Below are positions 1-64,000 of a stretch of DNA of 64,000 nt, piece after piece. The first letter of the stretch is position 1, and the number at the start of each line of letters is the position of its first letter. The position numbers and the translations under genes were made by a program. This DNA is from a virus: IMG/VR virus record IMGVR_UViG_3300042562_001046, positions 2,776 through 66,775 of that record; one strand, 5' to 3'. The notes under the pieces were generated by a model. That model saw only the letters and a list, made by a program, of their open reading frames with translations, searched no databases and was not told the origin of the DNA.

Positions 1-2461
1 TTGTGGCAAACATGTCCCCGCCCTGGCTGCTGGTGCGCAGATTTCCCGTCGCGTGGAAGCCGTAGACGTCCGGCGCTCCATTCTTGTCGACGAGCTTGTC
101 GTTCATGCGCTGATCGAACGCTGTCGTCCCGTCGGCGCCCGGGTTGTCCTGCAGGCCCTGCTCCTGGCCGGTCATAGCCCGCTCGTCAGCCGTCCCCAGA
201 CCCGAGGTTTTCTCCGGCTCACCGTTCAGCAGCTCGAGCACGCGGCTGACGCCATCGGCGCCAAACGTCTCGTCCATCGCTTTGCGAGCGCCGGGGGTCT
301 TGGTCATCCCGTCGGCGTACATCTCATGGACCTTCAGCAGCTCGGAGCGGCCGTCAGGTGTGTCAAGGTTGATGCCCTGCTTCAACAGATTGTTGCGGAC
401 GTCCGGCCCGAGCAGATCAACCGCCTGGCGTCCCAAGGCGTCGCGCTGCGCCGCAACGCGTGCGGCACCGTTGGGCTGCATCAACTGCTGCGCCTCCTGC
501 TGCATATAGGCGATGGCCTGCTGAGACTTTGGTCCTAAGATCGAACCAAGACGTTCGATTACTTCAGGCGTGTTCTCCTTGAACGCGCTATAGGCGTCCA
601 GCGCCAGCCGGTTCAGCTTGGCCTCTTTTGGGCCGAGCCCTGCGTCACGCGGGGCACGTGCCGACGACTCCATGTTCCACTGATTAGTCATGTCCGCCAG
701 CGTGAACGCGAGGTTCCGAGCCAGCGCTTTCTGAGTGACGGCCTGGCGCTGGTTCGTCCACGACCGCTGGGCCATGTCTGCCGCGTAGCTGCCAGCCAGA
801 TCAGCCCGTTGGCCAAAGTCCACCGCTGCGTTGTACGACGCGCCCTGGGCCAGCGCCTGATCAGCGGCCTGTTTGCCCTGCACCCCGTAGAGCCGGTCGC
901 GAAAGCCCTGGAACGACTCACCTTCGTCGTTGGCCTGTTCGTTTTTCTTCGACAGACCGTCAGAGACACCGTTGAACACCGCCTTGGCAAATCCGGCTAC
1001 GCCCCTGGCTGCGCCGGCCACGCCGCGCCCGGCCAGCTCGCCACCTTTGGACAGAAGCCGCCCCAGAGCTGCACTGCGCTCTTCCGCTTGGCCCATCAGG
1101 CTCTGGGTCTTCAGATGATTAGCGCCCTCCTCCACCGCCGCCTGCCGTTCTTCGTCCGTACCGCCCACAATCCGGTCGAGGATGTCCTGAGCTTTCTCAT
1201 CGTCGAGCATCGCGTTGAGCTTGTCGCTCACCAGCTGACCGCGCTTGGCGTCGTTGCTCATCAGCCAGCTCTGAATGTCAGCAGGAGAAGTCACGCCCTC
1301 AGGCTGGACCTGCATTAGGATGTCGTTTTCCTCTTTGCTGGTCTTGACCTTCGACACTACGTTCTGCGTGGCAGCTTTGAGGTTGTCCAGCAGTGCCTGG
1401 GACGACATCTCGCCGTTTTCGTTTGACATCAGGTCCGTCACCGTGCCGCGTGCCTGGTTGATCACCTTGCCGGCAGCGTCACGCGCCTGCTGCACCGGGG
1501 CTGAGTTGTTCAGGAGGTCGACGGTGTCGCCAGCCACACCCGCCACGCGCTGAGCGGCCTCGCCCACGCGCTGGCCTGCGTCGCCCACGCGCCGGTAACC
1601 AGAGTCTGCCAGCGCACTTGCCCCGACCAGCGGGCCGGAGCCTACTGCGCCACCGGCAAAGCTGTTGACGTTCTCCATGAAGTCACCGCTGGTGTCCCGC
1701 TCTGGGTTGAGCTGGCCGCGTGCGTACTGGGACCCCATGCCCTGCAGCGTCTCGGTACCGCCCTCGGCCAACATGCCGAGCCCGGTCTTCGCGAGCGGTG
1801 ACATGCTGCGGACTCCCTGGCGCAGCCCCGCGCCGGTCAGCTGCCGGCCGAGGTAGGCGGGCAGGAATGTGTCCAGCACCGCCCCGCCGTAGCCGTACCC
1901 CTCTGACGAGTCGCGCAGCGACTGCGGCGACGTGTTCTCCATCAGTACCTTGTCGCGGCCAGCCTCGCCCAGGTACTCGCCGGCCAGCTGCCGCTGGTTC
2001 ATCATGTAGGGCACGCCGAGCGAGCCGAACTGCGCCAGGGCTCCGACGCCCTTGGCGATCGGGTTCGGAATTGCCGAGGCGATGCGCCCGACCATCCCGA
2101 GCCCACCAGACACCGCCAGTGGCTCAACCATGGAGGCCGCGCCCTGCCCGACTTGACCAGCGGCCCAGTCCAGCCCGTCGCCCACGCCATTGATGTCCTC
2201 AATCCGCCCGACGCGTGGCGCGTACATCCGCTGGCGCTGCTCCAGCGCACCCACCTGGTCGCGCAGGGTTTTCTCACCAGCTGCATCGCCGGCAATCTGT
2301 GCCTTGAGCGCATCCACCCGCATCGGGTTCATCTCGGTGCCAATACGGCCTGACTCCCAGCCTCGGCGCAGATCGCCCATGCCGGACACCATGAGCTTTT
2401 CTCGGTCCAGCGCAGAAATGTCGCCTGGAGCGTCGAACAGTGGGCTGCGCAGGGTTGCCAT
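1..2461 (-). CDS. Giant virion/ejection protein, N-terminal part (runs off the left edge; missing from the ORF track)
   Basis: ATG at 2461 overlaps the stop of the upstream gene. I translated an open frame (MATLRSPLFDAPGDIS...GGDMFAT) to position 2. It is Ala/Gly-rich with MLAEGGTETLQ-type segments typical of podovirus internal proteins. Confidence 0.8.
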   Translation of the reverse strand, partial: MATLRSPLFDAPGDISALDREKLMVSGMGDLRRGWESGRIGTEMNPMRVDALKAQIAGDAAGEKTLRDQVGALEQRQRMYAPRVGRIEDINGVGDGLDWAAGQVGQGAASMVEPLAVSGGLGMVGRIASAIPNPIAKGVGALAQFGSLGVPYMMNQRQLAGEYLGEAGRDKVLMENTSPQSLRDSSEGYGYGGAVLDTFLPAYLGRQLTGAGLRQGVRSMSPLAKTGLGMLAEGGTETLQGMGSQYARGQLNPERDTSGDFMENVNSFAGGAVGSGPLVGASALADSGYRRVGDAGQRVGEAAQRVAGVAGDTVDLLNNSAPVQQARDAAGKVINQARGTVTDLMSNENGEMSSQALLDNLKAATQNVVSKVKTSKEENDILMQVQPEGVTSPADIQSWLMSNDAKRGQLVSDKLNAMLDDEKAQDILDRIVGGTDEERQAAVEEGANHLKTQSLMGQAEERSAALGRLLSKGGELAGRGVAGAARGVAGFAKAVFNGVSDGLSKKNEQANDEGESFQGFRDRLYGVQGKQAADQALAQGASYNAAVDFGQRADLAGSYAADMAQRSWTNQRQAVTQKALARNLAFTLADMTNQWNMESSARAPRDAGLGPKEAKLNRLALDAYSAFKENTPEVIERLGSILGPKSQQAIAYMQQEAQQLMQPNGAARVAAQRDALGRQAVDLLGPDVRNNLLKQGINLDTPDGRSELLKVHEMYADGMTKTPGARKAMDETFGADGVSRVLELLNGEPEKTSGLGTADERAMTGQEQGLQDNPGADGTTAFDQRMNDKLVDKNGAPDVYGFHATGNLRTSSQGGDMFAT

Positions 2462-4896
2462 TATTTTGTAGCTCCAATTTGTACGCCGTTGTCTTTGAGA
2501 AACTTGAGGTGTTCGCCAGACAGGTTGTCAAGGTAGATCGGATTGCTGCCGGGAAAGCGCAGAACTCTGGCACCAGCGCTCGTCCCCGGGGTCATCTTGC
2601 CTTCGACAAAACCGACCACCTCCAGCTTCGCTTTTGACAGCTCTTCGGGTGGTGGCAAGCCGCCAAACGGCGTGTCAGCCGCGCTAAGCCCTGCTGCCTG
2701 CATCCAGGTGTTGTTCTGGTTTTTCTTGGCCGATTCGAGGATGCTCACGTACGAGACGGCGTCATTTCTGTACTTCGTCCGCTCGGTGCTTGACATCCTG
2801 CTGTAGCCCCCGTTAGTCGCCCGATCCACAATCAGCTTGGCCCGAGCTTCCATGTCTGGGCGGTCCATAACGCTGCCGTCCGCCTTCGTGGTGCTGAACA
2901 GCCCTTTGAAGTCAGCTGCCGCATCTTGGTTCGCCGCCCGACCTTGCTCGAGACCCTTGTCGTAGCGCTCGTCCCGGTATTTGCGCTCACCGACCATCGC
3001 GTCATAGCGCAGCCGGTTCCGGTTCGAGTTGCTGGTCAGCTCGTTGCCGTACGTCGTCGTCTCGTTAGTGTTTTCGTTGTTGAGCCTCGAAGTCGCGTTG
3101 GTCTCGCTGTTGTTGAACCGCGAAGTCGCGTTGGTCGCGTCAATGTTCCTGCGCGACAACACGCGGTCGGCTTCGAGTCGATCGTCTTTGCGCTGGCGCA
3201 TCTCGTCGACCCAGCTGGTCGGCTTCTCACGCAGTGCCGGTGCAGCGGCAGCAGCGGGCTGAGCGTACTGGGTCGGCGCGTAGGCACGGCGCAGCTGGTC
3301 CTGAGTCGGCCCGGGCTCGGGGGCGTAGCTGCGGCTGTCAAAGCTGGTGATCTTGCCGGTGCTGTTGTTGCGCATGGCACCGGTGCCACGCGGCACATAC
3401 ACGTCACTGTCGTCGATCATCTTGGCGGCGGCGGCGTACTCTGGAGTTCCAGCCCGCAGGGATGAGTAGGGCTGGCCGAACTGAGGCTGAGCCGGGGCCG
3501 CAGCCGGACTCTGCGCGGCGCCTGGGGGTTGTGCAGCACCCGGGGCTGAGGCAGACCCAGGAGTCACGAACATAGATGAGCGCGGGTCGTCAAAGCCATT
3601 GAACTGCGTGCGCGTATCCAGACGCAGACCTGTTCGATCGGCCGCAGCCGCTGTTTGGTTTGGTCCTGTGGAGTAAGTTTTGCTTGCGCCGGGGAGCGCA
3701 GCAGCGGCTTGTTGGGCGATCATCTTGCTGTCGTCCACGCCCCAGTCTTGGCCGAAAAACCCACCCGCATTCCTCAGCGTGCGGTTTATTACCTGGCCCA
3801 CGTTGTCGCGCCCGGTTTCGCCCAAAGCTGAGCTAATTCCACCCGCAGCCATCTTGCCGCCTTCGTACAGACCCCGGCCAGCGAGGTACGTAGCAGCGGC
3901 GGGCGCAGCCGGGGTGAGCAGCCCAGCGCTCGCGGTTAAGTCGGCAGCGCCTTTGGCAGCTTTCCATCCGTCGTTGTTGTAGACGCCGTCCCCAAGCTCA
4001 TAAGCAGCAGCAGCGGGCCCAAGTTTCCTGGCAGCAGCACCGACAAGTTTGCCTGCGCCCGAGGTAGGGGCGGAGAGAAAGCTGGAGTTTTTTACGCTGT
4101 CGACAGCGGTCCTAAGCATGCCAGGGCCTGCAGCGCTTGCGGGTTTTGGCGCAAGCCCTTTGATGTTCTCAGGCTCTGTGAATCTGGTCGGATCGAACAC
4201 TTTGGCCGGCCCAGTTGGCACCGGGTTAGCGGCTCGCTCTGCGGCCTGCCCTGCGCTGAGAGCTTCTTGCGCGGCTCGCTGCGACGCCATGGCTCCTTGT
4301 GCAGCTTGCGCCTGGGGCGATAGCGGTCGAAGTTGTGGCTCGGGGGGCGGAGCGGGTGTCACCAGCTTTGCTGCCGCCGCTTGTTGGCCGGCAAGCGCGG
4401 CCTGCTCGGCGCGTTGCGCGGTGCTCGCAGCAGACGCTGCCATACCCTGAGGCGACTGGGGCACGTATGGTTTTCGGGCTGGCCCCGTCGGTTCTTCGGC
4501 ATTGAAAGGTGTTGCGCCGAGCGACGTCGTCGCGGGACTGCGGGCCGCAGCTTTGGCATCTATTTCTCGCTGCGTCGCCTCAGCCCACTTCGAAAAACCG
4601 TCATTCGCCCGCAGCATCCCGCCACTCATCGCCTTGGCGTCGGCCTCCTCCGGCGTCGTGCCCTTCTGGGCCAGCACCTCACCGCGCAGGCTGCGCAGCT
4701 CCTCGCGCAGCCCCGGGGCTGCCTGCATCATGTCGTTGCTCACCACCGACTCGCCCGGCTCGTAGAGTGCCGGGATCTTGTCCCCACTGCCCTTGCCGGG
4801 TACCTCTCCAGCTCCCTGCATCGGCTGGCGGTCAGCCCACCGGGAGACCCGCTCGCCGCCATCAGCCATGCGCAGGTAGTTGGATTTGACTTTCAT
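2461..4896 (-). CDS. Putative internal virion (DNA ejection) protein
   Basis: Long Ala/Pro/Gly-rich ORF in the late operon. Start moved to MKVKSNY (ATG at 4896, GGAG RBS upstream). Confidence 0.65.
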   Translation of the reverse strand: MKVKSNYLRMADGGERVSRWADRQPMQGAGEVPGKGSGDKIPALYEPGESVVSNDMMQAAPGLREELRSLRGEVLAQKGTTPEEADAKAMSGGMLRANDGFSKWAEATQREIDAKAAARSPATTSLGATPFNAEEPTGPARKPYVPQSPQGMAASAASTAQRAEQAALAGQQAAAAKLVTPAPPPEPQLRPLSPQAQAAQGAMASQRAAQEALSAGQAAERAANPVPTGPAKVFDPTRFTEPENIKGLAPKPASAAGPGMLRTAVDSVKNSSFLSAPTSGAGKLVGAAARKLGPAAAAYELGDGVYNNDGWKAAKGAADLTASAGLLTPAAPAAATYLAGRGLYEGGKMAAGGISSALGETGRDNVGQVINRTLRNAGGFFGQDWGVDDSKMIAQQAAAALPGASKTYSTGPNQTAAAADRTGLRLDTRTQFNGFDDPRSSMFVTPGSASAPGAAQPPGAAQSPAAAPAQPQFGQPYSSLRAGTPEYAAAAKMIDDSDVYVPRGTGAMRNNSTGKITSFDSRSYAPEPGPTQDQLRRAYAPTQYAQPAAAAAPALREKPTSWVDEMRQRKDDRLEADRVLSRRNIDATNATSRFNNSETNATSRLNNENTNETTTYGNELTSNSNRNRLRYDAMVGERKYRDERYDKGLEQGRAANQDAAADFKGLFSTTKADGSVMDRPDMEARAKLIVDRATNGGYSRMSSTERTKYRNDAVSYVSILESAKKNQNNTWMQAAGLSAADTPFGGLPPPEELSKAKLEVVGFVEGKMTPGTSAGARVLRFPGSNPIYLDNLSGEHLKFLKDNGVQIGATK

Positions 4897-4905
4897 GATT
4901 TCTCC

Positions 4906-4925
4906 ATCTATCTTAGATTTTAGAT
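4906..4925 (-). promoter_or_regulatory. 20-bp dispersed motif copy (ATCTAAAATCTAAGATAGAT)
   Basis: Matches consensus ATCTAAnATCTAAnTTAGAA and lies about 10 nt before the ATG at 4896. Confidence 0.7.
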
Positions 4926-7873
4926 CAAGCGGACTGATCGACCGTGGCAATACCGACCACCTGGTTCAGCGCACCCGCCATCGCTTTACCCACGGCGTCG
5001 GTACCGGCAGTGGCCGCCTTCATCTTGATGTCCCACAGCTGCCGGCCTTGTTCGAGGTTGAGCTTGACGTTTTCGATCGCGATCTTCGAGGACGAGTCGA
5101 ACGAGGCGATGTCGAGCCTGCCCATCCCGTCGTACACGCTGGACACCGCACGAAACGCCTCTGTGCGAGCGGCGTAAGCTCTCGAGTTGGCCTCGTTGTT
5201 CTGTGCGTTGGCCTGGGCCTCGGCCTGATACACCTGAGCCTGGGCCACTGCAGCAGCGATGCCGACCCGGGCGTTTTCCTGCAGCACCCGAGCGTTAGAC
5301 TCATAGACTGCTGCGTTAGCCCGAGCAATCTCGGCGACCGTACCCTGGCTGGCGACCTGGGCCTTGAACACCTCGGCCTTGGCCATGTCGCCTCGGATCT
5401 GGGCTTCGTACCCCTGAACTTGGAGGGTCTCACCGCGCAGCATCTCCGAATAGGCGCTCACCTCGGACTTGAACGCTTCGAGCTTCAGCCGCTCGACGTC
5501 CACCAGCCCCTGGATCGCCGACACATCGGCGCGGTACATATCGACCAGCGCTTTCTGAGCGTCTATTTGGGCAGTGTAGATAGCCACCCTGTTCTTTTCG
5601 ACATCAAGCGCGGTCTGAGTAATAGTCTGCTGCACTGCGGCGTCAGTCCTGTAGATGTCAAAACTCGTCTTTGCGCCCTCGAGTTCGGCGCTGAAGATCT
5701 GAGCCCGATTCTTCTGGATGTTGATCGCAGACTCAGTAATGTTCTGCTGGACTGACGCGTCTGTCCTGTAGACCTCAGCGGCTGTTTTGATCCCGTCGAG
5801 CTGAACCCCATACACCTGGGCGGCAATCTTTTGCGCCTCGATCGCAGTCTGGGTAATGGTCTGCTGCACCGCGGCATCAGTCCTGTAGATGTCAAAACTC
5901 GTCTTCGCGCCCTCGAGTTCGGCGCTGAAGATCTGAGCCCGGTTCTTCTGGATGTTGATCGCAGACTCAGTAATGTTCTGCTGGACTGACGCGTCTATTC
6001 TGTACACCTCAGCGGCTGTCTTGATGCCGTCAAGCTGAACCCCGAACAGCTGGGCCTGGTTCTTCTGGATGTTTATCTTGGAGTCTGCGATGCTCTGCTG
6101 TACGCCCGCATCGGTCCGGTACATGTCGAGCAGTACCTTCTGTCCCTCGTTCTGCGCGGTGAACAGATGTACTTTATGTTTCTGCAGGTCAGCCTGGACG
6201 CCGTACACCTGAAGCTTTACTTTCTGCGACTCGATCTGAGCTAAAGCACCACGTACGCCCGCTTCGTACGCCGCGATTTCGGTCTTACATTTTTCCAAAA
6301 ACTTGTCAAACCGAGTGACACTCATGTTATACATCGAGACGGCAAACTCGGCCCCAGCCTTGGCGGCGTTCAGCGTCCGCTCCATCACGTTCATGTGAAG
6401 GTCAAGCGACATTTTCTCGAAGGCCATGGCTTGCGCGATGGTGTACTTCCGGTTCTCGACGTACATATCTGCCCGCTTCAGGGCGATTTCACGCGACGCG
6501 GTGCTGATCTTTTCTGCGCCGTCTTGCTGAGCGCTCTGAATCTGCGCCAGTAACGCCCCAGGCGGCAAAGAGAACCCCCGCGCTGCCATCTGGCGTGATG
6601 CTTCCATAGTGACCACTTGGGCACTGCGTAGTTCGCGTTCTCTGGCCCTCTGCCACAACCCGTCCTCGTCCCCTTCGTTGATGCCGTACCCGCCATCCTG
6701 CAGGTCGCGGTACAGCGCAGATACGGTGGCTTTAGACAAGGTATCGACCACCGATTTGTAGTCGTCCTCTTCGAACTCAAAGATGTTGGTGGGGGTGATC
6801 AGCGGGTCTGTTGGTACAGTAATTGTCAGAAGCCGGACCTCTGTCTCGCTTATCCCGGGGAACACAATATCCTCGAGCACCGGGGCAGTCGGGAGGATCA
6901 TGGTCGGCCGTTCCACAGGCGTCAGGTCGACGTTGTCAAAAGACGGGCGGTCGGGTATTTCGAGATCGGGCCTATCCGGTGCGATCGGAGTAATCGTCTC
7001 GAACGTCGGGGCCGACGGCACTACGCCCAAGGGGCGAGCCACTGTGCCGGGAGTGAGGGCGCTGAAGTTCGGCGCAGTGGGCAGTACAAGGTCTGGCCTG
7101 GTCGGTGCAATCGGAGTGATCGTCTCAAATGTCGGGGCTGACGGCACTACGCCCAAAGGGCGAGCCACTGCGCCCGGAGTAAGGGTGCTGAAGTTCGGCG
7201 CGGTCGGCAGTACGAGGTCGGGTCTGGTCGGTGCGATCGGGGTGATCGTCTCAAACGTCGGAACCGACGGCACTGCACCCAACGGTCGAGCCACTGTGCC
7301 CGGAGTAAGGGCGCTGAAGCTCGGCGCTGCAGGCAGTACGAGGTTAGGTCTGGTCGGTGCGATCTGTTTGATCGTCTCAAATGTCGGGGCCGACGGCACT
7401 ACGCCCAACGGGCGAGCCACTGTGCCGGGAGTGATCGTGAGGAAGCTCGGCGCTGCAGGCAGTACGAGGTCAGGCCTAACCGGTGCCTCGGGTAGGGTCA
7501 GCTCTGGAGCTTCACCGCCGAAGGTCATTTTGCCGACGATCGGGGCTACGCCGGTACTCAGCGCCTGCAGTGTGGGGGTGACGTACGAAGGGGCCGCCGG
7601 GCCTGCCGCAACAGTCGGGGCGGTAGGTACGAAGATCTTCACGCCAGTGCCCATAGCCTTGGGCGTGTCCGGCATAACCAATGCCTTTGAGATTAACGTG
7701 GCGAGCTCAGTCTTGAGCGGTCCGACGTCGGTTACTGCCGGCACCGTCCCGGCAGCAACTGGGCTGTATGCCCCCGTGTAGTTCTTCAGTAGGGCCAAGA
7801 ACCCGTCGAGCTGGTTCGCATACTTCTGCGCGTTGTTGTTTGCCGCAATCTGGAGGTCGCCTGCGATGCTCAT
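4925..7873 (-). CDS. Virion structural protein with Pro-rich 42-aa repeats and coiled-coil 39-aa repeats
   Basis: 982-aa ORF with a conserved-looking core (AARGFSLPPGALLAQ) and two internal repeat blocks. Confidence 0.75.
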   Translation of the reverse strand: MSIAGDLQIAANNNAQKYANQLDGFLALLKNYTGAYSPVAAGTVPAVTDVGPLKTELATLISKALVMPDTPKAMGTGVKIFVPTAPTVAAGPAAPSYVTPTLQALSTGVAPIVGKMTFGGEAPELTLPEAPVRPDLVLPAAPSFLTITPGTVARPLGVVPSAPTFETIKQIAPTRPNLVLPAAPSFSALTPGTVARPLGAVPSVPTFETITPIAPTRPDLVLPTAPNFSTLTPGAVARPLGVVPSAPTFETITPIAPTRPDLVLPTAPNFSALTPGTVARPLGVVPSAPTFETITPIAPDRPDLEIPDRPSFDNVDLTPVERPTMILPTAPVLEDIVFPGISETEVRLLTITVPTDPLITPTNIFEFEEDDYKSVVDTLSKATVSALYRDLQDGGYGINEGDEDGLWQRARERELRSAQVVTMEASRQMAARGFSLPPGALLAQIQSAQQDGAEKISTASREIALKRADMYVENRKYTIAQAMAFEKMSLDLHMNVMERTLNAAKAGAEFAVSMYNMSVTRFDKFLEKCKTEIAAYEAGVRGALAQIESQKVKLQVYGVQADLQKHKVHLFTAQNEGQKVLLDMYRTDAGVQQSIADSKINIQKNQAQLFGVQLDGIKTAAEVYRIDASVQQNITESAINIQKNRAQIFSAELEGAKTSFDIYRTDAAVQQTITQTAIEAQKIAAQVYGVQLDGIKTAAEVYRTDASVQQNITESAINIQKNRAQIFSAELEGAKTSFDIYRTDAAVQQTITQTALDVEKNRVAIYTAQIDAQKALVDMYRADVSAIQGLVDVERLKLEAFKSEVSAYSEMLRGETLQVQGYEAQIRGDMAKAEVFKAQVASQGTVAEIARANAAVYESNARVLQENARVGIAAAVAQAQVYQAEAQANAQNNEANSRAYAARTEAFRAVSSVYDGMGRLDIASFDSSSKIAIENVKLNLEQGRQLWDIKMKAATAGTDAVGKAMAGALNQVVGIATVDQSA
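5530..6130. repeat. 117-bp (39-aa) tandem repeat, about 5 units, with 234-bp higher-order duplication
   Basis: GTCCTGTAGATGTCAAAACTC occurs at 5646 and 5880 (234 bp apart). YRxD..VQQ recurs every 39 aa. Confidence 0.9.
6960..7490. repeat. 126-bp (42-aa) tandem repeat, 4 full copies plus a partial
   Basis: GACGGCAC occurs at 7014, 7140, 7266 and 7392. Confidence 0.95.
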
Positions 7874-7882
7874 GGTGTTTCC

Positions 7883-10399
7883 TTAGATTCGGCGCGTGCT
7901 GGGCGCGACGTTGAGTCCGAGCTGACCAAAGTCAAAGTCAGCCCCGTTGGTGTTGTTGAGGGCAAACTGCCACGCCTTGCCGCGCAGCCCCTGGGGGATG
8001 GCGACACGGCGCTGCACCAGGCCTGTGCGGGCCTGCGCCGACAACGTCACGTTGACAGGCGCAGCCTCATCGACAGTCAGCGTGAGTGTGAGGTCGCCAG
8101 CAGTGCGCAGGGTCATGTAGGCGTCGGTCATCCGCTTCTGGTGCGGATCCTTGAAGTCGAGCAGCCCCGTGGCGAACCCGGCCGAGATGGGCACCCCGGC
8201 ATCATCGTTCCCGACGTCCAGCCGGCACAAACCATTTGGTCCAGCGCCGTAGTACACCCCGTTGAGTTCACAGAACGAGTTGAAAGGGTAGTTTTCGTAG
8301 GAGGAGACGGCCGCGGTCCGGGTGCAGACGACCATTACGACCTGCTGGGTCTGCAGCCGGCCCAGTGCGTCCAGCACAGCCCGAAGCGCAGGGATGCGGG
8401 CCTCGACCGTACCTACGGCCCCGAAGCCTGCATCTAGAGAGGCGACCAGAGTCTTCAGCCCTCCGCTGATCACCGCCGGGGAGCCCGCGTAGGCCTCGAC
8501 CGCAGCAACCGATAGGCGCTGCGTGACGCCGATGATGCCGATACCGCCAGCGAAGGCTGTTATTTTGGGCTCGATGCTGGGCAGCAGCGCAGCAATCTCG
8601 CAGAACGTCAGGCCATTCAAAACCGCATCGACGGCCGTCAAAGGAGCTGAAATCTTCGCGGTGTACCCGGCCTTGGTAGTCACAGCCGCCTGCACCGTCG
8701 TCAGGCCTGCGCTGATGGTATGACCACCGACGATCAGGGCCTGAACCGTAGGGCTGGACGCCGTGATGACAGCCGGAGTGCCTACCCTGCCAGCGGCAGC
8801 GGCGCGTACCGTCGTCAGACCTGCGCTGATGGTATGACCGCCGACGATCAGGGCCTGAACCGTAGGGCTGGACGCCGTGATGACAGCCGGAGTGCCTGCG
8901 CTGCCAGCGGCAGCAGCCTGCACCGCCGTCAGGCCTGCGCTGATGGTGTGACCACCGACGATCAGGGCCTGAACCGTAGGGCAGGACGCCGTGATGACAG
9001 CCGGAGTGCCTACGCTGCCAGCGGCAGCCGCCTGCACCGTCGTCAGCTCCCCGACGATACGGCTCTCTCCTCCGACCATCAGCACGCCGAGTGCCGGCAG
9101 CCGCGCTGTTACGTCAGACCGTCCGCCGGTCGCCGTCGACTTCATGGTCGGTAGCGCGGCGGCGATCTCAGCCGCCGCACCCTGGAAAGCGGTCGACACG
9201 TTGCTCAGGGCCGGAAGCGCCGCGGCGATACCGTACACACCCCCGACGACGGCGCTGGTCAGCAGTGGGAGCTTGGCGTCGATCGTGCGGTCGTTGACCA
9301 GCACCTCGATGCTCGAGGTGAGCGCAAACAGCTCGGCGGTGATCTGGTCCGACTGCGCCTCAAGTGCGGCTGTCGAAGCGGGGAGCCTACCGTTTATTGT
9401 CTGCAGCCCTGCCAGCTGGGTCAGCGCGGCGCCCAGCAGGGGCAGCCGGGCGTAGATGCCCAGGTTGCCGTAGAAGTCAGCCTCGCCACCGGCCACTGCG
9501 CCACCTGCACCGACGGCGACGACCCCGAGCTTCGGGCTGACAGAGACAAACAGCGCTTCGCCAGAACCCGTCGCGCCGCCGACCCCAGCAACTCTGTACC
9601 CCACGGCTGCTCTTCCGCCGCCCTTCGCACCGCCGGTGCCCTCGAACGCAGCGCCGACGGACGGGCTGGTAAATCCGTACTGAGCTTCGCCCGAGCCTGT
9701 GGCCCCGCCAGTGCCGACCACCGGCCGGACCCCTGCAACGCCCGTCTCCAGAAAGCCGGAGAGACGGATACCTTCAGTGCGAGCGACGGCAAGCGCACCG
9801 GAGGTGAGCCACGAGCTGAGGCGGATACCGACCACCGCCAAAGCCGTTGTTTTGTAGGCCGAGGCTGACCCGGAGCCGGAGGCCCCGCCAGTGGCGACCC
9901 AGGCCCGCTTCTTGGCGACCGCCGCTACGCCACCGCCCAGCGCCCCGCCGCTGGCGACAACGACAACATTGCCGCCGGTGATCGCGGTGGCCACACCGCC
10001 GCCGAGGGCGCCGCCGCTGGCGGTGTGCCCCATCCCGCCGACGCGGTTGACGATCGTGGCGCTTCCGCTGCCGAGGGCACCGCCGCTGGCGACAACGGCG
10101 ATTCCGCCTTTTCTGGTGGCGACGACCGCCACGCCGCCGCCCTTACCGCCGCCTGACGCTGTCATCGAGAAGACTGATGCGACCTGCCGCGACGGCATCG
10201 AGAACGACGCGTCGACGAGTTCGCCGACAGCCACGGCGGTGTCGATTGTCGCTACGGGTAACGAGGATGATGCGTCAACAACATTGCCGAACCACGCGGC
10301 ACCGGCGATTGTTTGAAGCGGGACCGAGACACTCCCGGTCAAGAACCCGGGGTTAAGAAGAACGCCCGCGACCGTCTTGACCGGAATCGTGACGGGCAT
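7883..10399 (-). CDS. Gly/Ala-rich virion tail/appendage protein
   Basis: 838 aa with GGAxGxG repeats in the N-terminal half, 38-aa repeats, and a C-terminal tail-stabilisation-like domain (YENYPFNSF...QGLRGKAWQF). Confidence 0.7.
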   Translation of the reverse strand: MPVTIPVKTVAGVLLNPGFLTGSVSVPLQTIAGAAWFGNVVDASSSLPVATIDTAVAVGELVDASFSMPSRQVASVFSMTASGGGKGGGVAVVATRKGGIAVVASGGALGSGSATIVNRVGGMGHTASGGALGGGVATAITGGNVVVVASGGALGGGVAAVAKKRAWVATGGASGSGSASAYKTTALAVVGIRLSSWLTSGALAVARTEGIRLSGFLETGVAGVRPVVGTGGATGSGEAQYGFTSPSVGAAFEGTGGAKGGGRAAVGYRVAGVGGATGSGEALFVSVSPKLGVVAVGAGGAVAGGEADFYGNLGIYARLPLLGAALTQLAGLQTINGRLPASTAALEAQSDQITAELFALTSSIEVLVNDRTIDAKLPLLTSAVVGGVYGIAAALPALSNVSTAFQGAAAEIAAALPTMKSTATGGRSDVTARLPALGVLMVGGESRIVGELTTVQAAAAGSVGTPAVITASCPTVQALIVGGHTISAGLTAVQAAAAGSAGTPAVITASSPTVQALIVGGHTISAGLTTVRAAAAGRVGTPAVITASSPTVQALIVGGHTISAGLTTVQAAVTTKAGYTAKISAPLTAVDAVLNGLTFCEIAALLPSIEPKITAFAGGIGIIGVTQRLSVAAVEAYAGSPAVISGGLKTLVASLDAGFGAVGTVEARIPALRAVLDALGRLQTQQVVMVVCTRTAAVSSYENYPFNSFCELNGVYYGAGPNGLCRLDVGNDDAGVPISAGFATGLLDFKDPHQKRMTDAYMTLRTAGDLTLTLTVDEAAPVNVTLSAQARTGLVQRRVAIPQGLRGKAWQFALNNTNGADFDFGQLGLNVAPSTRRI
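8685..9045. repeat. 114-bp (38-aa) tandem repeat, 3 copies
   Basis: GATCAGGGCCTGAACC occurs at 8732, 8846 and 8960. Confidence 0.95.
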
Positions 10400-10402
10400 G
10401 GT

Positions 10403-10804
10403 TTACGTCGCCGGCTGTGTGATGGTGCACTGGGTGCAGGTAATCGTAGCGCCCGTTGTGATCGCGACTGCGGACACGATGAAGTCGGTCCCGGTCGTGC
10501 CAATTGAGCCGTAGACACGGAAGGTGCCGGCAGAATCTCCCAGTGCCGCATACCCTGCCGTTCCGGTTGCGACAGCTACGCCAATGGACGTATTGCCAGC
10601 GACCAGGGTCGCAACACCCGTCGCGGCGGCATTCCAGCCGGACGTCATGGTGACCTCGACAAGAAGAGTACCTGTAGGGGCAGTGTCGGCGCTGGCCGGC
10701 ACCGTCCCCGTGTAGAGCCGCAGCACCGCAGATGTACCCCCCCAGTTCGAGATCATGTTATCGACAATAGTGTTCCTGAGCCCTACGGCGAGTTTGATAG
10801 CCAT
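10403..10804 (-). CDS. Small virion protein, paralog family (LYxGxxPxSAD...GTAG)
   Basis: Shares motifs with the ORFs at 12050, 20585 and 10814. Confidence 0.75.
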   Translation of the reverse strand: MAIKLAVGLRNTIVDNMISNWGGTSAVLRLYTGTVPASADTAPTGTLLVEVTMTSGWNAAATGVATLVAGNTSIGVAVATGTAGYAALGDSAGTFRVYGSIGTTGTDFIVSAVAITTGATITCTQCTITQPAT

Positions 10805-10813
10805 GTGATGTCC

Positions 10814-11629
10814 TTAACTGATGATGATGCTCAGAGATTTGAGCGTGACGACGACGCCAGTGGTGAGGTTGAGCGAACTCAGAAGCACGTCGCCGCTTAG
10901 CGTGCCGACGCCGCACTGAATCGTCAGCCCGTTGGCCGACACCATCCGCATGTACCCGACCGTACCGGTGGCGACTGGGGTCAGTGACCGGGTCGCGGCC
11001 AGATTGATCAGGCCGGACGACGAGGCGATGAAGTCGGTACTCAGCAGGCTGGTCGTCGCCAGCACCGTGCCAGTGGCGGTATCGTCGGCACTCGCCGGAG
11101 CCGAGCCGCTGTAGAACGTGGCAACCGCGGCGTTCGTGGCGTGGAAGAACGAGATCGGCGTCGTGGCAGCGATGAACTGGTTCAGGATGGCGTTGCGCAG
11201 CGGCAGGCTGAGCAGCACGGTCCCGAACTGAGCCGGTACCGACAGCGGCATCGAGACCAGGTAGCCACCGGACACGATCATGTCCGCACCGGAGCCAGGT
11301 AGCCCTACTGTTTGCAGGTGGCCGATCAATATGAGGCTGGAGGCATTCCCCATTCGAGCTGACTTCAGATCCAGAAACTTCAGCACAGCGGGAGTCGGTT
11401 CGGACACAACGACGTCCGGCACGGCGACCGGCAGCAGTAAGTCGACAGCCCCGTCATAGACCGATCCCCAGCGCCCTGCTACTGACACGCCAACCGAGTT
11501 GTAGGCGCCCGACATACCATCGGCGCTGCTGGTAGGGTACACCGCCGTGATGGTGGAGGGGTATGGCGCTGCCGTACCCGCCAGACTCAAGGCCAGATAG
11601 GCAGGCCCAAAGGACTGGATGAACGCCAC
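10814..11629 (-). CDS. Virion protein with two tandem domains of the same paralog family
   Basis: The C-terminal half has FYSGSAPASADDTATGT...TGTVGYMR; the N-terminal half is a degenerate copy. GTG start. Confidence 0.7.
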   Translation of the reverse strand: MAFIQSFGPAYLALSLAGTAAPYPSTITAVYPTSSADGMSGAYNSVGVSVAGRWGSVYDGAVDLLLPVAVPDVVVSEPTPAVLKFLDLKSARMGNASSLILIGHLQTVGLPGSGADMIVSGGYLVSMPLSVPAQFGTVLLSLPLRNAILNQFIAATTPISFFHATNAAVATFYSGSAPASADDTATGTVLATTSLLSTDFIASSSGLINLAATRSLTPVATGTVGYMRMVSANGLTIQCGVGTLSGDVLLSSLNLTTGVVVTLKSLSIIIS

Positions 11630-11630
11630 C

Positions 11631-12038
11631 TTACGCGCCCGAGGTGAACGTGAACTTCGGCGTCACGGTGACGGAGTCGTTGGCAAACTGCGCCACGAAC
11701 GGCGAGGCAAACCGCTCCGACCAACGGATGATGGCGTCAGCGCCAACCACGTAATAGCCATAGATCGTCACGGCCGTACCGGCGGTGAAGGTCCAGGTCT
11801 GGGCCGTGTAGCTGGCCGCGCCGTTGGTGCCGTCATGAGTCTCGGTCCACGTCGCAGCCGCCAGGGCCTTCGAGGTGTAGCCAAGCGTGGTCATCTCGGT
11901 GTAGGTGGCAGCGACGTCGGCATCCGCAGGCGTGATGTTGTTGACGAACAGCTTCAGCGTCAGCGCGGCGGGGACTGTCTTCCCCAGCGCATCCTTGAGC
12001 ATCGCCGACTCACCGGCGTTGGGGACTTTAAGTGGCAT
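11631..12038 (-). CDS. Small virion/tail fibre-associated protein
   Basis: 135 aa, beta-rich (LKLFVNNITP...YGYYV...WSERF), in the late operon. Confidence 0.7.
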   Translation of the reverse strand: MPLKVPNAGESAMLKDALGKTVPAALTLKLFVNNITPADADVAATYTEMTTLGYTSKALAAATWTETHDGTNGAASYTAQTWTFTAGTAVTIYGYYVVGADAIIRWSERFASPFVAQFANDSVTVTPKFTFTSGA

Positions 12039-12049
12039 GGTTCAGCTCC

Positions 12050-12493
12050 TTAGGCTTGGGGCAGGGAAAACGCGGCGGCGGAAATCACGAACGGGGCTCC
12101 GACCAGCAGGCTGAGCGAGCCGAGGTTCATCTGCGAGCCGCTGGTGGCGATTGCGCCGTCATACCGGGCGGCAGTCGACGAGGCCGCTGTACCGGTGTCC
12201 GACGCTTCGCGTAGCCGGAACCAGCCAGCGGTGCCAGCAGTGCCGACCGTGGCCGACCAGGTCTGGCTGGCCAGCTTGCTCATCGCGCCGGCGGAGGCGG
12301 CAGACTCCCAGCTCAAGCCGACAGCGACGCCGTCTGAGTAGAGCGTGCACAGCTTGGTGCCACTTGCTGCGTCATCGGCCGAGGTGGGCTGCGTGCCGCT
12401 GTAGATGTCGATGAAGCCGAGAGCGAAGATCGTTCGGAACGCGGATGTGGCCATCATCTTGTTGACGAGGCCGGAGGAGAGGCGAGCAGCCAT
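12050..12493 (-). CDS. Small virion protein, paralog family
   Basis: Start at MAARLSSG with AAGGA RBS. Contains IYSGTQPTSADDAASGT...GTAGWFR. Confidence 0.75.
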   Translation of the reverse strand: MAARLSSGLVNKMMATSAFRTIFALGFIDIYSGTQPTSADDAASGTKLCTLYSDGVAVGLSWESAASAGAMSKLASQTWSATVGTAGTAGWFRLREASDTGTAASSTAARYDGAIATSGSQMNLGSLSLLVGAPFVISAAAFSLPQA

Positions 12494-12506
12494 GGTGGTT
12501 TCCTTT

Positions 12507-13733
12507 TCAGTTGAACAGAGATGCGACGTATTGCGGGGTTGCGCTACGTCGTTTGAGGAGAGCAGCACCCATAGACGCTGCAGGCGGGACGAACTGCCGC
12601 GCTGTCAGGTCCTTAGCGGTCCCTCCATTGCGGCCAACCGTCGGGCCGAGCCGCGACGTCCACATCACATAGGTGTCGGCATCAGCGCCGGCGTCGCCGC
12701 TGTCAGCCGGAGCCATGACGTCTGCGGAGACAGCGATCTCGGTGCCCATCACCGTCCCGTGCGGAGCGACGGGGCGGAGGTCGAACTTTTCCGGCTGGTC
12801 GCCGGACAGGAAGAGTGTGCGGTTCTTGGTGCCGACGAAAATGCCGTCAGCCACGGGGGAGAAAGTCTGGATGTCAGAGTCCAGCACCAGGAAGCCGTTG
12901 CGCAGATCAAACAGCTCGTACTCGAACGGCTGGCTGTAGAGCAGGAACGGGCCGGACGCCACGTAGGCTCGGCCCTTGTAGTGCCCCAGCACCTGGCCCG
13001 CTGGGGGAGGTCCCATGAACTGGGTGCGCACCGGGACAGTCTGTTCCGAAAGCGAGGTGATCGTGCAGCTGGGCTCAGCGTTGTCGAGTTCTACCGTCAG
13101 GAAGGGCAGATCCCCGTTCGTGGTGCTGACGTACAGGTGCTTGCGGACCACCCTGGGGTTGGTGGACACGGGGAGTTCAGCGAAGCTGATGCCGCCTGTC
13201 CCGTCTGGCTTGTTCGCGGTAAGAGCCGGACTACCGACCTGGACCGAGACCGCCATCGGCGCTCCTGACTCCCGCCCGTCAGCCCCGACAAAGGTCATGG
13301 TGCAGAGGTAGGTGCCGTAGGGCACGTGCCCCTGAACGCCCGCCGGTGTCAGCTGCGGCGGAGGCTTGATGCCCCAGGACTGGTTCTTGCCCTCGAGCAC
13401 CGCGCCTGATGTGGTGCCGTCGGTCCAGAACACCGTGCCGTTGATGGCGGTGTAGGCAACCCGCTTGCCTAAAATAGATATTAGATTTGAGGACGAGCCG
13501 TCAGGCAGGAAGCGCTTGAGCTGGCCGCCCTGGACGAACAGCCCCTGCGCCCCGTCGCTGAACGCGGAGTGCGCAGAGCCAGCGAACACCGTGGCGGTGC
13601 CAGCGCGGCGCTGCACCCTCCCCGACTCGTCGATGTCGATGTTGCGGCCATACAGCAGGTCACCGGGCGCGAAGCGCTCGGGACTGACGTCGTTGCGGAC
13701 GCCCTTCACTGCTGTGATCTCTGCATAGCCCAC
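12507..13733 (-). CDS. Putative tail/nozzle (stabilisation) protein
   Basis: 408 aa, beta-propeller-like, N-terminal GVRN...NIDIDESGRVQRRAG resembles podovirus tail proteins. Confidence 0.6.
   Translation of the reverse strand: MGYAEITAVKGVRNDVSPERFAPGDLLYGRNIDIDESGRVQRRAGTATVFAGSAHSAFSDGAQGLFVQGGQLKRFLPDGSSSNLISILGKRVAYTAINGTVFWTDGTTSGAVLEGKNQSWGIKPPPQLTPAGVQGHVPYGTYLCTMTFVGADGRESGAPMAVSVQVGSPALTANKPDGTGGISFAELPVSTNPRVVRKHLYVSTTNGDLPFLTVELDNAEPSCTITSLSEQTVPVRTQFMGPPPAGQVLGHYKGRAYVASGPFLLYSQPFEYELFDLRNGFLVLDSDIQTFSPVADGIFVGTKNRTLFLSGDQPEKFDLRPVAPHGTVMGTEIAVSADVMAPADSGDAGADADTYVMWTSRLGPTVGRNGGTAKDLTARQFVPPAASMGAALLKRRSATPQYVASLFN
13467..13486 (-). promoter_or_regulatory. 20-bp dispersed motif copy, intragenic (ATCTAATATCTATTTTAGGC)
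   Basis: AT-rich island inside a GC-rich CDS that matches the consensus. Confidence 0.55.
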
Positions 13734-13744
13734 GTCTATCGCCG

Positions 13745-13764
13745 ATCTAAGTTAGATAGTAGAT
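13745..13764 (-). promoter_or_regulatory. 20-bp dispersed motif copy (ATCTACTATCTAACTTAGAT)
   Basis: About 12 nt upstream of the start at 13733. Confidence 0.75.
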
Positions 13765-13775
13765 ATTGTAGGCGT

Positions 13776-13994
13776 TTAAGGCATGGACTGCGCGGCTGTG
13801 CCGGGAGGCGGGAACATGCCGGGGCGGAACATGCCCGGCATGCCCGGCATACCCGGCATGCCCGGCATACCTGGGAACCTCGGGGTGGTGCTGCAGGCGC
13901 AGGAGAACACGTTCTGCGGCGGTCGGCCCTCGGTCCAGACGCCGTCGTTGTAGATAGGTGCGCCGCACTGGGGGCAGGAGGAGGTTTGTTTCAT
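13776..13994 (-). CDS. Small Cys-containing protein with (PGM)n tract
   Basis: CPQC...CAC followed by PGMPGMPGMPGMPGM, encoded by a 9-bp repeat. Confidence 0.55.
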   Translation of the reverse strand: MKQTSSCPQCGAPIYNDGVWTEGRPPQNVFSCACSTTPRFPGMPGMPGMPGMPGMFRPGMFPPPGTAAQSMP

Positions 13995-14025
13995 GATTGA
14001 GTTGGTAGTTAGGTTTATTGAATGG

Positions 14026-15729
14026 CTAGTTGATGCCGCTAATCAGCATCCCCACCGCGCCCTCTTCGTTTGGTTGGAGCGCCCTCATTTCCTCTGGCGG
14101 TAGATCAACAAGGACACCGTCGCGCCAGGCAAACCCGACAGTGTTACCGTAAAGCGGGGAAAGGTTAGTGTTCGTTGCGGCGTATTGAAAGTCGTTGCCA
14201 ACGATGACTCGCCCTGATCTAGAACACCCTTCGAGCCTCAAATATCCTTCCGGACGAGCGTCGCTTCCTTTAAGTATTTCCAGTGCATACGATCCGTCCG
14301 CCCCGCGCCTGAGAACCCAAGCGTGTCGTCGCCTTGCATAGCGCCCATATGCATCCGCCAAATATTCGCCATTAGAGTTCTGGGGATTTCCGTCGAAGTC
14401 TTCAAAGTTTCCAACCACCACAGATCCGTCGTCCGACATACCTTGGGGCCTCCCACTGCCATTATTCGGGAAAACAAAAGTGGAAAGGCCTTCTGGCCCC
14501 CAGAAGCAAATTACAGAGCGGCGTCCGCCGGAGCCGAAGGCGCCCCAGGCGCCTTCTTCGACAGGCCGGTATCCGACTATCAACTGCCCGTCCTTAGACA
14601 GGTGAGTAGCACGTGCCCAGACAACTTTAACGGTCGTATAACTGATAGTGGTATCTGACATCCATGAGTCTTGGAGCAAGCCAGAAAGGGGTGGGCCGGG
14701 GTCCAAAAGTTCAAAGACTCCGTCGCGCCAAACGCAGGGCAAAATCGAATGAACCAGGTAGCTGCCCCACTCTTGCGATTCAGCCCAAAAGCATCCGCAC
14801 GCCGTGCGACCGTCCTCTGAAACTGCGAATGCCTCGGAAGCTCCGGCACTATAATTTCGAAGAGCATAGGTAAAGCCGTACAAAGGGTTACCGGAATAGT
14901 AAGTTTCATAGTACGCTGCAATCCTAGGGTCTAAACGAAACCCCCGCTGCCAAAGGACCTCCCCACTCGGTAGTCTTACGTTCTCGGGAATTTCCAAAAC
15001 GGTTGTCTGGAACTCGCTATCGCTATCGCTATCGCTTAGCCTAGAAGTTGCGGCCAGTCGATAAAATTTGTTTAAAAAGACATCGCCTCCGTTGGCGAGC
15101 GAAACATACCCACACGCCGCTCGGCCATTTCCCGAAATACCGTATGGGTAGAAACGAAGAGGATAAACAGGATTCAATCTGAAGAAGTCAGCAAAAGTTT
15201 CATCGGGGATGCCAGCGGGGATGCCGAGGGGGTATTTGAGGTATGTATCCGGTACCTCAGTTACCGTTCCGAAGGTGCTCCCCTCAAAAGTTTTTCGGTC
15301 GAAAAGCCCAAAAACACCGTAACTTGTTTGAATTAATTTTTTTCCGTCTCGAGATATAAAGCGGTGGGGGCCATAGAAAATGCCGTTGTAGTTACTTATG
15401 TAGCCGGTGTCGGAATCACGTTTACCCCAAGTGTAAAGGCGCCAGCGATAGACCGACGCAAGACTGGTCGTCGGAAACCTAAAGTACACAGCCCCTACTA
15501 TTATCTCCGGGTTGATAACCGTCACCAAAGCCCGAACCACATCCCCGATTTTCTGAAACAAAATCCGGCCGGATGAATTCTCAATAGCCCGCTGCATCGG
15601 AGCCGCGCCACTCTCCATGGCGTACGCCATCTTCCTGGCCAGGCCGTACAGCGTGGCGTCTTGGTTGCTGTCTGTGTAGACGACGATGGGCATATAAAAA
15701 GGGGGCAGCGGGTTGGGAAACTGGGGCAC
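14026..15729 (-). CDS. Putative receptor-binding protein with HAF-like beta-propeller repeats, low GC
   Basis: Repeats of the form ISxDGxxxxG (ISRDGKK, ISGNGRAACG, VSEDGRTACG, LSKDGQLIVG, MSDDGSVVVG, CSRSGRVIVG). Visibly more AT-rich than its flanks. Confidence 0.65.
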   Translation of the reverse strand: MPQFPNPLPPFYMPIVVYTDSNQDATLYGLARKMAYAMESGAAPMQRAIENSSGRILFQKIGDVVRALVTVINPEIIVGAVYFRFPTTSLASVYRWRLYTWGKRDSDTGYISNYNGIFYGPHRFISRDGKKLIQTSYGVFGLFDRKTFEGSTFGTVTEVPDTYLKYPLGIPAGIPDETFADFFRLNPVYPLRFYPYGISGNGRAACGYVSLANGGDVFLNKFYRLAATSRLSDSDSDSEFQTTVLEIPENVRLPSGEVLWQRGFRLDPRIAAYYETYYSGNPLYGFTYALRNYSAGASEAFAVSEDGRTACGCFWAESQEWGSYLVHSILPCVWRDGVFELLDPGPPLSGLLQDSWMSDTTISYTTVKVVWARATHLSKDGQLIVGYRPVEEGAWGAFGSGGRRSVICFWGPEGLSTFVFPNNGSGRPQGMSDDGSVVVGNFEDFDGNPQNSNGEYLADAYGRYARRRHAWVLRRGADGSYALEILKGSDARPEGYLRLEGCSRSGRVIVGNDFQYAATNTNLSPLYGNTVGFAWRDGVLVDLPPEEMRALQPNEEGAVGMLISGIN

Positions 15730-15800
15730 TATTCCAGGCGCGACCTACACCCGCTGCTGGTATTCGGGCCGCAGCCCGTGGTCGCTAAAACGTGTGGTGT

Positions 15801-16082
15801 TCAAGTCTCTTTCACCTTGATCACGATCTCGACCTGCTTCACGCGGCTGCCAACAGTGGTCAGCGTCACAGTGACCTTGTAGCTGATGCCATCAGCTCCG
15901 CCCAGCACCCAGACCTTCACCACGCCGTCGACCAGCGTGAACGACGACAGGGTTAAGCCGGTTTCGACAACGACCGTGGCAGACGCGCCTGCGTCGCCCA
16001 GCTTTGCCAGCCAGGGGACGAAGCTGATGTCATAGTCCTGCCGATCGGCGGGCTGCTTTACAAATTTCTTCAGGATGCTCAT
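15801..16082 (-). CDS. Phage fibre-tail adaptor-like protein
   Basis: KQPADRQDYDISF..WL...VKVWVLGG..G.SYKVTV pattern typical of this small family. Confidence 0.65.
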   Translation of the reverse strand: MSILKKFVKQPADRQDYDISFVPWLAKLGDAGASATVVVETGLTLSSFTLVDGVVKVWVLGGADGISYKVTVTLTTVGSRVKQVEIVIKVKET

Positions 16083-17107
16083 AGCTGGGCGACTCCGGGT
16101 TCTGGTAGCACGAGGCTGGTGTAGTTCTCCGGCGCGACCGAGGCGGTGTAGCCTTCCCCCGGGACCAGCGTGAGGTACGACAGCGCCTCGACGTAAGCGA
16201 CGAAGCTGCTGGGCGCGGTAGACGGCAGGAACAGCAGCTCAGCTGCGGCATCCTGGGCTATTGACGGCAGCAGCGCGGTACTCTGCCCCCGGCTGAGCGC
16301 AGCGGCCAGGGCGCTCTGCAGGAACGCCTGCAGGGGCTGGTCGACGGCGGCCTTGGCGTAGGCCAGCGCCGTGGCGCTTGGGGTCAGCGCTGGGAGGGTC
16401 TGGTCCGAGGTTGCAGACGCCCGGGCGGTGGCAGCGGCGCTCTGGCTGAAGTCCAGCAGGGTCTGCTCTGCCGCACCCACCGCCGGGGCGAGAACTGCCA
16501 ACCCCGTCGCCGCCTGGTCCAAGGCCTGCAGGGTCTGGGCCGAAGCACCGGTTGCGACCGCTTGTCCCGTCGCAGCCGCAGTGACCGCGGGCAGGGGCTG
16601 AGATGCCTCGCCCTGTGCGGTAGTCTGCCCAACAGAGGTCTGACTGAGCGCCGGCAAGGTCTGCGCTGCCGTGCCCTCGGAGACGGCTTGGCCGGTGGCC
16701 GTGGCCGTGAGCGCCGGCAAGGTCTGCGCTGCTGCAGCCTGCGCTGCGGTCTGTCCGACAGAGGTCTGGCTGAGCGCCAGCAGGGTCTGCGCTGCTGCAG
16801 CCTGCGCCGTAGTCTGCCCGACAGAGGTCTGGCTGAGCGCCAGCAGGGTCTGCGCTGCTGCAGCTGCTGCGACGGCCTGGCCTACTGCCGTCTGGCTAAC
16901 CTGCTCCAAGCCTTGTAGAGCCTGGCCTGTCGCCGTGTCTGTGGCTGTCAGACCCGACGCGGTCTGGGTGAGGGCCGGCAGAGTCTGGGCCGCATCACCC
17001 TGGGCGACAGCCTGACCGCTTGCCGACTGGCTTACGAGGGCGAGAGACTGCGCTGCTGAACCGTAAGCAGCGCCGCTCGCCGCCTGGAATAAGAGCAGCA
17101 GCGACAT
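16079..17107 (-). CDS. Ala/Gln/Thr-rich 21-aa repeat virion protein
   Basis: 63-bp repeats (ACAGAGGTCTGGCTGAGCGCC at 16758 and 16821) giving QTLxALxQxAxG units. Confidence 0.7.
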   Translation of the reverse strand: MSLLLLFQAASGAAYGSAAQSLALVSQSASGQAVAQGDAAQTLPALTQTASGLTATDTATGQALQGLEQVSQTAVGQAVAAAAAAQTLLALSQTSVGQTTAQAAAAQTLLALSQTSVGQTAAQAAAAQTLPALTATATGQAVSEGTAAQTLPALSQTSVGQTTAQGEASQPLPAVTAAATGQAVATGASAQTLQALDQAATGLAVLAPAVGAAEQTLLDFSQSAAATARASATSDQTLPALTPSATALAYAKAAVDQPLQAFLQSALAAALSRGQSTALLPSIAQDAAAELLFLPSTAPSSFVAYVEALSYLTLVPGEGYTASVAPENYTSLVLPEPGVAQL

Positions 17108-17110
17108 GGA

Positions 17111-17281
17111 TTACCCCGCCGGGATGGCGCGCAGGGCGTCCAGCGTTTTGTTGATCTCAACCGCTTGGCGTTCGATCTCGGCCAGTTGCGCCGCATCTCC
17201 GACCTGCACCGCGCTGGCGCGGATTTGGTCGAGGCGCGACAGCCGCGCTTGGGCTAGGGCAATCAGTTCGGCGGTGTACAT
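17111..17281 (-). CDS. Small coiled-coil protein, 56 aa (not in ORF track)
   Basis: MYTAELIALAQARLSRLDQIR...TLDALRAIPAG*, with AAGGA RBS, fills the gap between adjacent genes. Confidence 0.7.
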   Translation of the reverse strand: MYTAELIALAQARLSRLDQIRASAVQVGDAAQLAEIERQAVEINKTLDALRAIPAG

Positions 17282-17290
17282 GATTGATCC

Positions 17291-20122
17291 TTACAAGATG
17301 ACAGCACGGGACATGAGCGTGCCGGTGTTTTGCAGGCTGTACAGGAACGGCGTGCCGTCCGGGGCATCCATCACCTCCAACAGGTTACCGATATGCACAG
17401 CGTTCTGGGTGATGATGGTTGTCCCCATCGCCGTGATTCGGTTCGTGATAGTGTTGTACGCAAAGACCCGAACCGGGCCGTTGAGCACCGAGCGCGTCAT
17501 GAACACGGTGTCTACCCCGTCATAAGCGTAGCTGGATCCGATGTTGAACAACTCGGCCTGCGGCAGTGTGTACAAGCCAAACTGCCACTTCTGCGAGGCC
17601 AGATCGAACACATCGACGATGTTGCTGCCGCCGCCTCGCGGTGAGTACATCTGGCGCTTGCCCTTGGCGGTAGACGCCCCCCAGGTCCAGACCAGATTGG
17701 TGCCCGCTGCGCGAGGCTGGACTGCCAGGATCGCATAGACGCTGGTGGTGTCCACCGTGCCGGTGATGGTCATGGCCGTGGCGGTGTTGGCGGTGATCGT
17801 GGTCTCGGTGCCCATGGCCGTCCCAGCCGTGATACGCATGCGCTTGCCGATCCACTGGCCGACAGCAAACTTCTTGGTGCCGGTCTCTGTAATCAGGGAT
17901 GCCGCGCCCGCGGTCGCCAAGCCCCAGCAGTCGGCAATCTCATAGTGCACCGTAGCGTCTGGCGTAAAAGCCTGCGCCGAAAAAGTCAGCGTGGTCGCGG
18001 TGTTGCTGATGATCGTGATGCGCCCGGAGCCGTAACCGGTGCCTGCTTCAACCTTGAACACGTACCCAGCCCACTGGTCAGGCACCCAGTTTTTGCTGGC
18101 GTCGATCAGCGTCGTGGTACTTCCGCCCGTTGCCGCACCGTAGCCCGACATGCCGTCTTCTTTTCGCTGGTCGTCGATACCGAAAATCTTGCTGTCGTAG
18201 ATCACATACTTGCCGGTACCAGCCACTGCGGCTGTGCCCAACGTGGTCGTGACGGTGTTGGCGGTGTTAGACACAATCCAGCGGATCGCGGCGACGGGTG
18301 TGGTACCTGGCAGCATGTTGTGCAGCAAGCGCCCGACATGCTCGTTGACGACCCAGTTTTTGGTCGAGTCAGTCAGCACGGTGGTGGACAGCGCCAAGGC
18401 TGTTGCCATACTCAAGGCCGCCGTCGTATTCACGGAGAACGTGATGGCGGAGGCACTGATCAGACTGACACCTGTAATCGTGTAGGCTGCATTCCAAGCG
18501 GCGTCGGTGCAGCCCGAGAAGGTCACGGTGTCGCCGCGCTTGAACCAGGCTGCTGTCGCGCAAAGAATGTTGGCCGTGGGACCCGCTGCTGTGATGTTGA
18601 TCGTGCAGCCTGTACCGGTGCCGCCGGTTGTGGCTTTGCCCGTGCCCACGGTATACCCTGTGCCTGTGCCCGCGTTGACCAGAGCCAGACCAGTAACAAC
18701 GCCACCCGAGGTTATGCTGGTCACAATGACCTGAGCGCCTGTGCCACCCACGGCGCACGTCAGCGTGTCGCCTATAGAGTACGAAGTGCCGCCTGCCGTG
18801 GGGCTGGCGTTAATGCTCTGCACACCTAGCGCAATGCGGATACCAGAGGCCACACCGATCGGTGCCCAGCCGGCTTGGGTCGCGGCAATGGTGTTGACGA
18901 TGCCGTCGTCAAAATACGCGCCCTGGCTCCAGATATCGTTCTCGGTGTCGTAAGCCAGCAGGGAGGCGTTGGCGTTGCCGCACATGTAGATGCGGTTGTA
19001 GTCGGGCCACACTTCATAAGTGCTGGTGCTGTCGGGGGTTACGTCCCAATTTTTGCTGACCGTGAAGACCGTGGCCGTGTTCCAGACCAGGCGGCGGGTT
19101 TGGCCCGCGCCTGTGCCGCCCGTGATGACCAAGCGGTGGTTGTCCCAAGCACCCACAGCGAGGGTCTGGCCCGCATCGGCCAGTGTGCGCAGCGTGCCCG
19201 TGACAGCGCCCACCTTGGTCGCCAGTGCCGTGCCGATCTTGCCGGTGCGCTCAATACAGAAATCGGTGCTGAGCACAGCTAAGGCCAAACTTTGAGACAC
19301 CGTTTTGGTCTGCCACACGTCGTGCGCCACATCGTAGTATTGCAGCGACATAAACGGCGCAGCAGCCGCAGAACTGAACAGGTACACGCCGCCGGTTTGG
19401 GCGACGCTGTAAGACGTCGAGTCGGGGATCACAGTCCAGGCGGGCACGTTGTACGTGCTGGACATGATCTGGTAGTGTGAGCCAGCCACCGGCTGTGCAT
19501 ACGGCGCAATCGCGTTAAAAGGCTGGTTGTTCCAAGGTTCGTGCGACTGCAGGTTGGCGTCGGAAAAGAAGAGTTGCGTGGCGTCGTTGTACAGCACTTT
19601 TTTGTACTGCGTGGCGTTAGTGCCGAAAGTGATGCCCACCAGGTAGCCTACCCACTGGTTGATCGCCCACTTCTTGAGCGAATCCGCGATGAGTACCGCA
19701 CTTGATGTAGTCACTACACCTACATCGTGGGTGGTCTCATAGGCAAAGGTCAACACCCGCTCTTGCCCGGCACCCGCGCCGTTGAGGATCAGCAGCGACT
19801 CACCATCCAGCAAACCGCCACGCAGGCCTGGCAGCGTCACGCTTGTTGAGGTGGCCGCCAATACTTTTTGGTGGTAGCCGCGACGCTTGCTGTACACCAT
19901 GTCCACTCCGATGGTGGGCGCGAGAGGCGGCGTGGCGAGCAGCTGGTAGGTGTCGGCCACGGTATCCAAGCGGTAGAACAAGCCCGCCGAGATGTAGTAC
20001 AGAAAACGGTCGTTGCCCTCCTCTTTGGTCGTCATTGTCGACAACGCGCTAGAGGCAGTGGGCGCTTGGTTGATGGTCGTCCACTCGGGGAGATCGACCA
20101 TGGGGCGGTTGGTGTTTGCCAT
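17291..20122 (-). CDS. Large tail fibre/spike-like protein
   Basis: 943 aa with repeated (L)xDxxKxWxxxxWxG...GTGxG modules, flanked by kelch-like propeller segments. Confidence 0.7.
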   Translation of the reverse strand: MANTNRPMVDLPEWTTINQAPTASSALSTMTTKEEGNDRFLYYISAGLFYRLDTVADTYQLLATPPLAPTIGVDMVYSKRRGYHQKVLAATSTSVTLPGLRGGLLDGESLLILNGAGAGQERVLTFAYETTHDVGVVTTSSAVLIADSLKKWAINQWVGYLVGITFGTNATQYKKVLYNDATQLFFSDANLQSHEPWNNQPFNAIAPYAQPVAGSHYQIMSSTYNVPAWTVIPDSTSYSVAQTGGVYLFSSAAAAPFMSLQYYDVAHDVWQTKTVSQSLALAVLSTDFCIERTGKIGTALATKVGAVTGTLRTLADAGQTLAVGAWDNHRLVITGGTGAGQTRRLVWNTATVFTVSKNWDVTPDSTSTYEVWPDYNRIYMCGNANASLLAYDTENDIWSQGAYFDDGIVNTIAATQAGWAPIGVASGIRIALGVQSINASPTAGGTSYSIGDTLTCAVGGTGAQVIVTSITSGGVVTGLALVNAGTGTGYTVGTGKATTGGTGTGCTINITAAGPTANILCATAAWFKRGDTVTFSGCTDAAWNAAYTITGVSLISASAITFSVNTTAALSMATALALSTTVLTDSTKNWVVNEHVGRLLHNMLPGTTPVAAIRWIVSNTANTVTTTLGTAAVAGTGKYVIYDSKIFGIDDQRKEDGMSGYGAATGGSTTTLIDASKNWVPDQWAGYVFKVEAGTGYGSGRITIISNTATTLTFSAQAFTPDATVHYEIADCWGLATAGAASLITETGTKKFAVGQWIGKRMRITAGTAMGTETTITANTATAMTITGTVDTTSVYAILAVQPRAAGTNLVWTWGASTAKGKRQMYSPRGGGSNIVDVFDLASQKWQFGLYTLPQAELFNIGSSYAYDGVDTVFMTRSVLNGPVRVFAYNTITNRITAMGTTIITQNAVHIGNLLEVMDAPDGTPFLYSLQNTGTLMSRAVIL

Positions 20123-20131
20123 TTTCGTTCC

Positions 20132-20581
20132 TTAGAGCCGCGTGCGCGTGCCGGTGTTGAATGCAGTGCGGCTGGCGGCGTGCATCAATGCAAACGCCGT
20201 GATACCGCCGATCTGCGCTTGATTCCCGACTGTGGTAACGGTGCCGACAGTGGTAACAGTTCCAATAGTGCCCACAGTGGCGGTGACAGCGCCGCCGATG
20301 ATGTTGTTCACATCGACGGACAAGCGGTTGGAGCCCGCGCCGGTGATGACACTCAGGGGCTGGACACGGGCGATCAGGAGTTTGAGCAGCGAGACCAGCG
20401 CGTCGTCCACCACGGGCAGTGGGGCGTCGGGGGTGGCGTCCTGCAGGCTGCCGTCTGGACCGTAGCCGACCTTGACGCGCTGCACCTTGAGGCCCGCAGG
20501 GGCGACCGCGCCGTTGACCAGCGTCAGCTCATCGGTGGCGATCAGGTCGCCCGCGCCAGGCAGCGTGGTGTTGTCTGCCAT
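20132..20581 (-). CDS. Virion protein (fibre-associated)
   Basis: MADN...KVQRVKVGYG N-terminus and a TVGTVTTV repeat. Confidence 0.65.
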   Translation of the reverse strand: MADNTTLPGAGDLIATDELTLVNGAVAPAGLKVQRVKVGYGPDGSLQDATPDAPLPVVDDALVSLLKLLIARVQPLSVITGAGSNRLSVDVNNIIGGAVTATVGTIGTVTTVGTVTTVGNQAQIGGITAFALMHAASRTAFNTGTRTRL

Positions 20582-20584
20582 GGC

Positions 20585-20992
20585 TTAGGCGCCGGGGGCG
20601 GTCTTGCTGAAACCCGTGACCTGCACCGTCTGGCCGCTGGTGAAGGTGGTGTTGTCGATCGTCATGTCGCCGCCGCCGGCGCTCAGCGTCACCGAGCCCT
20701 GCTCGTGGCACGTGGTTCCGGCGTTGTCGACAAAGCGGTAGTAGCCCGCCGTGCCGCCGACGAGGGCCGTCGTTGACAGGGGCAGGCTGCTCAGCGCCTT
20801 GCTGCCGGCCGATGCGGCTGCAGCCCAGTCGGAAGCCAACGCGTACTCAGCCAGCTTCGTGCCCGACGCCGCCGTGGCGCAGTTGGCTGGCTGGATGCCA
20901 GAGTACAGCTGGAGCTTGGCGCTCACACCCATGGCGGTCTCGATGGCGTCGAGCATGCCGTTACGCACGCTTGCGGAAAATTGAATGGTCAT
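20585..20992 (-). CDS. Small virion protein, paralog family
   Basis: RNGMLDAI...LYSGIQPANC...GTAGYYR. Confidence 0.75.
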   Translation of the reverse strand: MTIQFSASVRNGMLDAIETAMGVSAKLQLYSGIQPANCATAASGTKLAEYALASDWAAAASAGSKALSSLPLSTTALVGGTAGYYRFVDNAGTTCHEQGSVTLSAGGGDMTIDNTTFTSGQTVQVTGFSKTAPGA

Positions 20993-21003
20993 GGTGGTTC
21001 CTG

Positions 21004-21642
21004 TTAAATGCCGCCGTACGCCACCGCACCAGCGGTGTGCATGGCCCGGCTCTGCTCGACTTTGGCGGCTGCGCAGTACGCCGCGTGCGTACCCCTGAAC
21101 TTCTCGGAGGCGTCCTTGTCATGCGTTTCCGCGTCCTGTACGCTGTAGGCGCGGTGCTTGACCCAGTTCAATAGATGGACATGGTGCCGGGGCGAGATCT
21201 CCAAGTCGTCGCCCGCCTCGACGTCCGCCGGCAGCCGGAATGTCCGCAGCTCGGCGCTCAGCGCCTCGTTCGGCACCGGCCAGGCCCGCAGGACGTTCTC
21301 TTCCAGGCCAGACACGAGGGCGCGGATCGGGCCGCGTGCTCCGTCAAAGCGCATGCCCTCGGAGGCCATTTTCTCGATCGGGACCACGGGGATGTCGTAG
21401 CCCGTGGAGGTATTCAGCACGTCGCGCAGCTTGAGGATGCGGGGGTCCAGGGTGTACCAGCTCACCTCCGGCGCGATCGTCAGCGTGAAGCTGCGGGCAT
21501 CGGCGATGCCATAGGTGTCACGGCAGAACTGCTTTTGTGCGTCGTCGATGTACCCGTAGACCGACTCGTCGGCCCAGAGGTACGGCTCGGTGAGGTCAAA
21601 GACCTCGGCCCGAAACACAGCCAGCAGTTCTGTGGTGTTCAT
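21004..21642 (-). CDS. Head-tail adaptor protein
   Basis: D...PYLW.D......IDDAQKQFCR pattern, two genes after the capsid decoration gene. Confidence 0.7.
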   Translation of the reverse strand: MNTTELLAVFRAEVFDLTEPYLWADESVYGYIDDAQKQFCRDTYGIADARSFTLTIAPEVSWYTLDPRILKLRDVLNTSTGYDIPVVPIEKMASEGMRFDGARGPIRALVSGLEENVLRAWPVPNEALSAELRTFRLPADVEAGDDLEISPRHHVHLLNWVKHRAYSVQDAETHDKDASEKFRGTHAAYCAAAKVEQSRAMHTAGAVAYGGI

Positions 21643-22013
21643 GCGCCGGCTTTGGCCAGAGTGAACTTGGCCCAGGCGGCGTCGCGCTCTTTACCGCTCA
21701 GACCGGACCAGCCGAGTTCCTTCGTCAGCACCGCGCTGTGGGGGACGCCGACGGCGGTGAACTCCTCGCGCCGTCCGCGCAGCGAGATCTTCTCGAAGGC
21801 AGCAAACAGGGCGGCCTCGCGCTCAGCTGGGATGGTGGGCTCGACCGGGCCGTCGACGACGACTTCGGGAATATCTTCGGCCGGCACGATGCCGACGGCG
21901 ATCAGCTCGGCGTGCATCTGGGGCGGGGCGTAGGTGGGCTTGCCCTTCTCAAACTCGACCGAGCGGCCAGAGACGGAGGCCACGGTCATCTTGCGGGGTG
22001 CGATGTATTCCAT
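21639..22013 (-). CDS. Hypothetical virion-associated protein
   Basis: Start moved to MEYIAPRK; overlaps the next gene by ATGA. Confidence 0.6.
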   Translation of the reverse strand: MEYIAPRKMTVASVSGRSVEFEKGKPTYAPPQMHAELIAVGIVPAEDIPEVVVDGPVEPTIPAEREAALFAAFEKISLRGRREEFTAVGVPHSAVLTKELGWSGLSGKERDAAWAKFTLAKAGA

Positions 22014-22087
22014 GATGGTGCGTTTGGGTTGTGGGTTGAAAGGGATGGGGGCGAGGCCTTGTGAGCCCCGCCCTCCGTGATCCACAG

Positions 22088-22591
22088 TTACGTGATCACG
22101 ACTTCACTGGTGCGGCCATCCAGCGTGTACTCGACCCGCACACGGACCTTGCCGGCGGTGGCGTTGGCCACCGTGTAAGCGAGGGTCATGCGCAGGTTCT
22201 GGCCGGCGTTGCACAGCAACGGGGCGGTCAGCGCCAGAGCGGCACGGGTGCCGGCCGTGGCCATCACGCTGGTCGTGGCGATCAGCGCAGTGGTTGAGCC
22301 AGAGATGCCCACCGACAGCGTCGCAGCCGTGGGGCCGGCAAACGCTGTCTCGGTAATCACCTCACCGCCGATGATCACGGCGCCCTGGGGCATCGGGATG
22401 CAGTCGAACACCAGGCCGGTGTTAGCCACTGGGCCGGTCAGGCCGGACTCCAGCGGGTCAGTCGAGTTCGCCAAGGTCGACCCGAGGGTCTTCTTGGAGC
22501 CGTCGACCGCGTCGATCACCCACTCGTTGTGGGAGAAGACGAACTCAGCGTACAGGGGGTACTGGACAGTACGGGTTGCGAGCTTTTTCAT
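22088..22591 (-). CDS. Capsid decoration/minor capsid protein
   Basis: Directly downstream of the MCP; contains P.GAVIIGG.V....AF...ATAGKVRVRVEY. Confidence 0.65.
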   Translation of the reverse strand: MKKLATRTVQYPLYAEFVFSHNEWVIDAVDGSKKTLGSTLANSTDPLESGLTGPVANTGLVFDCIPMPQGAVIIGGEVITETAFAGPTAATLSVGISGSTTALIATTSVMATAGTRAALALTAPLLCNAGQNLRMTLAYTVANATAGKVRVRVEYTLDGRTSEVVIT

Positions 22592-22603
22592 GCTGGTTCC
22601 TCC

Positions 22604-23725
22604 TTATTGGGCGACGTAGCACGAGATCACACCGAAGTCTTCGACTGCGTTGCTCTCGTAGATGTTGCCGAATTTCGGTTTCAGGAAGCCCAGGATCTTG
22701 CCGATGGCAATCGCCTGCGAATTCTTGAAGTCGAAGTCTTCCTCGTTCCATTCCGGGGCGCCGAGGTCGGCCATACCGAGGGCTTGCGCACCGCAGAACA
22801 GGACCTGGCAGCCGTCGACCGTGCCACCCGAGCCGTACTTGCCGCTGGCCAGGCCAGAGGTGTTGGGCACGTGACGGAACTCGTGCAGGTAGATGCCGTC
22901 GATCTTGACGGTGTCGCCTGAGAAGAGCTTGTCGTTGACGCCGGAGTTCTGGCTGTAGCGCAGATTGGCGTTGTAGTCAGGGTCTTGCTTCAGCTTGGCC
23001 ATCGCCTGGGGCGTCAGAAACGCGTGGAACGTCTCCTGGCCGCCGTCGCCGCCGGTGCCGCGGATGTAGCGGTCTTTGGCGTAGGCTTTGAGCTGCACAA
23101 ACATCTTCCAGCCTGGGAAGTCAGCTGCGGTTACGGCAGCGGAAGTGTTCGAACCGGTCAGGCTCGACTTCAGCACGCCGGAGGTGGCGTCCCAGCGGGT
23201 TGTCCGACGGGTCGAAGGCGCGGTCACGTCAGCAGCGAACTCCAGGTACTGGAGGTCAGAGCCGACACGGGTGGCGCCGTTGGGCTTGTACTGGTAGCCG
23301 ATGCCAGCCAGCGTCTGAAACGCCATCTGGTCAATACGGTCAGCCAGCCAGTAGCTCAGCACGTTCTTGGAGTTGTCACGGAACCCGACGATCGACTTCT
23401 GGTCGGCCATCTTGCCCTCGTGGCGGTTGGCGTGGCGCAGCTGGTCGATGCGGATGACCTGCTCAAAGGTCTGCATGCCCTCTTCGTTGCCCACCAGTGT
23501 GCGGTCACCCGCCACACCGTCGCCCTGCAGGTCGGCCAGCAGGGTAATCACCGCACGGGCGCCCTTTTCAGACGACTTGAGATCGGTGATGTGCTGGATC
23601 ATCGAGCTGGTGCCCGAACCCAGAAACTTGTTGATGAAAGACTGATTGCGGGCGTTTTTCCACAAGTCCATAGACCAGACGGTCTTCTGCTCGTTAGTCA
23701 ACAGCCCAAAGTTGGTTAATGCCAT
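22604..23725 (-). CDS. Major capsid protein (N4-gp56/DUF4043 type)
   Basis: 373 aa with DLQGDGVAGDRTLVGNEE, IRIDQLRHA and LFCGAQALGMAD motifs; AAGGAG RBS. Confidence 0.9.
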   Translation of the reverse strand: MALTNFGLLTNEQKTVWSMDLWKNARNQSFINKFLGSGTSSMIQHITDLKSSEKGARAVITLLADLQGDGVAGDRTLVGNEEGMQTFEQVIRIDQLRHANRHEGKMADQKSIVGFRDNSKNVLSYWLADRIDQMAFQTLAGIGYQYKPNGATRVGSDLQYLEFAADVTAPSTRRTTRWDATSGVLKSSLTGSNTSAAVTAADFPGWKMFVQLKAYAKDRYIRGTGGDGGQETFHAFLTPQAMAKLKQDPDYNANLRYSQNSGVNDKLFSGDTVKIDGIYLHEFRHVPNTSGLASGKYGSGGTVDGCQVLFCGAQALGMADLGAPEWNEEDFDFKNSQAIAIGKILGFLKPKFGNIYESNAVEDFGVISCYVAQ

Positions 23726-23735
23726 GAGGCACTCC

Positions 23736-23755
23736 TTCTAAGTTCGATAAAAGAT
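23736..23755 (-). promoter_or_regulatory. 20-bp dispersed motif copy at the MCP RBS (ATCTTTTATCGAACTTAGAA)
   Basis: Its 3' end runs directly into the AAGGAG Shine-Dalgarno sequence. Confidence 0.6.
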
Positions 23756-23846
23756 TTAGACCTTTTGCCGAATGTCGCTTCGCGCCAGCGTTGACTGGAG
23801 GTGCTTTCGTGACCTACCTTGAACCGATGTGCGGAATATACCGCAT

Positions 23847-23866
23847 TTCTAACTTAGATGTTAGAT
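23847..23866 (-). promoter_or_regulatory. 20-bp dispersed motif copy (ATCTAACATCTAAGTTAGAA)
   Basis: Perfect consensus match. Overlaps the endolysin stop and is followed by a TATATT -10-like hexamer. Confidence 0.8.
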
Positions 23867-24307
23867 AAGAGCCGCCTCAGCTTCACGCCGAATCGTCAGG
23901 CCGCGCAGGACGCGACCGCCGGCTCTGTTCCACTTGCGCAGCTCACCCGGGACGGAACCCCAGTCACCGGCGTTCACGCGCTTGCGCAGCGTGCTGCCCT
24001 TGAGGGCGGAGCCGCCCAAGTTGTACGCAAAGTCGATCAGCGCAGCCAGCCGGTCGGGGTGGTCCAGCCCGGGGCACAGCCGCAGCACCTGGGGCAGGTA
24101 GACCCGTTTGACCATGTAGAGCAGCAAGGCTTCAGCCCTCTCGCGACTGATCTGAGCGTCAAGCAGGGTCACCAGAGTGCCGTCTTCGTAGTAGGTGCTG
24201 CCGAACCCAATGGTCGGTACCCCAGCCGGGCACAAGTAGGGCTTAGGAAAAAAGCCCTCGAACCGGCGCATCAGCGCCAGTGCCACGCGCAGGGCCAGCT
24301 CGATCAC
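23861..24307 (-). CDS. Endolysin, GH24 (T4-lysozyme-like) muramidase
   Basis: FEG...YLCPAGVPTIGFG gives the E-X8-C-X5-T triad; also FAYNLG, W...GG.VLRGL..RR..E. Confidence 0.92.
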   Translation of the reverse strand: MIELALRVALALMRRFEGFFPKPYLCPAGVPTIGFGSTYYEDGTLVTLLDAQISRERAEALLLYMVKRVYLPQVLRLCPGLDHPDRLAALIDFAYNLGGSALKGSTLRKRVNAGDWGSVPGELRKWNRAGGRVLRGLTIRREAEAALI

Positions 24308-24768
24308 TTGCCGCGCTTCGAGAGGTTACGGTCGGCCAAGTAGATGCCCAGCGCCGCGCTTGCAACTGCGGCAGCGAACTCGGACAAGACGATGAACCTG
24401 AACTCCGACAGGCTGATCATGACGAGCGCCCATGTCGCCACACCCGGACGGATGGTGGCGTTCCAAGCATCGACCCAGGCGATGCCGATGGCCTTGGTGG
24501 TGCCTTTCACGGCCTCAACCCAGCCCTGCGCCTCAAGCTCGCTGATCGCCGCTTCGGCCTGCACCTGTATCGTTTTGACACCCAGCTCGGCCTGCACGCG
24601 GATTGACTCCATGTTGCGCTCGTGCTGGCCCCGGTCCAGCTCGGCCTGAAGGTGCATGCGGTCCAGCTCGTGTTTGTGGTCCTGCTGTTTGGTGAGCCAA
24701 GCAGACAACTCACCCCACAGCATCCGAAAAACAGAGCCCCCAAAGAAGGAGATGAGTGCGGTGATCAT
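24304..24768 (-). CDS. Holin-like membrane protein
   Basis: N-terminal hydrophobic segment, coiled coil, IRP motif, two C-terminal TM helices and a basic tail; next to the endolysin. Confidence 0.65.
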   Translation of the reverse strand: MITALISFFGGSVFRMLWGELSAWLTKQQDHKHELDRMHLQAELDRGQHERNMESIRVQAELGVKTIQVQAEAAISELEAQGWVEAVKGTTKAIGIAWVDAWNATIRPGVATWALVMISLSEFRFIVLSEFAAAVASAALGIYLADRNLSKRGK

Positions 24769-25019
24769 TTTTTGATGTACTGAACGAGTGAAAACAAGAT
24801 CGCTGCAGCCGCCCACACCCCGATCCCCCGATTGACCCACTGGTCCACCTTGCGGTCGACCCGGAGCAGCGTCACCTCATACGCGGCAGCCTTCATCTCC
24901 ACGGCGCCGATCCTCTCGCCCTGAGTGGCCTGCCGCTCCTCGAAGAGGATCAGCTTGCCCACGGCGTCGGTTAGTTTGTCGACCTTAGTCTCGAGGCGTT
25001 TGAAATCGTCGTCAGTCAT
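24765..25019 (-). CDS. Coiled-coil plus TM lysis-associated protein (holin/antiholin-like)
   Basis: RLETKVDKL coiled coil and a C-terminal TM helix followed by KK. Confidence 0.55.
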   Translation of the reverse strand: MTDDDFKRLETKVDKLTDAVGKLILFEERQATQGERIGAVEMKAAAYEVTLLRVDRKVDQWVNRGIGVWAAAAILFSLVQYIKK

Positions 25020-25064
25020 GGTCGTTCTCGGCGGGTGGTTTGGGGGTTTAGGGTGGTTTTGTGG

Positions 25065-26039
25065 CTACAGCTCGTCGCCGCGCATCTTTGCCAGCTGGCT
25101 GTCACTCAACTGGGCAAATTCTTTCTGGCTCATGCGCATCACAGCAGCCGCGCTTTCTGCGCCGCCGCCTAGCTTGTCGCTGTCCAGGCCGACGCGGGAG
25201 AGCGACGGAGGGGTACTGCCTACGGCCTTGACGACCTTACCGACCGCGTCCTTCTTGCGCTCAGCAGCCACCTCTTTGTCACTGACGCGAGGCGCAGCGT
25301 TGGTGGCCATCTCCTGGCGCGTGGTGCGGGGCTCGACGATCAGCTTGACCGCCTTCTGCAGCGCAGCGGTCGGTGTCAGGCCCTTCATCTCGTAGGCAGA
25401 CTTCAGATCAGCCACTTCCGCCATGGCCTCCTCGTCGTAATCGTCGTGGTCTGGGTTCAGCGTCGGAAACGCCGTCTCGACCCGCTCCAGGGCCGTGTTG
25501 TACCGAGCCCGCTCTGTGGCCCGGATCTCAGCGGCGTGGATCTTCATGTCGCTCTTCGACTCAGCCATGTCCCGCTCAGCTTTGCGGATCTTGGCCATCG
25601 TGGCGGTGGCTTTGTCGATCTCGCCGTCGCTCAGCTGGGTGGCGTAGTCTTTCTCCAAGGCCATCACGCTGTTCTCCAGCGCGGTGATCTCCTCGTTCAC
25701 GTTGGCGATCTGGTTGCCCTGCTGGTACTGGGCCAGCTGGCGCTCCAGAGAGGCCCGCTGCTCGCGCTCCTTCTCCAGGATCTCCTTGTGCCGAGCCAAC
25801 GGGATGCGGGAGTCCTTCTGCTTGGGGTTGTCCGTCTTGTCGGCCTTGGCGTCCAGCTCAGCGTCCAGCTCCTGGACCTTCGGGTCCTTGGCAACTTCCT
25901 CTGCGACCTTGGCGTCAGGCTGGTCCGGGTCGAGGTCCTGGTCATCGGGCAGCAGGTCGCCGCGATCGGCAGCGGATGGGCCAGAGCCGGACTCACCGGG
26001 CTCTGGGTCGTACAGGCGGAAGAATTTCTGGATCAACAT
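25065..26039 (-). CDS. Capsid scaffolding protein
   Basis: Acidic N-terminus, IPLARH, helical body, C-terminal MSQKEF.QL...AKMRGD; lies between portal and MCP. Confidence 0.8.
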   Translation of the reverse strand: MLIQKFFRLYDPEPGESGSGPSAADRGDLLPDDQDLDPDQPDAKVAEEVAKDPKVQELDAELDAKADKTDNPKQKDSRIPLARHKEILEKEREQRASLERQLAQYQQGNQIANVNEEITALENSVMALEKDYATQLSDGEIDKATATMAKIRKAERDMAESKSDMKIHAAEIRATERARYNTALERVETAFPTLNPDHDDYDEEAMAEVADLKSAYEMKGLTPTAALQKAVKLIVEPRTTRQEMATNAAPRVSDKEVAAERKKDAVGKVVKAVGSTPPSLSRVGLDSDKLGGGAESAAAVMRMSQKEFAQLSDSQLAKMRGDEL

Positions 26040-26063
26040 AGTGCGGGCTTTCGGGTGGGTGGG

Positions 26064-26417
26064 TTAGAGGTAGCGCAGCGCGTGGACCACGCCGCGGAAG
26101 ATGTAGTCCTTGGCCTGCTGCTCGCGGGGCAAGTCGGCGAAGGGCACCAGGCAGGGGTGTTCTTTCGCTACGGGGTCCTTCACCGGGCCGTAGTACCAGC
26201 CCTCATCCAGCTTCTGCTGCATCCAGGCGGTGTGGCTGGCCTCGGGACCGAAGTCGCCCGAGATGTGCAGGTACACGCCCGAGCGGGCCGACGAGCGCTG
26301 CCACTCCGGGGCGTCCGCCCAGGCCGGCTGGGAGGTGTCGCCCAGGGCTTCACAGTAAGCCCGGTTCACCTCGTGGCAGATGCGGGCGACTTCGTCAAGC
26401 GGGTGGGGGGCGCTCAT
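26064..26417 (-). CDS. RyR-domain protein
   Basis: ARICHEVNRAYC...SHTAW...K..EGW.YGPVKD...KEHPCLVPF..LP..QQAKD. Confidence 0.85.
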   Translation of the reverse strand: MSAPHPLDEVARICHEVNRAYCEALGDTSQPAWADAPEWQRSSARSGVYLHISGDFGPEASHTAWMQQKLDEGWYYGPVKDPVAKEHPCLVPFADLPREQQAKDYIFRGVVHALRYL

Positions 26418-26833
26418 GCGGCCACCTCGGCCAGCTCGGCCAACCGGCTGCGCAGCTCGTAGCCCATCAGCGGCCAGATCTTCTGCACGGCGTTGGCGCG
26501 GGCGATGCTGCGGCCAATATCGGCGTCGAAGTTCTCGGGGCTGGCGCAGGCTGATTCACCTGTGACGGTGAAGCCGTTTTTCAAGACCAGCACGCAGAAG
26601 GTCAGCAGGCACAGAGGCAGCGGGACTTCGATGCCGTAAGCGCCGCGTAGGTCTGCCCCGTTTTCAGTCAGCATGGCCGAGCCACGCGCCCCGTTCTCAG
26701 CCGTGAAATAGTGCTCGCTGGCAATGTTGCCGTCGATGTCCGCCGGCGTGATGCGCGGGGCGGTCAGGCCCTTGGCCTGGATCTGCTGCTCGATGCCGGG
26801 GTCGTCAGTGCGTGGGGAGGGGATGTTGTGCAT
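26414..26833 (-). CDS. N4 Gp49/Sf6 gp66 family protein
   Basis: APRITP...LTFCVLVLKNGFTVTGESACASPENFDADIGRSIA...KIWPLMGY. Confidence 0.88.
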   Translation of the reverse strand: MHNIPSPRTDDPGIEQQIQAKGLTAPRITPADIDGNIASEHYFTAENGARGSAMLTENGADLRGAYGIEVPLPLCLLTFCVLVLKNGFTVTGESACASPENFDADIGRSIARANAVQKIWPLMGYELRSRLAELAEVAA

Positions 26834-26839
26834 GGTGGG

Positions 26840-29062
26840 TTAGGCTTTTGAGGTTGGGAGACGGGATCTGTTGGCGGTGCGCCGGGTGGTGGGCGGCTTG
26901 GCAGCGGCTGTGGCAGCGTCCTGCACGGCCTTGACGCGGGCGTCCATGCGCTTCTGGGCCATGTCCTGCTCCTTGAGCTGCAGCTCAGCGCCCATCTGCT
27001 CGCGCTTGAGCTGGTGCTCGCGCTCGGCCAGGCTCATCTTCTGCTGGGCCGTGCGCTCGTCCAGGCCGGCCTTCTGATCGGCGGCCTGGGCCTTGACCTG
27101 GACCTCTGCCATCTTGGCCTGGGCCGAGCCGTCGTCGGGCTCGCCCTGCTGCATGACCTGGGTCTTGGCGACGGTCTCCTGCGTCTTGGCTCCCTTGAGC
27201 TGGGCGTCTGCGCCCTTCTGCTGGGCTTCTGCCTCTGACTTGGCAACCTCGGCGTTCTGGGCCCGCTGCTGCAGCTCCTTGGCAGCCACCGCCTCCGGGC
27301 TGGTCTGGTCGCCGGCCATCTGTTTGATGATGTCCTTCTTGTTCGTCAGGCGGCTGGCGTCGATGATCACGCTGTCGGGCAGCATGATGCCGGCCTCGCG
27401 CATCGCCATGACCTGCTCGAACTGGCTGTCTTCGAGCGTCTCGCGGCGCGGCACCGAGCTGACGACGACGTCGTACTCGCCCAGCGTCAGGTCGTTCAGG
27501 ATCTCCTGGTACGGGCTCTCCGGCGGCTCTTCGCCGGTCTCGGCCTCGGGGTTCATCTGGTTGATACCGAACGTCTCCGTCTCACCGGTGGCCTGATCGT
27601 GGGTGATCGTCATCAGGCGCTCTTCGGTGTAGAACTCCTGCACCAGGTCAAGAATGTTCCGTGCCAGGATGAAGTCTGTGCGGGTCAGGTTGTCCAGCGG
27701 CTTGACCAGATTCGTGCTGCCGGCCTTCTGCTTGGCCTGAATCGCCTTGGCGGCGACGTCGGCCCGGTCCATGCCCTGCATGCTGTCGCTGATGCCCGAA
27801 ATTGTCTTGATCGACTCCTCAGCCTTGTAGCTGATGCGGTCCAGGCCCTGGGGGACCTGGTTCGGGGCAATCTTCTGGATGTCTTTGTCGGGGTCACCGT
27901 TGACCTCGATCACGAGGCCGGTCTGGGCGCCCTTCGCCTCCAGCTCGGCGACGGTCATGTTCGCCAGCGCCCCGGCTTTGACCTTGTAGCCCGAATTCGC
28001 CGTGGTGTTCACCACGTGCAGCTCCTGGCTGGTGACTTTGTTCAGCAGCTCCTGCGGGCCGAGCAAGTTCTCAACCAGGCCCAGCGTATGGCCGTAGCGG
28101 AAGTGTGGGAAGTACGGCACGATCGTGAAGTGCTTGTACGGGCTCCACTTGTCGTGCAGGATGACGTTGTCGGCCAGGGCGACCCAGCGGATGCGCCGCA
28201 CCAGCTTGGGCACGATCTGAAAACCGTACTTCTCGACGAAGAACGCAATCCGGTTGCGGTCAAAGTCCTGCGGAACCTCGCGCATGTCGCCCGTGGCCGG
28301 GCTGAGGAAGAACTTCTGCCGGTCCAGCTCGCGGAACTGGCGCTCAATGACGCGGATGTTGCGCAGGACGTTCGAGTTGTCGGCGCCATTGTTGTAGGTG
28401 GCGGTACGGGCGTCACCGAACCGGTCCCGGTTCATCTGGATGCTGTCGTAGCCGTAGGGGAAGCTGGCGTTGTCCCGGTTGCGCAGCAGCTCGGCGTCTT
28501 CGGGGGTGTACAGCACCGCGAGGTCGTCGGCGGTGACCCACTTCGTGGTGAACACCTCGCCCCACTTGTCTGGATCGTACTCGTCAGCGTCGGAGTCGAT
28601 CAGGACGTTCTTGCGGTTCATGTTCTCAATGGACACCTCGCCCTGCGCGGAGTCGTTCATGCTCAGGCGCACGTCCAAGAACCCACGCGAGCTGATGATG
28701 CCATCGGCGAACATGTCCGAGCGCTTCCAGTCCAGCTGGTTGTTGTCGCTGATCTGCTTGAACACCTTCGTCAGGATCTCGGCGTTCTCGGCCGGTGCGC
28801 CGCTGCGCGGGCGGAAGCTGATCTCCGAGCGGTTGTTGATCTGCTCACCCAGCACGTTGCTGACGGTGGCCAGGATCTTGTTGATCGTCAGCACCGGGCG
28901 GCGGTTCTTCTCCAGCGCGGCGCGGTCATTGGCGGCCCACTGGTCGCCGGCGAAGAAGCGCTCGCACTTGTCGGCCTTCTCCACGTACTTCGTGTGCCCG
29001 TTGTCCCTCACCCAGGCGTAGCGTTGCCACTGTTTGTAAGCGAGTTCAGAGTTGACGGGCAT
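26840..29062 (-). CDS. Portal protein (P22-like)
   Basis: FFAGDQW...RPVLTINKI and PQELLNK motifs, long C-terminal coiled-coil barrel, downstream of TerL. Confidence 0.9.
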   Translation of the reverse strand: MPVNSELAYKQWQRYAWVRDNGHTKYVEKADKCERFFAGDQWAANDRAALEKNRRPVLTINKILATVSNVLGEQINNRSEISFRPRSGAPAENAEILTKVFKQISDNNQLDWKRSDMFADGIISSRGFLDVRLSMNDSAQGEVSIENMNRKNVLIDSDADEYDPDKWGEVFTTKWVTADDLAVLYTPEDAELLRNRDNASFPYGYDSIQMNRDRFGDARTATYNNGADNSNVLRNIRVIERQFRELDRQKFFLSPATGDMREVPQDFDRNRIAFFVEKYGFQIVPKLVRRIRWVALADNVILHDKWSPYKHFTIVPYFPHFRYGHTLGLVENLLGPQELLNKVTSQELHVVNTTANSGYKVKAGALANMTVAELEAKGAQTGLVIEVNGDPDKDIQKIAPNQVPQGLDRISYKAEESIKTISGISDSMQGMDRADVAAKAIQAKQKAGSTNLVKPLDNLTRTDFILARNILDLVQEFYTEERLMTITHDQATGETETFGINQMNPEAETGEEPPESPYQEILNDLTLGEYDVVVSSVPRRETLEDSQFEQVMAMREAGIMLPDSVIIDASRLTNKKDIIKQMAGDQTSPEAVAAKELQQRAQNAEVAKSEAEAQQKGADAQLKGAKTQETVAKTQVMQQGEPDDGSAQAKMAEVQVKAQAADQKAGLDERTAQQKMSLAEREHQLKREQMGAELQLKEQDMAQKRMDARVKAVQDAATAAAKPPTTRRTANRSRLPTSKA

Positions 29063-29069
29063 GGCGACC

Positions 29070-29423
29070 TTATTTGTAGAAGCGGAGCCGGGTCAGGGAC
29101 TGCGCTGTCAGCTCCTCCAGCTCAGCCAGAATGTTCAGCAGCGCCTGGCTCTCGTGGTCTTCCTCCAGCTCAGCGGCGATGCTGGCCAGGTAGTCCTCCA
29201 GCAGCGGAATCGGGGTCATTCGGGGCGGCGCGACCGAGGGGAAAGTCTTGATCTGCTCGTACAGCCCCATGTAGACCTCGGCGTACTTGTCGACCAGGTC
29301 AATCAGCCCCTCGTAGAACGTCTGGAGGGCGACGTGCTGGGCGTAGGTGCTGGCGCTGAAGTGCAGGAGGTGCGCGGCGGTGCGCACGGCGAAGGACTGG
29401 GCGATGAATTCAGGGCAGCTCAT
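29070..29423 (-). CDS. Ferritin/Dps-like four-helix protein (DUF5856-like)
   Basis: Start at MSCPEF; AHLLHF...TYAQHVAL..FYE.L..LVD..AE.YMG pattern. Confidence 0.7.
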   Translation of the reverse strand: MSCPEFIAQSFAVRTAAHLLHFSASTYAQHVALQTFYEGLIDLVDKYAEVYMGLYEQIKTFPSVAPPRMTPIPLLEDYLASIAAELEEDHESQALLNILAELEELTAQSLTRLRFYK

Positions 29424-29436
29424 GGGGTGGAGAGCG

Positions 29437-30987
29437 TCACGCGCCCATAAACGAGCTGGAGCCCGAAGATGCGAGCCGACTGCGCCATGATTCAGGCTCC
29501 TTGAACACGATTTTTCGGGGCGGCTCGCTGCCGATCGCCATCTGCGTGGCCCAAGCCAGGGAGTCGACACAGTCGTCGTGTACACCAGCGGGGAACCTCA
29601 ACATCTCGAGCCGACAGGCGTCGTACCACTCCGCTTCAGCAGCAAAGCTCACCCTCCCCTGCTGCAGCCGGCCCTGGAGTGGGCGGGCTCGCGCCAGCTT
29701 GTCCGTGATCGGCTTCAGCACCTGGATGGATGGGTATTCGCGTCGTTCTCTCATTCTCTTCTTTAATAGAGATTCGATTGCACGGTAAATCTGCCCGTCT
29801 TCAAACCCGAGCTGCTGGCCGGAAGTGTACCATCTCTTACTTAGATTTAAGATTGCCTCAACGATGTACAGGGCGTCGCCAGACTTGAAGCGGACCTGCT
29901 CGGCCACGTGCAGCGTGTCGTTCTCGTCCTGCAGCAGCACCGTGCCGACCGTGTAGTCGTTCTGTTTCTTCTCGCTGATGGCGAAATCCCACGCGATAAA
30001 CACGTTCACCCGCGACAGGTGCGGCAGCGCAGCCCGGCGGAAGTGCTCCTTGAGGAAGTAGGCCCCGTCATCGGGCACCGGGTTCTGCTGGAACAGGGCC
30101 GACCAGAACCTGGGGCTGATGGTGCGCTTGATCCGGTTGAGCTTCTGCAGGTCGTAGCGCTCCGGGTGCAGCGCCTCGCCCTTGCCGCGCAGCTTGTGGC
30201 CGTTTTCCGGGGGCTCGTACACGATTAGATCCGTGTCGTAGTCCAGATACTCGTCGCTTTCGGCGATCGCGGGGTACTTCACCACCACAAACTGGTCCGC
30301 CTCGGGGTCGGCCATGGCGTTCTGCAGCCGCCCGGCCAGATCATCGTCGTGCCACCAAGTCTGCGTCAAAAGTACGCCGCCACCAGGCGCCAGGCGGGTA
30401 TAGGCGGTCGAACCGTACCAATCCCACAGTTTCTCCCGTATATCCCCCGAATCCGCCTCCTCGGCGTTCTTAATAGGGTCGTCGATGCTCAGAATGTGGG
30501 CGCCCTTGCCCGTAATCCCGCCACCGACCCCTGCGGCCACGTAGCCGCCCCGAGAGCCCTGCAGGCCCCACTCCTCAGCGGCCTGGAAATTCGGGTTCAG
30601 ACGGGTCTCGTACACGCTGTGGTAGGCCGGATCCTCCAGCACCTCCTTCACTTTCCGGCTGAAAGTCATCGCCAGGCCCACGTTGTACGAGCAATTGATG
30701 ATCTCGTGGTCCGGGTGCCGGCCCAAGTGCCAGGGCGGGAACATCCGGGAGCTGAGCTCTGATTTCCCGGCCCGTGGCGGCATCAGCAGCATCAGCCGGG
30801 GGCTCAGGCCCTTGGCCACGTCGTCGCTGAACTTCTCCAGCCGCCGGCAGATGTCCTGGTGGACCCAGCCCGCGCTGTAGCGGGGGTTGATCCGCTGCAC
30901 AAACGGCAGCAGCCGTCGCCGTGACAGCAGCCGAGAGGCCATCTCGATCTCGATGGCCGTGGGAGCCTTGGGGGCCTTGGTCTTCAT
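29437..30987 (-). CDS. terL: Terminase large subunit
   Basis: Walker A MPPRAGKS, Walker B IDDPIK, TWWH.DDL.G coupling motif, and RNase H nuclease DFAIS...HDD.VD. Confidence 0.95.
   Translation of the reverse strand: MKTKAPKAPTAIEIEMASRLLSRRRLLPFVQRINPRYSAGWVHQDICRRLEKFSDDVAKGLSPRLMLLMPPRAGKSELSSRMFPPWHLGRHPDHEIINCSYNVGLAMTFSRKVKEVLEDPAYHSVYETRLNPNFQAAEEWGLQGSRGGYVAAGVGGGITGKGAHILSIDDPIKNAEEADSGDIREKLWDWYGSTAYTRLAPGGGVLLTQTWWHDDDLAGRLQNAMADPEADQFVVVKYPAIAESDEYLDYDTDLIVYEPPENGHKLRGKGEALHPERYDLQKLNRIKRTISPRFWSALFQQNPVPDDGAYFLKEHFRRAALPHLSRVNVFIAWDFAISEKKQNDYTVGTVLLQDENDTLHVAEQVRFKSGDALYIVEAILNLSKRWYTSGQQLGFEDGQIYRAIESLLKKRMRERREYPSIQVLKPITDKLARARPLQGRLQQGRVSFAAEAEWYDACRLEMLRFPAGVHDDCVDSLAWATQMAIGSEPPRKIVFKEPESWRSRLASSGSSSFMGA
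29834..29853 (-). promoter_or_regulatory. 20-bp dispersed motif copy inside terL (ATCTTAAATCTAAGTAAGAG)
   Basis: AT-rich island inside terL using codons atypical for this genome (TTA AAT CTA AGT AAG AGA). Confidence 0.6.
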
Positions 30988-31259
30988 TCCATGGGGCGCA
31001 TGTCAATGAACACCGGCGTGCCCTCCCCCATGTAGGCGGGCAGGATGTTGAACTCAAACCACTCCTCGGCTTCTTCCCGGGGCATGTCGCGGGCCAGCAC
31101 GTCGATCACCATGGTGCGGTCGTAGGCAGCCACCCGCATTCCGCCCGCCCGCTCACAGACGCCGATCACGGCTGCGTCGAACGCCACCGGATCCAGCAGA
31201 TGGGCCGGGGCTTCGTCATCGCCGAGGAGTTCGTGCAGGCGGTCGCGGGTGTAGGTCAT
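30984..31259 (-). CDS. Conserved phage hypothetical protein
   Basis: FDAAVIG...AYD...EEA.EWFEFNI..AYMGEGTPVF; ATGA overlaps on both sides. Confidence 0.75.
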   Translation of the reverse strand: MTYTRDRLHELLGDDEAPAHLLDPVAFDAAVIGVCERAGGMRVAAYDRTMVIDVLARDMPREEAEEWFEFNILPAYMGEGTPVFIDMRPME

Positions 31260-31879
31260 GGGGTGTGCTCGAGGAGTTGTACGGGAGGGTTGCCCTTGGC
31301 GATCATGTCGAGCAGCTCGGCGTCGCTCATGCCGGTCAGGCGCTGGTGGACCACGTTGCCGCTGACGTCGACCTTGATCTTGTGCTCCACGGGGGCGTAG
31401 TAGCCGCAGATCTTCCCGACCTCGCGCCAGCCGGCAATCATGGAGGCGGGCTCACTCATGAGCTTGGCCATCTCGATCGCCTCCAGCATCCCGTCCATCA
31501 CCTTCTTGCGGGTCATCTGCACCGCCTCCTGATAGTGGGCTTCGTGCTGAGCTTTGAGGGCCAGGACGTTGGGCATCCGGGCCAGGCGGTAGCCGACGCC
31601 GTCGCCGGCGTACCCGGCACGCAGGGTGGCGTTCGGGATGGTGTCGCCCTCGGCCCACGCCTGGACGAAGCGCTTCATCTTCTCGGTGAGGGGTTTGTTG
31701 GGGTCGATCTCGCTGGCGCCGGCGTTTGTGCTGGTGTCTCTACCGCGTGCCCGGGCGACGTCGACGCCTCGGTCGGTGACGTTGACACCGCGCTGGTTTT
31801 TGCGCGGCGCGTCTAGCTTGGGCTCTAGGTCATGCCGGCGCTGGGCTCTGACGGACGGGTTCTTCATTCGTGCGGTCAT
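31256..31879 (-). CDS. terS: Terminase small subunit
   Basis: LTEK.KRFV....A.LRAGY HTH; first gene of the late arm, upstream of terL. Confidence 0.75.
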   Translation of the reverse strand: MTARMKNPSVRAQRRHDLEPKLDAPRKNQRGVNVTDRGVDVARARGRDTSTNAGASEIDPNKPLTEKMKRFVQAWAEGDTIPNATLRAGYAGDGVGYRLARMPNVLALKAQHEAHYQEAVQMTRKKVMDGMLEAIEMAKLMSEPASMIAGWREVGKICGYYAPVEHKIKVDVSGNVVHQRLTGMSDAELLDMIAKGNPPVQLLEHTP

Positions 31880-31886
31880 AGTTTTA

Positions 31887-31906
31887 TTCTATCTTAGAGC
31901 TTAGAT
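31887..31906 (-). promoter_or_regulatory. 20-bp dispersed motif copy upstream of terS (ATCTAAGCTCTAAGATAGAA)
   Basis: About 8 nt upstream of the terS start; a degenerate second copy lies at 31911-31930. Confidence 0.7.
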
Positions 31907-32119
31907 GAATAGGAAACTTAGATTCTAGGTAAAAAATTTCTGAAAAATTTAGAGATTCGGCTCCGTGAGTCTCCCCTCCCCGTTCCCGAATTCACCGCCC
32001 CCCGGTTCGGATTCGTGATCGGGCTGGAGGGGAAAAACCAAATACCACGCCGAGCGGAGCTCGTCGTACCGCATGAGCTGTTTGAGCAAGTTCGCTCTGT
32101 TTCTCTAGAAAGCGTCACC

Positions 32120-32356
32120 ATGTCCTCATTCGGCACAACCCTTGGCCGCGGCATTGCCCGCGTTGCAGCAACCACCGTCCACGCTGGCGCTGTCACTTGG
32201 ACAGCCACTGGCAACTTCGGCGAAGACCTCGCCTCTGGCTACACAGCTGGCTACGCCGAGCACTCGGCACGTCTTCAGGCTATCCGCGCTGGCATGCCAG
32301 TGCAGAAGCTCAACATCAACGTCGTGCGCCCAGCACGTCGCACTGCCAAGGCGTAA
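32120..32356 (+). CDS. Hypothetical early protein
   Basis: First ORF of the plus arm; ATG MSSFGTT chosen as the start. Confidence 0.55.
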   Translation: MSSFGTTLGRGIARVAATTVHAGAVTWTATGNFGEDLASGYTAGYAEHSARLQAIRAGMPVQKLNINVVRPARRTAKA

Positions 32357-32512
32357 GCCTTGCCACCTCGGGGCTAAGGCTCCGAGGCCTCTTCGCACCC
32401 TGCACCCCAACTCCCCCTCACTCTTAAGGACTCATCATGAGATATCTCGCCCCGTTGTTGCTGCTTGCGTTCGGTGTTGGCTCATTGGTCACGATCTTGT
32501 GGTGATCAGAGC

Positions 32513-32785
32513 ATGAACAACGTCATCACACCCCAGGCTACCGAAGCCCAAGTCATCGCGCTCAACGAGCGCATCGCCTCCCTCGAAGCTCAGCTCGCCC
32601 TCGCACGCACGTGCTACCGCGCACTGCGCGACAGCATCACCGCACCCGTGGTGTTCACGGCGGTGGCCACCACCGCACCTACGGTCACCCGCTACCGCGA
32701 CGCACTCGGTCGCGAATGGATCAAGACACGCATCGGCACGCGTGCCACCTCTCGGCTCGCTGAGCCTGAGCTCGTCGCTGCGTAA
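32513..32785 (+). CDS. Hypothetical protein
   Basis: ORF with a short coiled coil and codon usage matching the arm. Confidence 0.55.
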   Translation: MNNVITPQATEAQVIALNERIASLEAQLALARTCYRALRDSITAPVVFTAVATTAPTVTRYRDALGREWIKTRIGTRATSRLAEPELVAA

Positions 32786-32863
32786 TCCACCACCGCGTAA
32801 CAACGTGGTCTTTCAACCGCAGGGGTGCTCAGCACCTCTGCTATCTATTTAGGAGCAATCATC

Positions 32864-33133
32864 ATGACTCACAAGTTCTCTGTCAACGGGGTGGAGGTCA
32901 CAGTACCGGATTGCGTGGCCACCGCCGTGTGCGCTATGGCTCTCGTGGTCGCTGGGAACTGCCGCGCCTCGCTAAGGGTCGAGGCAATCAAGCTGGTACG
33001 CACCGCTGGCCTCGGCCTGTACGAGGCCAAGCACATCGTCGACTACATGTGGGACAACTTCAGCCTCAGCGAGGAGGGCGTGGTCTGCGCCGTCACCAAG
33101 TTGGTGAGCTACCACGGCCGCACGGATTACTAA
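32864..33133 (+). CDS. Hypothetical protein with ribosomal L7/L12-CTD-like motif
   Basis: VEAIKLVR..GLGLYEAK.IVD; AGGAG RBS. Confidence 0.6.
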   Translation: MTHKFSVNGVEVTVPDCVATAVCAMALVVAGNCRASLRVEAIKLVRTAGLGLYEAKHIVDYMWDNFSLSEEGVVCAVTKLVSYHGRTDY

Positions 33134-33135
33134 CC

Positions 33136-33447
33136 ATGATCGAAGTCGTACTTGCCTTCGGGCTCATCAACATCGTTTTTGAGTTCGTCTTGCTGAGCAT
33201 GTTGAAGCCGCGCACGCGGCTGCGACTGCTCGGAAATCATAATAGTCAAATACTATTGCACATCGGTTTCCTATTGATAAACCTTATCGTCCACTGGGGG
33301 ACCTTGATAGGGACGATGTCCTCAATCCTCGCATTTGTCTGCTCAATTGTGACGGTTCGCGGCGCTCAGTTGCTGTACGGCAGCATCGCTGAGAACCGCT
33401 ACTACACGCTCGGAATCATCAAGTATTCAAAGGCTGAACTCGCATGA
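33136..33447 (+). CDS. Small multi-pass membrane protein
   Basis: Three hydrophobic segments; lower GC than neighbours. Confidence 0.65.
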   Translation: MIEVVLAFGLINIVFEFVLLSMLKPRTRLRLLGNHNSQILLHIGFLLINLIVHWGTLIGTMSSILAFVCSIVTVRGAQLLYGSIAENRYYTLGIIKYSKAELA

Positions 33448-33799
33448 AGCACTACCGCATCTTCACCTGGGCCAAACGTCTTGGCCTGTCCAACACACGC
33501 GCTTGGCGCTTGGCCAACTATCTCTCGGAGTAGCAGCCTGAAACACAACGCCGGCTGAAGCCGGCGTACTGCGTGATCCGCTTGAGGAATTTCCCTCTGG
33601 AGGATTTATGGCTCAAACCTACGCATCCGGCACCTACACACGCATTGAATTCTTCGATGCGTGCTTTCACCACCATGACAACCGCCCACCTCTATGGTGC
33701 GTGCGCAAAGTTGGCATGGGTCAATCACGCGACTGGCCTCAGCCGCAGGTCATCGCACCAACCGACTGGGACGACTTCCTGTTCTAACCACACCACACC

Positions 33800-34039
33800 A
33801 TGCCAAACACCATCCAACTCCCCTACCTCGGCAAGCACGTCGAACCTCAGCCCAAAGCTGAGCGCGTCCGCACCATCGAGATCTCAATGGCTGACCTGCG
33901 CGACAACGAGCTGCGCAATCTCTCGACCCTTGACGACCCCGCGGACATCTTCATCCGCAAAGTGGAACACCTCGCCGAACTCCTCGGCTGCTCAGAACAA
34001 AAAGCTGAGCGGCTCCTGCTCGCTCGTCTCGCTGCCTAA
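33800..34039 (+). CDS. Hypothetical protein
   Basis: 79-aa ORF with arm-typical codon usage. Confidence 0.55.
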   Translation: MPNTIQLPYLGKHVEPQPKAERVRTIEISMADLRDNELRNLSTLDDPADIFIRKVEHLAELLGCSEQKAERLLLARLAA

Positions 34040-34104
34040 AACCCGTGCAAGTCTGCTGCACGTTAATCCGCAGGCGCAAACTCAACCACAACTGAAAGCA
34101 CGCC

Positions 34105-35013
34105 ATGAACAAATCTCCTGCCAAAACCCACCACTACTTCGACCTCTTCCAATTCATTGACGCCATCCCGTCCGTCGAAGTCGCTGCCCAAGTCGCCACA
34201 TCCACCGCCTGGCGCATCGACGTCACCATCATCAGCGCTGCACGGCAGATCTACAAAGCCGTGAAAGAAGAACTCTACAACCAGGGCGTCGACGAACGCG
34301 CTGAATTGACCAACGCACTCAACATGCAGGCTTTCGCCGAAGAGTCGTTCAGCGAGATCGGCTCATCACTGACTGGCCCGATCGCCACCATCAAGCACCT
34401 CACCTACCAGCGCGAAGCCTGGCAAGAACTGGCCAAACGCCTGACAGCACTGACCTGCAACTGGCAAGGCGTTCCAAACTTCTACGCTGAGAAGTCTCTC
34501 GAAGACCAAATCTTCAACCCCGGCAACATGAAAGTGTCCGGCGACACCAAGCGCAAACTCAAAATGGGAAGTCAACGAAAAGCAGAAGCCGCAGGTTCAC
34601 CCGAACTGGCAGCTGCCCTCTACGAGCGACAACTCGCACGCTCCGCAGGCAAAGCCGAGGACATCACAGCGCTAATGAAAACCCAAGCACAAGGCATCGC
34701 CTTCATGCTCGACGCAGCCGCCCGTCACGGCAACGTGCTCAACAAAGAAAGCTGCACACCGCAAGGTGAGCTGTCGCCACTGTTCTCTGGTCTGCCTGTC
34801 GACGTTCAGCGCATCCTCATCGACAACGCCATCAAGGCAGCGCAACGCGCAGAAGAGTGGGCAGCAGAAGATCGCTCCATCACTGAAAGTGGCTACGACA
34901 CCATCTGCATCTGCAGCCTCAAAGCTGTCGCCGAACTTCAGTCAGTCCTGAAAGCTCCCAAGTTCCGCGAACCACAGCAGCAAGCTGAAGCTGTCGAGAA
35001 CACCCTCGGCTAA
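34105..35013 (+). CDS. Hypothetical helical protein (302 aa)
   Basis: Long ORF followed by a GC hairpin at 35020-35047. Confidence 0.75.
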   Translation: MNKSPAKTHHYFDLFQFIDAIPSVEVAAQVATSTAWRIDVTIISAARQIYKAVKEELYNQGVDERAELTNALNMQAFAEESFSEIGSSLTGPIATIKHLTYQREAWQELAKRLTALTCNWQGVPNFYAEKSLEDQIFNPGNMKVSGDTKRKLKMGSQRKAEAAGSPELAAALYERQLARSAGKAEDITALMKTQAQGIAFMLDAAARHGNVLNKESCTPQGELSPLFSGLPVDVQRILIDNAIKAAQRAEEWAAEDRSITESGYDTICICSLKAVAELQSVLKAPKFREPQQQAEAVENTLG

Positions 35014-35084
35014 ACCCCAGAAACCCAGGCCGCAAGGTCTGGGTCTCACGCCGGGCTTGTTTGATGGGCAACTGCCTATTTTTT

Positions 35085-35242
35085 AGGCAATTACGGAATT
35101 TCACTTAAAAGCCCAAACCCCTTACTGTAAAAGACTATCTCTCTCAATACTACACTTCCCTTTTTTAAATCTTAATTTAGTAAGTGTAAGTGTAATATAT
35201 AGAGGGGTTTACCAATGAAAAGGGGTCTAACGCTATTACACC
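35085..35242 (+). repeat. Inverted repeat, left copy (IR-L); AT-rich, candidate replication origin
   Basis: Reverse complement of 61192-61349. By hand alignment there are 14 mismatches in 158 bp and no gaps; 35139-35231 is identical. Confidence 0.95.
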
Positions 35243-35308
35243 TGTGAGCGCCCCGTTTTGGGGGTCTATGATGACTTTTCGACCAAAACGATCTGAAGAG
35301 GTAAAAAC

Positions 35309-37711
35309 GTGAAACTGACCTTCCTAAATGCCCCGGTGCCGTTAACTAAGTCTTACACCAAACTGACAGATGGCACGATCGAAAAAAGTTCGTACCCCAA
35401 TGTTTGGGAGGTGACATCGATCATCGAAGACTGCCGTGACCTCAAGCACTTCGAGACCCTGATCAACAAACACGCAGCCCTCGGCAACTGCCTGCTCAAA
35501 GGCATGGTGCTGCGTGATCTGTTCTGTGAATCCCGCAAAGACTCCACCGACCGCAACGGCACCACGGAATGGCTGTGCCTGGACATTGACGGGATCGAGC
35601 CTCAGTTCAGCACCACAGTGCAGCGCTTTGACAAGACATCGCGAGCCTTCGTCGATGTGCCCGTCGTGCTCCCAGTCACTGTTGACTATCTCCTGCAAGA
35701 GATGGGCCTCGGCGAGGTGTCCTACATCTTGCAGTGGTCAGGCTCTATGAACATCACTGGCCCTGCCCTGCGCTGCCACGTGTTCATCATGCTAAGCAAA
35801 CCTGTCTCCGCACCACTTGTCAAACAGTGGCTGATTCAGAAGAACCATGAGGTTGACATTTTTCAGCAGCACCAACAACTCACCAAGACCGGCAACTCCC
35901 TCACCTGGGGGCTTGACATCACCGCCTGCCAGTCCGACAAGCTGATCTACATCGCCCCGCCAGTCCTCAAGGGCATCAAAAACCCACTGGGTCGTCTACC
36001 CCGTGTCAGCCTGGTCACTCGCCCCCAAGCCACCTTCGACCTGGTGGATCAGATCAACACCACCGAACAGAACCGCGTGCTCACCGACACCCGTGTGCTC
36101 GAGCTGCGCGACATTGCAGGCCTACCCAAGCGCAAGCTGACCTACAAGACCGTGGGTGCTCACCAGGTGCTGGCCAAGCCCGACGAGTGCATCGCCACTG
36201 AGATCAAACAAGACCGGGGCTTCGTCTACTTCAACCTCAACGGTGGTGACTCCTGGGCCTACTACCACCCAGAAAACAACCCTGACTACATCTTCAACTT
36301 CAAAGGTGAGCCGGTGTATCTCACCAAGGAGCTGCTGCCCACGTACTGGGAGTCGTTGAAGTCACAAGCCTACCGCACCAGCTCAACAGGGCTGACCTAC
36401 CTGGCCTTCCTGGACCGTCAAACCAGCGTCTACTGGCGCGGCACCTACGACGCAGCCACTGACGACCTGAACATCAACCAGGCCAAGACCGAGACCATGG
36501 TCCGCCAGTTCGCAGACTCCAACGGCCTGCGGCTGGGCGACAACATCCCTGAGTGGGACATGACCTTCAACCCCCATGACAACGTGCGGGTCGACTTCGC
36601 CAACAACACGGTCAACACCTTTGAGCTAACTGAGTACATGCGCACGCCAGTGAGACGTGTCTCCAAGTGCCCTCCCGTCACCTTCAAGATCATCAGCCAC
36701 GTCCTTGGAGACGATGTTGACGCCGTCGAGCACTTCATGAACTGGATCAGCTTCATCGCTCAGGAGCGCGACCGCACCATGACCGCGTGGATCTGGCAGG
36801 GCACCCAGGGCACCGGCAAGGGCCTGCTGATGAACAAGATCCTGGCCCCTCTGTTCGGCACCCGACAGACCGCCATCAAACGCGCCAGTGAATTGTCAGA
36901 AAAGTGGACCGACTTCGTTGCCAACAAGTTCCTCGTCTTTATCGACGAGGTTCAGACATCTGCGTTCCGCGACGAGGCCAACGTGATCAGCAACCTGAAG
37001 AACCTGATCACAGAACCGACCGCCCAGATCCGCATGATGAACCGCAACACCTACGACGTGCCGAACCACTCGAACTGGATCTTCGCCTCCAACAAACCCG
37101 ACCCTGTCTCGGTAGACAAGGAAGACCGGCGCTTCAACGTCGGTCCCTACCAGGCCAAGAAGCTGCAGATCACTCAGAAGGAGCTGGACCAGATCGACAA
37201 GGAGCTGCAGGAGTTCCACCACTACCTGATGAGCTACGCCGTCGACAAGATCCAGGCCAGCACGGTGCTGCAGAGCTCAGCCCGCACTACCCTGATTGAG
37301 CTGTCCCAGACCACCTCAGAATCCACTGCCAGCGCCCTGAACGAAGGCAACATGCAGTTCTTCCTCGACCAGCTGCCCACCAGTGACCTGTACAAAACCG
37401 ACCATCTCAGTCTCAACCGCGTCGAGACCTACCGGCGAACTTTGTTCGACATCATCCAGCGCACGCGCAGCGACGGCAACTGCAACATCCGTCGTGATGA
37501 GCTGTTCGTGATCTTCGACTACACCGTTGGCGGCATGAACCCAAGTCCAACGACGTTCACCCGCTTCCTAGGACATCGCCAGATCACCGTGAAGCCGGTG
37601 AGCATCCAGGGCAAGACTGACAGAGGCACGACGACGACCTGGCAGGACGTGGCCAGCTTCCCGGCCTACCTGAAGGCAACCTTCGCCGAAATTAAAATAA
37701 AAACAGCTTGA
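35309..37711 (+). CDS. Primase-SF3 helicase (DUF5906/D5-like)
   Basis: N-terminal LDID and H motifs; C-terminal GTQGTGKG Walker A, FIDE Walker B, FASN and DRRF. Confidence 0.9.
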   Translation: MKLTFLNAPVPLTKSYTKLTDGTIEKSSYPNVWEVTSIIEDCRDLKHFETLINKHAALGNCLLKGMVLRDLFCESRKDSTDRNGTTEWLCLDIDGIEPQFSTTVQRFDKTSRAFVDVPVVLPVTVDYLLQEMGLGEVSYILQWSGSMNITGPALRCHVFIMLSKPVSAPLVKQWLIQKNHEVDIFQQHQQLTKTGNSLTWGLDITACQSDKLIYIAPPVLKGIKNPLGRLPRVSLVTRPQATFDLVDQINTTEQNRVLTDTRVLELRDIAGLPKRKLTYKTVGAHQVLAKPDECIATEIKQDRGFVYFNLNGGDSWAYYHPENNPDYIFNFKGEPVYLTKELLPTYWESLKSQAYRTSSTGLTYLAFLDRQTSVYWRGTYDAATDDLNINQAKTETMVRQFADSNGLRLGDNIPEWDMTFNPHDNVRVDFANNTVNTFELTEYMRTPVRRVSKCPPVTFKIISHVLGDDVDAVEHFMNWISFIAQERDRTMTAWIWQGTQGTGKGLLMNKILAPLFGTRQTAIKRASELSEKWTDFVANKFLVFIDEVQTSAFRDEANVISNLKNLITEPTAQIRMMNRNTYDVPNHSNWIFASNKPDPVSVDKEDRRFNVGPYQAKKLQITQKELDQIDKELQEFHHYLMSYAVDKIQASTVLQSSARTTLIELSQTTSESTASALNEGNMQFFLDQLPTSDLYKTDHLSLNRVETYRRTLFDIIQRTRSDGNCNIRRDELFVIFDYTVGGMNPSPTTFTRFLGHRQITVKPVSIQGKTDRGTTTTWQDVASFPAYLKATFAEIKIKTA

Positions 37712-37728
37712 CCTTTTTTTATCTTCAT

Positions 37729-37759
37729 ATCTAAAATCTAATCCATGTCGAACTTAGAT
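37729..37759 (+). promoter_or_regulatory. Cluster of motif half-sites (ATCTAAA ATCTAAT ... GTCGAACTTAGAT)
   Basis: Spans the ATG at 37745. Confidence 0.5.
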
Positions 37760-38020
37760 AACCCAGTCGCCACCACCTCCATCCGCTTCCACGGAGCGGA
37801 TGTGCGCAACCTGGTGAGGTCAAGCCCCGCGATGACACAGGCCATCCGGGACATGTCGCTCGGCATGCTGGACGCAACAATCAACGTCTACACACAGCCC
37901 CGCATAGCAGACACTGAGCCAATGGAGTGGTCGATGACCATCTCCTCGCCCGTCGGGCGCCGCAGCCTCGCGCTGATCCAACGCAAGCCCAACAGCGCAG
38001 TGCTGATCACCGGCGAATAA
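37745..38020 (+). CDS. Hypothetical protein
   Basis: ORF following the primase gene. Confidence 0.55.
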   Translation: MSNLDNPVATTSIRFHGADVRNLVRSSPAMTQAIRDMSLGMLDATINVYTQPRIADTEPMEWSMTISSPVGRRSLALIQRKPNSAVLITGE

Positions 38021-38102
38021 GCCCCCGCTCCCCTCCCTAGCTACGCAGCGCCCGAAGACCGGGTGAAGCGCAGCTCGCCCTGAAATCTAAGAAAGGCCTT
38101 CG

Positions 38103-38258
38103 ATGAACGTCACTTATCTAACACGCGCTCGCCGGCACTTCAACTGCGCCGACCAGAAAACCAACCGCCACAACCAGCGGGCCTGGATCCGCTCGATCCG
38201 GTTTCTGGGCGCGAACTGGCTGCTGGCTCAACCCGTCACACGGACAACCACCCAATGA
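38103..38258 (+). CDS. Small phage protein, 51 aa (not in ORF track)
   Basis: MNVTYLTRARRHF...RHNQRAWIRSIRFLGANWLLA; AAAGG RBS. Confidence 0.6.
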   Translation: MNVTYLTRARRHFNCADQKTNRHNQRAWIRSIRFLGANWLLAQPVTRTTTQ

Positions 38259-38521
38259 AGATTGAAGTCGAAGTCTCTGAAGCAGAGCTGAAGGATGCTC
38301 TGGCCCACCACGTGCGCACAGCTGTCGCTGACCGCATCCACGCCTGGGGCCAGCAGAACCTACTTAAAGAAGCCGTGGCCGCGAAGTACCGCGAACTCGT
38401 CTCTGAGCTGGTCGAAGAAGAGCTGCGGAAAGCTCCACAGATCCGCGAGCAGATCCAGCAGGCCCTGATCAACAAGATCCGCGGGCAGCTCACCACGGCG
38501 ATGAACAAGAAGACACCATGA
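38255..38521 (+). CDS. Hypothetical protein
   Basis: Translationally coupled by ATGA overlap. Confidence 0.6.
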   Translation: MKIEVEVSEAELKDALAHHVRTAVADRIHAWGQQNLLKEAVAAKYRELVSELVEEELRKAPQIREQIQQALINKIRGQLTTAMNKKTP

Positions 38522-38572
38522 CCACACCACGATCTCGCTTGCTGCTTTTTGTTTTCTGCTGGGGTACTTGAC

Positions 38573-38755
38573 ATGAAAACACCCCTGCCTACATGTTACG
38601 GACTGGTTGGCTACACCGAAGCTCAAATGCTTGAGTACGGCAAAGCAGAGTTTGAACGGGCGCTGCTACTGGCAATGAACGCAACTAAAGCATTTGGTAA
38701 GACTGGCGATGTGATTGCGGTAGTGATCGGACACATAAAGAGGGATGAAACATGA
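38573..38755 (+). CDS. Hypothetical protein
   Basis: GYTEAQMLEYG motif; coupled to the next gene. Confidence 0.5.
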   Translation: MKTPLPTCYGLVGYTEAQMLEYGKAEFERALLLAMNATKAFGKTGDVIAVVIGHIKRDET

Positions 38756-38949
38756 CCAAAGACGACATCATCAAGCTGGCAAAGAAGGTCGGACTGTGTA
38801 CAGACAAAGAACTGCAACCAGAACTTATTGTATTTTCTTACCTTGTTGCCGAGCATGAGCGTGAGGAATGCGCAAAGTTGTGTGAGCAATGGAATGCAAG
38901 CCACCCTGACGTACTTGCCACCGCCATCAAAGCAAGAGGAAATACATGA
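38752..38949 (+). CDS. Small phage protein (MTKDDII...EREECAKLCE...AIKARG family)
   Basis: Recognisable short family motif; ATGA overlaps. Confidence 0.65.
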   Translation: MTKDDIIKLAKKVGLCTDKELQPELIVFSYLVAEHEREECAKLCEQWNASHPDVLATAIKARGNT

Positions 38950-39413
38950 CTAAAGACGACATCATCCGTATGGCGCGGGAGGCTGGGTTTGCCGATGGCG
39001 TGGCAGAAATTGTCGGGCTTGAAGGCTTTGCTAACTTCTTTGCAGATAACAAAAAAGCCCTTGAAGCCGCACTGGAGCAGCAGCAAGCCGCGCAAACGGT
39101 ACTCGACCTCGTTACCGACCATGGCGTGCATGGGATGGACCGCGCCCTTACAGCGCTCCGCACTGCGCTGGAGCAGGCACCTAACCGCCAAGCATTACAA
39201 GCCGCAGGCACCCACTCCGCGCCTTGCGCCCGGCACTGCGAAGCCAAGGCGTACGAGATCGAGATTCGTTTGCTGAATTCAGCACTGCGCGAAGCCCAGG
39301 AACAGCGCAAGCTGCTGACGGACGATCAACTTGATGAAATTGCTGTGATTGCAAGAGGGGGCAATTTGCATGACCTTCGTATTGCCATCGAAGCCGCCCA
39401 CAACATTAAGTAA
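38946..39413 (+). CDS. Mosaic phage protein (MTKDDIIRMAREAG...AIEAAHNIK)
   Basis: N-terminus repeats that of the previous gene. Confidence 0.65.
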   Translation: MTKDDIIRMAREAGFADGVAEIVGLEGFANFFADNKKALEAALEQQQAAQTVLDLVTDHGVHGMDRALTALRTALEQAPNRQALQAAGTHSAPCARHCEAKAYEIEIRLLNSALREAQEQRKLLTDDQLDEIAVIARGGNLHDLRIAIEAAHNIK

Positions 39414-39419
39414 AACCCC

Positions 39420-39689
39420 ATGACCAAACTCACCGCCCCCGAGCGCAACACTCTGCCCTCCCACGTGATCGCCAGACCCAAAGACGCCGTGTCGCAGTCA
39501 ATCCGCAAGAGCATCGGTGCAGCCGTCTACGAGCCCCGTGCCAGGGACCCCAACGAAGCCACCCCGCCAGAACAGAACATCTGGGAACGGCCCGTCTACG
39601 TGCCTGGAGATGGGGACCACACCGCCCAGGTGCCCCGTGCTGGCTCCCAGAACGCCCGTAACCTGCGCAGCCTGGGGTTTGGGACATGA
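39420..39689 (+). CDS. Hypothetical protein
   Basis: C-terminal RAGSQ.A..L.SLG motif. Confidence 0.55.
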   Translation: MTKLTAPERNTLPSHVIARPKDAVSQSIRKSIGAAVYEPRARDPNEATPPEQNIWERPVYVPGDGDHTAQVPRAGSQNARNLRSLGFGT

Positions 39690-39946
39690 GCCGCAGCAGC
39701 GTACGCCGGCTCAAAGCCCGCGCCTACACCCTGCGCAACACCCAGACGTGGGACACGTCCATGAACAAGATGCACTTCATCCGGCACATCAAGCCGTGCA
39801 GCAGCTACGTGCCCTGGTGCTCCGACTGCAACGGCAACTTGTTCCGCGCCCTGCTAGGGCGGTTCCCGTACTCAGTTGCTGAGTTTGACGATTTCCAAGA
39901 CGTCCAGCAAGCCAACGCAACCCCGTACTACCAGGAGACAGCATGA
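39686..39946 (+). CDS. Hypothetical protein with Cys/His cluster
   Basis: H..PC....CSDC. Confidence 0.55.
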   Translation: MSRSSVRRLKARAYTLRNTQTWDTSMNKMHFIRHIKPCSSYVPWCSDCNGNLFRALLGRFPYSVAEFDDFQDVQQANATPYYQETA

Positions 39947-40452
39947 ACTCAACTACCGAGCCCATCACAGAAGTCACTCCCGCAGTCATTCAGAAAACGC
40001 CGAATGCCCACGTCCACGAGCAGGTCTGGGAGGCCATCAAAGCCTGCCCAACTCCTCGCGCCTCGGCGCAGATTGCCTCCTACACAAAGCTGTCGCAGTC
40101 GCTCGTTTCGAACTCAATCACCTACCTGCGCTCGCGGTACCTGCTTGACGTCACAAAACGAAACCGGTTTAGCGCAGATTACAGAAGCGGCCAACGACTG
40201 GTCTCCCACTTCTATGTCCCGGACATATACAAAGCCGTCCCATGGGACCAGCTTCCGCACACGCCCTCGAACGCGAACCCCAATCGAACTTCTCTGAACC
40301 TCGCTGCAGTACCAAAGCCACAAGAACTGCAGGTGCTGGTGCAAGTACCGACGCCAACGCGAGCGCCAAGCATCTGGAACGACTGGATCGAGCAGCAGTC
40401 GCTGCGGGACCTGCGCGAGCTGCACGCCATCTTGAACCGGTTGTTCCCATGA
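39943..40452 (+). CDS. Putative winged-helix DNA-binding protein
   Basis: QVWEAIK...SAQIA..T.LSQS.VSNSI..L....L is an HTH-like pattern. Confidence 0.55.
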   Translation: MNSTTEPITEVTPAVIQKTPNAHVHEQVWEAIKACPTPRASAQIASYTKLSQSLVSNSITYLRSRYLLDVTKRNRFSADYRSGQRLVSHFYVPDIYKAVPWDQLPHTPSNANPNRTSLNLAAVPKPQELQVLVQVPTPTRAPSIWNDWIEQQSLRDLRELHAILNRLFP

Positions 40453-40925
40453 GCAACAACCTCACTGACCAAGACTACGTTCTGACTGAAGGCGCTGCCT
40501 GGTTGAATGTAGGCCTGTTCGCCATACGGATCCACACCACTGACGAAGGCGTCACCGTTGATATCTTTGATGCTGCGCTGGCCAAATCCGACGGCAATTG
40601 TGATGCAGGGCTCCTCAACACCACCTACGTTTACAACAGTGACATAGCAGAGATTGCGCCGACCAACACATGCTCCCACTGCGGCCGCACGTTAGATGAC
40701 GACCAGACGCAGGGCGTGTGCAGCTCAGACGACTGCCCGCGGCTCGAGCTGCTCAGCACCGCCGAAGAAGACATTCTGAGCAGCCTGCGCGATCGGGGAT
40801 GCGCAGTGTGCGTGTTCCAGCCGCACGAGATCGGCGACGCCGACCTCGAAAAAATAGAAGAGCGCATGTGCGTCGCGGGATGGGACGAGATCAGCACCAA
40901 CGGAAACGTGGGGTTAACTGGATGA
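40449..40925 (+). CDS. Hypothetical protein with Zn-ribbon segment
   Basis: Start at MSNNLTD; CSHC...CSSDDC. Confidence 0.55.
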   Translation: MSNNLTDQDYVLTEGAAWLNVGLFAIRIHTTDEGVTVDIFDAALAKSDGNCDAGLLNTTYVYNSDIAEIAPTNTCSHCGRTLDDDQTQGVCSSDDCPRLELLSTAEEDILSSLRDRGCAVCVFQPHEIGDADLEKIEERMCVAGWDEISTNGNVGLTG

Positions 40926-40943
40926 AAAACACAAGGACGCAGC

Positions 40944-41189
40944 ATGAACTTCGACCATTACACCGTCATTGTGGGCCGGCCTGACTACGTGTCAGACAAC
41001 CCTGTAGACGACACCTACATGACGAGCGTCTACGCGCAGACTGCCAAGGCAGCAGGGCTTGAAGCCATCAGGGAGTGCGCGGAAACCGATTCGGCAGCAC
41101 AAGAAGACGTGAACGACGTAGGCGACTACACCATCGTTGCCGTGATCGCTGGGAAGCACCAGGACATACAAGGAAGAACTGACTTATGA
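40944..41189 (+). CDS. Hypothetical protein
   Basis: Acidic 81-aa ORF, coupled to the next gene. Confidence 0.55.
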   Translation: MNFDHYTVIVGRPDYVSDNPVDDTYMTSVYAQTAKAAGLEAIRECAETDSAAQEDVNDVGDYTIVAVIAGKHQDIQGRTDL

Positions 41190-41539
41190 AAACAGCAGAA
41201 CTGATAGGCGATGCCCTTGATCGGGCAGTGGCGAAGTGTATGGGTGTCACGGCAATGGAGTGGAGCGATAACCACGGCGGGTATGAGACATACAGCCCGT
41301 CCACTGACTGGGCCTTTGGAGGACCAATCATTGAGCAGATGGGGATCAGTGTATGGGAAGCATGCAATGAGGCAGACCCACAAGAGTGGATGGCAATTAC
41401 CAGTAGAAGCACGTGGGGCGAAGACGGCGAACGCGATGCATCATACGGCCCCACCCCGCTCGTCGCAGCGATGAGGTGCTACGTTGCCTCTCGGCTCGGC
41501 GACGAAATCGAGGTCCCCAGTGAACTTCACCCGGCTTGA
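41186..41539 (+). CDS. NinX/DUF2591 family protein
   Basis: L.G.ALD.AVA...YSPSTDW..GGPIIE...GPTPLVAAMRCYVAS.LG.E.EVP. Confidence 0.8.
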   Translation: MKTAELIGDALDRAVAKCMGVTAMEWSDNHGGYETYSPSTDWAFGGPIIEQMGISVWEACNEADPQEWMAITSRSTWGEDGERDASYGPTPLVAAMRCYVASRLGDEIEVPSELHPA

Positions 41540-41612
41540 GTTCGCCGAGCGCCTGGTGTTTCTGCTGGCGCTGATCGCGGTCGCCCTAGACCTCCTGTAC
41601 TGGAGGCCCTGA
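41520..41612 (+). CDS. 30-aa membrane peptide ending DLLYWRP (not in ORF track)
   Basis: VNFTRLEFAERLVFLLALIAVALDLLYWRP*; single TM helix. Confidence 0.5.
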   Translation: MNFTRLEFAERLVFLLALIAVALDLLYWRP

Positions 41613-41932
41613 TGCGCACGCGCCACATCCCCGACGCCAGCTTTGTGGCTGCTCAGTCCGACCGCATGCACGAGCTGCTGCGCCAGCGTGCTGCCATCTC
41701 GCGTGATGACCTGGAGTACCTGGTCGAGCACGTGGACAAACTGCGCGACGAACGGGTGAAGTCAGCCGTCGCCGGGCTGATCGGCTGGGGTGACGAAGAA
41801 CGCGCTGAGATTGAAACCTTCGTGGCTGTAGCCATCGAGGTCATGAAACGCACCAACGTGAGCAAGCTGCGCGAAGCTGCCCGCGTCGTGTACCTGCGGG
41901 TACTGATTAAGGAATTACCAAATGCCCTGTGA
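41612..41932 (+). CDS. Hypothetical protein
   Basis: 106-aa helical ORF with GGAGG upstream. Confidence 0.6.
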   Translation: MRTRHIPDASFVAAQSDRMHELLRQRAAISRDDLEYLVEHVDKLRDERVKSAVAGLIGWGDEERAEIETFVAVAIEVMKRTNVSKLREAARVVYLRVLIKELPNAL

Positions 41933-42073
41933 CAACAACTGCACGCAAGCCTGTGTGTGCGATACCAACGTGGACGACCTGTACCCGCTCTACAGCTGGG
42001 TCGACTATTCCATCGTGGTGGTGATGATCGTCAGCTCGACAGCTGCGTTGGGATTCTTCGTTGGGTATGTAAC

Positions 42074-42292
42074 GTGAGCCGCCCTGAGCCATTTGTCTTC
42101 GAAGGACAAACCTACTACCCAGAAAAGGGGAGCCCTAGGCATATCGTCATTGGCGTCTGCTCTGACTGCGCCTTCGACGAGCACTTCGACTGCGACAGCA
42201 TCCCCTGCGGCCCACACCACTACATCACAGCCATCGTTCACGTGACAAAACGACTCACTCAAACCACAACAAAAGGAGCGCTCGAATGCTAA
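42074..42292 (+). CDS. Small Cys-containing protein
   Basis: GTG start; CSDCAF....C...C. Confidence 0.5.
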   Translation: MSRPEPFVFEGQTYYPEKGSPRHIVIGVCSDCAFDEHFDCDSIPCGPHHYITAIVHVTKRLTQTTTKGALEC

Positions 42293-42492
42293 TGATCAGT
42301 CTGACCTGGGATGAAAGATCGGGAGACGGCGAAGGAAAAGTCCGCATACAGAAAAACTTCCTCAAGGAGCACCGCATAACCCAACTAGACGGCTTGAAGG
42401 ACTGGATTGGCGAGCTGACCAATATCTACGAAGACATGCTTACTAACGAGACCCTTTTCTCACCCCTAAACCACAAAAACCCAACACCATGA
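42286..42492 (+). CDS. Hypothetical protein
   Basis: LD.LKDWI..L...Y motif; AAGGAG RBS. Confidence 0.55.
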   Translation: MLMISLTWDERSGDGEGKVRIQKNFLKEHRITQLDGLKDWIGELTNIYEDMLTNETLFSPLNHKNPTP

Positions 42493-43475
42493 AACCATCC
42501 AGCATCCGCACAGTCATACCCAAACTCATCGCCAAGCAGCGCCCTGTCTTCATCTGGGGCCCACCCGGCGTCGGCAAGTCTGACGGCGTGGCCCAGATTG
42601 CCAAGGACATGAAGCTCGAGCTGCGCGACGTTCGCCTGTCCCTGCTCGACCCGATCGACCTGAAGGGCTTTCCCGTTGTCGACGCCGTCAAGAAACAGAT
42701 GAAGTGGCTTCCTGCCGACTTCCTACCCACCAAGGGCAAGGGCCTGCTGTTCCTGGACGAGATGAACAGCGCCCCGATGGCGGTCCAGGGCGCAGCCTAC
42801 CAGCTGGTGCTCAACCGCAAGATTGGTGACTACAAGCTGCCCGACGGCTGGGCTGTGCTGGCTGCAGGCAACCGCTCCGGCGACCGTGCCATCGTTCATG
42901 CCATGCCGTCCGCGCTGGCCAACCGCTTCGTTCACCTGGACTACGACGTCAACGTAGACGACTGGAACATGTGGGCAATGGAGAACGGCATACACGACCA
43001 CATCCGTGGCTTCATCCAGTTCCGCCCGGCGCTGCTGCACAGTTTCGACCCCGCCACCAACCCACGTGCCTTCCCAACAGGGCGCAGCTGGATGTTTGCC
43101 AACGACATCTACCAAGACGAACACCCCGCAGCCGAGGAGTTCGAACTACTCAAGGGCACCGTCGGCGAAGGCGCTGCAGCTGAGTTCAGCGGCTACGTCA
43201 AGCAGCTGCGCGATCTGCCCAGCGTCCCTCAGGTGCTGATGGACCCAGACGGCACCAAGCTGCCCTCATCCCCCGCTGCCAAAGCCGCCATGGCTGCAGC
43301 CCTGGACCCAGCCACCACGGTCGGCAACATCGCCCGCGTCATGAAGTACATCGAGCGCATGCCGGTCGAGTTCGGTGCTGTGTTCATCCGCTCCATCATC
43401 CGGCGTGACAGCAAGCTGACCAGCACCAAGTCCTACATGGACTGGACCATCAAGAACCAGGCCGTGTTGACCTAA
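42489..43475 (+). CDS. MoxR-type AAA+ ATPase
   Basis: WGPPGVGKS, LFLDEMN, AAGNR and ALANRF. Confidence 0.9.
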   Translation: MKPSSIRTVIPKLIAKQRPVFIWGPPGVGKSDGVAQIAKDMKLELRDVRLSLLDPIDLKGFPVVDAVKKQMKWLPADFLPTKGKGLLFLDEMNSAPMAVQGAAYQLVLNRKIGDYKLPDGWAVLAAGNRSGDRAIVHAMPSALANRFVHLDYDVNVDDWNMWAMENGIHDHIRGFIQFRPALLHSFDPATNPRAFPTGRSWMFANDIYQDEHPAAEEFELLKGTVGEGAAAEFSGYVKQLRDLPSVPQVLMDPDGTKLPSSPAAKAAMAAALDPATTVGNIARVMKYIERMPVEFGAVFIRSIIRRDSKLTSTKSYMDWTIKNQAVLT

Positions 43476-43491
43476 CCACAAGGAGTCCTTT

Positions 43492-44313
43492 ATGTTGCAA
43501 GAACGCGCCATGCTCGCCCAGCTGTCCATCTCTCAGTGGACGGCCCGCAAACACGACAAGTCCGTGTCGGCCGAAGTGGAGAAAGCCCACGCAGCTCACA
43601 ACGCCGGCCGGTTCAACAAGGACCTGGTCGACAAGGCGCTGCTGGAGCCCATCACCAAGCTGGCCGGCCAGGTGCGTGAGTTCCACTACGACAAAACCCT
43701 GGCCTGGAACGACTCAGGCGCCCGGCTGCTGCCCAGCATCCTGTTCGCGGACTACTCCACCAAGATCCGGCACTTCCGGCGAGAATTCGACCGCCTGGTC
43801 GACGACATGGTCACTCAGTACCCCGTCGAGGTTCAGGCAGCCCGCAACCGGCTGGGCACCATGTACAACCCGGGCGACTACCCAGACCCCCAGGAAATCA
43901 AAGACCGGTTCCAGATCAAGATCGAGTTCGAGCCTGTCCCCAACGCCAACGACTTCCGCGTCGACGTGGGCCAGGAAGCCGCTGACGAGATCCGCAGCTC
44001 CATCACGCAGGGTGTGCTCGACCGCCAGGCCGACGCCGTCAAAAGCACCTACAAACGCATCCATGACGTGGTGTCTAAGGTCTATGAAAGACTGTCCGTA
44101 GAAGATGCGATCTTCAAGGACACCCTGATCAAGAACGTCCGGGATCTGTGTGTCGTGCTGCCGGCGTTCAACCTCAACAACGACCCGGCCATCACCGCGC
44201 TTCACACCGCCCTGCTCGACCTGACCGATGTCAGCATCCAGCAGCTGCGCGTGGATACAAGGCTGCGCCAACGCACCGCCAACAAAGCACAGGCCATCCT
44301 GAACACGCTGTGA
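43492..44313 (+). CDS. DUF3150-like protein
   Basis: W.ARK.D, TL.W.D.G.RLLP, LG.MY...DYP and P...DFR motifs; follows the AAA gene. Confidence 0.65.
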   Translation: MLQERAMLAQLSISQWTARKHDKSVSAEVEKAHAAHNAGRFNKDLVDKALLEPITKLAGQVREFHYDKTLAWNDSGARLLPSILFADYSTKIRHFRREFDRLVDDMVTQYPVEVQAARNRLGTMYNPGDYPDPQEIKDRFQIKIEFEPVPNANDFRVDVGQEAADEIRSSITQGVLDRQADAVKSTYKRIHDVVSKVYERLSVEDAIFKDTLIKNVRDLCVVLPAFNLNNDPAITALHTALLDLTDVSIQQLRVDTRLRQRTANKAQAILNTL

Positions 44314-44552
44314 TTGACGAAGTCGCTGAAACCTACCTCGTCATGGAGGCTCTCGATGACCTGGCTCGTCGCGACTTCATCTGGGACAAGAACCGGCTCG
44401 TTTACCAGCGGCTCACTCCCACCGCCCGAGTCTGGTGGTGGCGCATGGCCAAAGTCAACGCCACAGCTGGCATCCCCTCCATGCAGCAGCTGCTCACCAA
44501 AGTAATCACTCTGAGACTTACTAAAAATGACGTGGTCAATATCAACTCGTAG
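44310..44552 (+). CDS. Hypothetical protein
   Basis: GTGA overlap with the upstream stop; ends ...VITLRLTK... Confidence 0.5.
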   Translation: MIDEVAETYLVMEALDDLARRDFIWDKNRLVYQRLTPTARVWWWRMAKVNATAGIPSMQQLLTKVITLRLTKNDVVNINS

Positions 44553-45249
44553 CATGGTCTGCATCAGCTCGTACGAGCAGGCGCTGGCGCACTGGAAGAA
44601 GACCAAGTCGTGGGCCAACAACGACCGCCCGTTGTCCGGCCGGCGTGAAAAAAATAAAGCGCTGCGCAAACTAACCGACGGCAGCTTCGAGTGCCGCTTG
44701 TACGAAACGCCACTGGTGACCTATCACCCGGCGGGCCAGGTCACTCTTCTCACCGACGACAGACTTTCTAGTCGGATGTTCATGGAACGTGTTGCGCCGC
44801 TCCACTGCTCCCCTGTGTCTGCTCAAGGAAGGACGTTCTGGGAGATCAGGACTCGTGACGGCGCGCAGTTTCGCCTAAACCGAACTGAAATAATACCCAA
44901 CGACGACAAGACCTGGCGGGTCCTGTACAGCACGGGCCAAGCCACAGAACAGTTCAGAGACAAGTCGCTGTGCGCCAAGATCCGGCGCAACCTAAAGATG
45001 TACGCCAACTGGTACGGCGTGACCAGCCGCCTGATGAACTTGCCCGGTGGAGGCCACGTTGCACACCTGTCCAATACACGTCTGACACAGCTTACTGAGC
45101 GCCCGCTCGAACCTGAATCCTTCATGGAATTTGCCGGCGAAGCGGGAGACCCCTGCCGCTACTCGTTCTACGACCACATCTTTCGGGCCACCGGCGCCCT
45201 TCGAACTATCCCCGTCCCTTTTGACCGCCTACCCAGGAACGCCCCATGA
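44527..45249 (+). CDS. Hypothetical protein
   Basis: 240 aa; RLYETPLVTYHPxG motif. Confidence 0.65.
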   Translation: MTWSISTRSMVCISSYEQALAHWKKTKSWANNDRPLSGRREKNKALRKLTDGSFECRLYETPLVTYHPAGQVTLLTDDRLSSRMFMERVAPLHCSPVSAQGRTFWEIRTRDGAQFRLNRTEIIPNDDKTWRVLYSTGQATEQFRDKSLCAKIRRNLKMYANWYGVTSRLMNLPGGGHVAHLSNTRLTQLTERPLEPESFMEFAGEAGDPCRYSFYDHIFRATGALRTIPVPFDRLPRNAP

Positions 45250-46328
45250 ACAAAGAAATTGCTGACAAAATCACTCACGCCCGCACCTCGCTGATCATCG
45301 ACCAGCCGTTCCTCGGCATGCTCGCCTTGCGTCTCACGATGGTGGAGGACACCGGCATCAAAACCCTGGCGGTCGACGGCAAGCACATCTACTACAACCC
45401 CACATTCGTCGGCACGCTGTCCCTGGAGCTGCTGATCTCAGCCCTGGCCCACGAGGTGTTCCACTGCGTGTACGACCACATCGGACGCCGGGGCGGCCGT
45501 AACCCACGCAAGTACAACCAGGCGGGCGACTATGTCATCAACGCCACCCTCAAAGACGCCGGCATGCCCATCAGCCCAAACTGGCTCTTTAACGCCGGGT
45601 ATGCCGGTATGTCGAGTGACGAGATCTACAACCTGCTGCCCGACGATGACGGCCACGGCAACGACCCCCTGGATGAAGTCCGGGACGGTGACCCGAACGA
45701 CACGGAGGAAATGGCCGTCGACTGGAAGATCGCCACGATCGAGGCAGCCAACGCAGCTGAGAAGTTCGGCAAGCTGCCCGCCAGCATGAAGCGCTTTGTC
45801 GAGCAGCTGACCAGAGCCAAAGTCGACTGGCGTGACGTCCTGCGCCGGTTCATCACCCAGCGCTCGGCAGATGACTACACCTGGCTGCGCCCAAACCGGC
45901 GCTTCATCCAGCAGGGCCTGTTCCTGCCCACGCTCTACTCAGAGTCCATGGGCGAGGTGATCGTCTGCATCGACACCTCAGGCTCCATCGACCAGGCCAC
46001 GCTCGACGCGTTCGGGTCTGAGATCAAAGCCGTGGTGCAGTCGACCCGCCCTACTCTCACCCACGTCATCTACTGTGACGCTGCTGTCAACCACGTCGAT
46101 GCGTTCGGGCCCAACGACGACCTGAACTTCGCCATGCACGGCGGCGGCGGCACTGACTTCCGCCCACCCTTCGAGTACGCAGCCCAAGAACAGATCCAGG
46201 CCAGCTGCCTGATCTACCTGACCGACGGCTACGGCCCGTTCCCCCAGACAGCTGACTTCCCCGTCCTGTGGGTCATGACCACAGACGTCGTCGCCCCGTT
46301 TGGCGACACCATCCAGATCGAGATCTAA
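45246..46328 (+). CDS. DUF2201 metallopeptidase-vWA protein
   Basis: AHEVFH (HExxH), MIDAS DTSGS, GGGTDF and LTDGYG. Confidence 0.9.
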   Translation: MNKEIADKITHARTSLIIDQPFLGMLALRLTMVEDTGIKTLAVDGKHIYYNPTFVGTLSLELLISALAHEVFHCVYDHIGRRGGRNPRKYNQAGDYVINATLKDAGMPISPNWLFNAGYAGMSSDEIYNLLPDDDGHGNDPLDEVRDGDPNDTEEMAVDWKIATIEAANAAEKFGKLPASMKRFVEQLTRAKVDWRDVLRRFITQRSADDYTWLRPNRRFIQQGLFLPTLYSESMGEVIVCIDTSGSIDQATLDAFGSEIKAVVQSTRPTLTHVIYCDAAVNHVDAFGPNDDLNFAMHGGGGTDFRPPFEYAAQEQIQASCLIYLTDGYGPFPQTADFPVLWVMTTDVVAPFGDTIQIEI

Positions 46329-46330
46329 CC

Positions 46331-46780
46331 ATGTCAGAAAAAAGAGAACTCATCGTTCAGCAGCTCCGTGACCTCGGCATCACCCGCTGCGTGATCAGCT
46401 ACAGCGGAGGTGGCGACAGCGGACAGATCGAGGACGTCACGTGTTGGACTAACGTCCCCGGCGGAGAAGAAATAGTCGACGCCGAAAAACTACAAAAAGC
46501 TGCCCAGACGGAAGAACAGTTCATCGTGACCCAGGTGACAGACCGTCTCCTCGGCGAAAAAACCAGCCCGCTGAACCAGCGCATCGAAAACCTGGCCTAC
46601 GAGCTGCTGGAGGAAGCTGGCGTTGACGACTGGGTCAACAACGACGGCGGCGCGGGGACCATCACAGTCTTTGTGGAAGACGGAAGCAGCAAGGAGGATG
46701 GCGACTTCGAAGCCGGCCAGATCCTGATCAGCCAGGACACTTACGAAACCACATCTCACAACAACACGTACACCCTATGA
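46331..46780 (+). CDS. DUF6878-like protein
   Basis: YSGGGDSGQIE...W.NNDGG.G. Confidence 0.75.
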   Translation: MSEKRELIVQQLRDLGITRCVISYSGGGDSGQIEDVTCWTNVPGGEEIVDAEKLQKAAQTEEQFIVTQVTDRLLGEKTSPLNQRIENLAYELLEEAGVDDWVNNDGGAGTITVFVEDGSSKEDGDFEAGQILISQDTYETTSHNNTYTL

Positions 46781-47130
46781 CCTCCCCCATCTTCCACTCC
46801 ATGACCAGCGTCAAGCGCTGGGGCGGCGCTGCTGAGGACTACACACCCATCCACGACTGGCTGGATGCAACCAAAGAGAGCTTCGCTGACTTCCGCCACC
46901 GTGCCCTGCGCCACCACAGCCAGGGCTGCTTCGAGGCTGAGCGGGTATTCGGCCACAGCATCACCAACAGCGCCGGCCGTGTGGTGCCGGTGCGCTACAT
47001 CGCTGAGATGCACATCCAAGAAGACTGCGGCGGCCGGATCCCGACCGTCTCCGACTGGTTCCGAAACATCAAGCCCGAAGTCTGGATGAGCCGCGGCTAC
47101 AGCACGCCAGAAGAAGAATGGACGACATAG
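46777..47130 (+). CDS. DUF6915-like His-rich protein
   Basis: HS..S.K.WGG..EDY..IH.W.D..K....D.RHRAL.HH...E.HI.ED...IP...DW. Confidence 0.8.
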   Translation: MTSPIFHSMTSVKRWGGAAEDYTPIHDWLDATKESFADFRHRALRHHSQGCFEAERVFGHSITNSAGRVVPVRYIAEMHIQEDCGGRIPTVSDWFRNIKPEVWMSRGYSTPEEEWTT

Positions 47131-47348
47131 GCTTCCAGTCTGGCGAGTTCAACCCGCTGATCGAGTACGTCAAGATTGGCAACAAGGGTGTGGGCGAGAT
47201 CAGCCTGGAGGGCGACCAGTGGCGCTTCCACCACTGGGGCGGCGTAACGGGCAGACTCAGTGCCGCAGAGATGGCTGCTGTGATGGCCGCTGTCAGCGAC
47301 CGCATCACCATACTCACCGTCACCCACCGGCTGCTCAAAGAAAGGTAA
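47118..47348 (+). CDS. Hypothetical protein
   Basis: 76-aa ORF ending ...TVTHRLLKER. Confidence 0.5.
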   Translation: MDDIGFQSGEFNPLIEYVKIGNKGVGEISLEGDQWRFHHWGGVTGRLSAAEMAAVMAAVSDRITILTVTHRLLKER

Positions 47349-47352
47349 TGCC

Positions 47353-47976
47353 ATGACTGAATCTGAAGTCGAGGAAAAGACTGAATTCCTGTACGACGAG
47401 CTAAGCCCAAAAGCTCAGGAGGCTGCTCTACGGTCTGAAACCGAGAGCGAATATTTTATGGACTTCGACTGGTGGGACTACGTGTACGAAGACGCTGTAC
47501 GTATGGCAGAAATGCTGGGTATCTCCATCCACAAGAAAGACAAACACGGCTGGAGCATCTGGTTCTCAGGGTTTTGTAGCCAGGGCGACGGCGCCAGCTT
47601 TGAAGGTGCATACCGGTTTGAACCCGACGCCATCCAAAAAATCCAGCAAGAAACCAATGACCCTGAACTTTTGCGCATCGCCACAAAACTGACCACCATG
47701 CAGCTGACCCAGCGGCTGCTGGGGTTTGAGCCGTTTTACGGTGCCATCTTGGGCCCTAACCACGGCTACAACGTCCGCACAGATATCCACGACTGGGGCA
47801 TCGACGAAATCGGCGAACCAGACGAAAAGGATTTTCAAGAACTGATGCAAGACTTTGCCGACTGGATCTACGAACAGCTCGAGACAGAAAACGACGGCCT
47901 ACGCTCAGACGAGACCGTCGCCGAAAACCTCCGTGCCCGAGAAATAAAGTTTGACGAGTTTGGCAGTCCGACTTAA
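47353..47976 (+). CDS. Acidic phage/MGE protein (FSGFxSQGDGA family)
   Basis: ELS..AQ..A, WW..VYED, IWFSGFCSQGDGASF, F.E.G. Function unknown. Confidence 0.7.
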   Translation: MTESEVEEKTEFLYDELSPKAQEAALRSETESEYFMDFDWWDYVYEDAVRMAEMLGISIHKKDKHGWSIWFSGFCSQGDGASFEGAYRFEPDAIQKIQQETNDPELLRIATKLTTMQLTQRLLGFEPFYGAILGPNHGYNVRTDIHDWGIDEIGEPDEKDFQELMQDFADWIYEQLETENDGLRSDETVAENLRAREIKFDEFGSPT

Positions 47977-47977
47977 C

Positions 47978-47997
47978 ATCTAAGATCTAACTTAGAA
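47978..47997 (+). promoter_or_regulatory. 20-bp dispersed motif copy (ATCTAAGATCTAACTTAGAA)
   Basis: Perfect consensus match, 13 nt before the nuclease ATG. Confidence 0.8.
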
Positions 47998-48010
47998 ATG
48001 AAAGCAGTCT

Positions 48011-48718
48011 ATGGCTAAATCCTGGTCTTTCTCGAAGCTCGGTGACTTCGAGAAGTGCAAAAAATACTTCTGGCTTAAGCACGAGCAGAAGATCCCAGAG
48101 CCAGAACGTCCGCTGCCACCCGGCAAAACTGAGCACGCCAACGATCGTGGCAGCCGGGTTCACGACAACTGCGAGGGCTACGTCCGAGGCGACCACGACG
48201 CCCTGGCCCCAGAGGCTGAGAAGCACTTCGGTGCCAAGCTCGACCTGATGCGCACCCTGCACGCAGAGGGCATGGTCTCCCTCGAAGGTGAGTGGGGTTT
48301 CGACAACGAGTGGGTCATCGCCCCCTACGCCAACGCGTGGCTGCGCATGAAGCTCGACGCCATGGTCGAAGTGTCAAAAGACCAGGCCGTCGTGATCGAC
48401 TACAAAACCGGCCGCAAATTCGGCAACGAGGTCAAGCACGCCCAGCAGCTCCAGCTCTACGCGCTGGCCACCTTTCTGCGACGCCCAAAGCTCGAAGTGG
48501 TCCAAGCTGACCTCTGGTACCTGGACGTCAACGAAGTCACCTCCCAGGTGTTCACCCGCGACCAGAGCCTGCGCTTCATCCGCAGCTTCGAGAAGCGCGG
48601 CAAAGACATCATCGCCTGCTCGACCTGGCCGGCCAACCCAAACAAGTGGAGCTGCCAGTGGTGCATGTACGGCCCTGAGCACTCCGGTCACTGTGAAGTA
48701 GGAGTTAGAAAAGCATGA
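48011..48718 (+). CDS. Cas4/AddB-like PD-(D/E)XK exonuclease
   Basis: WSFS.L..FE.C, KLD, IDYKTG, QLQLY and a C-terminal CxxC...C cluster. Confidence 0.88.
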   Translation: MAKSWSFSKLGDFEKCKKYFWLKHEQKIPEPERPLPPGKTEHANDRGSRVHDNCEGYVRGDHDALAPEAEKHFGAKLDLMRTLHAEGMVSLEGEWGFDNEWVIAPYANAWLRMKLDAMVEVSKDQAVVIDYKTGRKFGNEVKHAQQLQLYALATFLRRPKLEVVQADLWYLDVNEVTSQVFTRDQSLRFIRSFEKRGKDIIACSTWPANPNKWSCQWCMYGPEHSGHCEVGVRKA

Positions 48719-50133
48719 TCAAACCCTTCGCGCACCAAAAAGTCTCCGTCAAACACAACGACGGCTCGCCGATCGTCTTCGACTGCAGCGACCCCGGCAC
48801 AGGCAAAACCTTCGTGCGGATCGCCGGGTTCGCCAAACGCCGCGCCAAGGGGAGTGGTGCCATGCTGGTGCTGGCGCCGCGCTCCCTGCTGCGCTCGGTC
48901 TGGGTCAACGACATCCGCAAGTTCGCCCCGCAGCTGACCACCTCTGTGGCCGACGCCGCCAACCGTGCCGAGGCCTTTGCCCAGGACGCCGACGTCTACA
49001 TCACCAACGTCGACGCGGTCAAGTGGCTGGCTACGCAGAAACCGGCGTTCTTCAAGAAGTTCAGCGAGCTGGTCGTCGACGAGTCAACCGCCTACAAACA
49101 CCACACCAGCCTGCGCAGCAAAGCCGCTGCCAAGATCTCCCAATACTTCAAGTACCGCTGCTGCATGACCGGCACGCCCAACTCCAACACCATCACCGAC
49201 ATCTGGCACCAGGTTCAGATCCTGGACGCTGGCAAGCGGCTGGGCTTCAGCTTCTACAAGTTCCGCGACGCGGTCTGCACACCACACCAGGTCGGCCGCA
49301 GCGCTCAAGCCATCCGCTGGCAAGACAAAGACGGCTCAGAAGAGGCCGTTTTCGGGCTGCTGTCTGACATCGTCATCCGGCACAAGTTCGAAGATTGCGT
49401 CGACATCCCAGCCAACCACCAGTACCCGATCGAGTACGAGCTGACGCCGCGCCAGATGAAGGCCTACCTTGAGCTGCAGGACACCCAGATGCTGATGCTG
49501 AGCTCCCGCGTCAAAGGAGCGCCAGGCACGCCCAACATCCTGGCCATCAACGCCGCTGCCGTGGCTACCAAGCTGCTGCAGGTTGCCTCCGGTGCTGTCT
49601 ACGACGGCATGGGTGGCTACCAGGTGATCGACACCGCCCGCTACGAGATGATCCTGGACCTGGTGGAGCAGCGCAAGCACAGCCTGGTGTTCTTTCTCTG
49701 GAAGCACCAGCGAGACGCCCTGCTCAAAGAAGCAGAAAAGCGCGGCATCTCGTTTGCCGTGATCGACGGCAACACCTCTGACCGCGACCGCGACGAAATC
49801 ATCCAGGGCTACCAGGCAGGCGTCTACCAGACGATCTTCGCCCACCCCAAGTCTGCTGCCCACGGGCTGACGCTGACCAAGGGCACGGCCACGATCTGGG
49901 CCTCACCCACCTATGACCTGGAGATCTTCAAACAGGGCAGCAAGCGCCAGCACCGGCTGGGACAGACCCAGAAGACAGAAACGATCGTGCTGCTGGCAAA
50001 GGACACGATCGAACAGCGGGTCTACGACCTGATGCTCGGCAAAGACGCCCGCATGACCAACCTGCTGGACCTGTTCGGGCTGGCTGTGCCGGCGGTCGTA
50101 GCTCGTAAAAAGAAAGTGGCGGAAACAGCATGA
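48715..50133 (+). CDS. SNF2-family helicase
   Basis: DPGTGKT, VVDES, MTGTP, AHGLTL and R.HRLGQ. Confidence 0.92.
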   Translation: MIKPFAHQKVSVKHNDGSPIVFDCSDPGTGKTFVRIAGFAKRRAKGSGAMLVLAPRSLLRSVWVNDIRKFAPQLTTSVADAANRAEAFAQDADVYITNVDAVKWLATQKPAFFKKFSELVVDESTAYKHHTSLRSKAAAKISQYFKYRCCMTGTPNSNTITDIWHQVQILDAGKRLGFSFYKFRDAVCTPHQVGRSAQAIRWQDKDGSEEAVFGLLSDIVIRHKFEDCVDIPANHQYPIEYELTPRQMKAYLELQDTQMLMLSSRVKGAPGTPNILAINAAAVATKLLQVASGAVYDGMGGYQVIDTARYEMILDLVEQRKHSLVFFLWKHQRDALLKEAEKRGISFAVIDGNTSDRDRDEIIQGYQAGVYQTIFAHPKSAAHGLTLTKGTATIWASPTYDLEIFKQGSKRQHRLGQTQKTETIVLLAKDTIEQRVYDLMLGKDARMTNLLDLFGLAVPAVVARKKKVAETA

Positions 50134-52220
50134 CCTGGTCCTCCGCACTCAAGAAACAAACTCAAAGGGCCAGGCCGGTCTATGCCGGCTTCAAGCGCCC
50201 GAGTTTTCCCGCACACAAAGTCGACTGGCCCCGTCTGGTCAGCCTCGACTTTGAGACTTTCTACGACGACGAGTACACCCTCAAAAAGCTGTCCACGTCT
50301 GAGTACGTCCGTGACTCCCGTTTCAAAGCTCAAATGCTGGGCATCAAGGTTGGCAATGGCAAAACCCGAATCGTCGCGCCGAAGAACATCCGCGCTGAGC
50401 TGGCCAAGATCAATTGGTCGACTCACGCTGCTCTCTGTCATAACACTCAGTTTGATGGTTTTATCCTTAGCCATCACTTTGGCGTCCATCCCGCTTTCCT
50501 ATATGACACGCTATCCATGGCTCGCGGCCTGCATAGCAACGACATCGGTGCTGGTCTGGATGAGGTGAGCATCTTCTACGGCGGGCAGGGCAAGCTCGAA
50601 GGGCTTGAGCGCACCAAGGGCGTGTTCAACTGGGACAAAGCGCTCTTCTCCAGCACGTCGGTCTACTGCGCCAACGACGTCGACGAGATGTTCCGGGTGT
50701 TCAAAGAAATGCTGCCGGCCATGCCCAACGACGAGATGCACCTGATCGACCTGACCTGCCGAATGTTCTGCAGCCCGGTGCTCAAAGTCGACATCCCCCG
50801 CGTCGAGAAAGAGCTGGTGCGGGAGCTGGCGCTGCGCAAAGATCTGATGTTCGCCGCGGTCAACCCCGACGACTGGCGCGACGCCAAGCTGCTCAAAACC
50901 AAGGAGCGGCTGCTCGATCAGGAAGAACAGGACATCACCATCATCAAGCGTGTCATCGGCTCTAACGAGAAGTTTGCCGGGCTGCTGACCGCCGAAGGTG
51001 TTGACATCCCAATGAAAATCAGCCCCGCCTGGATGAAAAAGTCCAAAGACGAGCGTGAAGAGCACATCGACAGCAAATACAGCTTCGCCTTTGCCAAAGA
51101 CGACACCGACTTCATCGAGCTGCCCAACCAGGTGGACAGCTGGGGGCTGGACCCCAACAAAGCCAGCGACGTGGCGCTGATGGCCGTCAAACAGGCCCGG
51201 CTGCAGGCGCTGGTCGACGTGCGGATCGCTGTCAAGTCCACCACCAACGTGACGCGGGCACAGCGCTTCCTGAACGCCGGTGCCAACAGCTGGTCGCTGC
51301 CCTGCGGCTATGCCTACTACCGAGCGCACACCGGGCGCATGGGCGGGCAGAACAAGATGAACATGCAGAACCTGCAGCGCGGCGGTGAGCTGCGCCAGTC
51401 CATCCTGGCGCCCAAGGGCCACGTGGTGGCGGTCCAAGACAGCGGCCAGATCGAGTGCCGCGTCAACGGCTGGCTCTGGGGCCAGACTGACCTCCTGGAC
51501 GCGTTCCGAGATGCGGACGCCGGCACCGGTCGTGATGCATACTGCAACTTTGCCGACAACATCTACGGCCGCGAGATCACCAAAGTCGACAAAGACGAGC
51601 GCTTCGTCGGCAAGGTCTGCGTGCTGGGCCTGGGCTTCCAGATGGGAGCACCCAAGCTGCAGATGACCTTCGCCAAAGGTGCGCTGGGTGGCCCACCGGT
51701 GTACTTCGAGCTGGACAAGTGCAAGGCGATCGTCAGCACCTACCGCGCCAAAAACTACCGCATCGAGCAGGGCTGGGGCATCTGCAAAACGATCATCGAA
51801 GACATGGCTGCTGGCACCGAGGGCAGCTACGGCCCAATCAACTGGGAGTTTGAGACGATCTGGCTGCCCAACGGCATGGCCCTCAAGTACCCCGGGCTGC
51901 GCAAGCAGGCGGGTGACAAGGGCTGGGACGAGTGGAGCTACCAGGCCAAAGACCAGCGCAAGAAGATCTACGGCGGCCTGCTGTGTGAGAACCTGGTGCA
52001 GGCGCTGGCCCGCATCATCGTGATGACTCAGATGCTGTGGATCTCCCGCAAGTACCGTGTGGTGATGACCACCCACGACGAAACCGTCGCGATCGCCAAG
52101 ACAGCCCAAGCCGAGCGCTGCTTGAGCTTCATGGCAAAAAGTATGAGCACCCCCCTCCCCTGGTGTCTCGACATTCCGCTGAACTGTGAAGGGGGGTATG
52201 ACGTCAACTACAGCAAGTGA
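50130..52220 (+). CDS. polA: Family A DNA polymerase with 3'-5' exonuclease
   Basis: ExoI DFET, ExoII HN..FD, ExoIII YC..D; motif A DSGQIECR, motif B RFVGKVCVLGLGFQ, motif C THDE. Confidence 0.93.
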   Translation: MTWSSALKKQTQRARPVYAGFKRPSFPAHKVDWPRLVSLDFETFYDDEYTLKKLSTSEYVRDSRFKAQMLGIKVGNGKTRIVAPKNIRAELAKINWSTHAALCHNTQFDGFILSHHFGVHPAFLYDTLSMARGLHSNDIGAGLDEVSIFYGGQGKLEGLERTKGVFNWDKALFSSTSVYCANDVDEMFRVFKEMLPAMPNDEMHLIDLTCRMFCSPVLKVDIPRVEKELVRELALRKDLMFAAVNPDDWRDAKLLKTKERLLDQEEQDITIIKRVIGSNEKFAGLLTAEGVDIPMKISPAWMKKSKDEREEHIDSKYSFAFAKDDTDFIELPNQVDSWGLDPNKASDVALMAVKQARLQALVDVRIAVKSTTNVTRAQRFLNAGANSWSLPCGYAYYRAHTGRMGGQNKMNMQNLQRGGELRQSILAPKGHVVAVQDSGQIECRVNGWLWGQTDLLDAFRDADAGTGRDAYCNFADNIYGREITKVDKDERFVGKVCVLGLGFQMGAPKLQMTFAKGALGGPPVYFELDKCKAIVSTYRAKNYRIEQGWGICKTIIEDMAAGTEGSYGPINWEFETIWLPNGMALKYPGLRKQAGDKGWDEWSYQAKDQRKKIYGGLLCENLVQALARIIVMTQMLWISRKYRVVMTTHDETVAIAKTAQAERCLSFMAKSMSTPLPWCLDIPLNCEGGYDVNYSK

Positions 52221-52540
52221 GCCACATGATCGAAATCGAAGACCCCAACTACTTCACCAAGGTGATGGACTTTGCCCTGGAGAACAACTGCGCCTCCAAG
52301 CTGCTCGAGCGGCTTGAGTACCTGACCAGCTACCACGAAGGAGAAAACACATGCGTCCTGTTTAAGGACTGGGCCCCTCACAGCTTCTCCTTCTACATGC
52401 TCCGCCCCGACGGCTCCCGCTGGTTCAACGGCGGACTCATCTACTCCGGCCCAGACCAGCCGCTCGACGGCTCCTTCCCTGCCTTGACCGTAGGTATCGG
52501 GATCGACAGCTCCAAACACAGCTGGTCTGTGCATACATGA
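52217..52540 (+). CDS. DUF4120-like protein
   Basis: D.AP.SF.F...NGGLIY.G...WS.HT C-terminus. Confidence 0.65.
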   Translation: MSHMIEIEDPNYFTKVMDFALENNCASKLLERLEYLTSYHEGENTCVLFKDWAPHSFSFYMLRPDGSRWFNGGLIYSGPDQPLDGSFPALTVGIGIDSSKHSWSVHT

Positions 52541-52554
52541 TTCTGTAACGAATC

Positions 52555-52574
52555 ATCTTAGATCTAAGTTAGAA
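52555..52574 (+). promoter_or_regulatory. 20-bp dispersed motif copy (ATCTTAGATCTAAGTTAGAA)
   Basis: Intergenic, one mismatch to consensus. Confidence 0.8.
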
Positions 52575-52596
52575 TTACAACAGAAAGAAACACACC

Positions 52597-53049
52597 ATGT
52601 CCGCAGTCATCGAAAAACCCAACCGCACGCGCATCGCCAAACCGGCCGCCGAACCCACCATGACCCTCGGTCAAGCAACCGACAAGATGTGGCAGCTGCG
52701 CGAAGAAAAGCGCGTGCTTGAAGCCCAGGTCAAAGCGCTTGAGCTGCAGATCAAAGGCGACGAAGACAAGAAAATCATCGGCCTGGAGGGCATCATCTTT
52801 GGCCTACTTGACGCCCAGGACACCCGCAAAGCCGAAGGCAAAAAGGCCTCCGTGTCCATCGGTGAGTCCGTGGTCGGCAACGTCGTCGACTGGGAAGCAT
52901 TCTGGGCCTGGATCGCCAAGACCAAGAACTTCCACCTCATCCAGAAACGCACCAGCGACCCCGGCTTGCGAGAGCTGTGGGCCCTGAAGAAAGCAACCCC
53001 CGGCTGTCAGCCCTTCACCAAAAGAACCCTTTCCGTTCGCTCCCTGTAA
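52597..53049 (+). CDS. Coiled-coil phage replication-associated protein
   Basis: V.DW..F..WI....F...QKR...PG pattern; precedes the SSB gene. Confidence 0.65.
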   Translation: MSAVIEKPNRTRIAKPAAEPTMTLGQATDKMWQLREEKRVLEAQVKALELQIKGDEDKKIIGLEGIIFGLLDAQDTRKAEGKKASVSIGESVVGNVVDWEAFWAWIAKTKNFHLIQKRTSDPGLRELWALKKATPGCQPFTKRTLSVRSL

Positions 53050-53068
53050 TCTAACGTCTAAGAAAGAC
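53049..53068 (+). promoter_or_regulatory. 20-bp dispersed motif copy (ATCTAACGTCTAAGAAAGAC)
   Basis: Fills the intergenic gap before the SSB ATG. Confidence 0.6.
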
Positions 53069-53075
53069 ATCACAA

Positions 53076-53846
53076 ATGGCTACCACCAAAAAACCCCCTG
53101 CTCCTGCCTCCACCGCGGTCGCTGTCAAGAAGACCGCCGGCGCCAACATCGTGTCCATCCAGGCCGCGCTCAAAGCCCAAGCTGAGCAGATGGGCGAGCG
53201 CACCGCACCCGCCGGCGGCAACTCCATCCGCGTCACCCAGGACAAGCAGTTCATCCTGCCCGACGGCACCAAAACCCCTGGCCCGCTGGAGCTGGTCATC
53301 GTCGACTTCACAGCCAAGCACGCGTTCTATGAAGGCGCGTTCGACGCAAAAAGCATCGTCCCGCCTGCGTGTTTCGCGATCGGCATCAACCCGCTGAAGA
53401 TGACCCCCAGCAAAAACTCGCCGCTGACCCAAGCGGTCGACTGCCAGGTCTGCCCCAACAACGTGTTCGGCTCCGACGGCAACGGCAAGGCCTGCAAGAA
53501 CTCCCGCGTGCTGGCCGTTCTGCCCCCTGACGCCGACGAGAACACCGCCATGTGGATCTTGGCCACGTCACCCACCGCCAACAAGGGCTTCGATGGCTTT
53601 GTGACCTCGGTGGCTCGCGTGTTCCAGACGCCACCGATCGGCGTGGTCGCAACGGTCTCCTTTGACCCGAATGAAACCTACGCCAAGCTGGTGTTCAGCA
53701 ACCCGCAGCCCAACCCCAACTTGGCTGAGCACTTCGCCCGCCAGGACGAGGCACGGACCATGCTAACCGTCGAGCCTGACGTGTCCAAGTTTGTCAAAGC
53801 GCCTCCAGTGCGCGGCGGCAAAGCAACCGCTGGCGCACGACGCTAA
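53076..53846 (+). CDS. Putative single-stranded DNA-binding protein (Cys-containing phage family)
   Basis: P.CFA...C..CP.N.FGS...GKACKN.R.LA; lies in the replication cluster. Confidence 0.7.
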   Translation: MATTKKPPAPASTAVAVKKTAGANIVSIQAALKAQAEQMGERTAPAGGNSIRVTQDKQFILPDGTKTPGPLELVIVDFTAKHAFYEGAFDAKSIVPPACFAIGINPLKMTPSKNSPLTQAVDCQVCPNNVFGSDGNGKACKNSRVLAVLPPDADENTAMWILATSPTANKGFDGFVTSVARVFQTPPIGVVATVSFDPNETYAKLVFSNPQPNPNLAEHFARQDEARTMLTVEPDVSKFVKAPPVRGGKATAGARR

Positions 53847-53896
53847 GGGTTTACCCTCTCCCACAAATGGGGGAAGGGAAACCGATACATCAATTT

Positions 53897-53916
53897 TTCT
53901 AATTTAGATCAAAGAT
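53897..53916 (-). promoter_or_regulatory. 20-bp dispersed motif copy opposite to local transcription (ATCTTTGATCTAAATTAGAA)
   Basis: 7 nt upstream of the ATG at 53924. Confidence 0.6.
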
Positions 53917-53923
53917 ACGACTT

Positions 53924-54181
53924 ATGTCAGTTCTAATGTCAATACGCAAGTGGTACATCAATCAGGCCCTGGAGTCATTCAGTCGTCTGAATGAAGTTCT
54001 CAGCGAATTGACATTGGCAGAGGTACTGGCTTGTCTCGATCTCGAGACAGCCACACGACGTCGCCGGTCCGTCTCCGACCGGTTGATCTCTCGAGCAGTT
54101 CGGCTCAACGAGATCGCCTTCAACCAAAGCCTACAGGAGAAATACCATGGCACGCGCACCCAAGTCCCTGACCCCCGCTGA
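53924..54181 (+). CDS. Small helical hypothetical protein
   Basis: LT..EV...L..E....RR.S motif. Confidence 0.6.
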   Translation: MSVLMSIRKWYINQALESFSRLNEVLSELTLAEVLACLDLETATRRRRSVSDRLISRAVRLNEIAFNQSLQEKYHGTRTQVPDPR

Positions 54182-54524
54182 AAAGAAACTCGCAATGGCC
54201 GGCCTCAAGACAGCCATCAAGCAGCACACCGAGAACCGCAAGAGCATCAGCGGCGCTTTGAAGGAAGCTGAGAAAGCCCTGGCTACCGCCAAGAAAAGCG
54301 CAGACGCAGTCACCAAGCAGGCTGAGAAAGAGGCTGCAGCTAAGCGTAAAGAGGCAGCAACGGCTGTTGCGGCTGTTACGAAGCAGCACGATGCTGCGGT
54401 CGCCAAGCACGCCAAGCTCAACGCCGCCGCCGAGAAGGGCCTGGAGAAACTGACCGCCCAGATGGCCATGCTCGACGCAGCGCCTGCTGCAGCTGCCAAG
54501 CAGACCGAATCCGAACCGACCTAA
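54147..54524 (+). CDS. Ala/Lys-rich basic coiled-coil (histone-like) protein
   Basis: Composition; AGGAG RBS. Confidence 0.65.
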   Translation: MARAPKSLTPAEKKLAMAGLKTAIKQHTENRKSISGALKEAEKALATAKKSADAVTKQAEKEAAAKRKEAATAVAAVTKQHDAAVAKHAKLNAAAEKGLEKLTAQMAMLDAAPAAAAKQTESEPT

Positions 54525-54581
54525 ACCATCCGGCCGCTAGTACGCTGCTGGCGGCCGGCACCAACCCCCCCGAAAGATTTA

Positions 54582-55139
54582 ATGAAGCACATCATGATCG
54601 ACGCCGAGACTCTCGGTACCGTGTCCGACGCCTGTATTCTCAGCATCGGAGCTGTTCGGTTTGACCTTGACTCGGAGAGTATTGATGATGACGGCTTTTA
54701 CGCCAGCATCTCGATCGACTCCAACCTTGAGCTCAAGCGCCGGATCCAAGAGGAGACTCTAATTTGGTGGCTGAAGCAAGGAGCGGACGCTCAGGGCGTG
54801 TTTCATGAGTCCAAGCAAACCCTGCGGGCGGCACTGACTGACCTGGCTGACTGGATCGGCGCTGACGACTGCCAGGTCTGGAGCAACGGGGCCGATTTCG
54901 ACCTGCCCATGATCGCTCATGCCTTCGCGTCACTGGGGATGGAGATTCCTTGGCAATACTGGAACAGCAACTGCTTCAGGACTTACAAGAAACTGCCCGG
55001 CGCCAAGCTGATCAGGCTGCCCTTTACGGGCACGAAGCACAACGCCCTGTTTGACGCTGTCCACCAGGCGCGTACGGCACAAGCCATTCAGAAGGCGCTG
55101 TTCTCCAACAACCATGTCATGAAGGTAAAAGCGGCATGA
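54582..55139 (+). CDS. DEDDh 3'-5' exonuclease (exoribonuclease-like)
   Basis: MIDAETLG, W.NG..FD and HNAL.DA. Confidence 0.88.
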   Translation: MKHIMIDAETLGTVSDACILSIGAVRFDLDSESIDDDGFYASISIDSNLELKRRIQEETLIWWLKQGADAQGVFHESKQTLRAALTDLADWIGADDCQVWSNGADFDLPMIAHAFASLGMEIPWQYWNSNCFRTYKKLPGAKLIRLPFTGTKHNALFDAVHQARTAQAIQKALFSNNHVMKVKAA

Positions 55140-55552
55140 GTGAACTTGACCCACACGGACGTGACCCGCACGCACCTGGGGCCAAGCTCGACGCCGGCAA
55201 AGTCCAACCCTGGCTGTGCCTGAGCGGGTTCTCCAACGCCCTGATGGCCGTGGCTGATGTCACGACCAAAGGGGCGCTGAAGTACACCCCCAACGGCTGG
55301 ACCAAGGTGCCGGAAGGCGAAGCGCGGTACATGGAGGCGTTCGCACGCCACATGCTCCTGCTCGGGTCTGGCGAGAAAATAGACAAGGACACCTCGTGCC
55401 TGCACAAAGCACAGATGGTCTGGAATCTGCTCGCCTCCCTCGAACTTGAGATGCGCACCGCCAAGGACTGGGACCGCAAGGTCGCAAGCTGGGACCCAGA
55501 CGACGCCTCAGAAGTCTGGACAAACCGAGTGAGTGTCTCAGCCAGCTCATGA
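55136..55552 (+). CDS. dATP/dGTP diphosphohydrolase domain protein (DUF5664-like)
   Basis: GAKLDAGK...VA.V.T.GA.KY..NGW...RH...D.DT..LH.A...WN. Confidence 0.85.
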   Translation: MSELDPHGRDPHAPGAKLDAGKVQPWLCLSGFSNALMAVADVTTKGALKYTPNGWTKVPEGEARYMEAFARHMLLLGSGEKIDKDTSCLHKAQMVWNLLASLELEMRTAKDWDRKVASWDPDDASEVWTNRVSVSASS

Positions 55553-55950
55553 GCACCCCGGAGAACACGTTTATCGCCTCTGTGCACAGGCATCTGCCGC
55601 CTGAGCTGTACCGGATGAAGAACCACAACCAGTACAACTCAGGCATCCCAGATGTCTGGTACAGCGGCTATAAAGCGGACCTCTGGATTGAGTACAAGTT
55701 CATCGTGTTGCCCAAACGCGCTGACACAATGATCGTGCCCAACCTCTCCAACCTTCAACATGAGTGGCTATTACAGCGACACATGGAAGGCCGGAGAGTG
55801 GGCGTTATAGTTGGGTGTAAAGAGGGAGGTGTGTGGATAAAAAATACAGATTGGGGCCGCCCGTGCTCCTGTGAAGATTTCCATCAAAAAATACTGACTC
55901 GAGCAGTTATTGCCGACCTAATCAAAGATGAAGTCGGCCGGTGTTTCTAG
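55549..55950 (+). CDS. VRR-NUC/Holliday-junction resolvase-like nuclease
   Basis: E..F...GIPD...WIEYK...LS.LQ..W. Confidence 0.8.
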   Translation: MSTPENTFIASVHRHLPPELYRMKNHNQYNSGIPDVWYSGYKADLWIEYKFIVLPKRADTMIVPNLSNLQHEWLLQRHMEGRRVGVIVGCKEGGVWIKNTDWGRPCSCEDFHQKILTRAVIADLIKDEVGRCF

Positions 55951-56001
55951 GTCTCCTCCGTCTCGATCCTCCAGATCTATTCAACTTCCTTCTAACCCAA
56001 A

Positions 56002-56385
56002 ATGAGAAACAACGAAACCGGACTCTTTCCGGCACTTGAAAAAATCCTACGAGCTTCCTCCGTTCCTTTGGACTGTCAAACAATGTTTGACATGCCCGAG
56101 GTAAAACAACACGCGGCGTCTGTGAACCGCGTCTCTGACTACCTTGGCGGCCTCTGGCGCAAAGGTGTTGTCGTACGTCTAGCCGCCCCCAAAGTTGAGG
56201 GCACTCGCGCTCGGTGGATGTATGAATGGAAGGGCAACCGAGGCCCCAAGCTCCACGATGCTATCGAGTACACCCCGCGTGTGCTGGCCGATCGCCCCTC
56301 TGTCCTGATCACTGAGGAGGGCAACGTCATCACCATTGAGATGCCTCACCTCGTGATTTCCATACGGCAGAAGCCGGGCAATTAG
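56002..56385 (+). CDS. Putative winged-helix DNA-binding protein
   Basis: VS.YL..L.RKG.V.R...RW.Y recognition-helix plus wing pattern. Confidence 0.55.
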   Translation: MRNNETGLFPALEKILRASSVPLDCQTMFDMPEVKQHAASVNRVSDYLGGLWRKGVVVRLAAPKVEGTRARWMYEWKGNRGPKLHDAIEYTPRVLADRPSVLITEEGNVITIEMPHLVISIRQKPGN

Positions 56386-56387
56386 TC

Positions 56388-56410
56388 AGAGGGGCATGAG
56401 CCCCCTTTAC
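56388..56410 (+). terminator. Short intrinsic terminator-like hairpin
   Basis: AGAGGGGC-ATGA-GCCCCCTTT. Confidence 0.45.
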
Positions 56411-56421
56411 TCGGGCCTAAC

Positions 56422-56441
56422 ATCTAATATCTATGTTCGAT
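56422..56441 (+). promoter_or_regulatory. 20-bp dispersed motif copy (ATCTAATATCTATGTTCGAT)
   Basis: Overlaps the ATG at 56433; an extra half-site lies at 56415. Confidence 0.65.
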
Positions 56442-56666
56442 CTATTGACGAAAGAAGAAGACGTCCAAGCCTCGAACATGGGATGGGCGCTGCAATACGT
56501 CTACGACCTGGACACCGCCCGGTGGCGTGTTCAGGTTCTCACCACCAACCCTGTCCACCCTAACGCGGAAGCGGCCGGCGCGCACGTCGTCGGCCAGGCC
56601 CGCGCTGGTCAGCCCCTCGCAACCAAAGCCATCCGCCTTGTGATGGCCAGCAACCAACGCACATGA
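56433..56666 (+). CDS. Hypothetical protein
   Basis: Coupled to the ligase gene. Confidence 0.55.
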   Translation: MFDLLTKEEDVQASNMGWALQYVYDLDTARWRVQVLTTNPVHPNAEAAGAHVVGQARAGQPLATKAIRLVMASNQRT

Positions 56667-57619
56667 ACCTCAAACCCCTGCTTGCAGAAGACGCCAACCT
56701 TGCCAACGTCAAATTCCCGTGCTGGGCTCAGCCGAAGATCGACGGCGTCCGCGCCCTCAACCTAAACGGCACGCTCACCGGGCGCAGCCTGGACCCCTTC
56801 GAGGGGTTCGGCATCACCGAGCACTTCAGCCAACCCGAATTCATCGGCCTGGACGGGGAAATGACCCTAGGCAACGACCCCAGCTGCGGCGAGCGCCTGT
56901 GCAGCTTGACCACTGGCGCCATGGGCCGTTTCAAAGGCGTGACTGAGATGGCCGACCTGCACTGGTGGGTGTTTGACCTGATCACGCCTGACACCATCGA
57001 CCTGGTGTATGCGGACCGATACCGGCTGCTGCATCAAACCGTGCGGGACCTTCAGTACGGCAACCGCAGGATCGACATCGTGCCCTACGTCGGCTGCAAC
57101 AACCTGGCGCAGCTGCAGCACGCCGTGGCAGGGTTCTTTGAAGACGGCTACGAGGGCACCATCATCCGCAATCCCCAGGCCCTGTACAAACAGGGGCGAG
57201 CCACCAAGAAGAACCAGGAGCTGTGGCGTGTCAAGCCCTGGGCCGACGCCGAGATCCGCGTCACAGGCATTACCGAAGGGCAGATGAACGCCAACGAGGC
57301 CAAGACCAACACGCTGGGGCGCACTGAGCGCAGCAGCGCCAAGGCCGGCATGGTCCCCAACGGCCAGGTCGGCTCCGTCCAAGGCACCCTGCTTGCGGAC
57401 TTCCACGACCCGATCACCGGCCGGCTGCTGTTCGGCAAAGGCCTGCCCGTGACCGTTGGCAGTGGCGAGATGTCCGTGGTCGAGGCCACGCGCTACTTCC
57501 GCGAGCCTAACCTGATCGTGGGCCACGTGGTCAAGTTCAAGCACATGACCCACGGCGTCAAAGACCTGCCCCGCTTTCCGACCTACATGACGCACCGGCT
57601 GGCGCAGGACATGTCGTGA
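56663..57619 (+). CDS. lig: ATP-dependent DNA ligase
   Basis: KIDGVR, LDGE, VFD, GYEG.IIR, and C-terminal PRFP. Confidence 0.92.
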   Translation: MNLKPLLAEDANLANVKFPCWAQPKIDGVRALNLNGTLTGRSLDPFEGFGITEHFSQPEFIGLDGEMTLGNDPSCGERLCSLTTGAMGRFKGVTEMADLHWWVFDLITPDTIDLVYADRYRLLHQTVRDLQYGNRRIDIVPYVGCNNLAQLQHAVAGFFEDGYEGTIIRNPQALYKQGRATKKNQELWRVKPWADAEIRVTGITEGQMNANEAKTNTLGRTERSSAKAGMVPNGQVGSVQGTLLADFHDPITGRLLFGKGLPVTVGSGEMSVVEATRYFREPNLIVGHVVKFKHMTHGVKDLPRFPTYMTHRLAQDMS

Positions 57620-57819
57620 ACCACAAGCTGACCTATGACGGCGCGGCCCTGGTCGCACCCGGCAACAAGTGGATCCCGATCGGCCAGGACACGCCGCGGG
57701 GCGTGAAGCTGCTACTCATCTCTAGAAAATACCGTTCGGCGGCGCTGGGCATGTACCTGCCAGACGACAAGTTCTACACCCACTACTACCCCCTGCCGAC
57801 GTTCGACGATCCGGTATGA
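57616..57819 (+). CDS. DUF551-like small protein
   Basis: WIPI..TP.G.K.LL...THY.PLP. Confidence 0.6.
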   Translation: MNHKLTYDGAALVAPGNKWIPIGQDTPRGVKLLLISRKYRSAALGMYLPDDKFYTHYYPLPTFDDPV

Positions 57820-58151
57820 CCACTGAGCCGCTGCGCATCCTGAACCTGCAGGAGGCAGCGGCGTTGCTGCGCGTGCACAAATCCACCTTGTCCGGCCAGG
57901 CAGCAGCGGGGCTGGTCCCCGCTGGCAAGATTGGTCGAGCCTGGACGTTCATCGAGTCTGACCTCGTCGCACACCTACGAAACCAATACCTATGTCCCTC
58001 TACAAACAGCCCAGCAGTGAAATCTGGTGGGCCTACCTCACGCACCAGGGGGAGCGGCACCGCTTCTCGACTGGAGAAACTGATCGCGCTGCGGCGAAAC
58101 GAGTTCACGACGAGCGCAAAGCCGCGCTCTGGAAAGAAACCCCTGCCCTAA
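57816..58151 (+). CDS. xis: Excisionase-like HTH_17 protein
   Basis: L.L.EAA.LL.VH..T....A..G.VPA.KIGR.W.F; directly upstream of and overlapping int. Confidence 0.8.
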   Translation: MTTEPLRILNLQEAAALLRVHKSTLSGQAAAGLVPAGKIGRAWTFIESDLVAHLRNQYLCPSTNSPAVKSGGPTSRTRGSGTASRLEKLIALRRNEFTTSAKPRSGKKPLP

Positions 58152-59014
58152 AAGGCAAGACCTGGAACAACGCCATCGAGAAATGGCTGGACGCTGCCCC
58201 GCGCTCATATTCCGAGCTGCTGGGCATCAAGAAGTTCAACCTGTACTTTCCCGACCGGCGGCTCAACAGCATCACGCCAGAGCTGGTTAACGAGGCCCTG
58301 TCGAAGTATTGCAAGACCGGGGCCACCTACACGCGGCATCGGGCGCGTGTCGCTGGGATCCTGAACATGAACGGGGTGATCCTCAAACTCGACACCCGCA
58401 AGGTCAAGAAGAAGGCCCGTACCTGGCTGACCCACGAGCAGTGGGCGGCTCTGTACGCAGAACTACCGCCGCACATGCAGCCAATGGCAGAGTTTGCGGT
58501 GGAGACCGGTCTGCGCCAGTCCAACGTGCTGAAGCTGGCATGGGACCGCGTTGACGTCAAACGCCGCCTGGTATGGATCGAAGCTGAGGACATGAAGGGC
58601 GGCACCGCCATCGGGATCCCCCTATCAACTGGAGCACTGCGTGTCCTACAAGCCCAAACCGGGAAGCACCCTGAGTTCGTCTTTACGTACCAGAAGCGCC
58701 CCATCAAAGAAATCAAGACCGCCTTCATCGCCGCCTGTGTCCGAGCAGGAGTTGGTCGCATGGTGGACGGAGCGTATCGTGGGTTCACCTGGCACGGCTT
58801 TCGCCACACCTGGGCCACCTGGCACGTCCAGAACGGCACCCCACTCGACGTCCTTCAGAAGCTAGGCGCCTGGAAAGACCACCGGATGGTGCTGAATTAC
58901 GCCCACCACTCGCCTGGGCACTTGGCGAGTTTTGCTGACAACGCGAAGGAAAAATCATGCCTGACGCCGACGACTACTTCTGCATCGGTACCGACGGACG
59001 CCTCTGGATCCTAG
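57992..59014 (+). CDS. int: Tyrosine integrase
   Basis: TGLR, K(GG), HGFRHT, LGAW and NYAH catalytic residues; N-terminal arm-binding domain. Confidence 0.95.
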   Translation: MSLYKQPSSEIWWAYLTHQGERHRFSTGETDRAAAKRVHDERKAALWKETPALKGKTWNNAIEKWLDAAPRSYSELLGIKKFNLYFPDRRLNSITPELVNEALSKYCKTGATYTRHRARVAGILNMNGVILKLDTRKVKKKARTWLTHEQWAALYAELPPHMQPMAEFAVETGLRQSNVLKLAWDRVDVKRRLVWIEAEDMKGGTAIGIPLSTGALRVLQAQTGKHPEFVFTYQKRPIKEIKTAFIAACVRAGVGRMVDGAYRGFTWHGFRHTWATWHVQNGTPLDVLQKLGAWKDHRMVLNYAHHSPGHLASFADNAKEKSCLTPTTTSASVPTDASGS

Positions 59015-59172
59015 GTAACCACGGGGGTTTTGAGGCTGCCGAGGACACCGCCCGCTCGCTGGACGTGGAGCCGGTCTGGATCTTCGGCCGCGAAACGGCG
59101 ATCGCTTGGCGCGACAGCCTGAACCAAGCGCTGCCCAAACACAGCGCTTCACTCTCGATCGCCTACTCATGA
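58957..59172 (+). CDS. Hypothetical protein
   Basis: AAGGA RBS; overlaps the 3' end of int. Confidence 0.55.
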   Translation: MPDADDYFCIGTDGRLWILGNHGGFEAAEDTARSLDVEPVWIFGRETAIAWRDSLNQALPKHSASLSIAYS

Positions 59173-59411
59173 CACATACCTTCCGCGCTAACCTTAAACA
59201 AGCAGCTCGTAACAACGAGACCGTCACCATCGGCGGTGGGGAATTTGGCCCAGCAGAGCTGCATCAAGCAGCTCGCGCTTTAGAGCAAGGCGAGAAAGCA
59301 ATCAACCTCTTGCACGCCATTGTCGATCTCAACAGCACTACCAACGGCATGTTTAAAAGCATGCTGGAAGCCCGTACGTGGCTGCGCGAGATTGAAAGCA
59401 AGCCTACATGA
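59169..59411 (+). CDS. Hypothetical protein
   Basis: ATGA overlaps; TVTIGGGEF motif. Confidence 0.55.
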   Translation: MTHTFRANLKQAARNNETVTIGGGEFGPAELHQAARALEQGEKAINLLHAIVDLNSTTNGMFKSMLEARTWLREIESKPT

Positions 59412-59785
59412 GCCGCCAAGCCCGTGATGATGGCACCAGCACCGCGCTGGCCGTCGCTGGCGAGGCCTGGTGCGGCCTGGCCGAATACTTCATCTACCGG
59501 TACTTTGTGCTGCAGGGCAGCCAAGGCGCTCGCTTTGAGGAGGCCCGGGCGTTTGCGGAGCTGTGCTTTTCGGCTAAGCCCCCACACCCCAACGCCTGGG
59601 GCTCCCTGGCGCTGCGTATGGCCAGCTCTGGCCTGATTGAGCGCACTGGCGATCACCGCCAAAGCACCCTGTTCCGCAACCACGCTCGATCGGCTGCGGT
59701 GTGGCGTGTGCGGCACCACACCTCTGTTTTGGCCCACCCAAACCCGCTGTTGTCCGCTGCTTGGAGGAGGAAAACCATGGCCTAA
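59408..59785 (+). CDS. Conserved phage hypothetical protein
   Basis: P.HPNAWG.L......G.I......S....H......W. Confidence 0.65.
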   Translation: MSRQARDDGTSTALAVAGEAWCGLAEYFIYRYFVLQGSQGARFEEARAFAELCFSAKPPHPNAWGSLALRMASSGLIERTGDHRQSTLFRNHARSAAVWRVRHHTSVLAHPNPLLSAAWRRKTMA

Positions 59786-59806
59786 AACCTACTCTAAGAT
59801 CTTCTT

Positions 59807-60055
59807 GTATGGCGTAAAAGTATGGCATAGCACCCCGTTCTAACGTCTTCTAACGCCTCTCTAATCACGATCAAAGATGACTAGATCAAAAAAAATTCCT
59901 TATAAGTCATTGATTTATAAGGAATTTCTTGGTGGGCGGTGGAGGCTTCGAACCTCCGACCCCAGCAGTGTGAAGGTCACCGCCGCGCCCCGCCAGGCCT
60001 TTATCCACGCCATTCTGCCCGAAAGTATGGCGGTTTCGGTATGGCCTAGGCCATA
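59807..60055. other. attP region: paired GTATGGC arm-type repeats, AT hairpin and tRNA core
   Basis: GTATGGC occurs twice at 59807-59826 and twice at 60025-60045. Hairpin AAATTCCTTATAAGTCA-T-TGATTTATAAGGAATTT at 59893-59927. Confidence 0.75.
59930..59974 (-). other. attP core = 3' half of tRNA-Val(CAC)
   Basis: Minus strand reads TTCACAC-TGCTG-GGGTC-GGAGG-TTCGAAG-CCTCC-ACCGCCC-ACCA (anticodon loop, T-arm, acceptor 3' strand, CCA). The 5' half is absent. Confidence 0.88.
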
Positions 60056-60101
60056 ATTTTAAGAGCTAAGACAAGTCAACTTCATAACCCATAGGAATAT
60101 C

Positions 60102-60296
60102 ATGGTCATTTACAAAACTTTCACCACCTCCGCCGAAGGCGTCCAAACCATCAACTGGCAGGCATCCCAAACCGAGGCCAGCAAGGCCCGTGGTGCGGCC
60201 AAGAAGCTAGGCTCCAAGGCCGAATCCCAGACCGTCAACATCCCCACAGCCAAGAGCCAACTGATCGGCTGGCTGAACGAGAACGCTGTGTGTTAA
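60102..60296 (+). CDS. Hypothetical protein
   Basis: AGGA RBS; IPT.K..LI.WLN motif. Confidence 0.6.
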   Translation: MVIYKTFTTSAEGVQTINWQASQTEASKARGAAKKLGSKAESQTVNIPTAKSQLIGWLNENAVC

Positions 60297-60327
60297 TGTG
60301 ACCTCCACAACAACACAGGGAGAACTC

Positions 60328-60582
60328 ATGGATACATTTCAAGACCACAACGGATTTGGGAAAATCTTCGCCGTCGGGATCGTGATACTTTTTATCGCGA
60401 TGGCCCGAGGCCTCATCAAGTCGCAGTCAGAAATTGCCCGTCGCACAAGGATTGTCATCGCGGTGCTGATCGGGCTCTCCGGCGCATCAGCTGTGGTGGC
60501 GGGATCTGGCCCAATCGGCTTGGTAATCCTCCTCGCCATACTTGGCGCCGGCTACTGGATCTTCAAAGGTCGAGGCAAATAA
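60328..60582 (+). CDS. Small 3-TM membrane protein
   Basis: Three hydrophobic segments; GGAG RBS. Confidence 0.65.
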   Translation: MDTFQDHNGFGKIFAVGIVILFIAMARGLIKSQSEIARRTRIVIAVLIGLSGASAVVAGSGPIGLVILLAILGAGYWIFKGRGK

Positions 60583-60585
60583 TCC

Positions 60586-60861
60586 ATGCAGTCCAACTTC
60601 CTGCTCGGCAACCTCAGCATCACAGAAGACGCAAAGTATTGCCTACAGCGCATCCCGTACGACCTGATTGCTCGTCATGCAGTCAACGAACACGGCTCGC
60701 TCTCCAAACGGGAAGCCCGCCGCAATGAGGTGGCCATGAAGACGATCGGTGAAATCACATCCCGCTACGCAGTCGACCCGACCAACCCCAAAGCCGGGAA
60801 TGTTCTGGTCGTCACCAGCTGCGCCTGGAACGAAACCCTTGTCAAACTAGAAAGCGAATAA
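60586..60861 (+). CDS. Plasmid/phage-related small protein
   Basis: F.LG...IT......L..RH...G...N...I.SRY pattern. Confidence 0.6.
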   Translation: MQSNFLLGNLSITEDAKYCLQRIPYDLIARHAVNEHGSLSKREARRNEVAMKTIGEITSRYAVDPTNPKAGNVLVVTSCAWNETLVKLESE

Positions 60862-60980
60862 TGTCCTTCTTCTTCCTCCTCTCCCGAATCATCCGCATCG
60901 CGTACGTCACACTGCGTGCTGCTGCCGGATTCCTCATCGTCAGCCACGGCATTGTCCGTTGGGTCAACAACCACCGGTAA
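60861..60980 (+). CDS. 39-aa hydrophobic peptide (not in ORF track)
   Basis: TAATG coupling; MSFFFLLSRIIRIAYVTLRAAAGFLIVSHGIVRWVNNHR*. Confidence 0.4.
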   Translation: MSFFFLLSRIIRIAYVTLRAAAGFLIVSHGIVRWVNNHR

Positions 60981-60983
60981 AAG

Positions 60984-61021
60984 ACAAGGCGGGTCAGCCC
61001 AGAGCTGGTCCGCTTTTGTTC
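60984..61021 (+). terminator. Intrinsic terminator ending the plus arm
   Basis: AGGCGGGTCAGC-ccaga-GCTGGTCCGCTT followed by TTGTT. Confidence 0.6.
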
Positions 61022-61191
61022 ACGTATTTACCGCCCCTTTTTGCCCCACTCATCTCTCTTCCCGCCGGCACTGCCCGGCTCTTTTTTATTTCCCGAAGGG
61101 TATGGGGCGCGGGGTGGAGAAAGGCTGAAAACCTGCTTCAAACCCTGCGGGGCAGAGACGGCGTAGGCGGCGGCTTTTTCGGCCCAACACT

Positions 61192-61349
61192 GGTGTAATA
61201 GTGTTAGACCCCTTTTCATTGGTAAACCCCTCTATATATTACACTTACACTTACTAAATTAAGATTTAAAAAAGGGAAGTGTAGTATTGAGAGAGGACTC
61301 CTTTTATAGTAGGGGTTTCAGCCTTGTAAGTGAAATCCCGTAATTGCCT
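61192..61349 (-). repeat. Inverted repeat, right copy (IR-R)
   Basis: Reverse complement of 35085-35242; 61203-61295 is identical to 35139-35231. Abuts the stop codon of the giant gene. Confidence 0.95.
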
Positions 61350-64000
61350 TATTTCAGGGCCTGTCCGTAGATCGCGTGCAGCGGCAGTGAGTTGACCGCA
61401 GTCCTGCCGATCGGGTCGCGCAGCCCGTCAATGATCTGCTCCACAGCCGGCCCACCAAGCGACGCCACGTCAGCCGCTGCGTCCATGCCGATCGTGCCCA
61501 CACCCGAGAGCCCCGCCCGCTGGTACCCGTGCATCAGCCAGTCGCCAAGGTCGTAGCCCTTCATGTAGGCCGGCAGCTCACCGCCGCCCTGGATCAGCCC
61601 CTTGGTCACGTCAGCCGCGATCATGGTCGGGATGTACCAGATGAAAGCACCCATCGGGGCCATGTTGCCGTACTTGAGCTCACCCACCGCCCGCTTGAGG
61701 ATGGTCTGGTGGAACGAGTAGCTGAACTGCTTGAGGTGGAAGAACATCGAGTAGTTCGGGTCGCTGGCCCACGCCGGGCGCTGCGCGGCGTTCGGTGTCA
61801 GCACCGCACCCTCCACCCAGCGGTTGATCGCGTAGTGGACCTCGCTGATCTCCTTCGTGGCCTGGGCCAGGTCAATCCCCTTCGCTGCCGCCAGCTCGTG
61901 CCGGCCGGTGATCAGGTTGCCATCACTGTCCAGCGGGATGGACGCCGGGTTCAGGCCCAGCTCCTGCAGCCAGCGCTTGCTGTGGTTCTTGTCGGGCAGT
62001 GCTGCGTGCCGCTCGATGAAGCGCACCGCCGACTTGGTCGCTGCCACCCGCATGCCCCGGTTCCACGCCTCCATGCCGTTGAAGACGAACATCTTGTCGT
62101 TGATCTTCTTGGCCCCCGGCGACATGAAGGCTGAGGCGTACTCGTCGCTGACGTGGTGCGAGAACAGGGCGGCGTCCACTGCCCCCACGTGCTCGGCCAG
62201 CTTCTCCCACTCGCTCTGCTTGCGCTCGGGCGGCATGTCGCGGAAGGCGTCGCCCCAGGCCTGCACGACTTTCTGCATGCCGCCCAGGAAAGCGTCGTAG
62301 GCCTCGGGCATCGTCGCCCCACGTGCCACCAGCCCCAGCGGATCCACAAATGACGAGAACAGGCTCATGGGCAGCAGCCGGATGTTCTGGTACACCGCCA
62401 TCCAGCTGCTGAACTTGCGCATCGCCGGCGAGACGTCCTTACCCAGCGTGCCCTCCATGGCGCCGATCGCCTGAGACACGTCGCGCATCTGGCGGCTCAG
62501 CCACTTGCCTCGGGCCTTGTCATCCTTGAGCTCACCGCGCTTCATCTTCTCCTTGGATGCCTCGGTCAGCTCCTGGTTGACTTTGTTCAGCGACTTCTCC
62601 AGCTCGACGCCGTCCTCGCCGAACCGCCGGTGGTACTCAGCCGCCCGTGCGCCCTGGTGGAAGTAGCCCGTCATGGTGCCGATCAGGTTCTTCTGGAGGT
62701 ACGGCTCAACCTCCGGTCCTTTGAGCCAGCTCAGCGTGCGGTTCTCACCGGAGGCAAAGAACGGGGCCAGCACACCGTCCTCGCGCTGGGCCGGCAGATG
62801 CTCCTGCACGCCGTTCTTGTTGACCAGTGCCAGCCAGATGCGGTCGGCTGCGGCCTCTGGCGTGCCCTCGAGGGGAGCCATCATGGCGGGAAACTTGGAC
62901 ACCATCATCTGCGTGAACTCGGTCTTCTTGCTCAGCAGCGCGTCCATGCTCCACATCGTTGGGTAGTAGTTGTCGGCGTCGTAGCCGATCTCCAGCCCTG
63001 CCTCGACGAGGTGTTCATGGAACCGGTTCAGCAGGGCTCGGACTGACTTGACCGCCTCCCGGTGTGCCGCCAACGGGATGTCGGCCAGCTCGGTGCGGCT
63101 CTGGAGGTACTTCTGCACGCTGTCCTGGTCGCTGTCGCTCAGCTGGTTGATGACCTGTGCGAACGTGTTGGAATACTTGGTCGCCACCCGGCGACGGGCG
63201 TTCAGGTAGCCCTCTTTGTCACCGCCCACCTTGCCGTCGCCCGGGTTGGTGAAGAACTGGGTCGCCAGCTTACGGGCCTCTGGGCTCAGGCTCTGGGCCA
63301 GGATCTCCCCGCTGGGCACGGTCAGGGCTGCGACCCCTTGTATTAGCGCGTCAAACTTGCGCCGGGCAGCCAGGGTGAGCTTGCCCTTGTCCAGAGCCTT
63401 GGAAATCACCTCTCCGGCAGCGCTGGGCTCTGCCATACGACCCTCATGGAAGGCCGTAAACAGCTCCAGGGCCTTCTCGGAGTCCCGAGCCATGCCCAGC
63501 ACGTGCCGGAAGAACTTACCGACCTTCTGGAGCCAGGTTTTGGCCTTGGCATCGACCTGCAGCAGCCCTGCAGCCCAGAACTGGTAGGTGTAGGCCAGCC
63601 GCTCCTCGCCGCTGCCGTTGCCCTTCAGCTGGGCCTGCGCGGCGGGGTACCCGTCCAGCAGGGCCTCGAGCTTGGCGAGGTGGCGCGGATCGTTGACCAG
63701 GCTCTCAAACACCGCCTGCATCTTCGGGTTGCCCTTGACAAAGTCCCGGAAGAACACGTGCATGGCCTCGTGGTAGGCCGTGTTCATGGTGCCGGCCGCC
63801 GCCATGGTGCTGATCTCGATGGCGTTCTGGGCGTCGATGAACTCGCCCGAGTAGCCGGTGATGTCCTTGAAAGCGACGGAGATCTTCGGCCCCAGGATCT
63901 TCAGGAGGTAGGCCTTGGCCGCGTCGCGCTCGGCTTGAGACGAGACGTGGGACGGGCCGTCTTGTTGTTTGTTGAACATACCGCCCCCGACCTTACCGAT
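61349..64000 (-). CDS. Giant virion protein, C-terminal part with HExxH metallopeptidase-like domain (open to the right edge)
   Basis: The frame stays open upstream of the ATG at 63979 to 64000 (IGKVGGG-MFNK). Contains TAYHEAMH...EERLA and a C-terminal FFHLKQFSYSF motif typical of podovirus large internal proteins. Confidence 0.8.
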   Translation of the reverse strand: MGKVGGGMFNKQQDGPSHVSSQAERDAAKAYLLKILGPKISVAFKDITGYSGEFIDAQNAIEISTMAAAGTMNTAYHEAMHVFFRDFVKGNPKMQAVFESLVNDPRHLAKLEALLDGYPAAQAQLKGNGSGEERLAYTYQFWAAGLLQVDAKAKTWLQKVGKFFRHVLGMARDSEKALELFTAFHEGRMAEPSAAGEVISKALDKGKLTLAARRKFDALIQGVAALTVPSGEILAQSLSPEARKLATQFFTNPGDGKVGGDKEGYLNARRRVATKYSNTFAQVINQLSDSDQDSVQKYLQSRTELADIPLAAHREAVKSVRALLNRFHEHLVEAGLEIGYDADNYYPTMWSMDALLSKKTEFTQMMVSKFPAMMAPLEGTPEAAADRIWLALVNKNGVQEHLPAQREDGVLAPFFASGENRTLSWLKGPEVEPYLQKNLIGTMTGYFHQGARAAEYHRRFGEDGVELEKSLNKVNQELTEASKEKMKRGELKDDKARGKWLSRQMRDVSQAIGAMEGTLGKDVSPAMRKFSSWMAVYQNIRLLPMSLFSSFVDPLGLVARGATMPEAYDAFLGGMQKVVQAWGDAFRDMPPERKQSEWEKLAEHVGAVDAALFSHHVSDEYASAFMSPGAKKINDKMFVFNGMEAWNRGMRVAATKSAVRFIERHAALPDKNHSKRWLQELGLNPASIPLDSDGNLITGRHELAAAKGIDLAQATKEISEVHYAINRWVEGAVLTPNAAQRPAWASDPNYSMFFHLKQFSYSFHQTILKRAVGELKYGNMAPMGAFIWYIPTMIAADVTKGLIQGGGELPAYMKGYDLGDWLMHGYQRAGLSGVGTIGMDAAADVASLGGPAVEQIIDGLRDPIGRTAVNSLPLHAIYGQALK

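Follow-up and report, generated by a model that had tools for sequence, protein, structure and literature searches.

A coupled Gp49/Acb4-family and RyR-domain gene pair in the head operon of a temperate phage is a probable double counter-defence module

What do two small genes, one of the Gp49/Acb4 family and one with an RyR domain, do between the portal and scaffold genes of a phage? We examined this question in a window of 64,000 nucleotides, the whole stretch of DNA analysed here (positions 2,776 to 66,775 of IMG/VR record IMGVR_UViG_3300042562_001046). A first-pass annotation had proposed that the pair neutralises two immune signals, and our analysis leads to a reading that we consider probable: the cassette is a double counter-defence module encoded in the late head operon, with the Gp49 protein serving as a sponge for CBASS dinucleotides and the RyR protein as a sponge for Thoeris signals. 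This reading is based on family membership, the folds of the two proteins, the conservation of the RyR pocket, a predicted tetramer, and the recurrent linkage or fusion of the two domains. For the cassette itself, we infer ligand binding, sponge rather than enzyme activity, late timing, and any effect on a defence system.

The window covers nearly all of a 66,775-bp record that has direct terminal repeats and is rated 100% complete. Structural genes occupy the minus strand from about position 1 to 32,000, while the replication genes and the integrase gene lie on the plus strand, and because of this integrase gene (57992-59014, +) we take the phage to be temperate. Both of the small minus-strand genes that the first-pass annotation had described as coupled by ATGA are present. 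The Gp49/Acb4-family gene (26414..26833, −; 139 aa; PF13876 Phage_gp49_66) and the RyR (Repeat12)-domain gene (26064..26417, −; 117 aa; PF02026) share an ATGA stop/start overlap at 26414..26417 (−), read as tcat on the plus strand, and a Shine-Dalgarno-like GAGG (26425..26428, −) stands 7 nt 5' of the RyR ATG, within the end of the Gp49 coding region. The gap from the stop of the P22-type portal gene (26840..29062, −; PF16510 P22_portal, 328 bits; phrog_156) to the Gp49 start is 6 nt, and that from the RyR stop to the start of a putative scaffold gene (25065..26039, −) is 24 nt. The latter encodes an acidic protein of 324 aa for which NCBIfam, Pfam, and PHROGs gave no family match, and its label derives from its place between the portal and the capsid genes and from the homologs that relatives have at that same place. 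A consensus scan of 24500-29500 revealed neither a sigma-70-like promoter nor a minus-strand terminator-like site within the cassette, and the pair thus appears to be part of the late head operon; together with the tiny intergenic gaps, this suggests that the two genes may be co-expressed with the capsid genes.

Upon searching for relatives of the phage by megablast of 22000-31000 against phage records, we obtained a single match of 130 bp, and therefore the phage has no close cultured relative. A scan of genome contigs with the portal reached only three short MAG fragments, the best of them in an Ideonella MAG at 65%, and Gp49 homologs at 70-71% identity occur in Bordetella and Achromobacter; a Burkholderiales-like host is our guess. 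Two other regions of the genome deserve mention. Between the large terminase and the portal, a small gene at 29070-29585 (−) encodes a protein that matches DUF5856 (57 bits) and phrog_858 ('starvation-inducible transcriptional regulator'); it is likely another moron in the late operon, and as the ORF as listed overlaps the end of the terminase gene, its true start probably lies later. On the plus strand, a DUF2201 metallopeptidase/VWA-like protein is encoded at 45246-46328, downstream of an AAA ATPase gene (42489-43475) and separated from it by two ORFs without family matches.

Both family signatures that had been recognised from the sequence were found in Pfam well above the cut-offs, with 110.4 bits for PF13876 in the Gp49 protein (cut-off 27, E 6e-32) and 42.3 bits for PF02026 in the RyR protein (cut-off 27.4, E 9e-11), and the PHROGs matches of both proteins, which are families of unknown function, are in line with this. 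The annotation had placed the sponge Acb4 in the Gp49 family, and the accessible text of Chang et al. (bioRxiv 10.1101/2024.12.30.630793) agrees: Acb4 of Bacillus phage SPO1, a 96-aa protein, founds PF13876 and forms a tetramer that holds four 3'3'-cGAMP molecules at its subunit interfaces. The same text reports that all 8 of 8 diverse homologs tested bind 3'3'-cGAMP and that 3'3'-cAA is bound in addition by those homologs that come from phages with Gram-negative hosts. When the window Gp49 protein was compared with the PDB as a single sequence (phmmer), Acb4 was the sole match (E 0.0067), while a profile of 83 Gp49 relatives matched Acb4 (9E4W) with an E of 2.3e-9 over chain residues 3-87, nearly the whole chain. 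The AF2 model of the protein (pLDDT 91.7; strands 37-44, 77-84, and 89-95; helix 104-138) shows the Acb4 core fold, in which helices flank three antiparallel strands and the C-terminal helix is long, and Foldseek with this model returned 9E4W at all of ranks 1-10 (probability 1.00; target-normalised TM up to 0.72). Hence, the comparison with Acb4 by HMM and by structure, which the first-pass annotation had suggested as a check, confirmed the relationship.

The predicted quaternary structure points in the same direction. A four-copy model of the Gp49 protein scored 0.88, compared to 0.00 for the best control, on a measure whose mark was reached by 20/30 proteins solved as pairs and by 1/23 solved as single chains, although this pass may reflect likeness alone, given that the Acb4 tetramer has already been solved. 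The four-copy runs had at least 74% of contacts in common, with a partner pLDDT of at least 83. The predicted interfaces, which involve the sheet at 77-97 and the long C-terminal helix (117-132) where it rests against 84-88 and 96-106, agree with the description of Acb4 in the accessible text of its paper. The window protein thus has in common with SPO1 Acb4 the Pfam family, the core fold, and the two interface types of the predicted tetramer, and it has also kept the ENF-x-x-x-IGR region and the adenine-pocket residues. It differs in its length of 139 aa compared to 96 aa, in an additional helical portion at the N-terminus and a variable insertion around residues 46-70, and in being encoded, unlike SPO1 Acb4, in the late head operon of a temperate phage. 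We regard the Acb4 family and architecture of the Gp49 protein as secure.

Its choice of ligand is a different matter. The first-pass annotation had held that an absence of binding-pocket residues would speak against a signal-neutralising role, and on the Gp49 side the outcome is mixed. Once the residue numbers of the SPO1 Acb4 paper had been shifted by one to fit the chain, 3/10 ligand contacts proved identical (F48, F62, and I66, corresponding to F88, F102, and I106) and the other 7/10 different. Of the guanine-edge readers, K36 has become L76 and E49 has become T89; at the phosphate contacts, A97, I110, and P121 stand in place of Y57, T70, and K81; V56 corresponds to C96, and N63, a backbone contact, to D103. 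The protein might accordingly be an Acb4-fold sponge for ligands other than those of SPO1 Acb4, for instance c-di-AMP-type or uridine-containing CBASS signals, that binds 3'3'-cGAMP weakly or not at all. This possibility, which we entertain as a tentative one, draws on the loss of the two guanine readers, on the retention of the adenine pocket as F102, I106, and D103, and on the binding of 3'3'-cAA by the homologs from phages of Gram-negative hosts, but it has to contend with the finding that every one of the diverse Acb4 homologs bound 3'3'-cGAMP despite their divergence. As judged from these residues, the ligand set of the window protein may lean to adenine-containing dinucleotides. Among cultured phages, the best Gp49 match, at 68% identity, is encoded by Pseudomonas phage vB_PaeS-D14C (L168:3495-3854), where it is annotated as 'Anti-CRISPR protein' (basis of the label not given); that gene lies among head-tail connector and tail genes and adjoins a glycosyltransferase and a methyltransferase gene.

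For the second protein of the cassette, two characterised relatives provide the reference. RyDEP, which is gp78 of mycobacteriophage DyoEdafos (PF02026; PDB 35TM), is described in the accessible text of Lopez Rivera et al. (PMC13232231) as a cADPR glycosidase, and its gene is flanked by NARP1 NAD-synthesis genes; six of eight other PF02026 homologs in that text bind the signals, and none of the seven others tested for it cleaves them, which makes them sponges. RyR Tad, gp68 of Pectobacterium phage vB_PatP_CB1, is according to the accessible text of Fedorova et al. (bioRxiv 10.64898/2026.06.04.730250) a dimeric gcADPR sponge that takes up 3'cADPR with a K_D of 43 nM and needs H129, W132, K147, H154, K170, and D171. 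The homodimer typical of this group of viral PF02026 proteins is a back-to-back one, joined through helices 1 and 4. The window RyR protein matched 35TM with an E of 2.9e-11 (phmmer, against a fuller PDB copy). Its AF2 model (pLDDT 94.6; helices 8-24, 38-53, 58-71, and 98-114) shows a four-helix Repeat12-like fold, and Foldseek, using a library that ends in April 2026 and is without 35TM, placed RyR Repeat12 and Bacteroides RyR-like structures first. The profile and structure comparisons with RyR proteins that had been suggested thus gave the expected kinship on this side as well.

The ligand pocket of the RyR protein is complete. The six residues on which RyR Tad depends are all identical in the window protein (6/6; H62, W65, K80, H87, K103, and D104), and the four RyDEP residues H75, W78, H100, and D117 likewise have identical counterparts (4/4). 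The six were invariant in 90/90 aligned sequences, an alignment that joined the window protein to 80 close homologs from the database and 9 relatives from IMG/VR. Where a lack of pocket residues could have counted against the annotated role, all published ligand residues are therefore present on the RyR side.

Does the RyR protein hold its signal or destroy it? The first-pass annotation had referred to phage RyR proteins reported to degrade ADPR-derived Thoeris signals. In print, such proteins either cleave or sequester 2'cADPR and 3'cADPR, so the link to Thoeris signals stood, and degradation appears to be the less likely mode here; as for the targets, the accessible texts of these papers show 2'cADPR, 3'cADPR, and cADPR, and action on His-ADPR, which the annotation had also listed, was not found in them. 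A RyDEP-type glycosidase would cut the ribose-ribose bond of 2'cADPR or 3'cADPR to yield ADPR. The PF02026 family does include one such enzyme in the text of Lopez Rivera et al. (PMC13232231), and its catalytic dyad H75 and D117 aligns with H62 and D104 of the window protein, with W78 and H100 kept too, but the dyad is no discriminator, because the sponge RyR Tad carries these same residues, and the other homologs in that text showed no cleavage. Identity separates the two better, as the window protein is 53% identical to RyR Tad (CB1 gp68; L166:12143-12694) compared to 39% to RyDEP (DyoEdafos gp78; L167:9664-10080), and for this reason a sponge is the likelier of the two. Moreover, Q54 of RyDEP, a position mutated by its authors, corresponds to V48 in the window protein and V115 in the sponge, with an indel nearby, and in a rapidly built tree of weak support, RyDEP is the sole occupant of a very long branch. 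The NARP1 genomic context of the founding glycosidase does not occur in this genome, where NAPRTase and PRPP-synthase-N gave no match, and the NAD-restoring partner pathway is thus absent. We consider an enzyme unlikely, and a sponge the probable function as far as these comparisons go.

In its likeness to the two references, the window protein accordingly comes closer to RyR Tad, with which it shares 53% identity over the RyR domain, the six binding residues, and the all-helical Repeat12-like fold, than to RyDEP, with which it has PF02026 and the four conserved residues in common but not the glutamine at position 54 or the NARP1 context. It is nevertheless no copy of RyR Tad. The N-terminal domain of gp68, whose fold is unknown, has no counterpart in the window protein, and the gp68 gene lies in an N4-like early 'anti-signalling hotspot', in the wording of the accessible text, whereas the window gene lies in a head operon with a separate Acb4-family gene upstream. 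We considered whether the N-terminal domain of gp68 could be Acb4-like and rejected this, since Pfam shows only RyR in gp68. In another N4-like phage, Erwinia phage Fifi067, the gene of a 160-aa RyR-domain protein (L001:3839-4321) directly adjoins that of the virion RNA polymerase and comes after seven tRNA genes in a block.

Genes for the two proteins also meet elsewhere. For each protein, the best 80 IMG/VR loci were extracted together with 4 kb on either side, and both window proteins served as queries against them. A Gp49 match occurred near RyR in 28/80 best RyR loci, as a single ORF in 14, as adjacent genes in 8, and at a distance of 1.5-2.2 kb in 6; the single ORFs were fusions in the order Gp49-RyR in 13 cases and RyR-Gp49 in one (L086). 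Conversely, RyR was found near Gp49 in 7/80 best Gp49 loci, five of which share the 4-bp overlap, with either gene first. When sequences were clustered at 90% identity to remove redundancy, linkage was seen in 15/50 RyR clusters and 7/70 Gp49 clusters. Control loci around the phage's DNA ligase contained either gene in 0/9 cases, a sample too small for a rate, and as a background, Gp49 was matched in 644 and RyR in 296 of 50,697 phage records, anywhere in the record.

The fused forms themselves were first hinted at by phrog_4435, which matches both window proteins in different parts of its profile. When scanned with Pfam, 8/8 fusions carried both domains above threshold. Among the best 120 database RyR homologs, 12 are annotated with PF02026 plus PF13876 and 2 with PF02026 plus an Acb2/Tad1 hairpin, and the best 120 Gp49 homologs include two that have PF21825 (Sequestin) attached and two in which Gp49 occurs twice in tandem. 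The fusion also occurs in about 100 cultured phage genomes, and the two that we examined belong to the Ackermannviridae: AVO22940.1 of Erwinia phage Bue1 (L169:1982-2821; also L125), with 279 aa, and gp066 of Salmonella phage PM10 (L184:1492-2364), with 290 aa, are both annotated as 'hypothetical' and both carry PF13876 and PF02026. At least 80% of the Bue1 fusion protein was covered in 102 phage records. Individual relatives show such combinations. P0160 and P0181, which are RyR relatives with 76% identity to the window protein, have a C-terminal Acb2/Tad1 hairpin (PF24729) and thus represent another sponge-sponge fusion, and P0012, P0101, P0003, and P0004 are close Gp49 relatives with either a fusion to PF21825 or a double Gp49.

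A closer view of how the pair comes and goes was obtained from 12 loci with the window's own portal, scaffold, and capsid set, all of which were retrieved via Gp49 or RyR and hence give no measure of how often this lineage carries these genes. In 10 of these head-module loci, the portal is directly followed by the scaffold, in the order portal-scaffold-Gp49-capsid (6/12), portal-scaffold-Gp49-RyR-capsid (2/12; L041 and L075), or with a Gp49-RyR fusion between scaffold and capsid (2/12; L095 and L097). The other 2/12 (L013 and L030) have Gp49 between portal and scaffold, the same site as in the window, and are without RyR. The earlier observation that the portal-scaffold synteny is interrupted is thus borne out, with Gp49 standing between the two genes in the window, L013, and L030. 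In a DNA alignment, the window differs from L013 by an additional, cleanly delimited stretch of ~350 bp that makes up the RyR gene: TAACCCACC...ATG, the junction that comes after the Gp49 stop in L013, stands behind the RyR stop in the window. At the site between scaffold and major capsid genes, where relatives carry Gp49 with or without RyR, the window has a lysis-type cassette (23861-25019, −) that comprises a Phage_lysozyme gene (23861-24307) and, upstream of it, two small ORFs (178 and 84 aa).

These shifts in arrangement fit accessory morons, not structural parts, and they bear on the notion that both proteins serve in head assembly, belong to the virion, or influence nucleotide metabolism in the host, with no part in immune evasion. 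Such a role could explain why both genes sit inside a head-gene operon, and it would match some labels in the databases, where RyR homologs of Erythrobacter phage XM05 and Salmonella phage vB_CECAV_050 are called 'minor head protein' and a Gp49 homolog of Agrobacterium phage OLIVR1 is called 'putative structural protein' (in each case, the basis of the label is not given). An essential structural part is however a poor fit to genes that, within the same head module, occupy two different sites, with RyR present, absent, or fused. In addition, homologs in other phages, including those of the RyR gene, lie among early or DNA-metabolism genes, and both families contain, according to the accessible texts, experimentally shown sponge or enzyme members. 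We therefore consider a purely structural or metabolic role very improbable and retain the double counter-defence module as the preferred reading.

The published sponge fusions provide a precedent for such a module. The accessible text of the sponge-discovery paper (bioRxiv 10.1101/2025.07.12.664507) presents Acb4-Tad2 and Acb4-PF21825 as frequent fusion types, and Sequestin was discovered with the help of such fusions; gp59 of phage Ab09, an Acb4-Sequestin fusion, counteracts CBASS as well as type I Thoeris according to the accessible text of Fedorova et al. (bioRxiv 10.64898/2026.06.04.730250). Acb4-Sequestin proteins (Pseudomonas phages Ab09, gp59, and YH6) and Acb4-Tad2 proteins (Pasteurella phage Pm86) join Acb4 to a cADPR-binding sponge, as the window cassette would. 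A single unit thereby reaches CBASS and type I Thoeris alike and, in the accessible accounts, two systems are blocked at once. The cassette differs from these fusions in that the partner on the Thoeris side is an RyR domain, and in that the window genes are separate and translationally coupled. Tad2, Sequestin, and the Acb2/Tad1 hairpin gave no match in the genome, although for PF21825 and PF24729 these absences are weak, as the tool's own controls for both also matched nothing. In the full-text literature, we found no description of an Acb4-RyR pairing, while supplementary homolog tables may list such proteins. Fedorova et al. was the sole text to contain both terms, and its accessible passages handle Acb4-Sequestin and RyR Tad apart; 'Acb4' does not occur in the text of the RyDEP paper, nor 'RyR' in that of the Acb4 paper, and the sponge-discovery paper, which sought Pfam families fused to Acb4, is without 'RyR' or 'PF02026' in its text. 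Judged by sequence, both window genes are new members of known sponge families, and their pairing follows the published sponge-fusion rule.

Taken together, these data suggest the following course of events. The pair would be a moron that has its place within the late head-gene operon of a temperate phage of 66.8 kb. Of its two products, the Gp49 protein, most likely a tetramer, would trap CBASS cyclic dinucleotides at its subunit interfaces, while the RyR protein, most likely a dimer, would bind 3'cADPR and 2'cADPR in the pocket formed by H62, W65, K80, H87, K103, and D104 and hold them uncleaved. Through translational coupling, both proteins could be produced in co-ordination with the portal, scaffold, and capsid proteins. 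Such timing speaks against the module, since the position of the genes implies late expression whereas most anti-defence genes in print belong to the early or middle class. Capsids are cited in the introduction of Fedorova et al. (bioRxiv 10.64898/2026.06.04.730250; accessible text) as triggers of type I Thoeris. We hypothesize, more speculatively, that Acb4 and RyR are a recurrent evolutionary unit that exists as split coupled genes, as fusions in either order, or with one half lost, and that the split proteins of the window function jointly as a single composite sponge, directed at both CBASS and type I Thoeris, that is made just in time beside the triggering capsid proteins and not early.

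If this composite unit were real, the Acb4-RyR fusion of the Ackermannviridae would be a dual inhibitor too, and a second, RyR-based route by which an anti-CBASS sponge is joined to an anti-Thoeris sponge would be added to the known one. This would provide a ready prediction for the ~100 cultured phage genomes with the fused form. Within one head-gene lineage, Gp49 alone, the split pair, and the fusion constitute a natural series from which the value of fusion and of late timing might be learned. For annotation, both genes can now be given names in place of the label hypothetical.

Follow-up and report, generated by a model that had tools for sequence, protein, structure and literature searches.

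The inverted repeat found in the window (the whole stretch of viral DNA analysed here, 64,000 nt) is this genome's version of a pair of AT-rich iteron islands carried by nearly all of its relatives. The iteron island is a cis element typical of the 60-70-kb phages related to Pseudomonas phage KPP25. We propose, at a probability of roughly one half, that the two islands are binding loci for one replication initiator, comparable to oriL and oriR of phage SPP1 or to ori and crr of P4. Since the pair occurs in nearly all relatives, and usually in the same orientation, origin-type sites are favoured over a genome-flipping switch. The inverted orientation seen in this genome (G000) is one of two tolerated states.

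The two arms, 35085-35242 and 61192-61349, are reverse complements over 158 nt, without gaps and with 14 mismatches, and their longest mismatch-free run is a 93-nt core; realignment thus reproduced exactly the repeat reported by an earlier, sequence-only reading of this DNA. A repeat search stretches the arms to 162 nt (91% complementary, 147 of 162 positions identical), and self-blastn of the record returns the pair with E = 8.6e-60 as the sole long inverted repeat present. The arms had been called non-coding and AT-rich in a GC-rich genome, and this is what we found: their GC fractions are 0.35 and 0.36 versus 0.61 genome-wide, and neither copy is coding. ORFs of 10 aa (left) and 63 aa (right) that begin at a repeat-internal ATG are not conserved in relatives. 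The neighbours assigned to the arms were equally accurate, with the GTG start of the 800-aa primase-helicase ORF 66 nt past the left copy (62 nt past the extended arm) and the minus-strand ORF 61349-63979 sharing one base of its stop codon with the right copy.

Features in and around the two islands (window coordinates)
Feature	Position	Strand	Remark
All-helical 302-aa protein, syntenic	34105..35013	+	ends just 5' of island 1
Island 1 (left inverted-repeat arm), AT-rich iteron element	35085..35246	+	62 nt 5' of the PrimPol-helicase gene
Weaker left-flank units	CACTTA at 35102, CTTAC at 35121		
Identical core: pyrimidine-rich AT tract, central iterons, ATATAGAGGGG...AAAAGGGG module	35139..35231	+	right copy 61203-61295
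Left-flank iteron TACACTT, opposite orientation	35151..35157	-	motif match
Central head-to-tail iterons GTAAGT/GTAAGT/GTAAT	35180..35196	+	right copy 61238-61254, minus strand
Right-flank iteron TATTACAC, opposite orientation	35234..35241	-	motif match
PrimPol (AEP) with SF3/D5-type helicase, 800 aa, candidate initiator	35309..37711	+	Pfam DUF5906, E 7.9e-20
Tyrosine integrase within the bracketed segment	57992..59014	+	inconsistently present in island-bearing relatives
Intrinsic-terminator-like hairpin and T-run closing the plus-strand arm	61064..61089	+	~100 nt before island 2
Island 2 (right inverted-repeat arm), reverse-complemented copy	61188..61349	-	between the plus-arm terminator and the giant virion-protein stop codon
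Giant virion-protein gene, 3' part	61349..64000	-	spans contig ends; ~2,590 aa by arithmetic

Both copies are real. We searched the Logan contigs of three sequencing runs, one of which (X1) is possibly the same sample assembled separately. In X1 the 93-nt core forms a separate contig at a depth of 48.1, and four distinct arms join it at depths of 20.8, 23.3, 25.7 and 26.2; the roughly doubled depth of the core disposes of an assembly artefact, which the sequence-only reading had allowed for. Both outer arms are also present in run X3.

Islands of this kind are about 150-200 bp long and consist of central tandem iterons of 6-8 nt, flanking iterons in the opposite orientation and, between iterons, an AT- or pyrimidine-rich tract of 25-50 nt. 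Each copy in this genome holds three central head-to-tail units, TACACTT and TATTACAC in reverse, and two weaker units, with the AT tract (35158-35179) lying between TACACTT and the central array. The motifs picked out earlier are all where they had been placed, including GTAAGTGTAAGTGTAAT at 35180, AAGTGTA at 35182 and 35188, and GTGTAATA at 35190; of the 11 occurrences of GTGTAA on both strands of the genome, 6 fall inside the two repeat copies. Relatives carry 2-4 central units and 2-3 units per flank, and the same order of iterons and AT tract recurs in the islands of nine displayed genomes and KPP25. The iteron words are lineage-specific (GTGTAA, TGGAAG, TATAAG, TAGAAG, GAGATG, ATTACAAA, CTAGCAA and GTTACGA), and both islands of one genome share the same word. 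The contiguous 6-8-mers, a point against the origin reading, set these islands apart from classical plasmid origins, whose iterons are spaced and 17-22 bp long.

The distribution of the islands was assessed in 15 genomes, namely 11 viral contigs (including this one), a long partial contig, KPP25, a binned circular contig and a prophage flanked by 48-bp att repeats. Two AT islands are present in 14 of them, 25-34 kb apart in the free phage genomes and 40 kb apart in the prophage, and the islands remain syntenic in relatives with as little as 42-44% primase identity. One island sits, as a rule, immediately 5' of the primase-helicase gene; the other is at, or close to, the 3' end of the giant virion-protein gene, whose homologues in relatives encode 1,764-2,651 aa. 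An AT island (lowest 100-nt GC <= 0.32) was found within 400 nt 5' of the primase gene at 32 of 35 related loci; this adjacency is not universal, as island 1 is 12 kb from the gene in KPP25 and 4.5 kb in G010. Among the two-island genomes other than G014, island 2 directly follows the virion-protein stop codon in G000, G001-G007, G009 and KPP25, and is separated from it by about 100 nt in G018 and by 0.5-1.9 kb in G017 and G010. G008, which is complete by CheckV, has a single island, so that copy 2 is dispensable there; it is the one relative of the one-copy kind that the sequence-only reading had listed as evidence against itself.

The orientation of the pair is variable. The islands are direct repeats in 10 of the 14 two-island genomes, among them G001, one of the two closest complete relatives, and inverted in the other four (G000, G018, G017 and G010); in G002 and G006 the orientation was set by motif order, as local alignment scores were tied or weak. 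Comparison with relatives, which had been put forward as a check, thus bears out the pair and not its inverted orientation.

The two copies within a genome evolve in concert. Within-genome identity of the islands is 92% in G000, 84% in G018 and 74% in G017, above that of every between-genome pair among the three (63-73%), where orthologues are not favoured. The identical core therefore reflects recent exchange and not constraint, since it includes the AT tract, which is unconserved between relatives. Of the two explanations offered before, selection or ongoing homogenisation, only the latter is borne out.

The gene that follows island 1 encodes a PrimPol joined to a helicase. Residues 435-688 of the 800-aa protein match NrS-1's C-terminal region (PDB 6k9c) with E 5.9e-31 by phmmer, its only sequence match in the PDB. 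The N-terminal model has a pLDDT of 88.3, and of its 14 structural matches at Z>5, 12 carry primase-polymerase titles (Z 6.7-5.1); RepB' of RSF1010 appears with middling scores (Z 5.5 and 5.1), and other PrimPols score higher. Residues D92/D94 and H157 are invariant. The C-terminal 130 aa have no Pfam match at E <= 1, and residues 685-800 show Atlas feature matches to clusters with DUF3874 (score 0.93) and with Pox_D5 (score 0.90; 16% of members carry the family), the one lead towards the DNA-binding domain of P4 alpha. We found no DNA-binding domain in the protein. Beyond what phylogeny explains, its alignment columns show no link to iteron type (best region z = 1.36; for the C-terminal 50 aa z = 1.33, a value reached by 8.5% of shuffles).

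As we read it, the layout of the islands is that of origins used by self-loading initiator helicases. One sequence-specific DNA-binding protein would recognise the iterons at both loci, most likely the adjacent PrimPol-SF3 helicase or a partner protein; the iterons shared within a genome and the concerted evolution of the copies lend this indirect support. Enzymes of the PrimPol-SF3 kind start at specific sequences, as NrS-1 does at its 8-nt recognition sequence (PMC7102993). Island 1 would be the replication origin, where the helicase would load itself over the easily melted AT tract and prime synthesis. Island 2, at the late operon's end and some 40-50% of the circle from island 1, would give the same protein a further site, which might serve as a second origin, as a cis enhancer like crr of P4, or as a fork roadblock like oriR of SPP1; in the last case a fork stalled there would trigger the switch from theta to concatemer replication. 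If homologous recombination now and then inverted the segment, this would be a side effect rather than the function. The term "origin-like" applied by the sequence-only reading is thus plausible, and strengthened by comparison, for a conserved pair with iterons in both orientations around an AT tract by a PrimPol-SF3 gene; the weight that it placed on inversion is not supported, with direct repeats in most genomes.

It is possible, though unlikely, that the islands are instead regulatory, serving as operator or promoter modules for a phage transcription factor, with island 1 as the regulated promoter of the replication (middle) operon and island 2, where the late operon ends, as an insulator or antisense promoter. 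Island 1 does follow a hairpin closing the first few early genes and precede the replication genes, and a CTATATAG/TATAAA-type box is conserved 5' of the AT tract in all islands. The core holds a sigma-70-like site (9 of 12 positions) on the strand facing away from the primase and none was found facing the primase gene, by a consensus that may not be the host's; promoter-like hexamers, judged by eye and uncounted, are not conserved across relatives. In most genomes there is no gene for island 2 to drive; a promoter there would hence give antisense RNA either way. Its orientation relative to the local genes varies as well, and such freedom (10 direct, 4 inverted) fits a protein-binding or origin site, not a promoter. 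Origin and regulatory roles can coexist, since in iteron plasmids the autoregulated rep promoters are usually overlapped by inverted iterons.

The earlier suggestion of one single-strand initiation site per strand, used for PrimPol priming and strand displacement as at ssiA/ssiB of RSF1010, appears improbable. Priming by NrS-1 needs a specific 8-nt template sequence, of which its genome has two occurrences, one on each strand; these recognition sites were proposed as its origin, according to excerpts of the published account (PMC7102993). These NrS-1 sites, the AEP fold of the N-terminus, the presence of RepB' among the structural matches and the inverted islands of four genomes are all in keeping with such a scheme. 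The NrS-1 sites in that account are single 8-mers near the genome centre, whereas here there are 160-bp iteron islands half a genome apart. Against the scheme, in the ten direct-repeat genomes the islands would prime one strand twice, and the scheme fails there unless each island works on both strands; iterons are already on both strands of every island.

An invertible 26-kb module with two isomers, or a recombination switch to rolling-circle amplification of the 2-micron type, is very improbable as an explanation, although both had been advanced by the sequence-only reading. In the yeast 2-micron FLP/FRT system an inverted repeat pair accompanies a recombinase-bearing segment, and in this genome the inverted pair likewise brackets a segment encoding a tyrosine recombinase. 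The copies also do exchange sequence, to judge from the identical core and the concerted evolution. However, the recombinase here resembles a lysogeny integrase, and its homologues occur in only four relatives (G005, G008, G017 and G018) as against islands in 14 of 15 genomes. Both models need inverted repeats and hence cannot describe the conserved function, the inverted state being in the minority; where the repeats are direct, such recombination would remove the replication module. Colinearity holds among G000, G018 and G017, and a flipped module is seen in none of them. One 760-nt contig of run X2 passes from the left inner flank through the core into the right outer flank, but its depth is 3.4 and it gives no linkage, since contigs end at the core, overlapping by 30 nt, and a 31-mer graph cannot span 93 identical nt; no isomers were observed in these short-word contigs, which cannot link across the core. 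The record closes as a circle through a 127-nt end overlap, which exceeds the core in length and so suggests a single dominant isomer.

We give very little credence to a selfish or incidental repeat, such as a MITE-like mobile element or a chance-duplicated pac or partition site. The islands are indeed short, AT-rich, non-coding, present in two copies and flippable in orientation, but there are just two per genome and they keep their synteny in distant relatives. The arm ends, checked by eye, have no terminal inverted repeats and no target-site duplication, a 32-nt pattern of the core has 0 exact matches in other viral contigs, and a packaging site would occur once and have a direction.

The proposed pair of initiator-binding loci can be compared with three known systems. 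Origins of SaPIs, in excerpts of the sources, carry iterons of 5-6 nt around an AT-rich centre, with at least two oppositely pointing iterons per side, and adjoin the rep gene, whose product is an initiator that is itself the helicase (PMC9371898); it is fused to a primase in SaPI5, and the iterons are element-specific (PMC9371898; bioRxiv 10.64898/2026.10.17.759575). Judged against these excerpts, the islands share the short iterons (each copy in this genome falls within the SaPI range of 6-12 units of 5-6 nt), the AT region between oppositely pointing iterons, the element-specific words and, in this genome but not in KPP25 or G010, the adjoining gene of the candidate initiator helicase. They differ in that SaPI Rep is described there as an MCM-like AAA+ protein with a C-terminal winged helix, whereas the helicase here is SF3/D5-like, and in that the SaPI origin is single and downstream of rep, whereas the island here is upstream and has a second copy 26-34 kb away. 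Homology to SaPI Rep was rejected, as phmmer against the PDB gives only the SF3-type region of NrS-1 and Pfam gives DUF5906. The PrimPol-helicase may work like the SaPI Rep family, though it is no member of it.

In SPP1, again from excerpts, gp38 binds both oriL and oriR, which are origin-like and similarly organised (PMC6316719); each combines repeats with an AT-rich unwinding element. One of them is found at the initiator gene, the other in the late region, and the second is proposed to stall the fork and so switch theta to concatemer replication (PMC6316719; PMC3485210). These excerpts describe no variable orientation or concerted evolution (PMC6316719, PMC3485210). They have gp38 using a DnaB-type helicase, a loader and the host primase, with oriL inside gene 38, unlike the arrangement here; the likeness lies in two distant loci of the same organisation per genome, as in 14 of our 15 genomes. 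The initiator of P4, the alpha primase and SF3-type helicase, binds iterons at two cis sites, ori and crr; crr works in either orientation and is no origin. A few kb separate the sites in P4, whereas those here are tens of kb apart; the likeness is in the primase-SF3 helicase and the two separate cis sites, which here would be bound in the same way. An excerpt of PMC9942202 mentions "crr and a P4 origin of replication". Given SPP1 oriL/oriR and P4 ori/crr, the earlier remark that such an architecture was undescribed is too strong in general; for KPP25-like phages our literature search found no description of such islands.

Against an origin at island 1, the GC-skew switch near 32 kb coincides with the point of transcription divergence and not with that island. 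In favour of the origin reading, an IHF-like site closely follows the central iterons on their 3' side in 12 of 36 upstream regions, compared with 0.6 in shuffles, though both copies in this genome lack it.

The two arms of the inverted repeat, here called island 1 (left) and island 2 (right), are ungapped reverse complements over 158 nt with 14 mismatches, and they share an identical run of 93 nt. They can be extended to 162 nt, with identity at 147/162 positions (self-blastn, E = 8.6e-60). The GC content of the arms is 0.35-0.36, compared with 0.61 for the genome, and the motifs named by the sequence-only reading lie at the places that it gave. Island 1 ends 62-66 nt before the 800-aa open reading frame of the primase-helicase, and island 2 touches the stop codon of a minus-strand open reading frame, the 3' part of a giant virion-protein gene that spans the contig ends (record length 66,775 bp, with a 127-nt overlap between the record ends). 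A terminator-like hairpin closes the plus-strand arm about 100 nt from island 2, with the island lying after it, and the flanking minus-strand arm carries the structural genes. In geometry, composition and placement the repeat is thus as that reading had described it.

The concern that one copy might be an assembly artefact was also settled. In the Logan contigs of a public sequencing run (X1, possibly the source sample, but a separate assembly) the 93-nt core forms a contig of its own at a depth of 48.1, with four arms attached at depths of 20.8-26.2, and in a further run (X3) both outer arms are present; both copies are therefore real. A promoter scan placed just one sigma-70-like site in each copy, directed away from the primase gene and for this reason not used as support for an origin or a promoter. 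A small open reading frame in the repeat was rejected as a candidate: from its ATG at 35215 the frame runs for 10 codons in the left copy and for 63 in the right, and relatives do not conserve it. No tRNAs and no Rfam families at gathering score were found in the window.

Features of the inverted repeat and its surroundings (window positions)
Feature	Position	Strand	Remark
302-aa all-helical protein	34105-35013		model pLDDT 84.6
Island 1	35085-35242		left arm
Identical core, island 1	35139-35231		93 nt
Primase-helicase	35309-37711	+	inside bracketed arm
MoxR-type ATPase		+	inside bracketed arm
DUF2201/VWA protein		+	inside bracketed arm
SNF2 helicase		+	inside bracketed arm
Family-A DNA polymerase		+	inside bracketed arm
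ATP-dependent ligase		+	inside bracketed arm
Tyrosine integrase		+	inside bracketed arm
Island 2	61192-61349		right arm
Identical core, island 2	61203-61295		93 nt
Open reading frame ending at island 2	61349-63979	-	giant virion protein, 3' part
Further AT-rich patches	31861-31970, 37666-37770, 53881-53965, 59841-59940		
ATCTAAnATCTAAGTTAGA-form motif, among other sites	4907-4926, 13468-13487, 23848-23867, 29835-29854, 47977-47996, 52554-52573, 53048-53067, 56421-56440	coding strand	about 20 nt

The primase protein retrieved 35 related viral loci, and an AT island (lowest 100-nt GC <= 0.32) lies in the 400 nt upstream of the primase gene in 32 of them, L026, L032 and L035 being without; four pairs of loci sample the same phage twice (L017/L037, L020/L033, L027/L034, L025/L028). 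For whole-genome comparison with G000, the genome of the window, we used ten complete or near-complete viral contigs (G001-G010), a 50-kb contig (G014), the cultured Pseudomonas phage KPP25 (NC_024123.1), a prophage in a MAG contig (G017) and a 65.7-kb circular contig in a binned genome (G018), which is colinear with G000 and has a primase 67% identical to it. The island pair proved to be conserved: two islands are present in 14 of the 15 genomes, G000 included, with a single island in G008, and most genomes have exactly two strong AT islands per 60-70 kb. Kept outside these counts were G011, G012, G013 (ending before the expected place of island 2), G015 and G016, a Variovorax brevis prophage with a different structural arm, in which island 1 is present and a second island was not identified.

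Island 1 lies directly upstream of the primase gene, with the exceptions of KPP25 and G010, where it is 12 kb and 4.5 kb upstream. Island 2 directly follows the giant virion-protein gene, at its stop codon, in G000, G001-G007, G009 and KPP25; in G018 the distance is about 100 nt. One small plus-strand gene separates island 2 from that gene in G017, and a 600-aa minus-strand gene does so in G010. In free phage genomes 25-34 kb separate the two islands, or about 39-51% of the circle.

Every island, when read toward the primase gene, has the same anatomy: first two or three 'reverse' iterons, then a conserved CTATATAG / TATAAA-type box, a pyrimidine-rich AT tract, two to four head-to-tail iterons in 'forward' orientation, a short module, and further reverse iterons. 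The iteron is specific to the lineage, being GTGTAA in G000 (11 occurrences on both strands, 6 of them within the two copies of the repeat) and TGGAAG, TATAAG, TAGAAG, GAGATG, ATTACAAA, CTAGCAA or GTTACGA elsewhere, and the two islands of one genome share one iteron. The short module matches the IHF consensus exactly in 12 of the 36 upstream regions, where shuffles would lead one to expect 0.6; the islands of G000 carry another module in its place.

The shared lineage-specific iterons, the likeness of the islands within a genome, the tolerance of either orientation and the usual PrimPol-SF3 neighbour suggest that the islands are binding loci of one sequence-specific replication protein, that is, origin-type sites for an initiator, a prediction to which we give a probability of about 0.5. 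Island 1 would then be the replication origin, and island 2 could be a further origin, or else an enhancer or fork barrier. The island layout is that of SaPI origins, which have iterons of 5-6 nt, an AT-rich centre, at least two iterons per side in opposite directions and rep adjacent, with a self-loading helicase as initiator (PMC9371898).

The two-site arrangement has precedents in oriL/oriR of SPP1 and ori/crr of P4, both ori and crr being bound by the P4 alpha primase-helicase. In SPP1, oriL and oriR are similar in organisation and both bound by gp38 (PMC6316719), and fork stalling at oriR is proposed as the trigger of the switch to concatemeric replication (PMC6316719; PMC3485210). The NrS-1 polymerase requires a specific 8-nt template sequence that occurs twice in the NrS-1 genome (PMC7102993).

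Several points stand against the reading of the islands as origins. Classical iterons are longer and spaced, unlike those of the islands; in KPP25 and G010 island 1 does not adjoin the primase gene; G008 copes with one island; and the skew switch tracks transcription, not island 1. A further point is that neither the primase nor the 302-aa protein showed a link with iteron type, as set out below.

Within one genome, islands 1 and 2 are 92% identical in G000, 84% in G018 and 74% in G017. Island pairs between these three genomes are 63-73% identical, with lower scores and with orthologues not preferred. The identical 93-nt core takes in the AT tract. Since even the nearest relatives conserve this tract poorly, the identity points to recent exchange between the copies rather than constraint, in agreement with the homogenisation that the sequence-only reading had suggested.

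Three models had been put forward for the repeat. The one that made the islands strand-specific origins fails, in its strict form of one origin per strand, in genomes with direct repeats, although iterons lie on both strands of each island. The remaining two call on recombination between the islands, either as a flip-flop giving two genome isomers or as a 2-micron-type switch to rolling-circle amplification, and both need inverted repeats; yet the islands are direct in 10 of the 14 two-island genomes (G001-G007, G009, G014 and KPP25), among them G001, one of the two closest complete relatives, and inverted in G000, G018, G017 and G010. In this count G003 and G004 are close relatives and not independent, and orientation in G002 and G006 was set by motif order, local alignment being too weak (29 vs 29; 45 vs 39). 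These two models therefore cannot explain the feature, and in direct-repeat genomes the recombination that they invoke would delete the replication module. As to the orientation of the 26-kb module between the islands, which the sequence-only reading had proposed to compare among relatives, G000, G018 and G017 are colinear with the flipped module in none, and gene order is identical in all compared genomes.

A rare inversion in G000 through homologous recombination across the 93-nt core is possible. The Logan contigs of four runs break at this core with 30-nt overlaps (31-letter words), and in run X2 a 760-nt contig (window 61188-61653) leads from the left inner flank through the repeat to the right outer flank. 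The inverted isomer would have this junction, but at the depth of 3.4 the contig is equally expected under either isomer, the words being too short for linkage. We consider it very unlikely that the islands are hot spots of intragenomic recombination with consequences at the level of the genome, namely isomers or two circles. Were this so, crossovers would flip the module to give two isomers in the four inverted-repeat genomes, and the direct-repeat genomes, KPP25 included, would split into two circles with one hybrid island each. If the islands were origins too, both circles could replicate; the phage genome would in effect be facultatively bipartite, or its replication module excisable and plasmid-like.

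The helicase part of the primase shares homology with the polymerase of phage NrS-1 in its C-terminal region (PDB 6k9c, E 5.9e-31, residues 435-688) and matches Pfam DUF5906. The first 440 residues of the primase were unrecognised by sequence methods; an alignment-based model of the N-terminal part (pLDDT 88.3) aligns structurally over residues 1-255 to archaeo-eukaryotic primase-polymerases, which by title make up 12 of the 14 structural-match rows with Z>5 (Z 6.7-5.1, middling). Residues D92, D94 and H157 are invariant and fit the AEP catalytic motifs. Helicase homology, N-terminal model and invariant residues together argue that the neighbour gene of island 1 encodes a PrimPol joined to an SF3 helicase. 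In L029:2986-6207 and L031:3001-6198 (the latter from G006) the primase-helicases have lengths of 1,073 and 1,065 aa. About 270 aa, perhaps an intein or a homing insertion, are inserted in the helicase domain near residue 505 and divide the match into residues 1-505 and 500-781.

As to which protein might bind the iterons, conservation of the primase is fairly even along its length, with only residues 101-125 and the last 25 aa hypervariable. Mutual information between iteron type and primase columns (4 iteron types, 22 sequences, 11 clade units; a further 11 aligned sequences were left out as having other or mixed iteron types or duplicating an included phage) gave no significant region in 400 clade-unit shuffles. 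A raw enrichment in residues 751-800 was therefore not used, and the sequences appear to hold no association between iteron type and primase region beyond phylogeny. Residues 685-800 have no Pfam match; their Atlas features point to DUF3874 (0.93) and Pox_D5 (0.90) clusters, which is a lead only.

The other candidate, the 302-aa protein, has a homologue of 280-460 aa directly before island 1 in about 30 relatives. Pfam, PHROG and the PDB yielded no match to it, Foldseek none at E <= 0.001, and the Atlas nothing above 0.78. The family diverges much faster than the primase (20-40% vs about 50% identity) and its similarities do not track iteron type, the nearest to G000 being L008, a locus with GGAAG iterons. 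The discordance between the relationships within the family and the primase tree suggests a mosaic breakpoint at island 1.

Two origin-like iteron sites per phage genome, and iteron origins of helicase-initiators, are already known; what appears new is a homogenised, orientation-free pair about half a genome apart and tied to a PrimPol-SF3 helicase, in a phage group with cultured members of relevance to therapy. We found no account of the islands in the searchable papers on KPP25-like phages and Kochitakasuvirus, and an earlier account may exist elsewhere. Look-ups in PMC13340246 and PMC12870095 gave no mention of AT-rich DNA, an origin of replication, a promoter or an intergenic region. In PMC13730344, terms such as genome end, terminal repeat, core protein and ejection protein led to nothing relevant.

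If the islands are initiator-binding origins, they would be the first concrete origin candidates for KPP25/Kochitakasuvirus-like phages, which are used against Pseudomonas aeruginosa and have wide uncultured freshwater relatives. NrS-1-like PrimPol-SF3 helicases would then be linked to an iteron origin as in SaPI Rep; papilloma E1 and SV40 T-antigen have iteron origins of the same kind. The pair also offers a clear natural example of concerted evolution, in which two cis sites separated by about half a genome freely flip orientation. KPP25 is cultured, and its second copy is directly testable for the role of a further origin, of an enhancer like crr or of a fork barrier like SPP1 oriR. The islands also explain contig breaks or potential mis-joins in this phage group, such as the start of G001 inside island 2 (L038, positions 1-80), which looks like a repeat-induced assembly break. 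Island 1 of that genome (L040 near 44870) has a run of 13 C in place of the AT tract of its relatives.

Four more AT-rich patches of small size in G000 reach a lowest 80-nt GC of 0.25-0.31 and lack GTGTAA iterons; one lies at the divergent promoter region, and another, between integrase and island 2, is possibly near attP. The ATCTAAnATCTAAGTTAGA-form motif recurs genome-wide, often a few to 25 nt before start codons, with two copies inside genes. The repeat was tried as a member of this motif and is not a clear one, matching only its own seed at <=5 substitutions. The giant virion protein was likewise rejected as a virion RNA polymerase, since neither Pfam, above its curated cut-off, nor the PDB sequences gave a match.

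Only four relatives showed a homologue of the integrase (G005, G008, G017 and G018). G017 (L103-L107) is an ordinary integrated prophage, about 70 kb long and bounded by identical 48-nt direct repeats at coordinates 146-193 and 70425-70472 of the extracted sequence. Its integrase lies about 0.8 kb from one of these ends, and its island 2 about 1.1 kb from the opposite end. A further relative occurs as a prophage in the contig of a Variovorax brevis isolate, and G013 is classed as a provirus by IMG/VR; the phage group is therefore at least partly temperate, with Burkholderiales-type hosts. In KPP25, whose PrimPol-helicase is ORF056, the islands lie within 26390-26840 and 58250-58440 (L077, L078), direct and 80.5% identical over 159 nt, with GTTACGA-type iterons. 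Extra direct repeats (26622-26754 vs 26710-26833) adjoin its island 1 within a 677-nt intergenic gap, and the first 426 nt of the record are repeated at its end.
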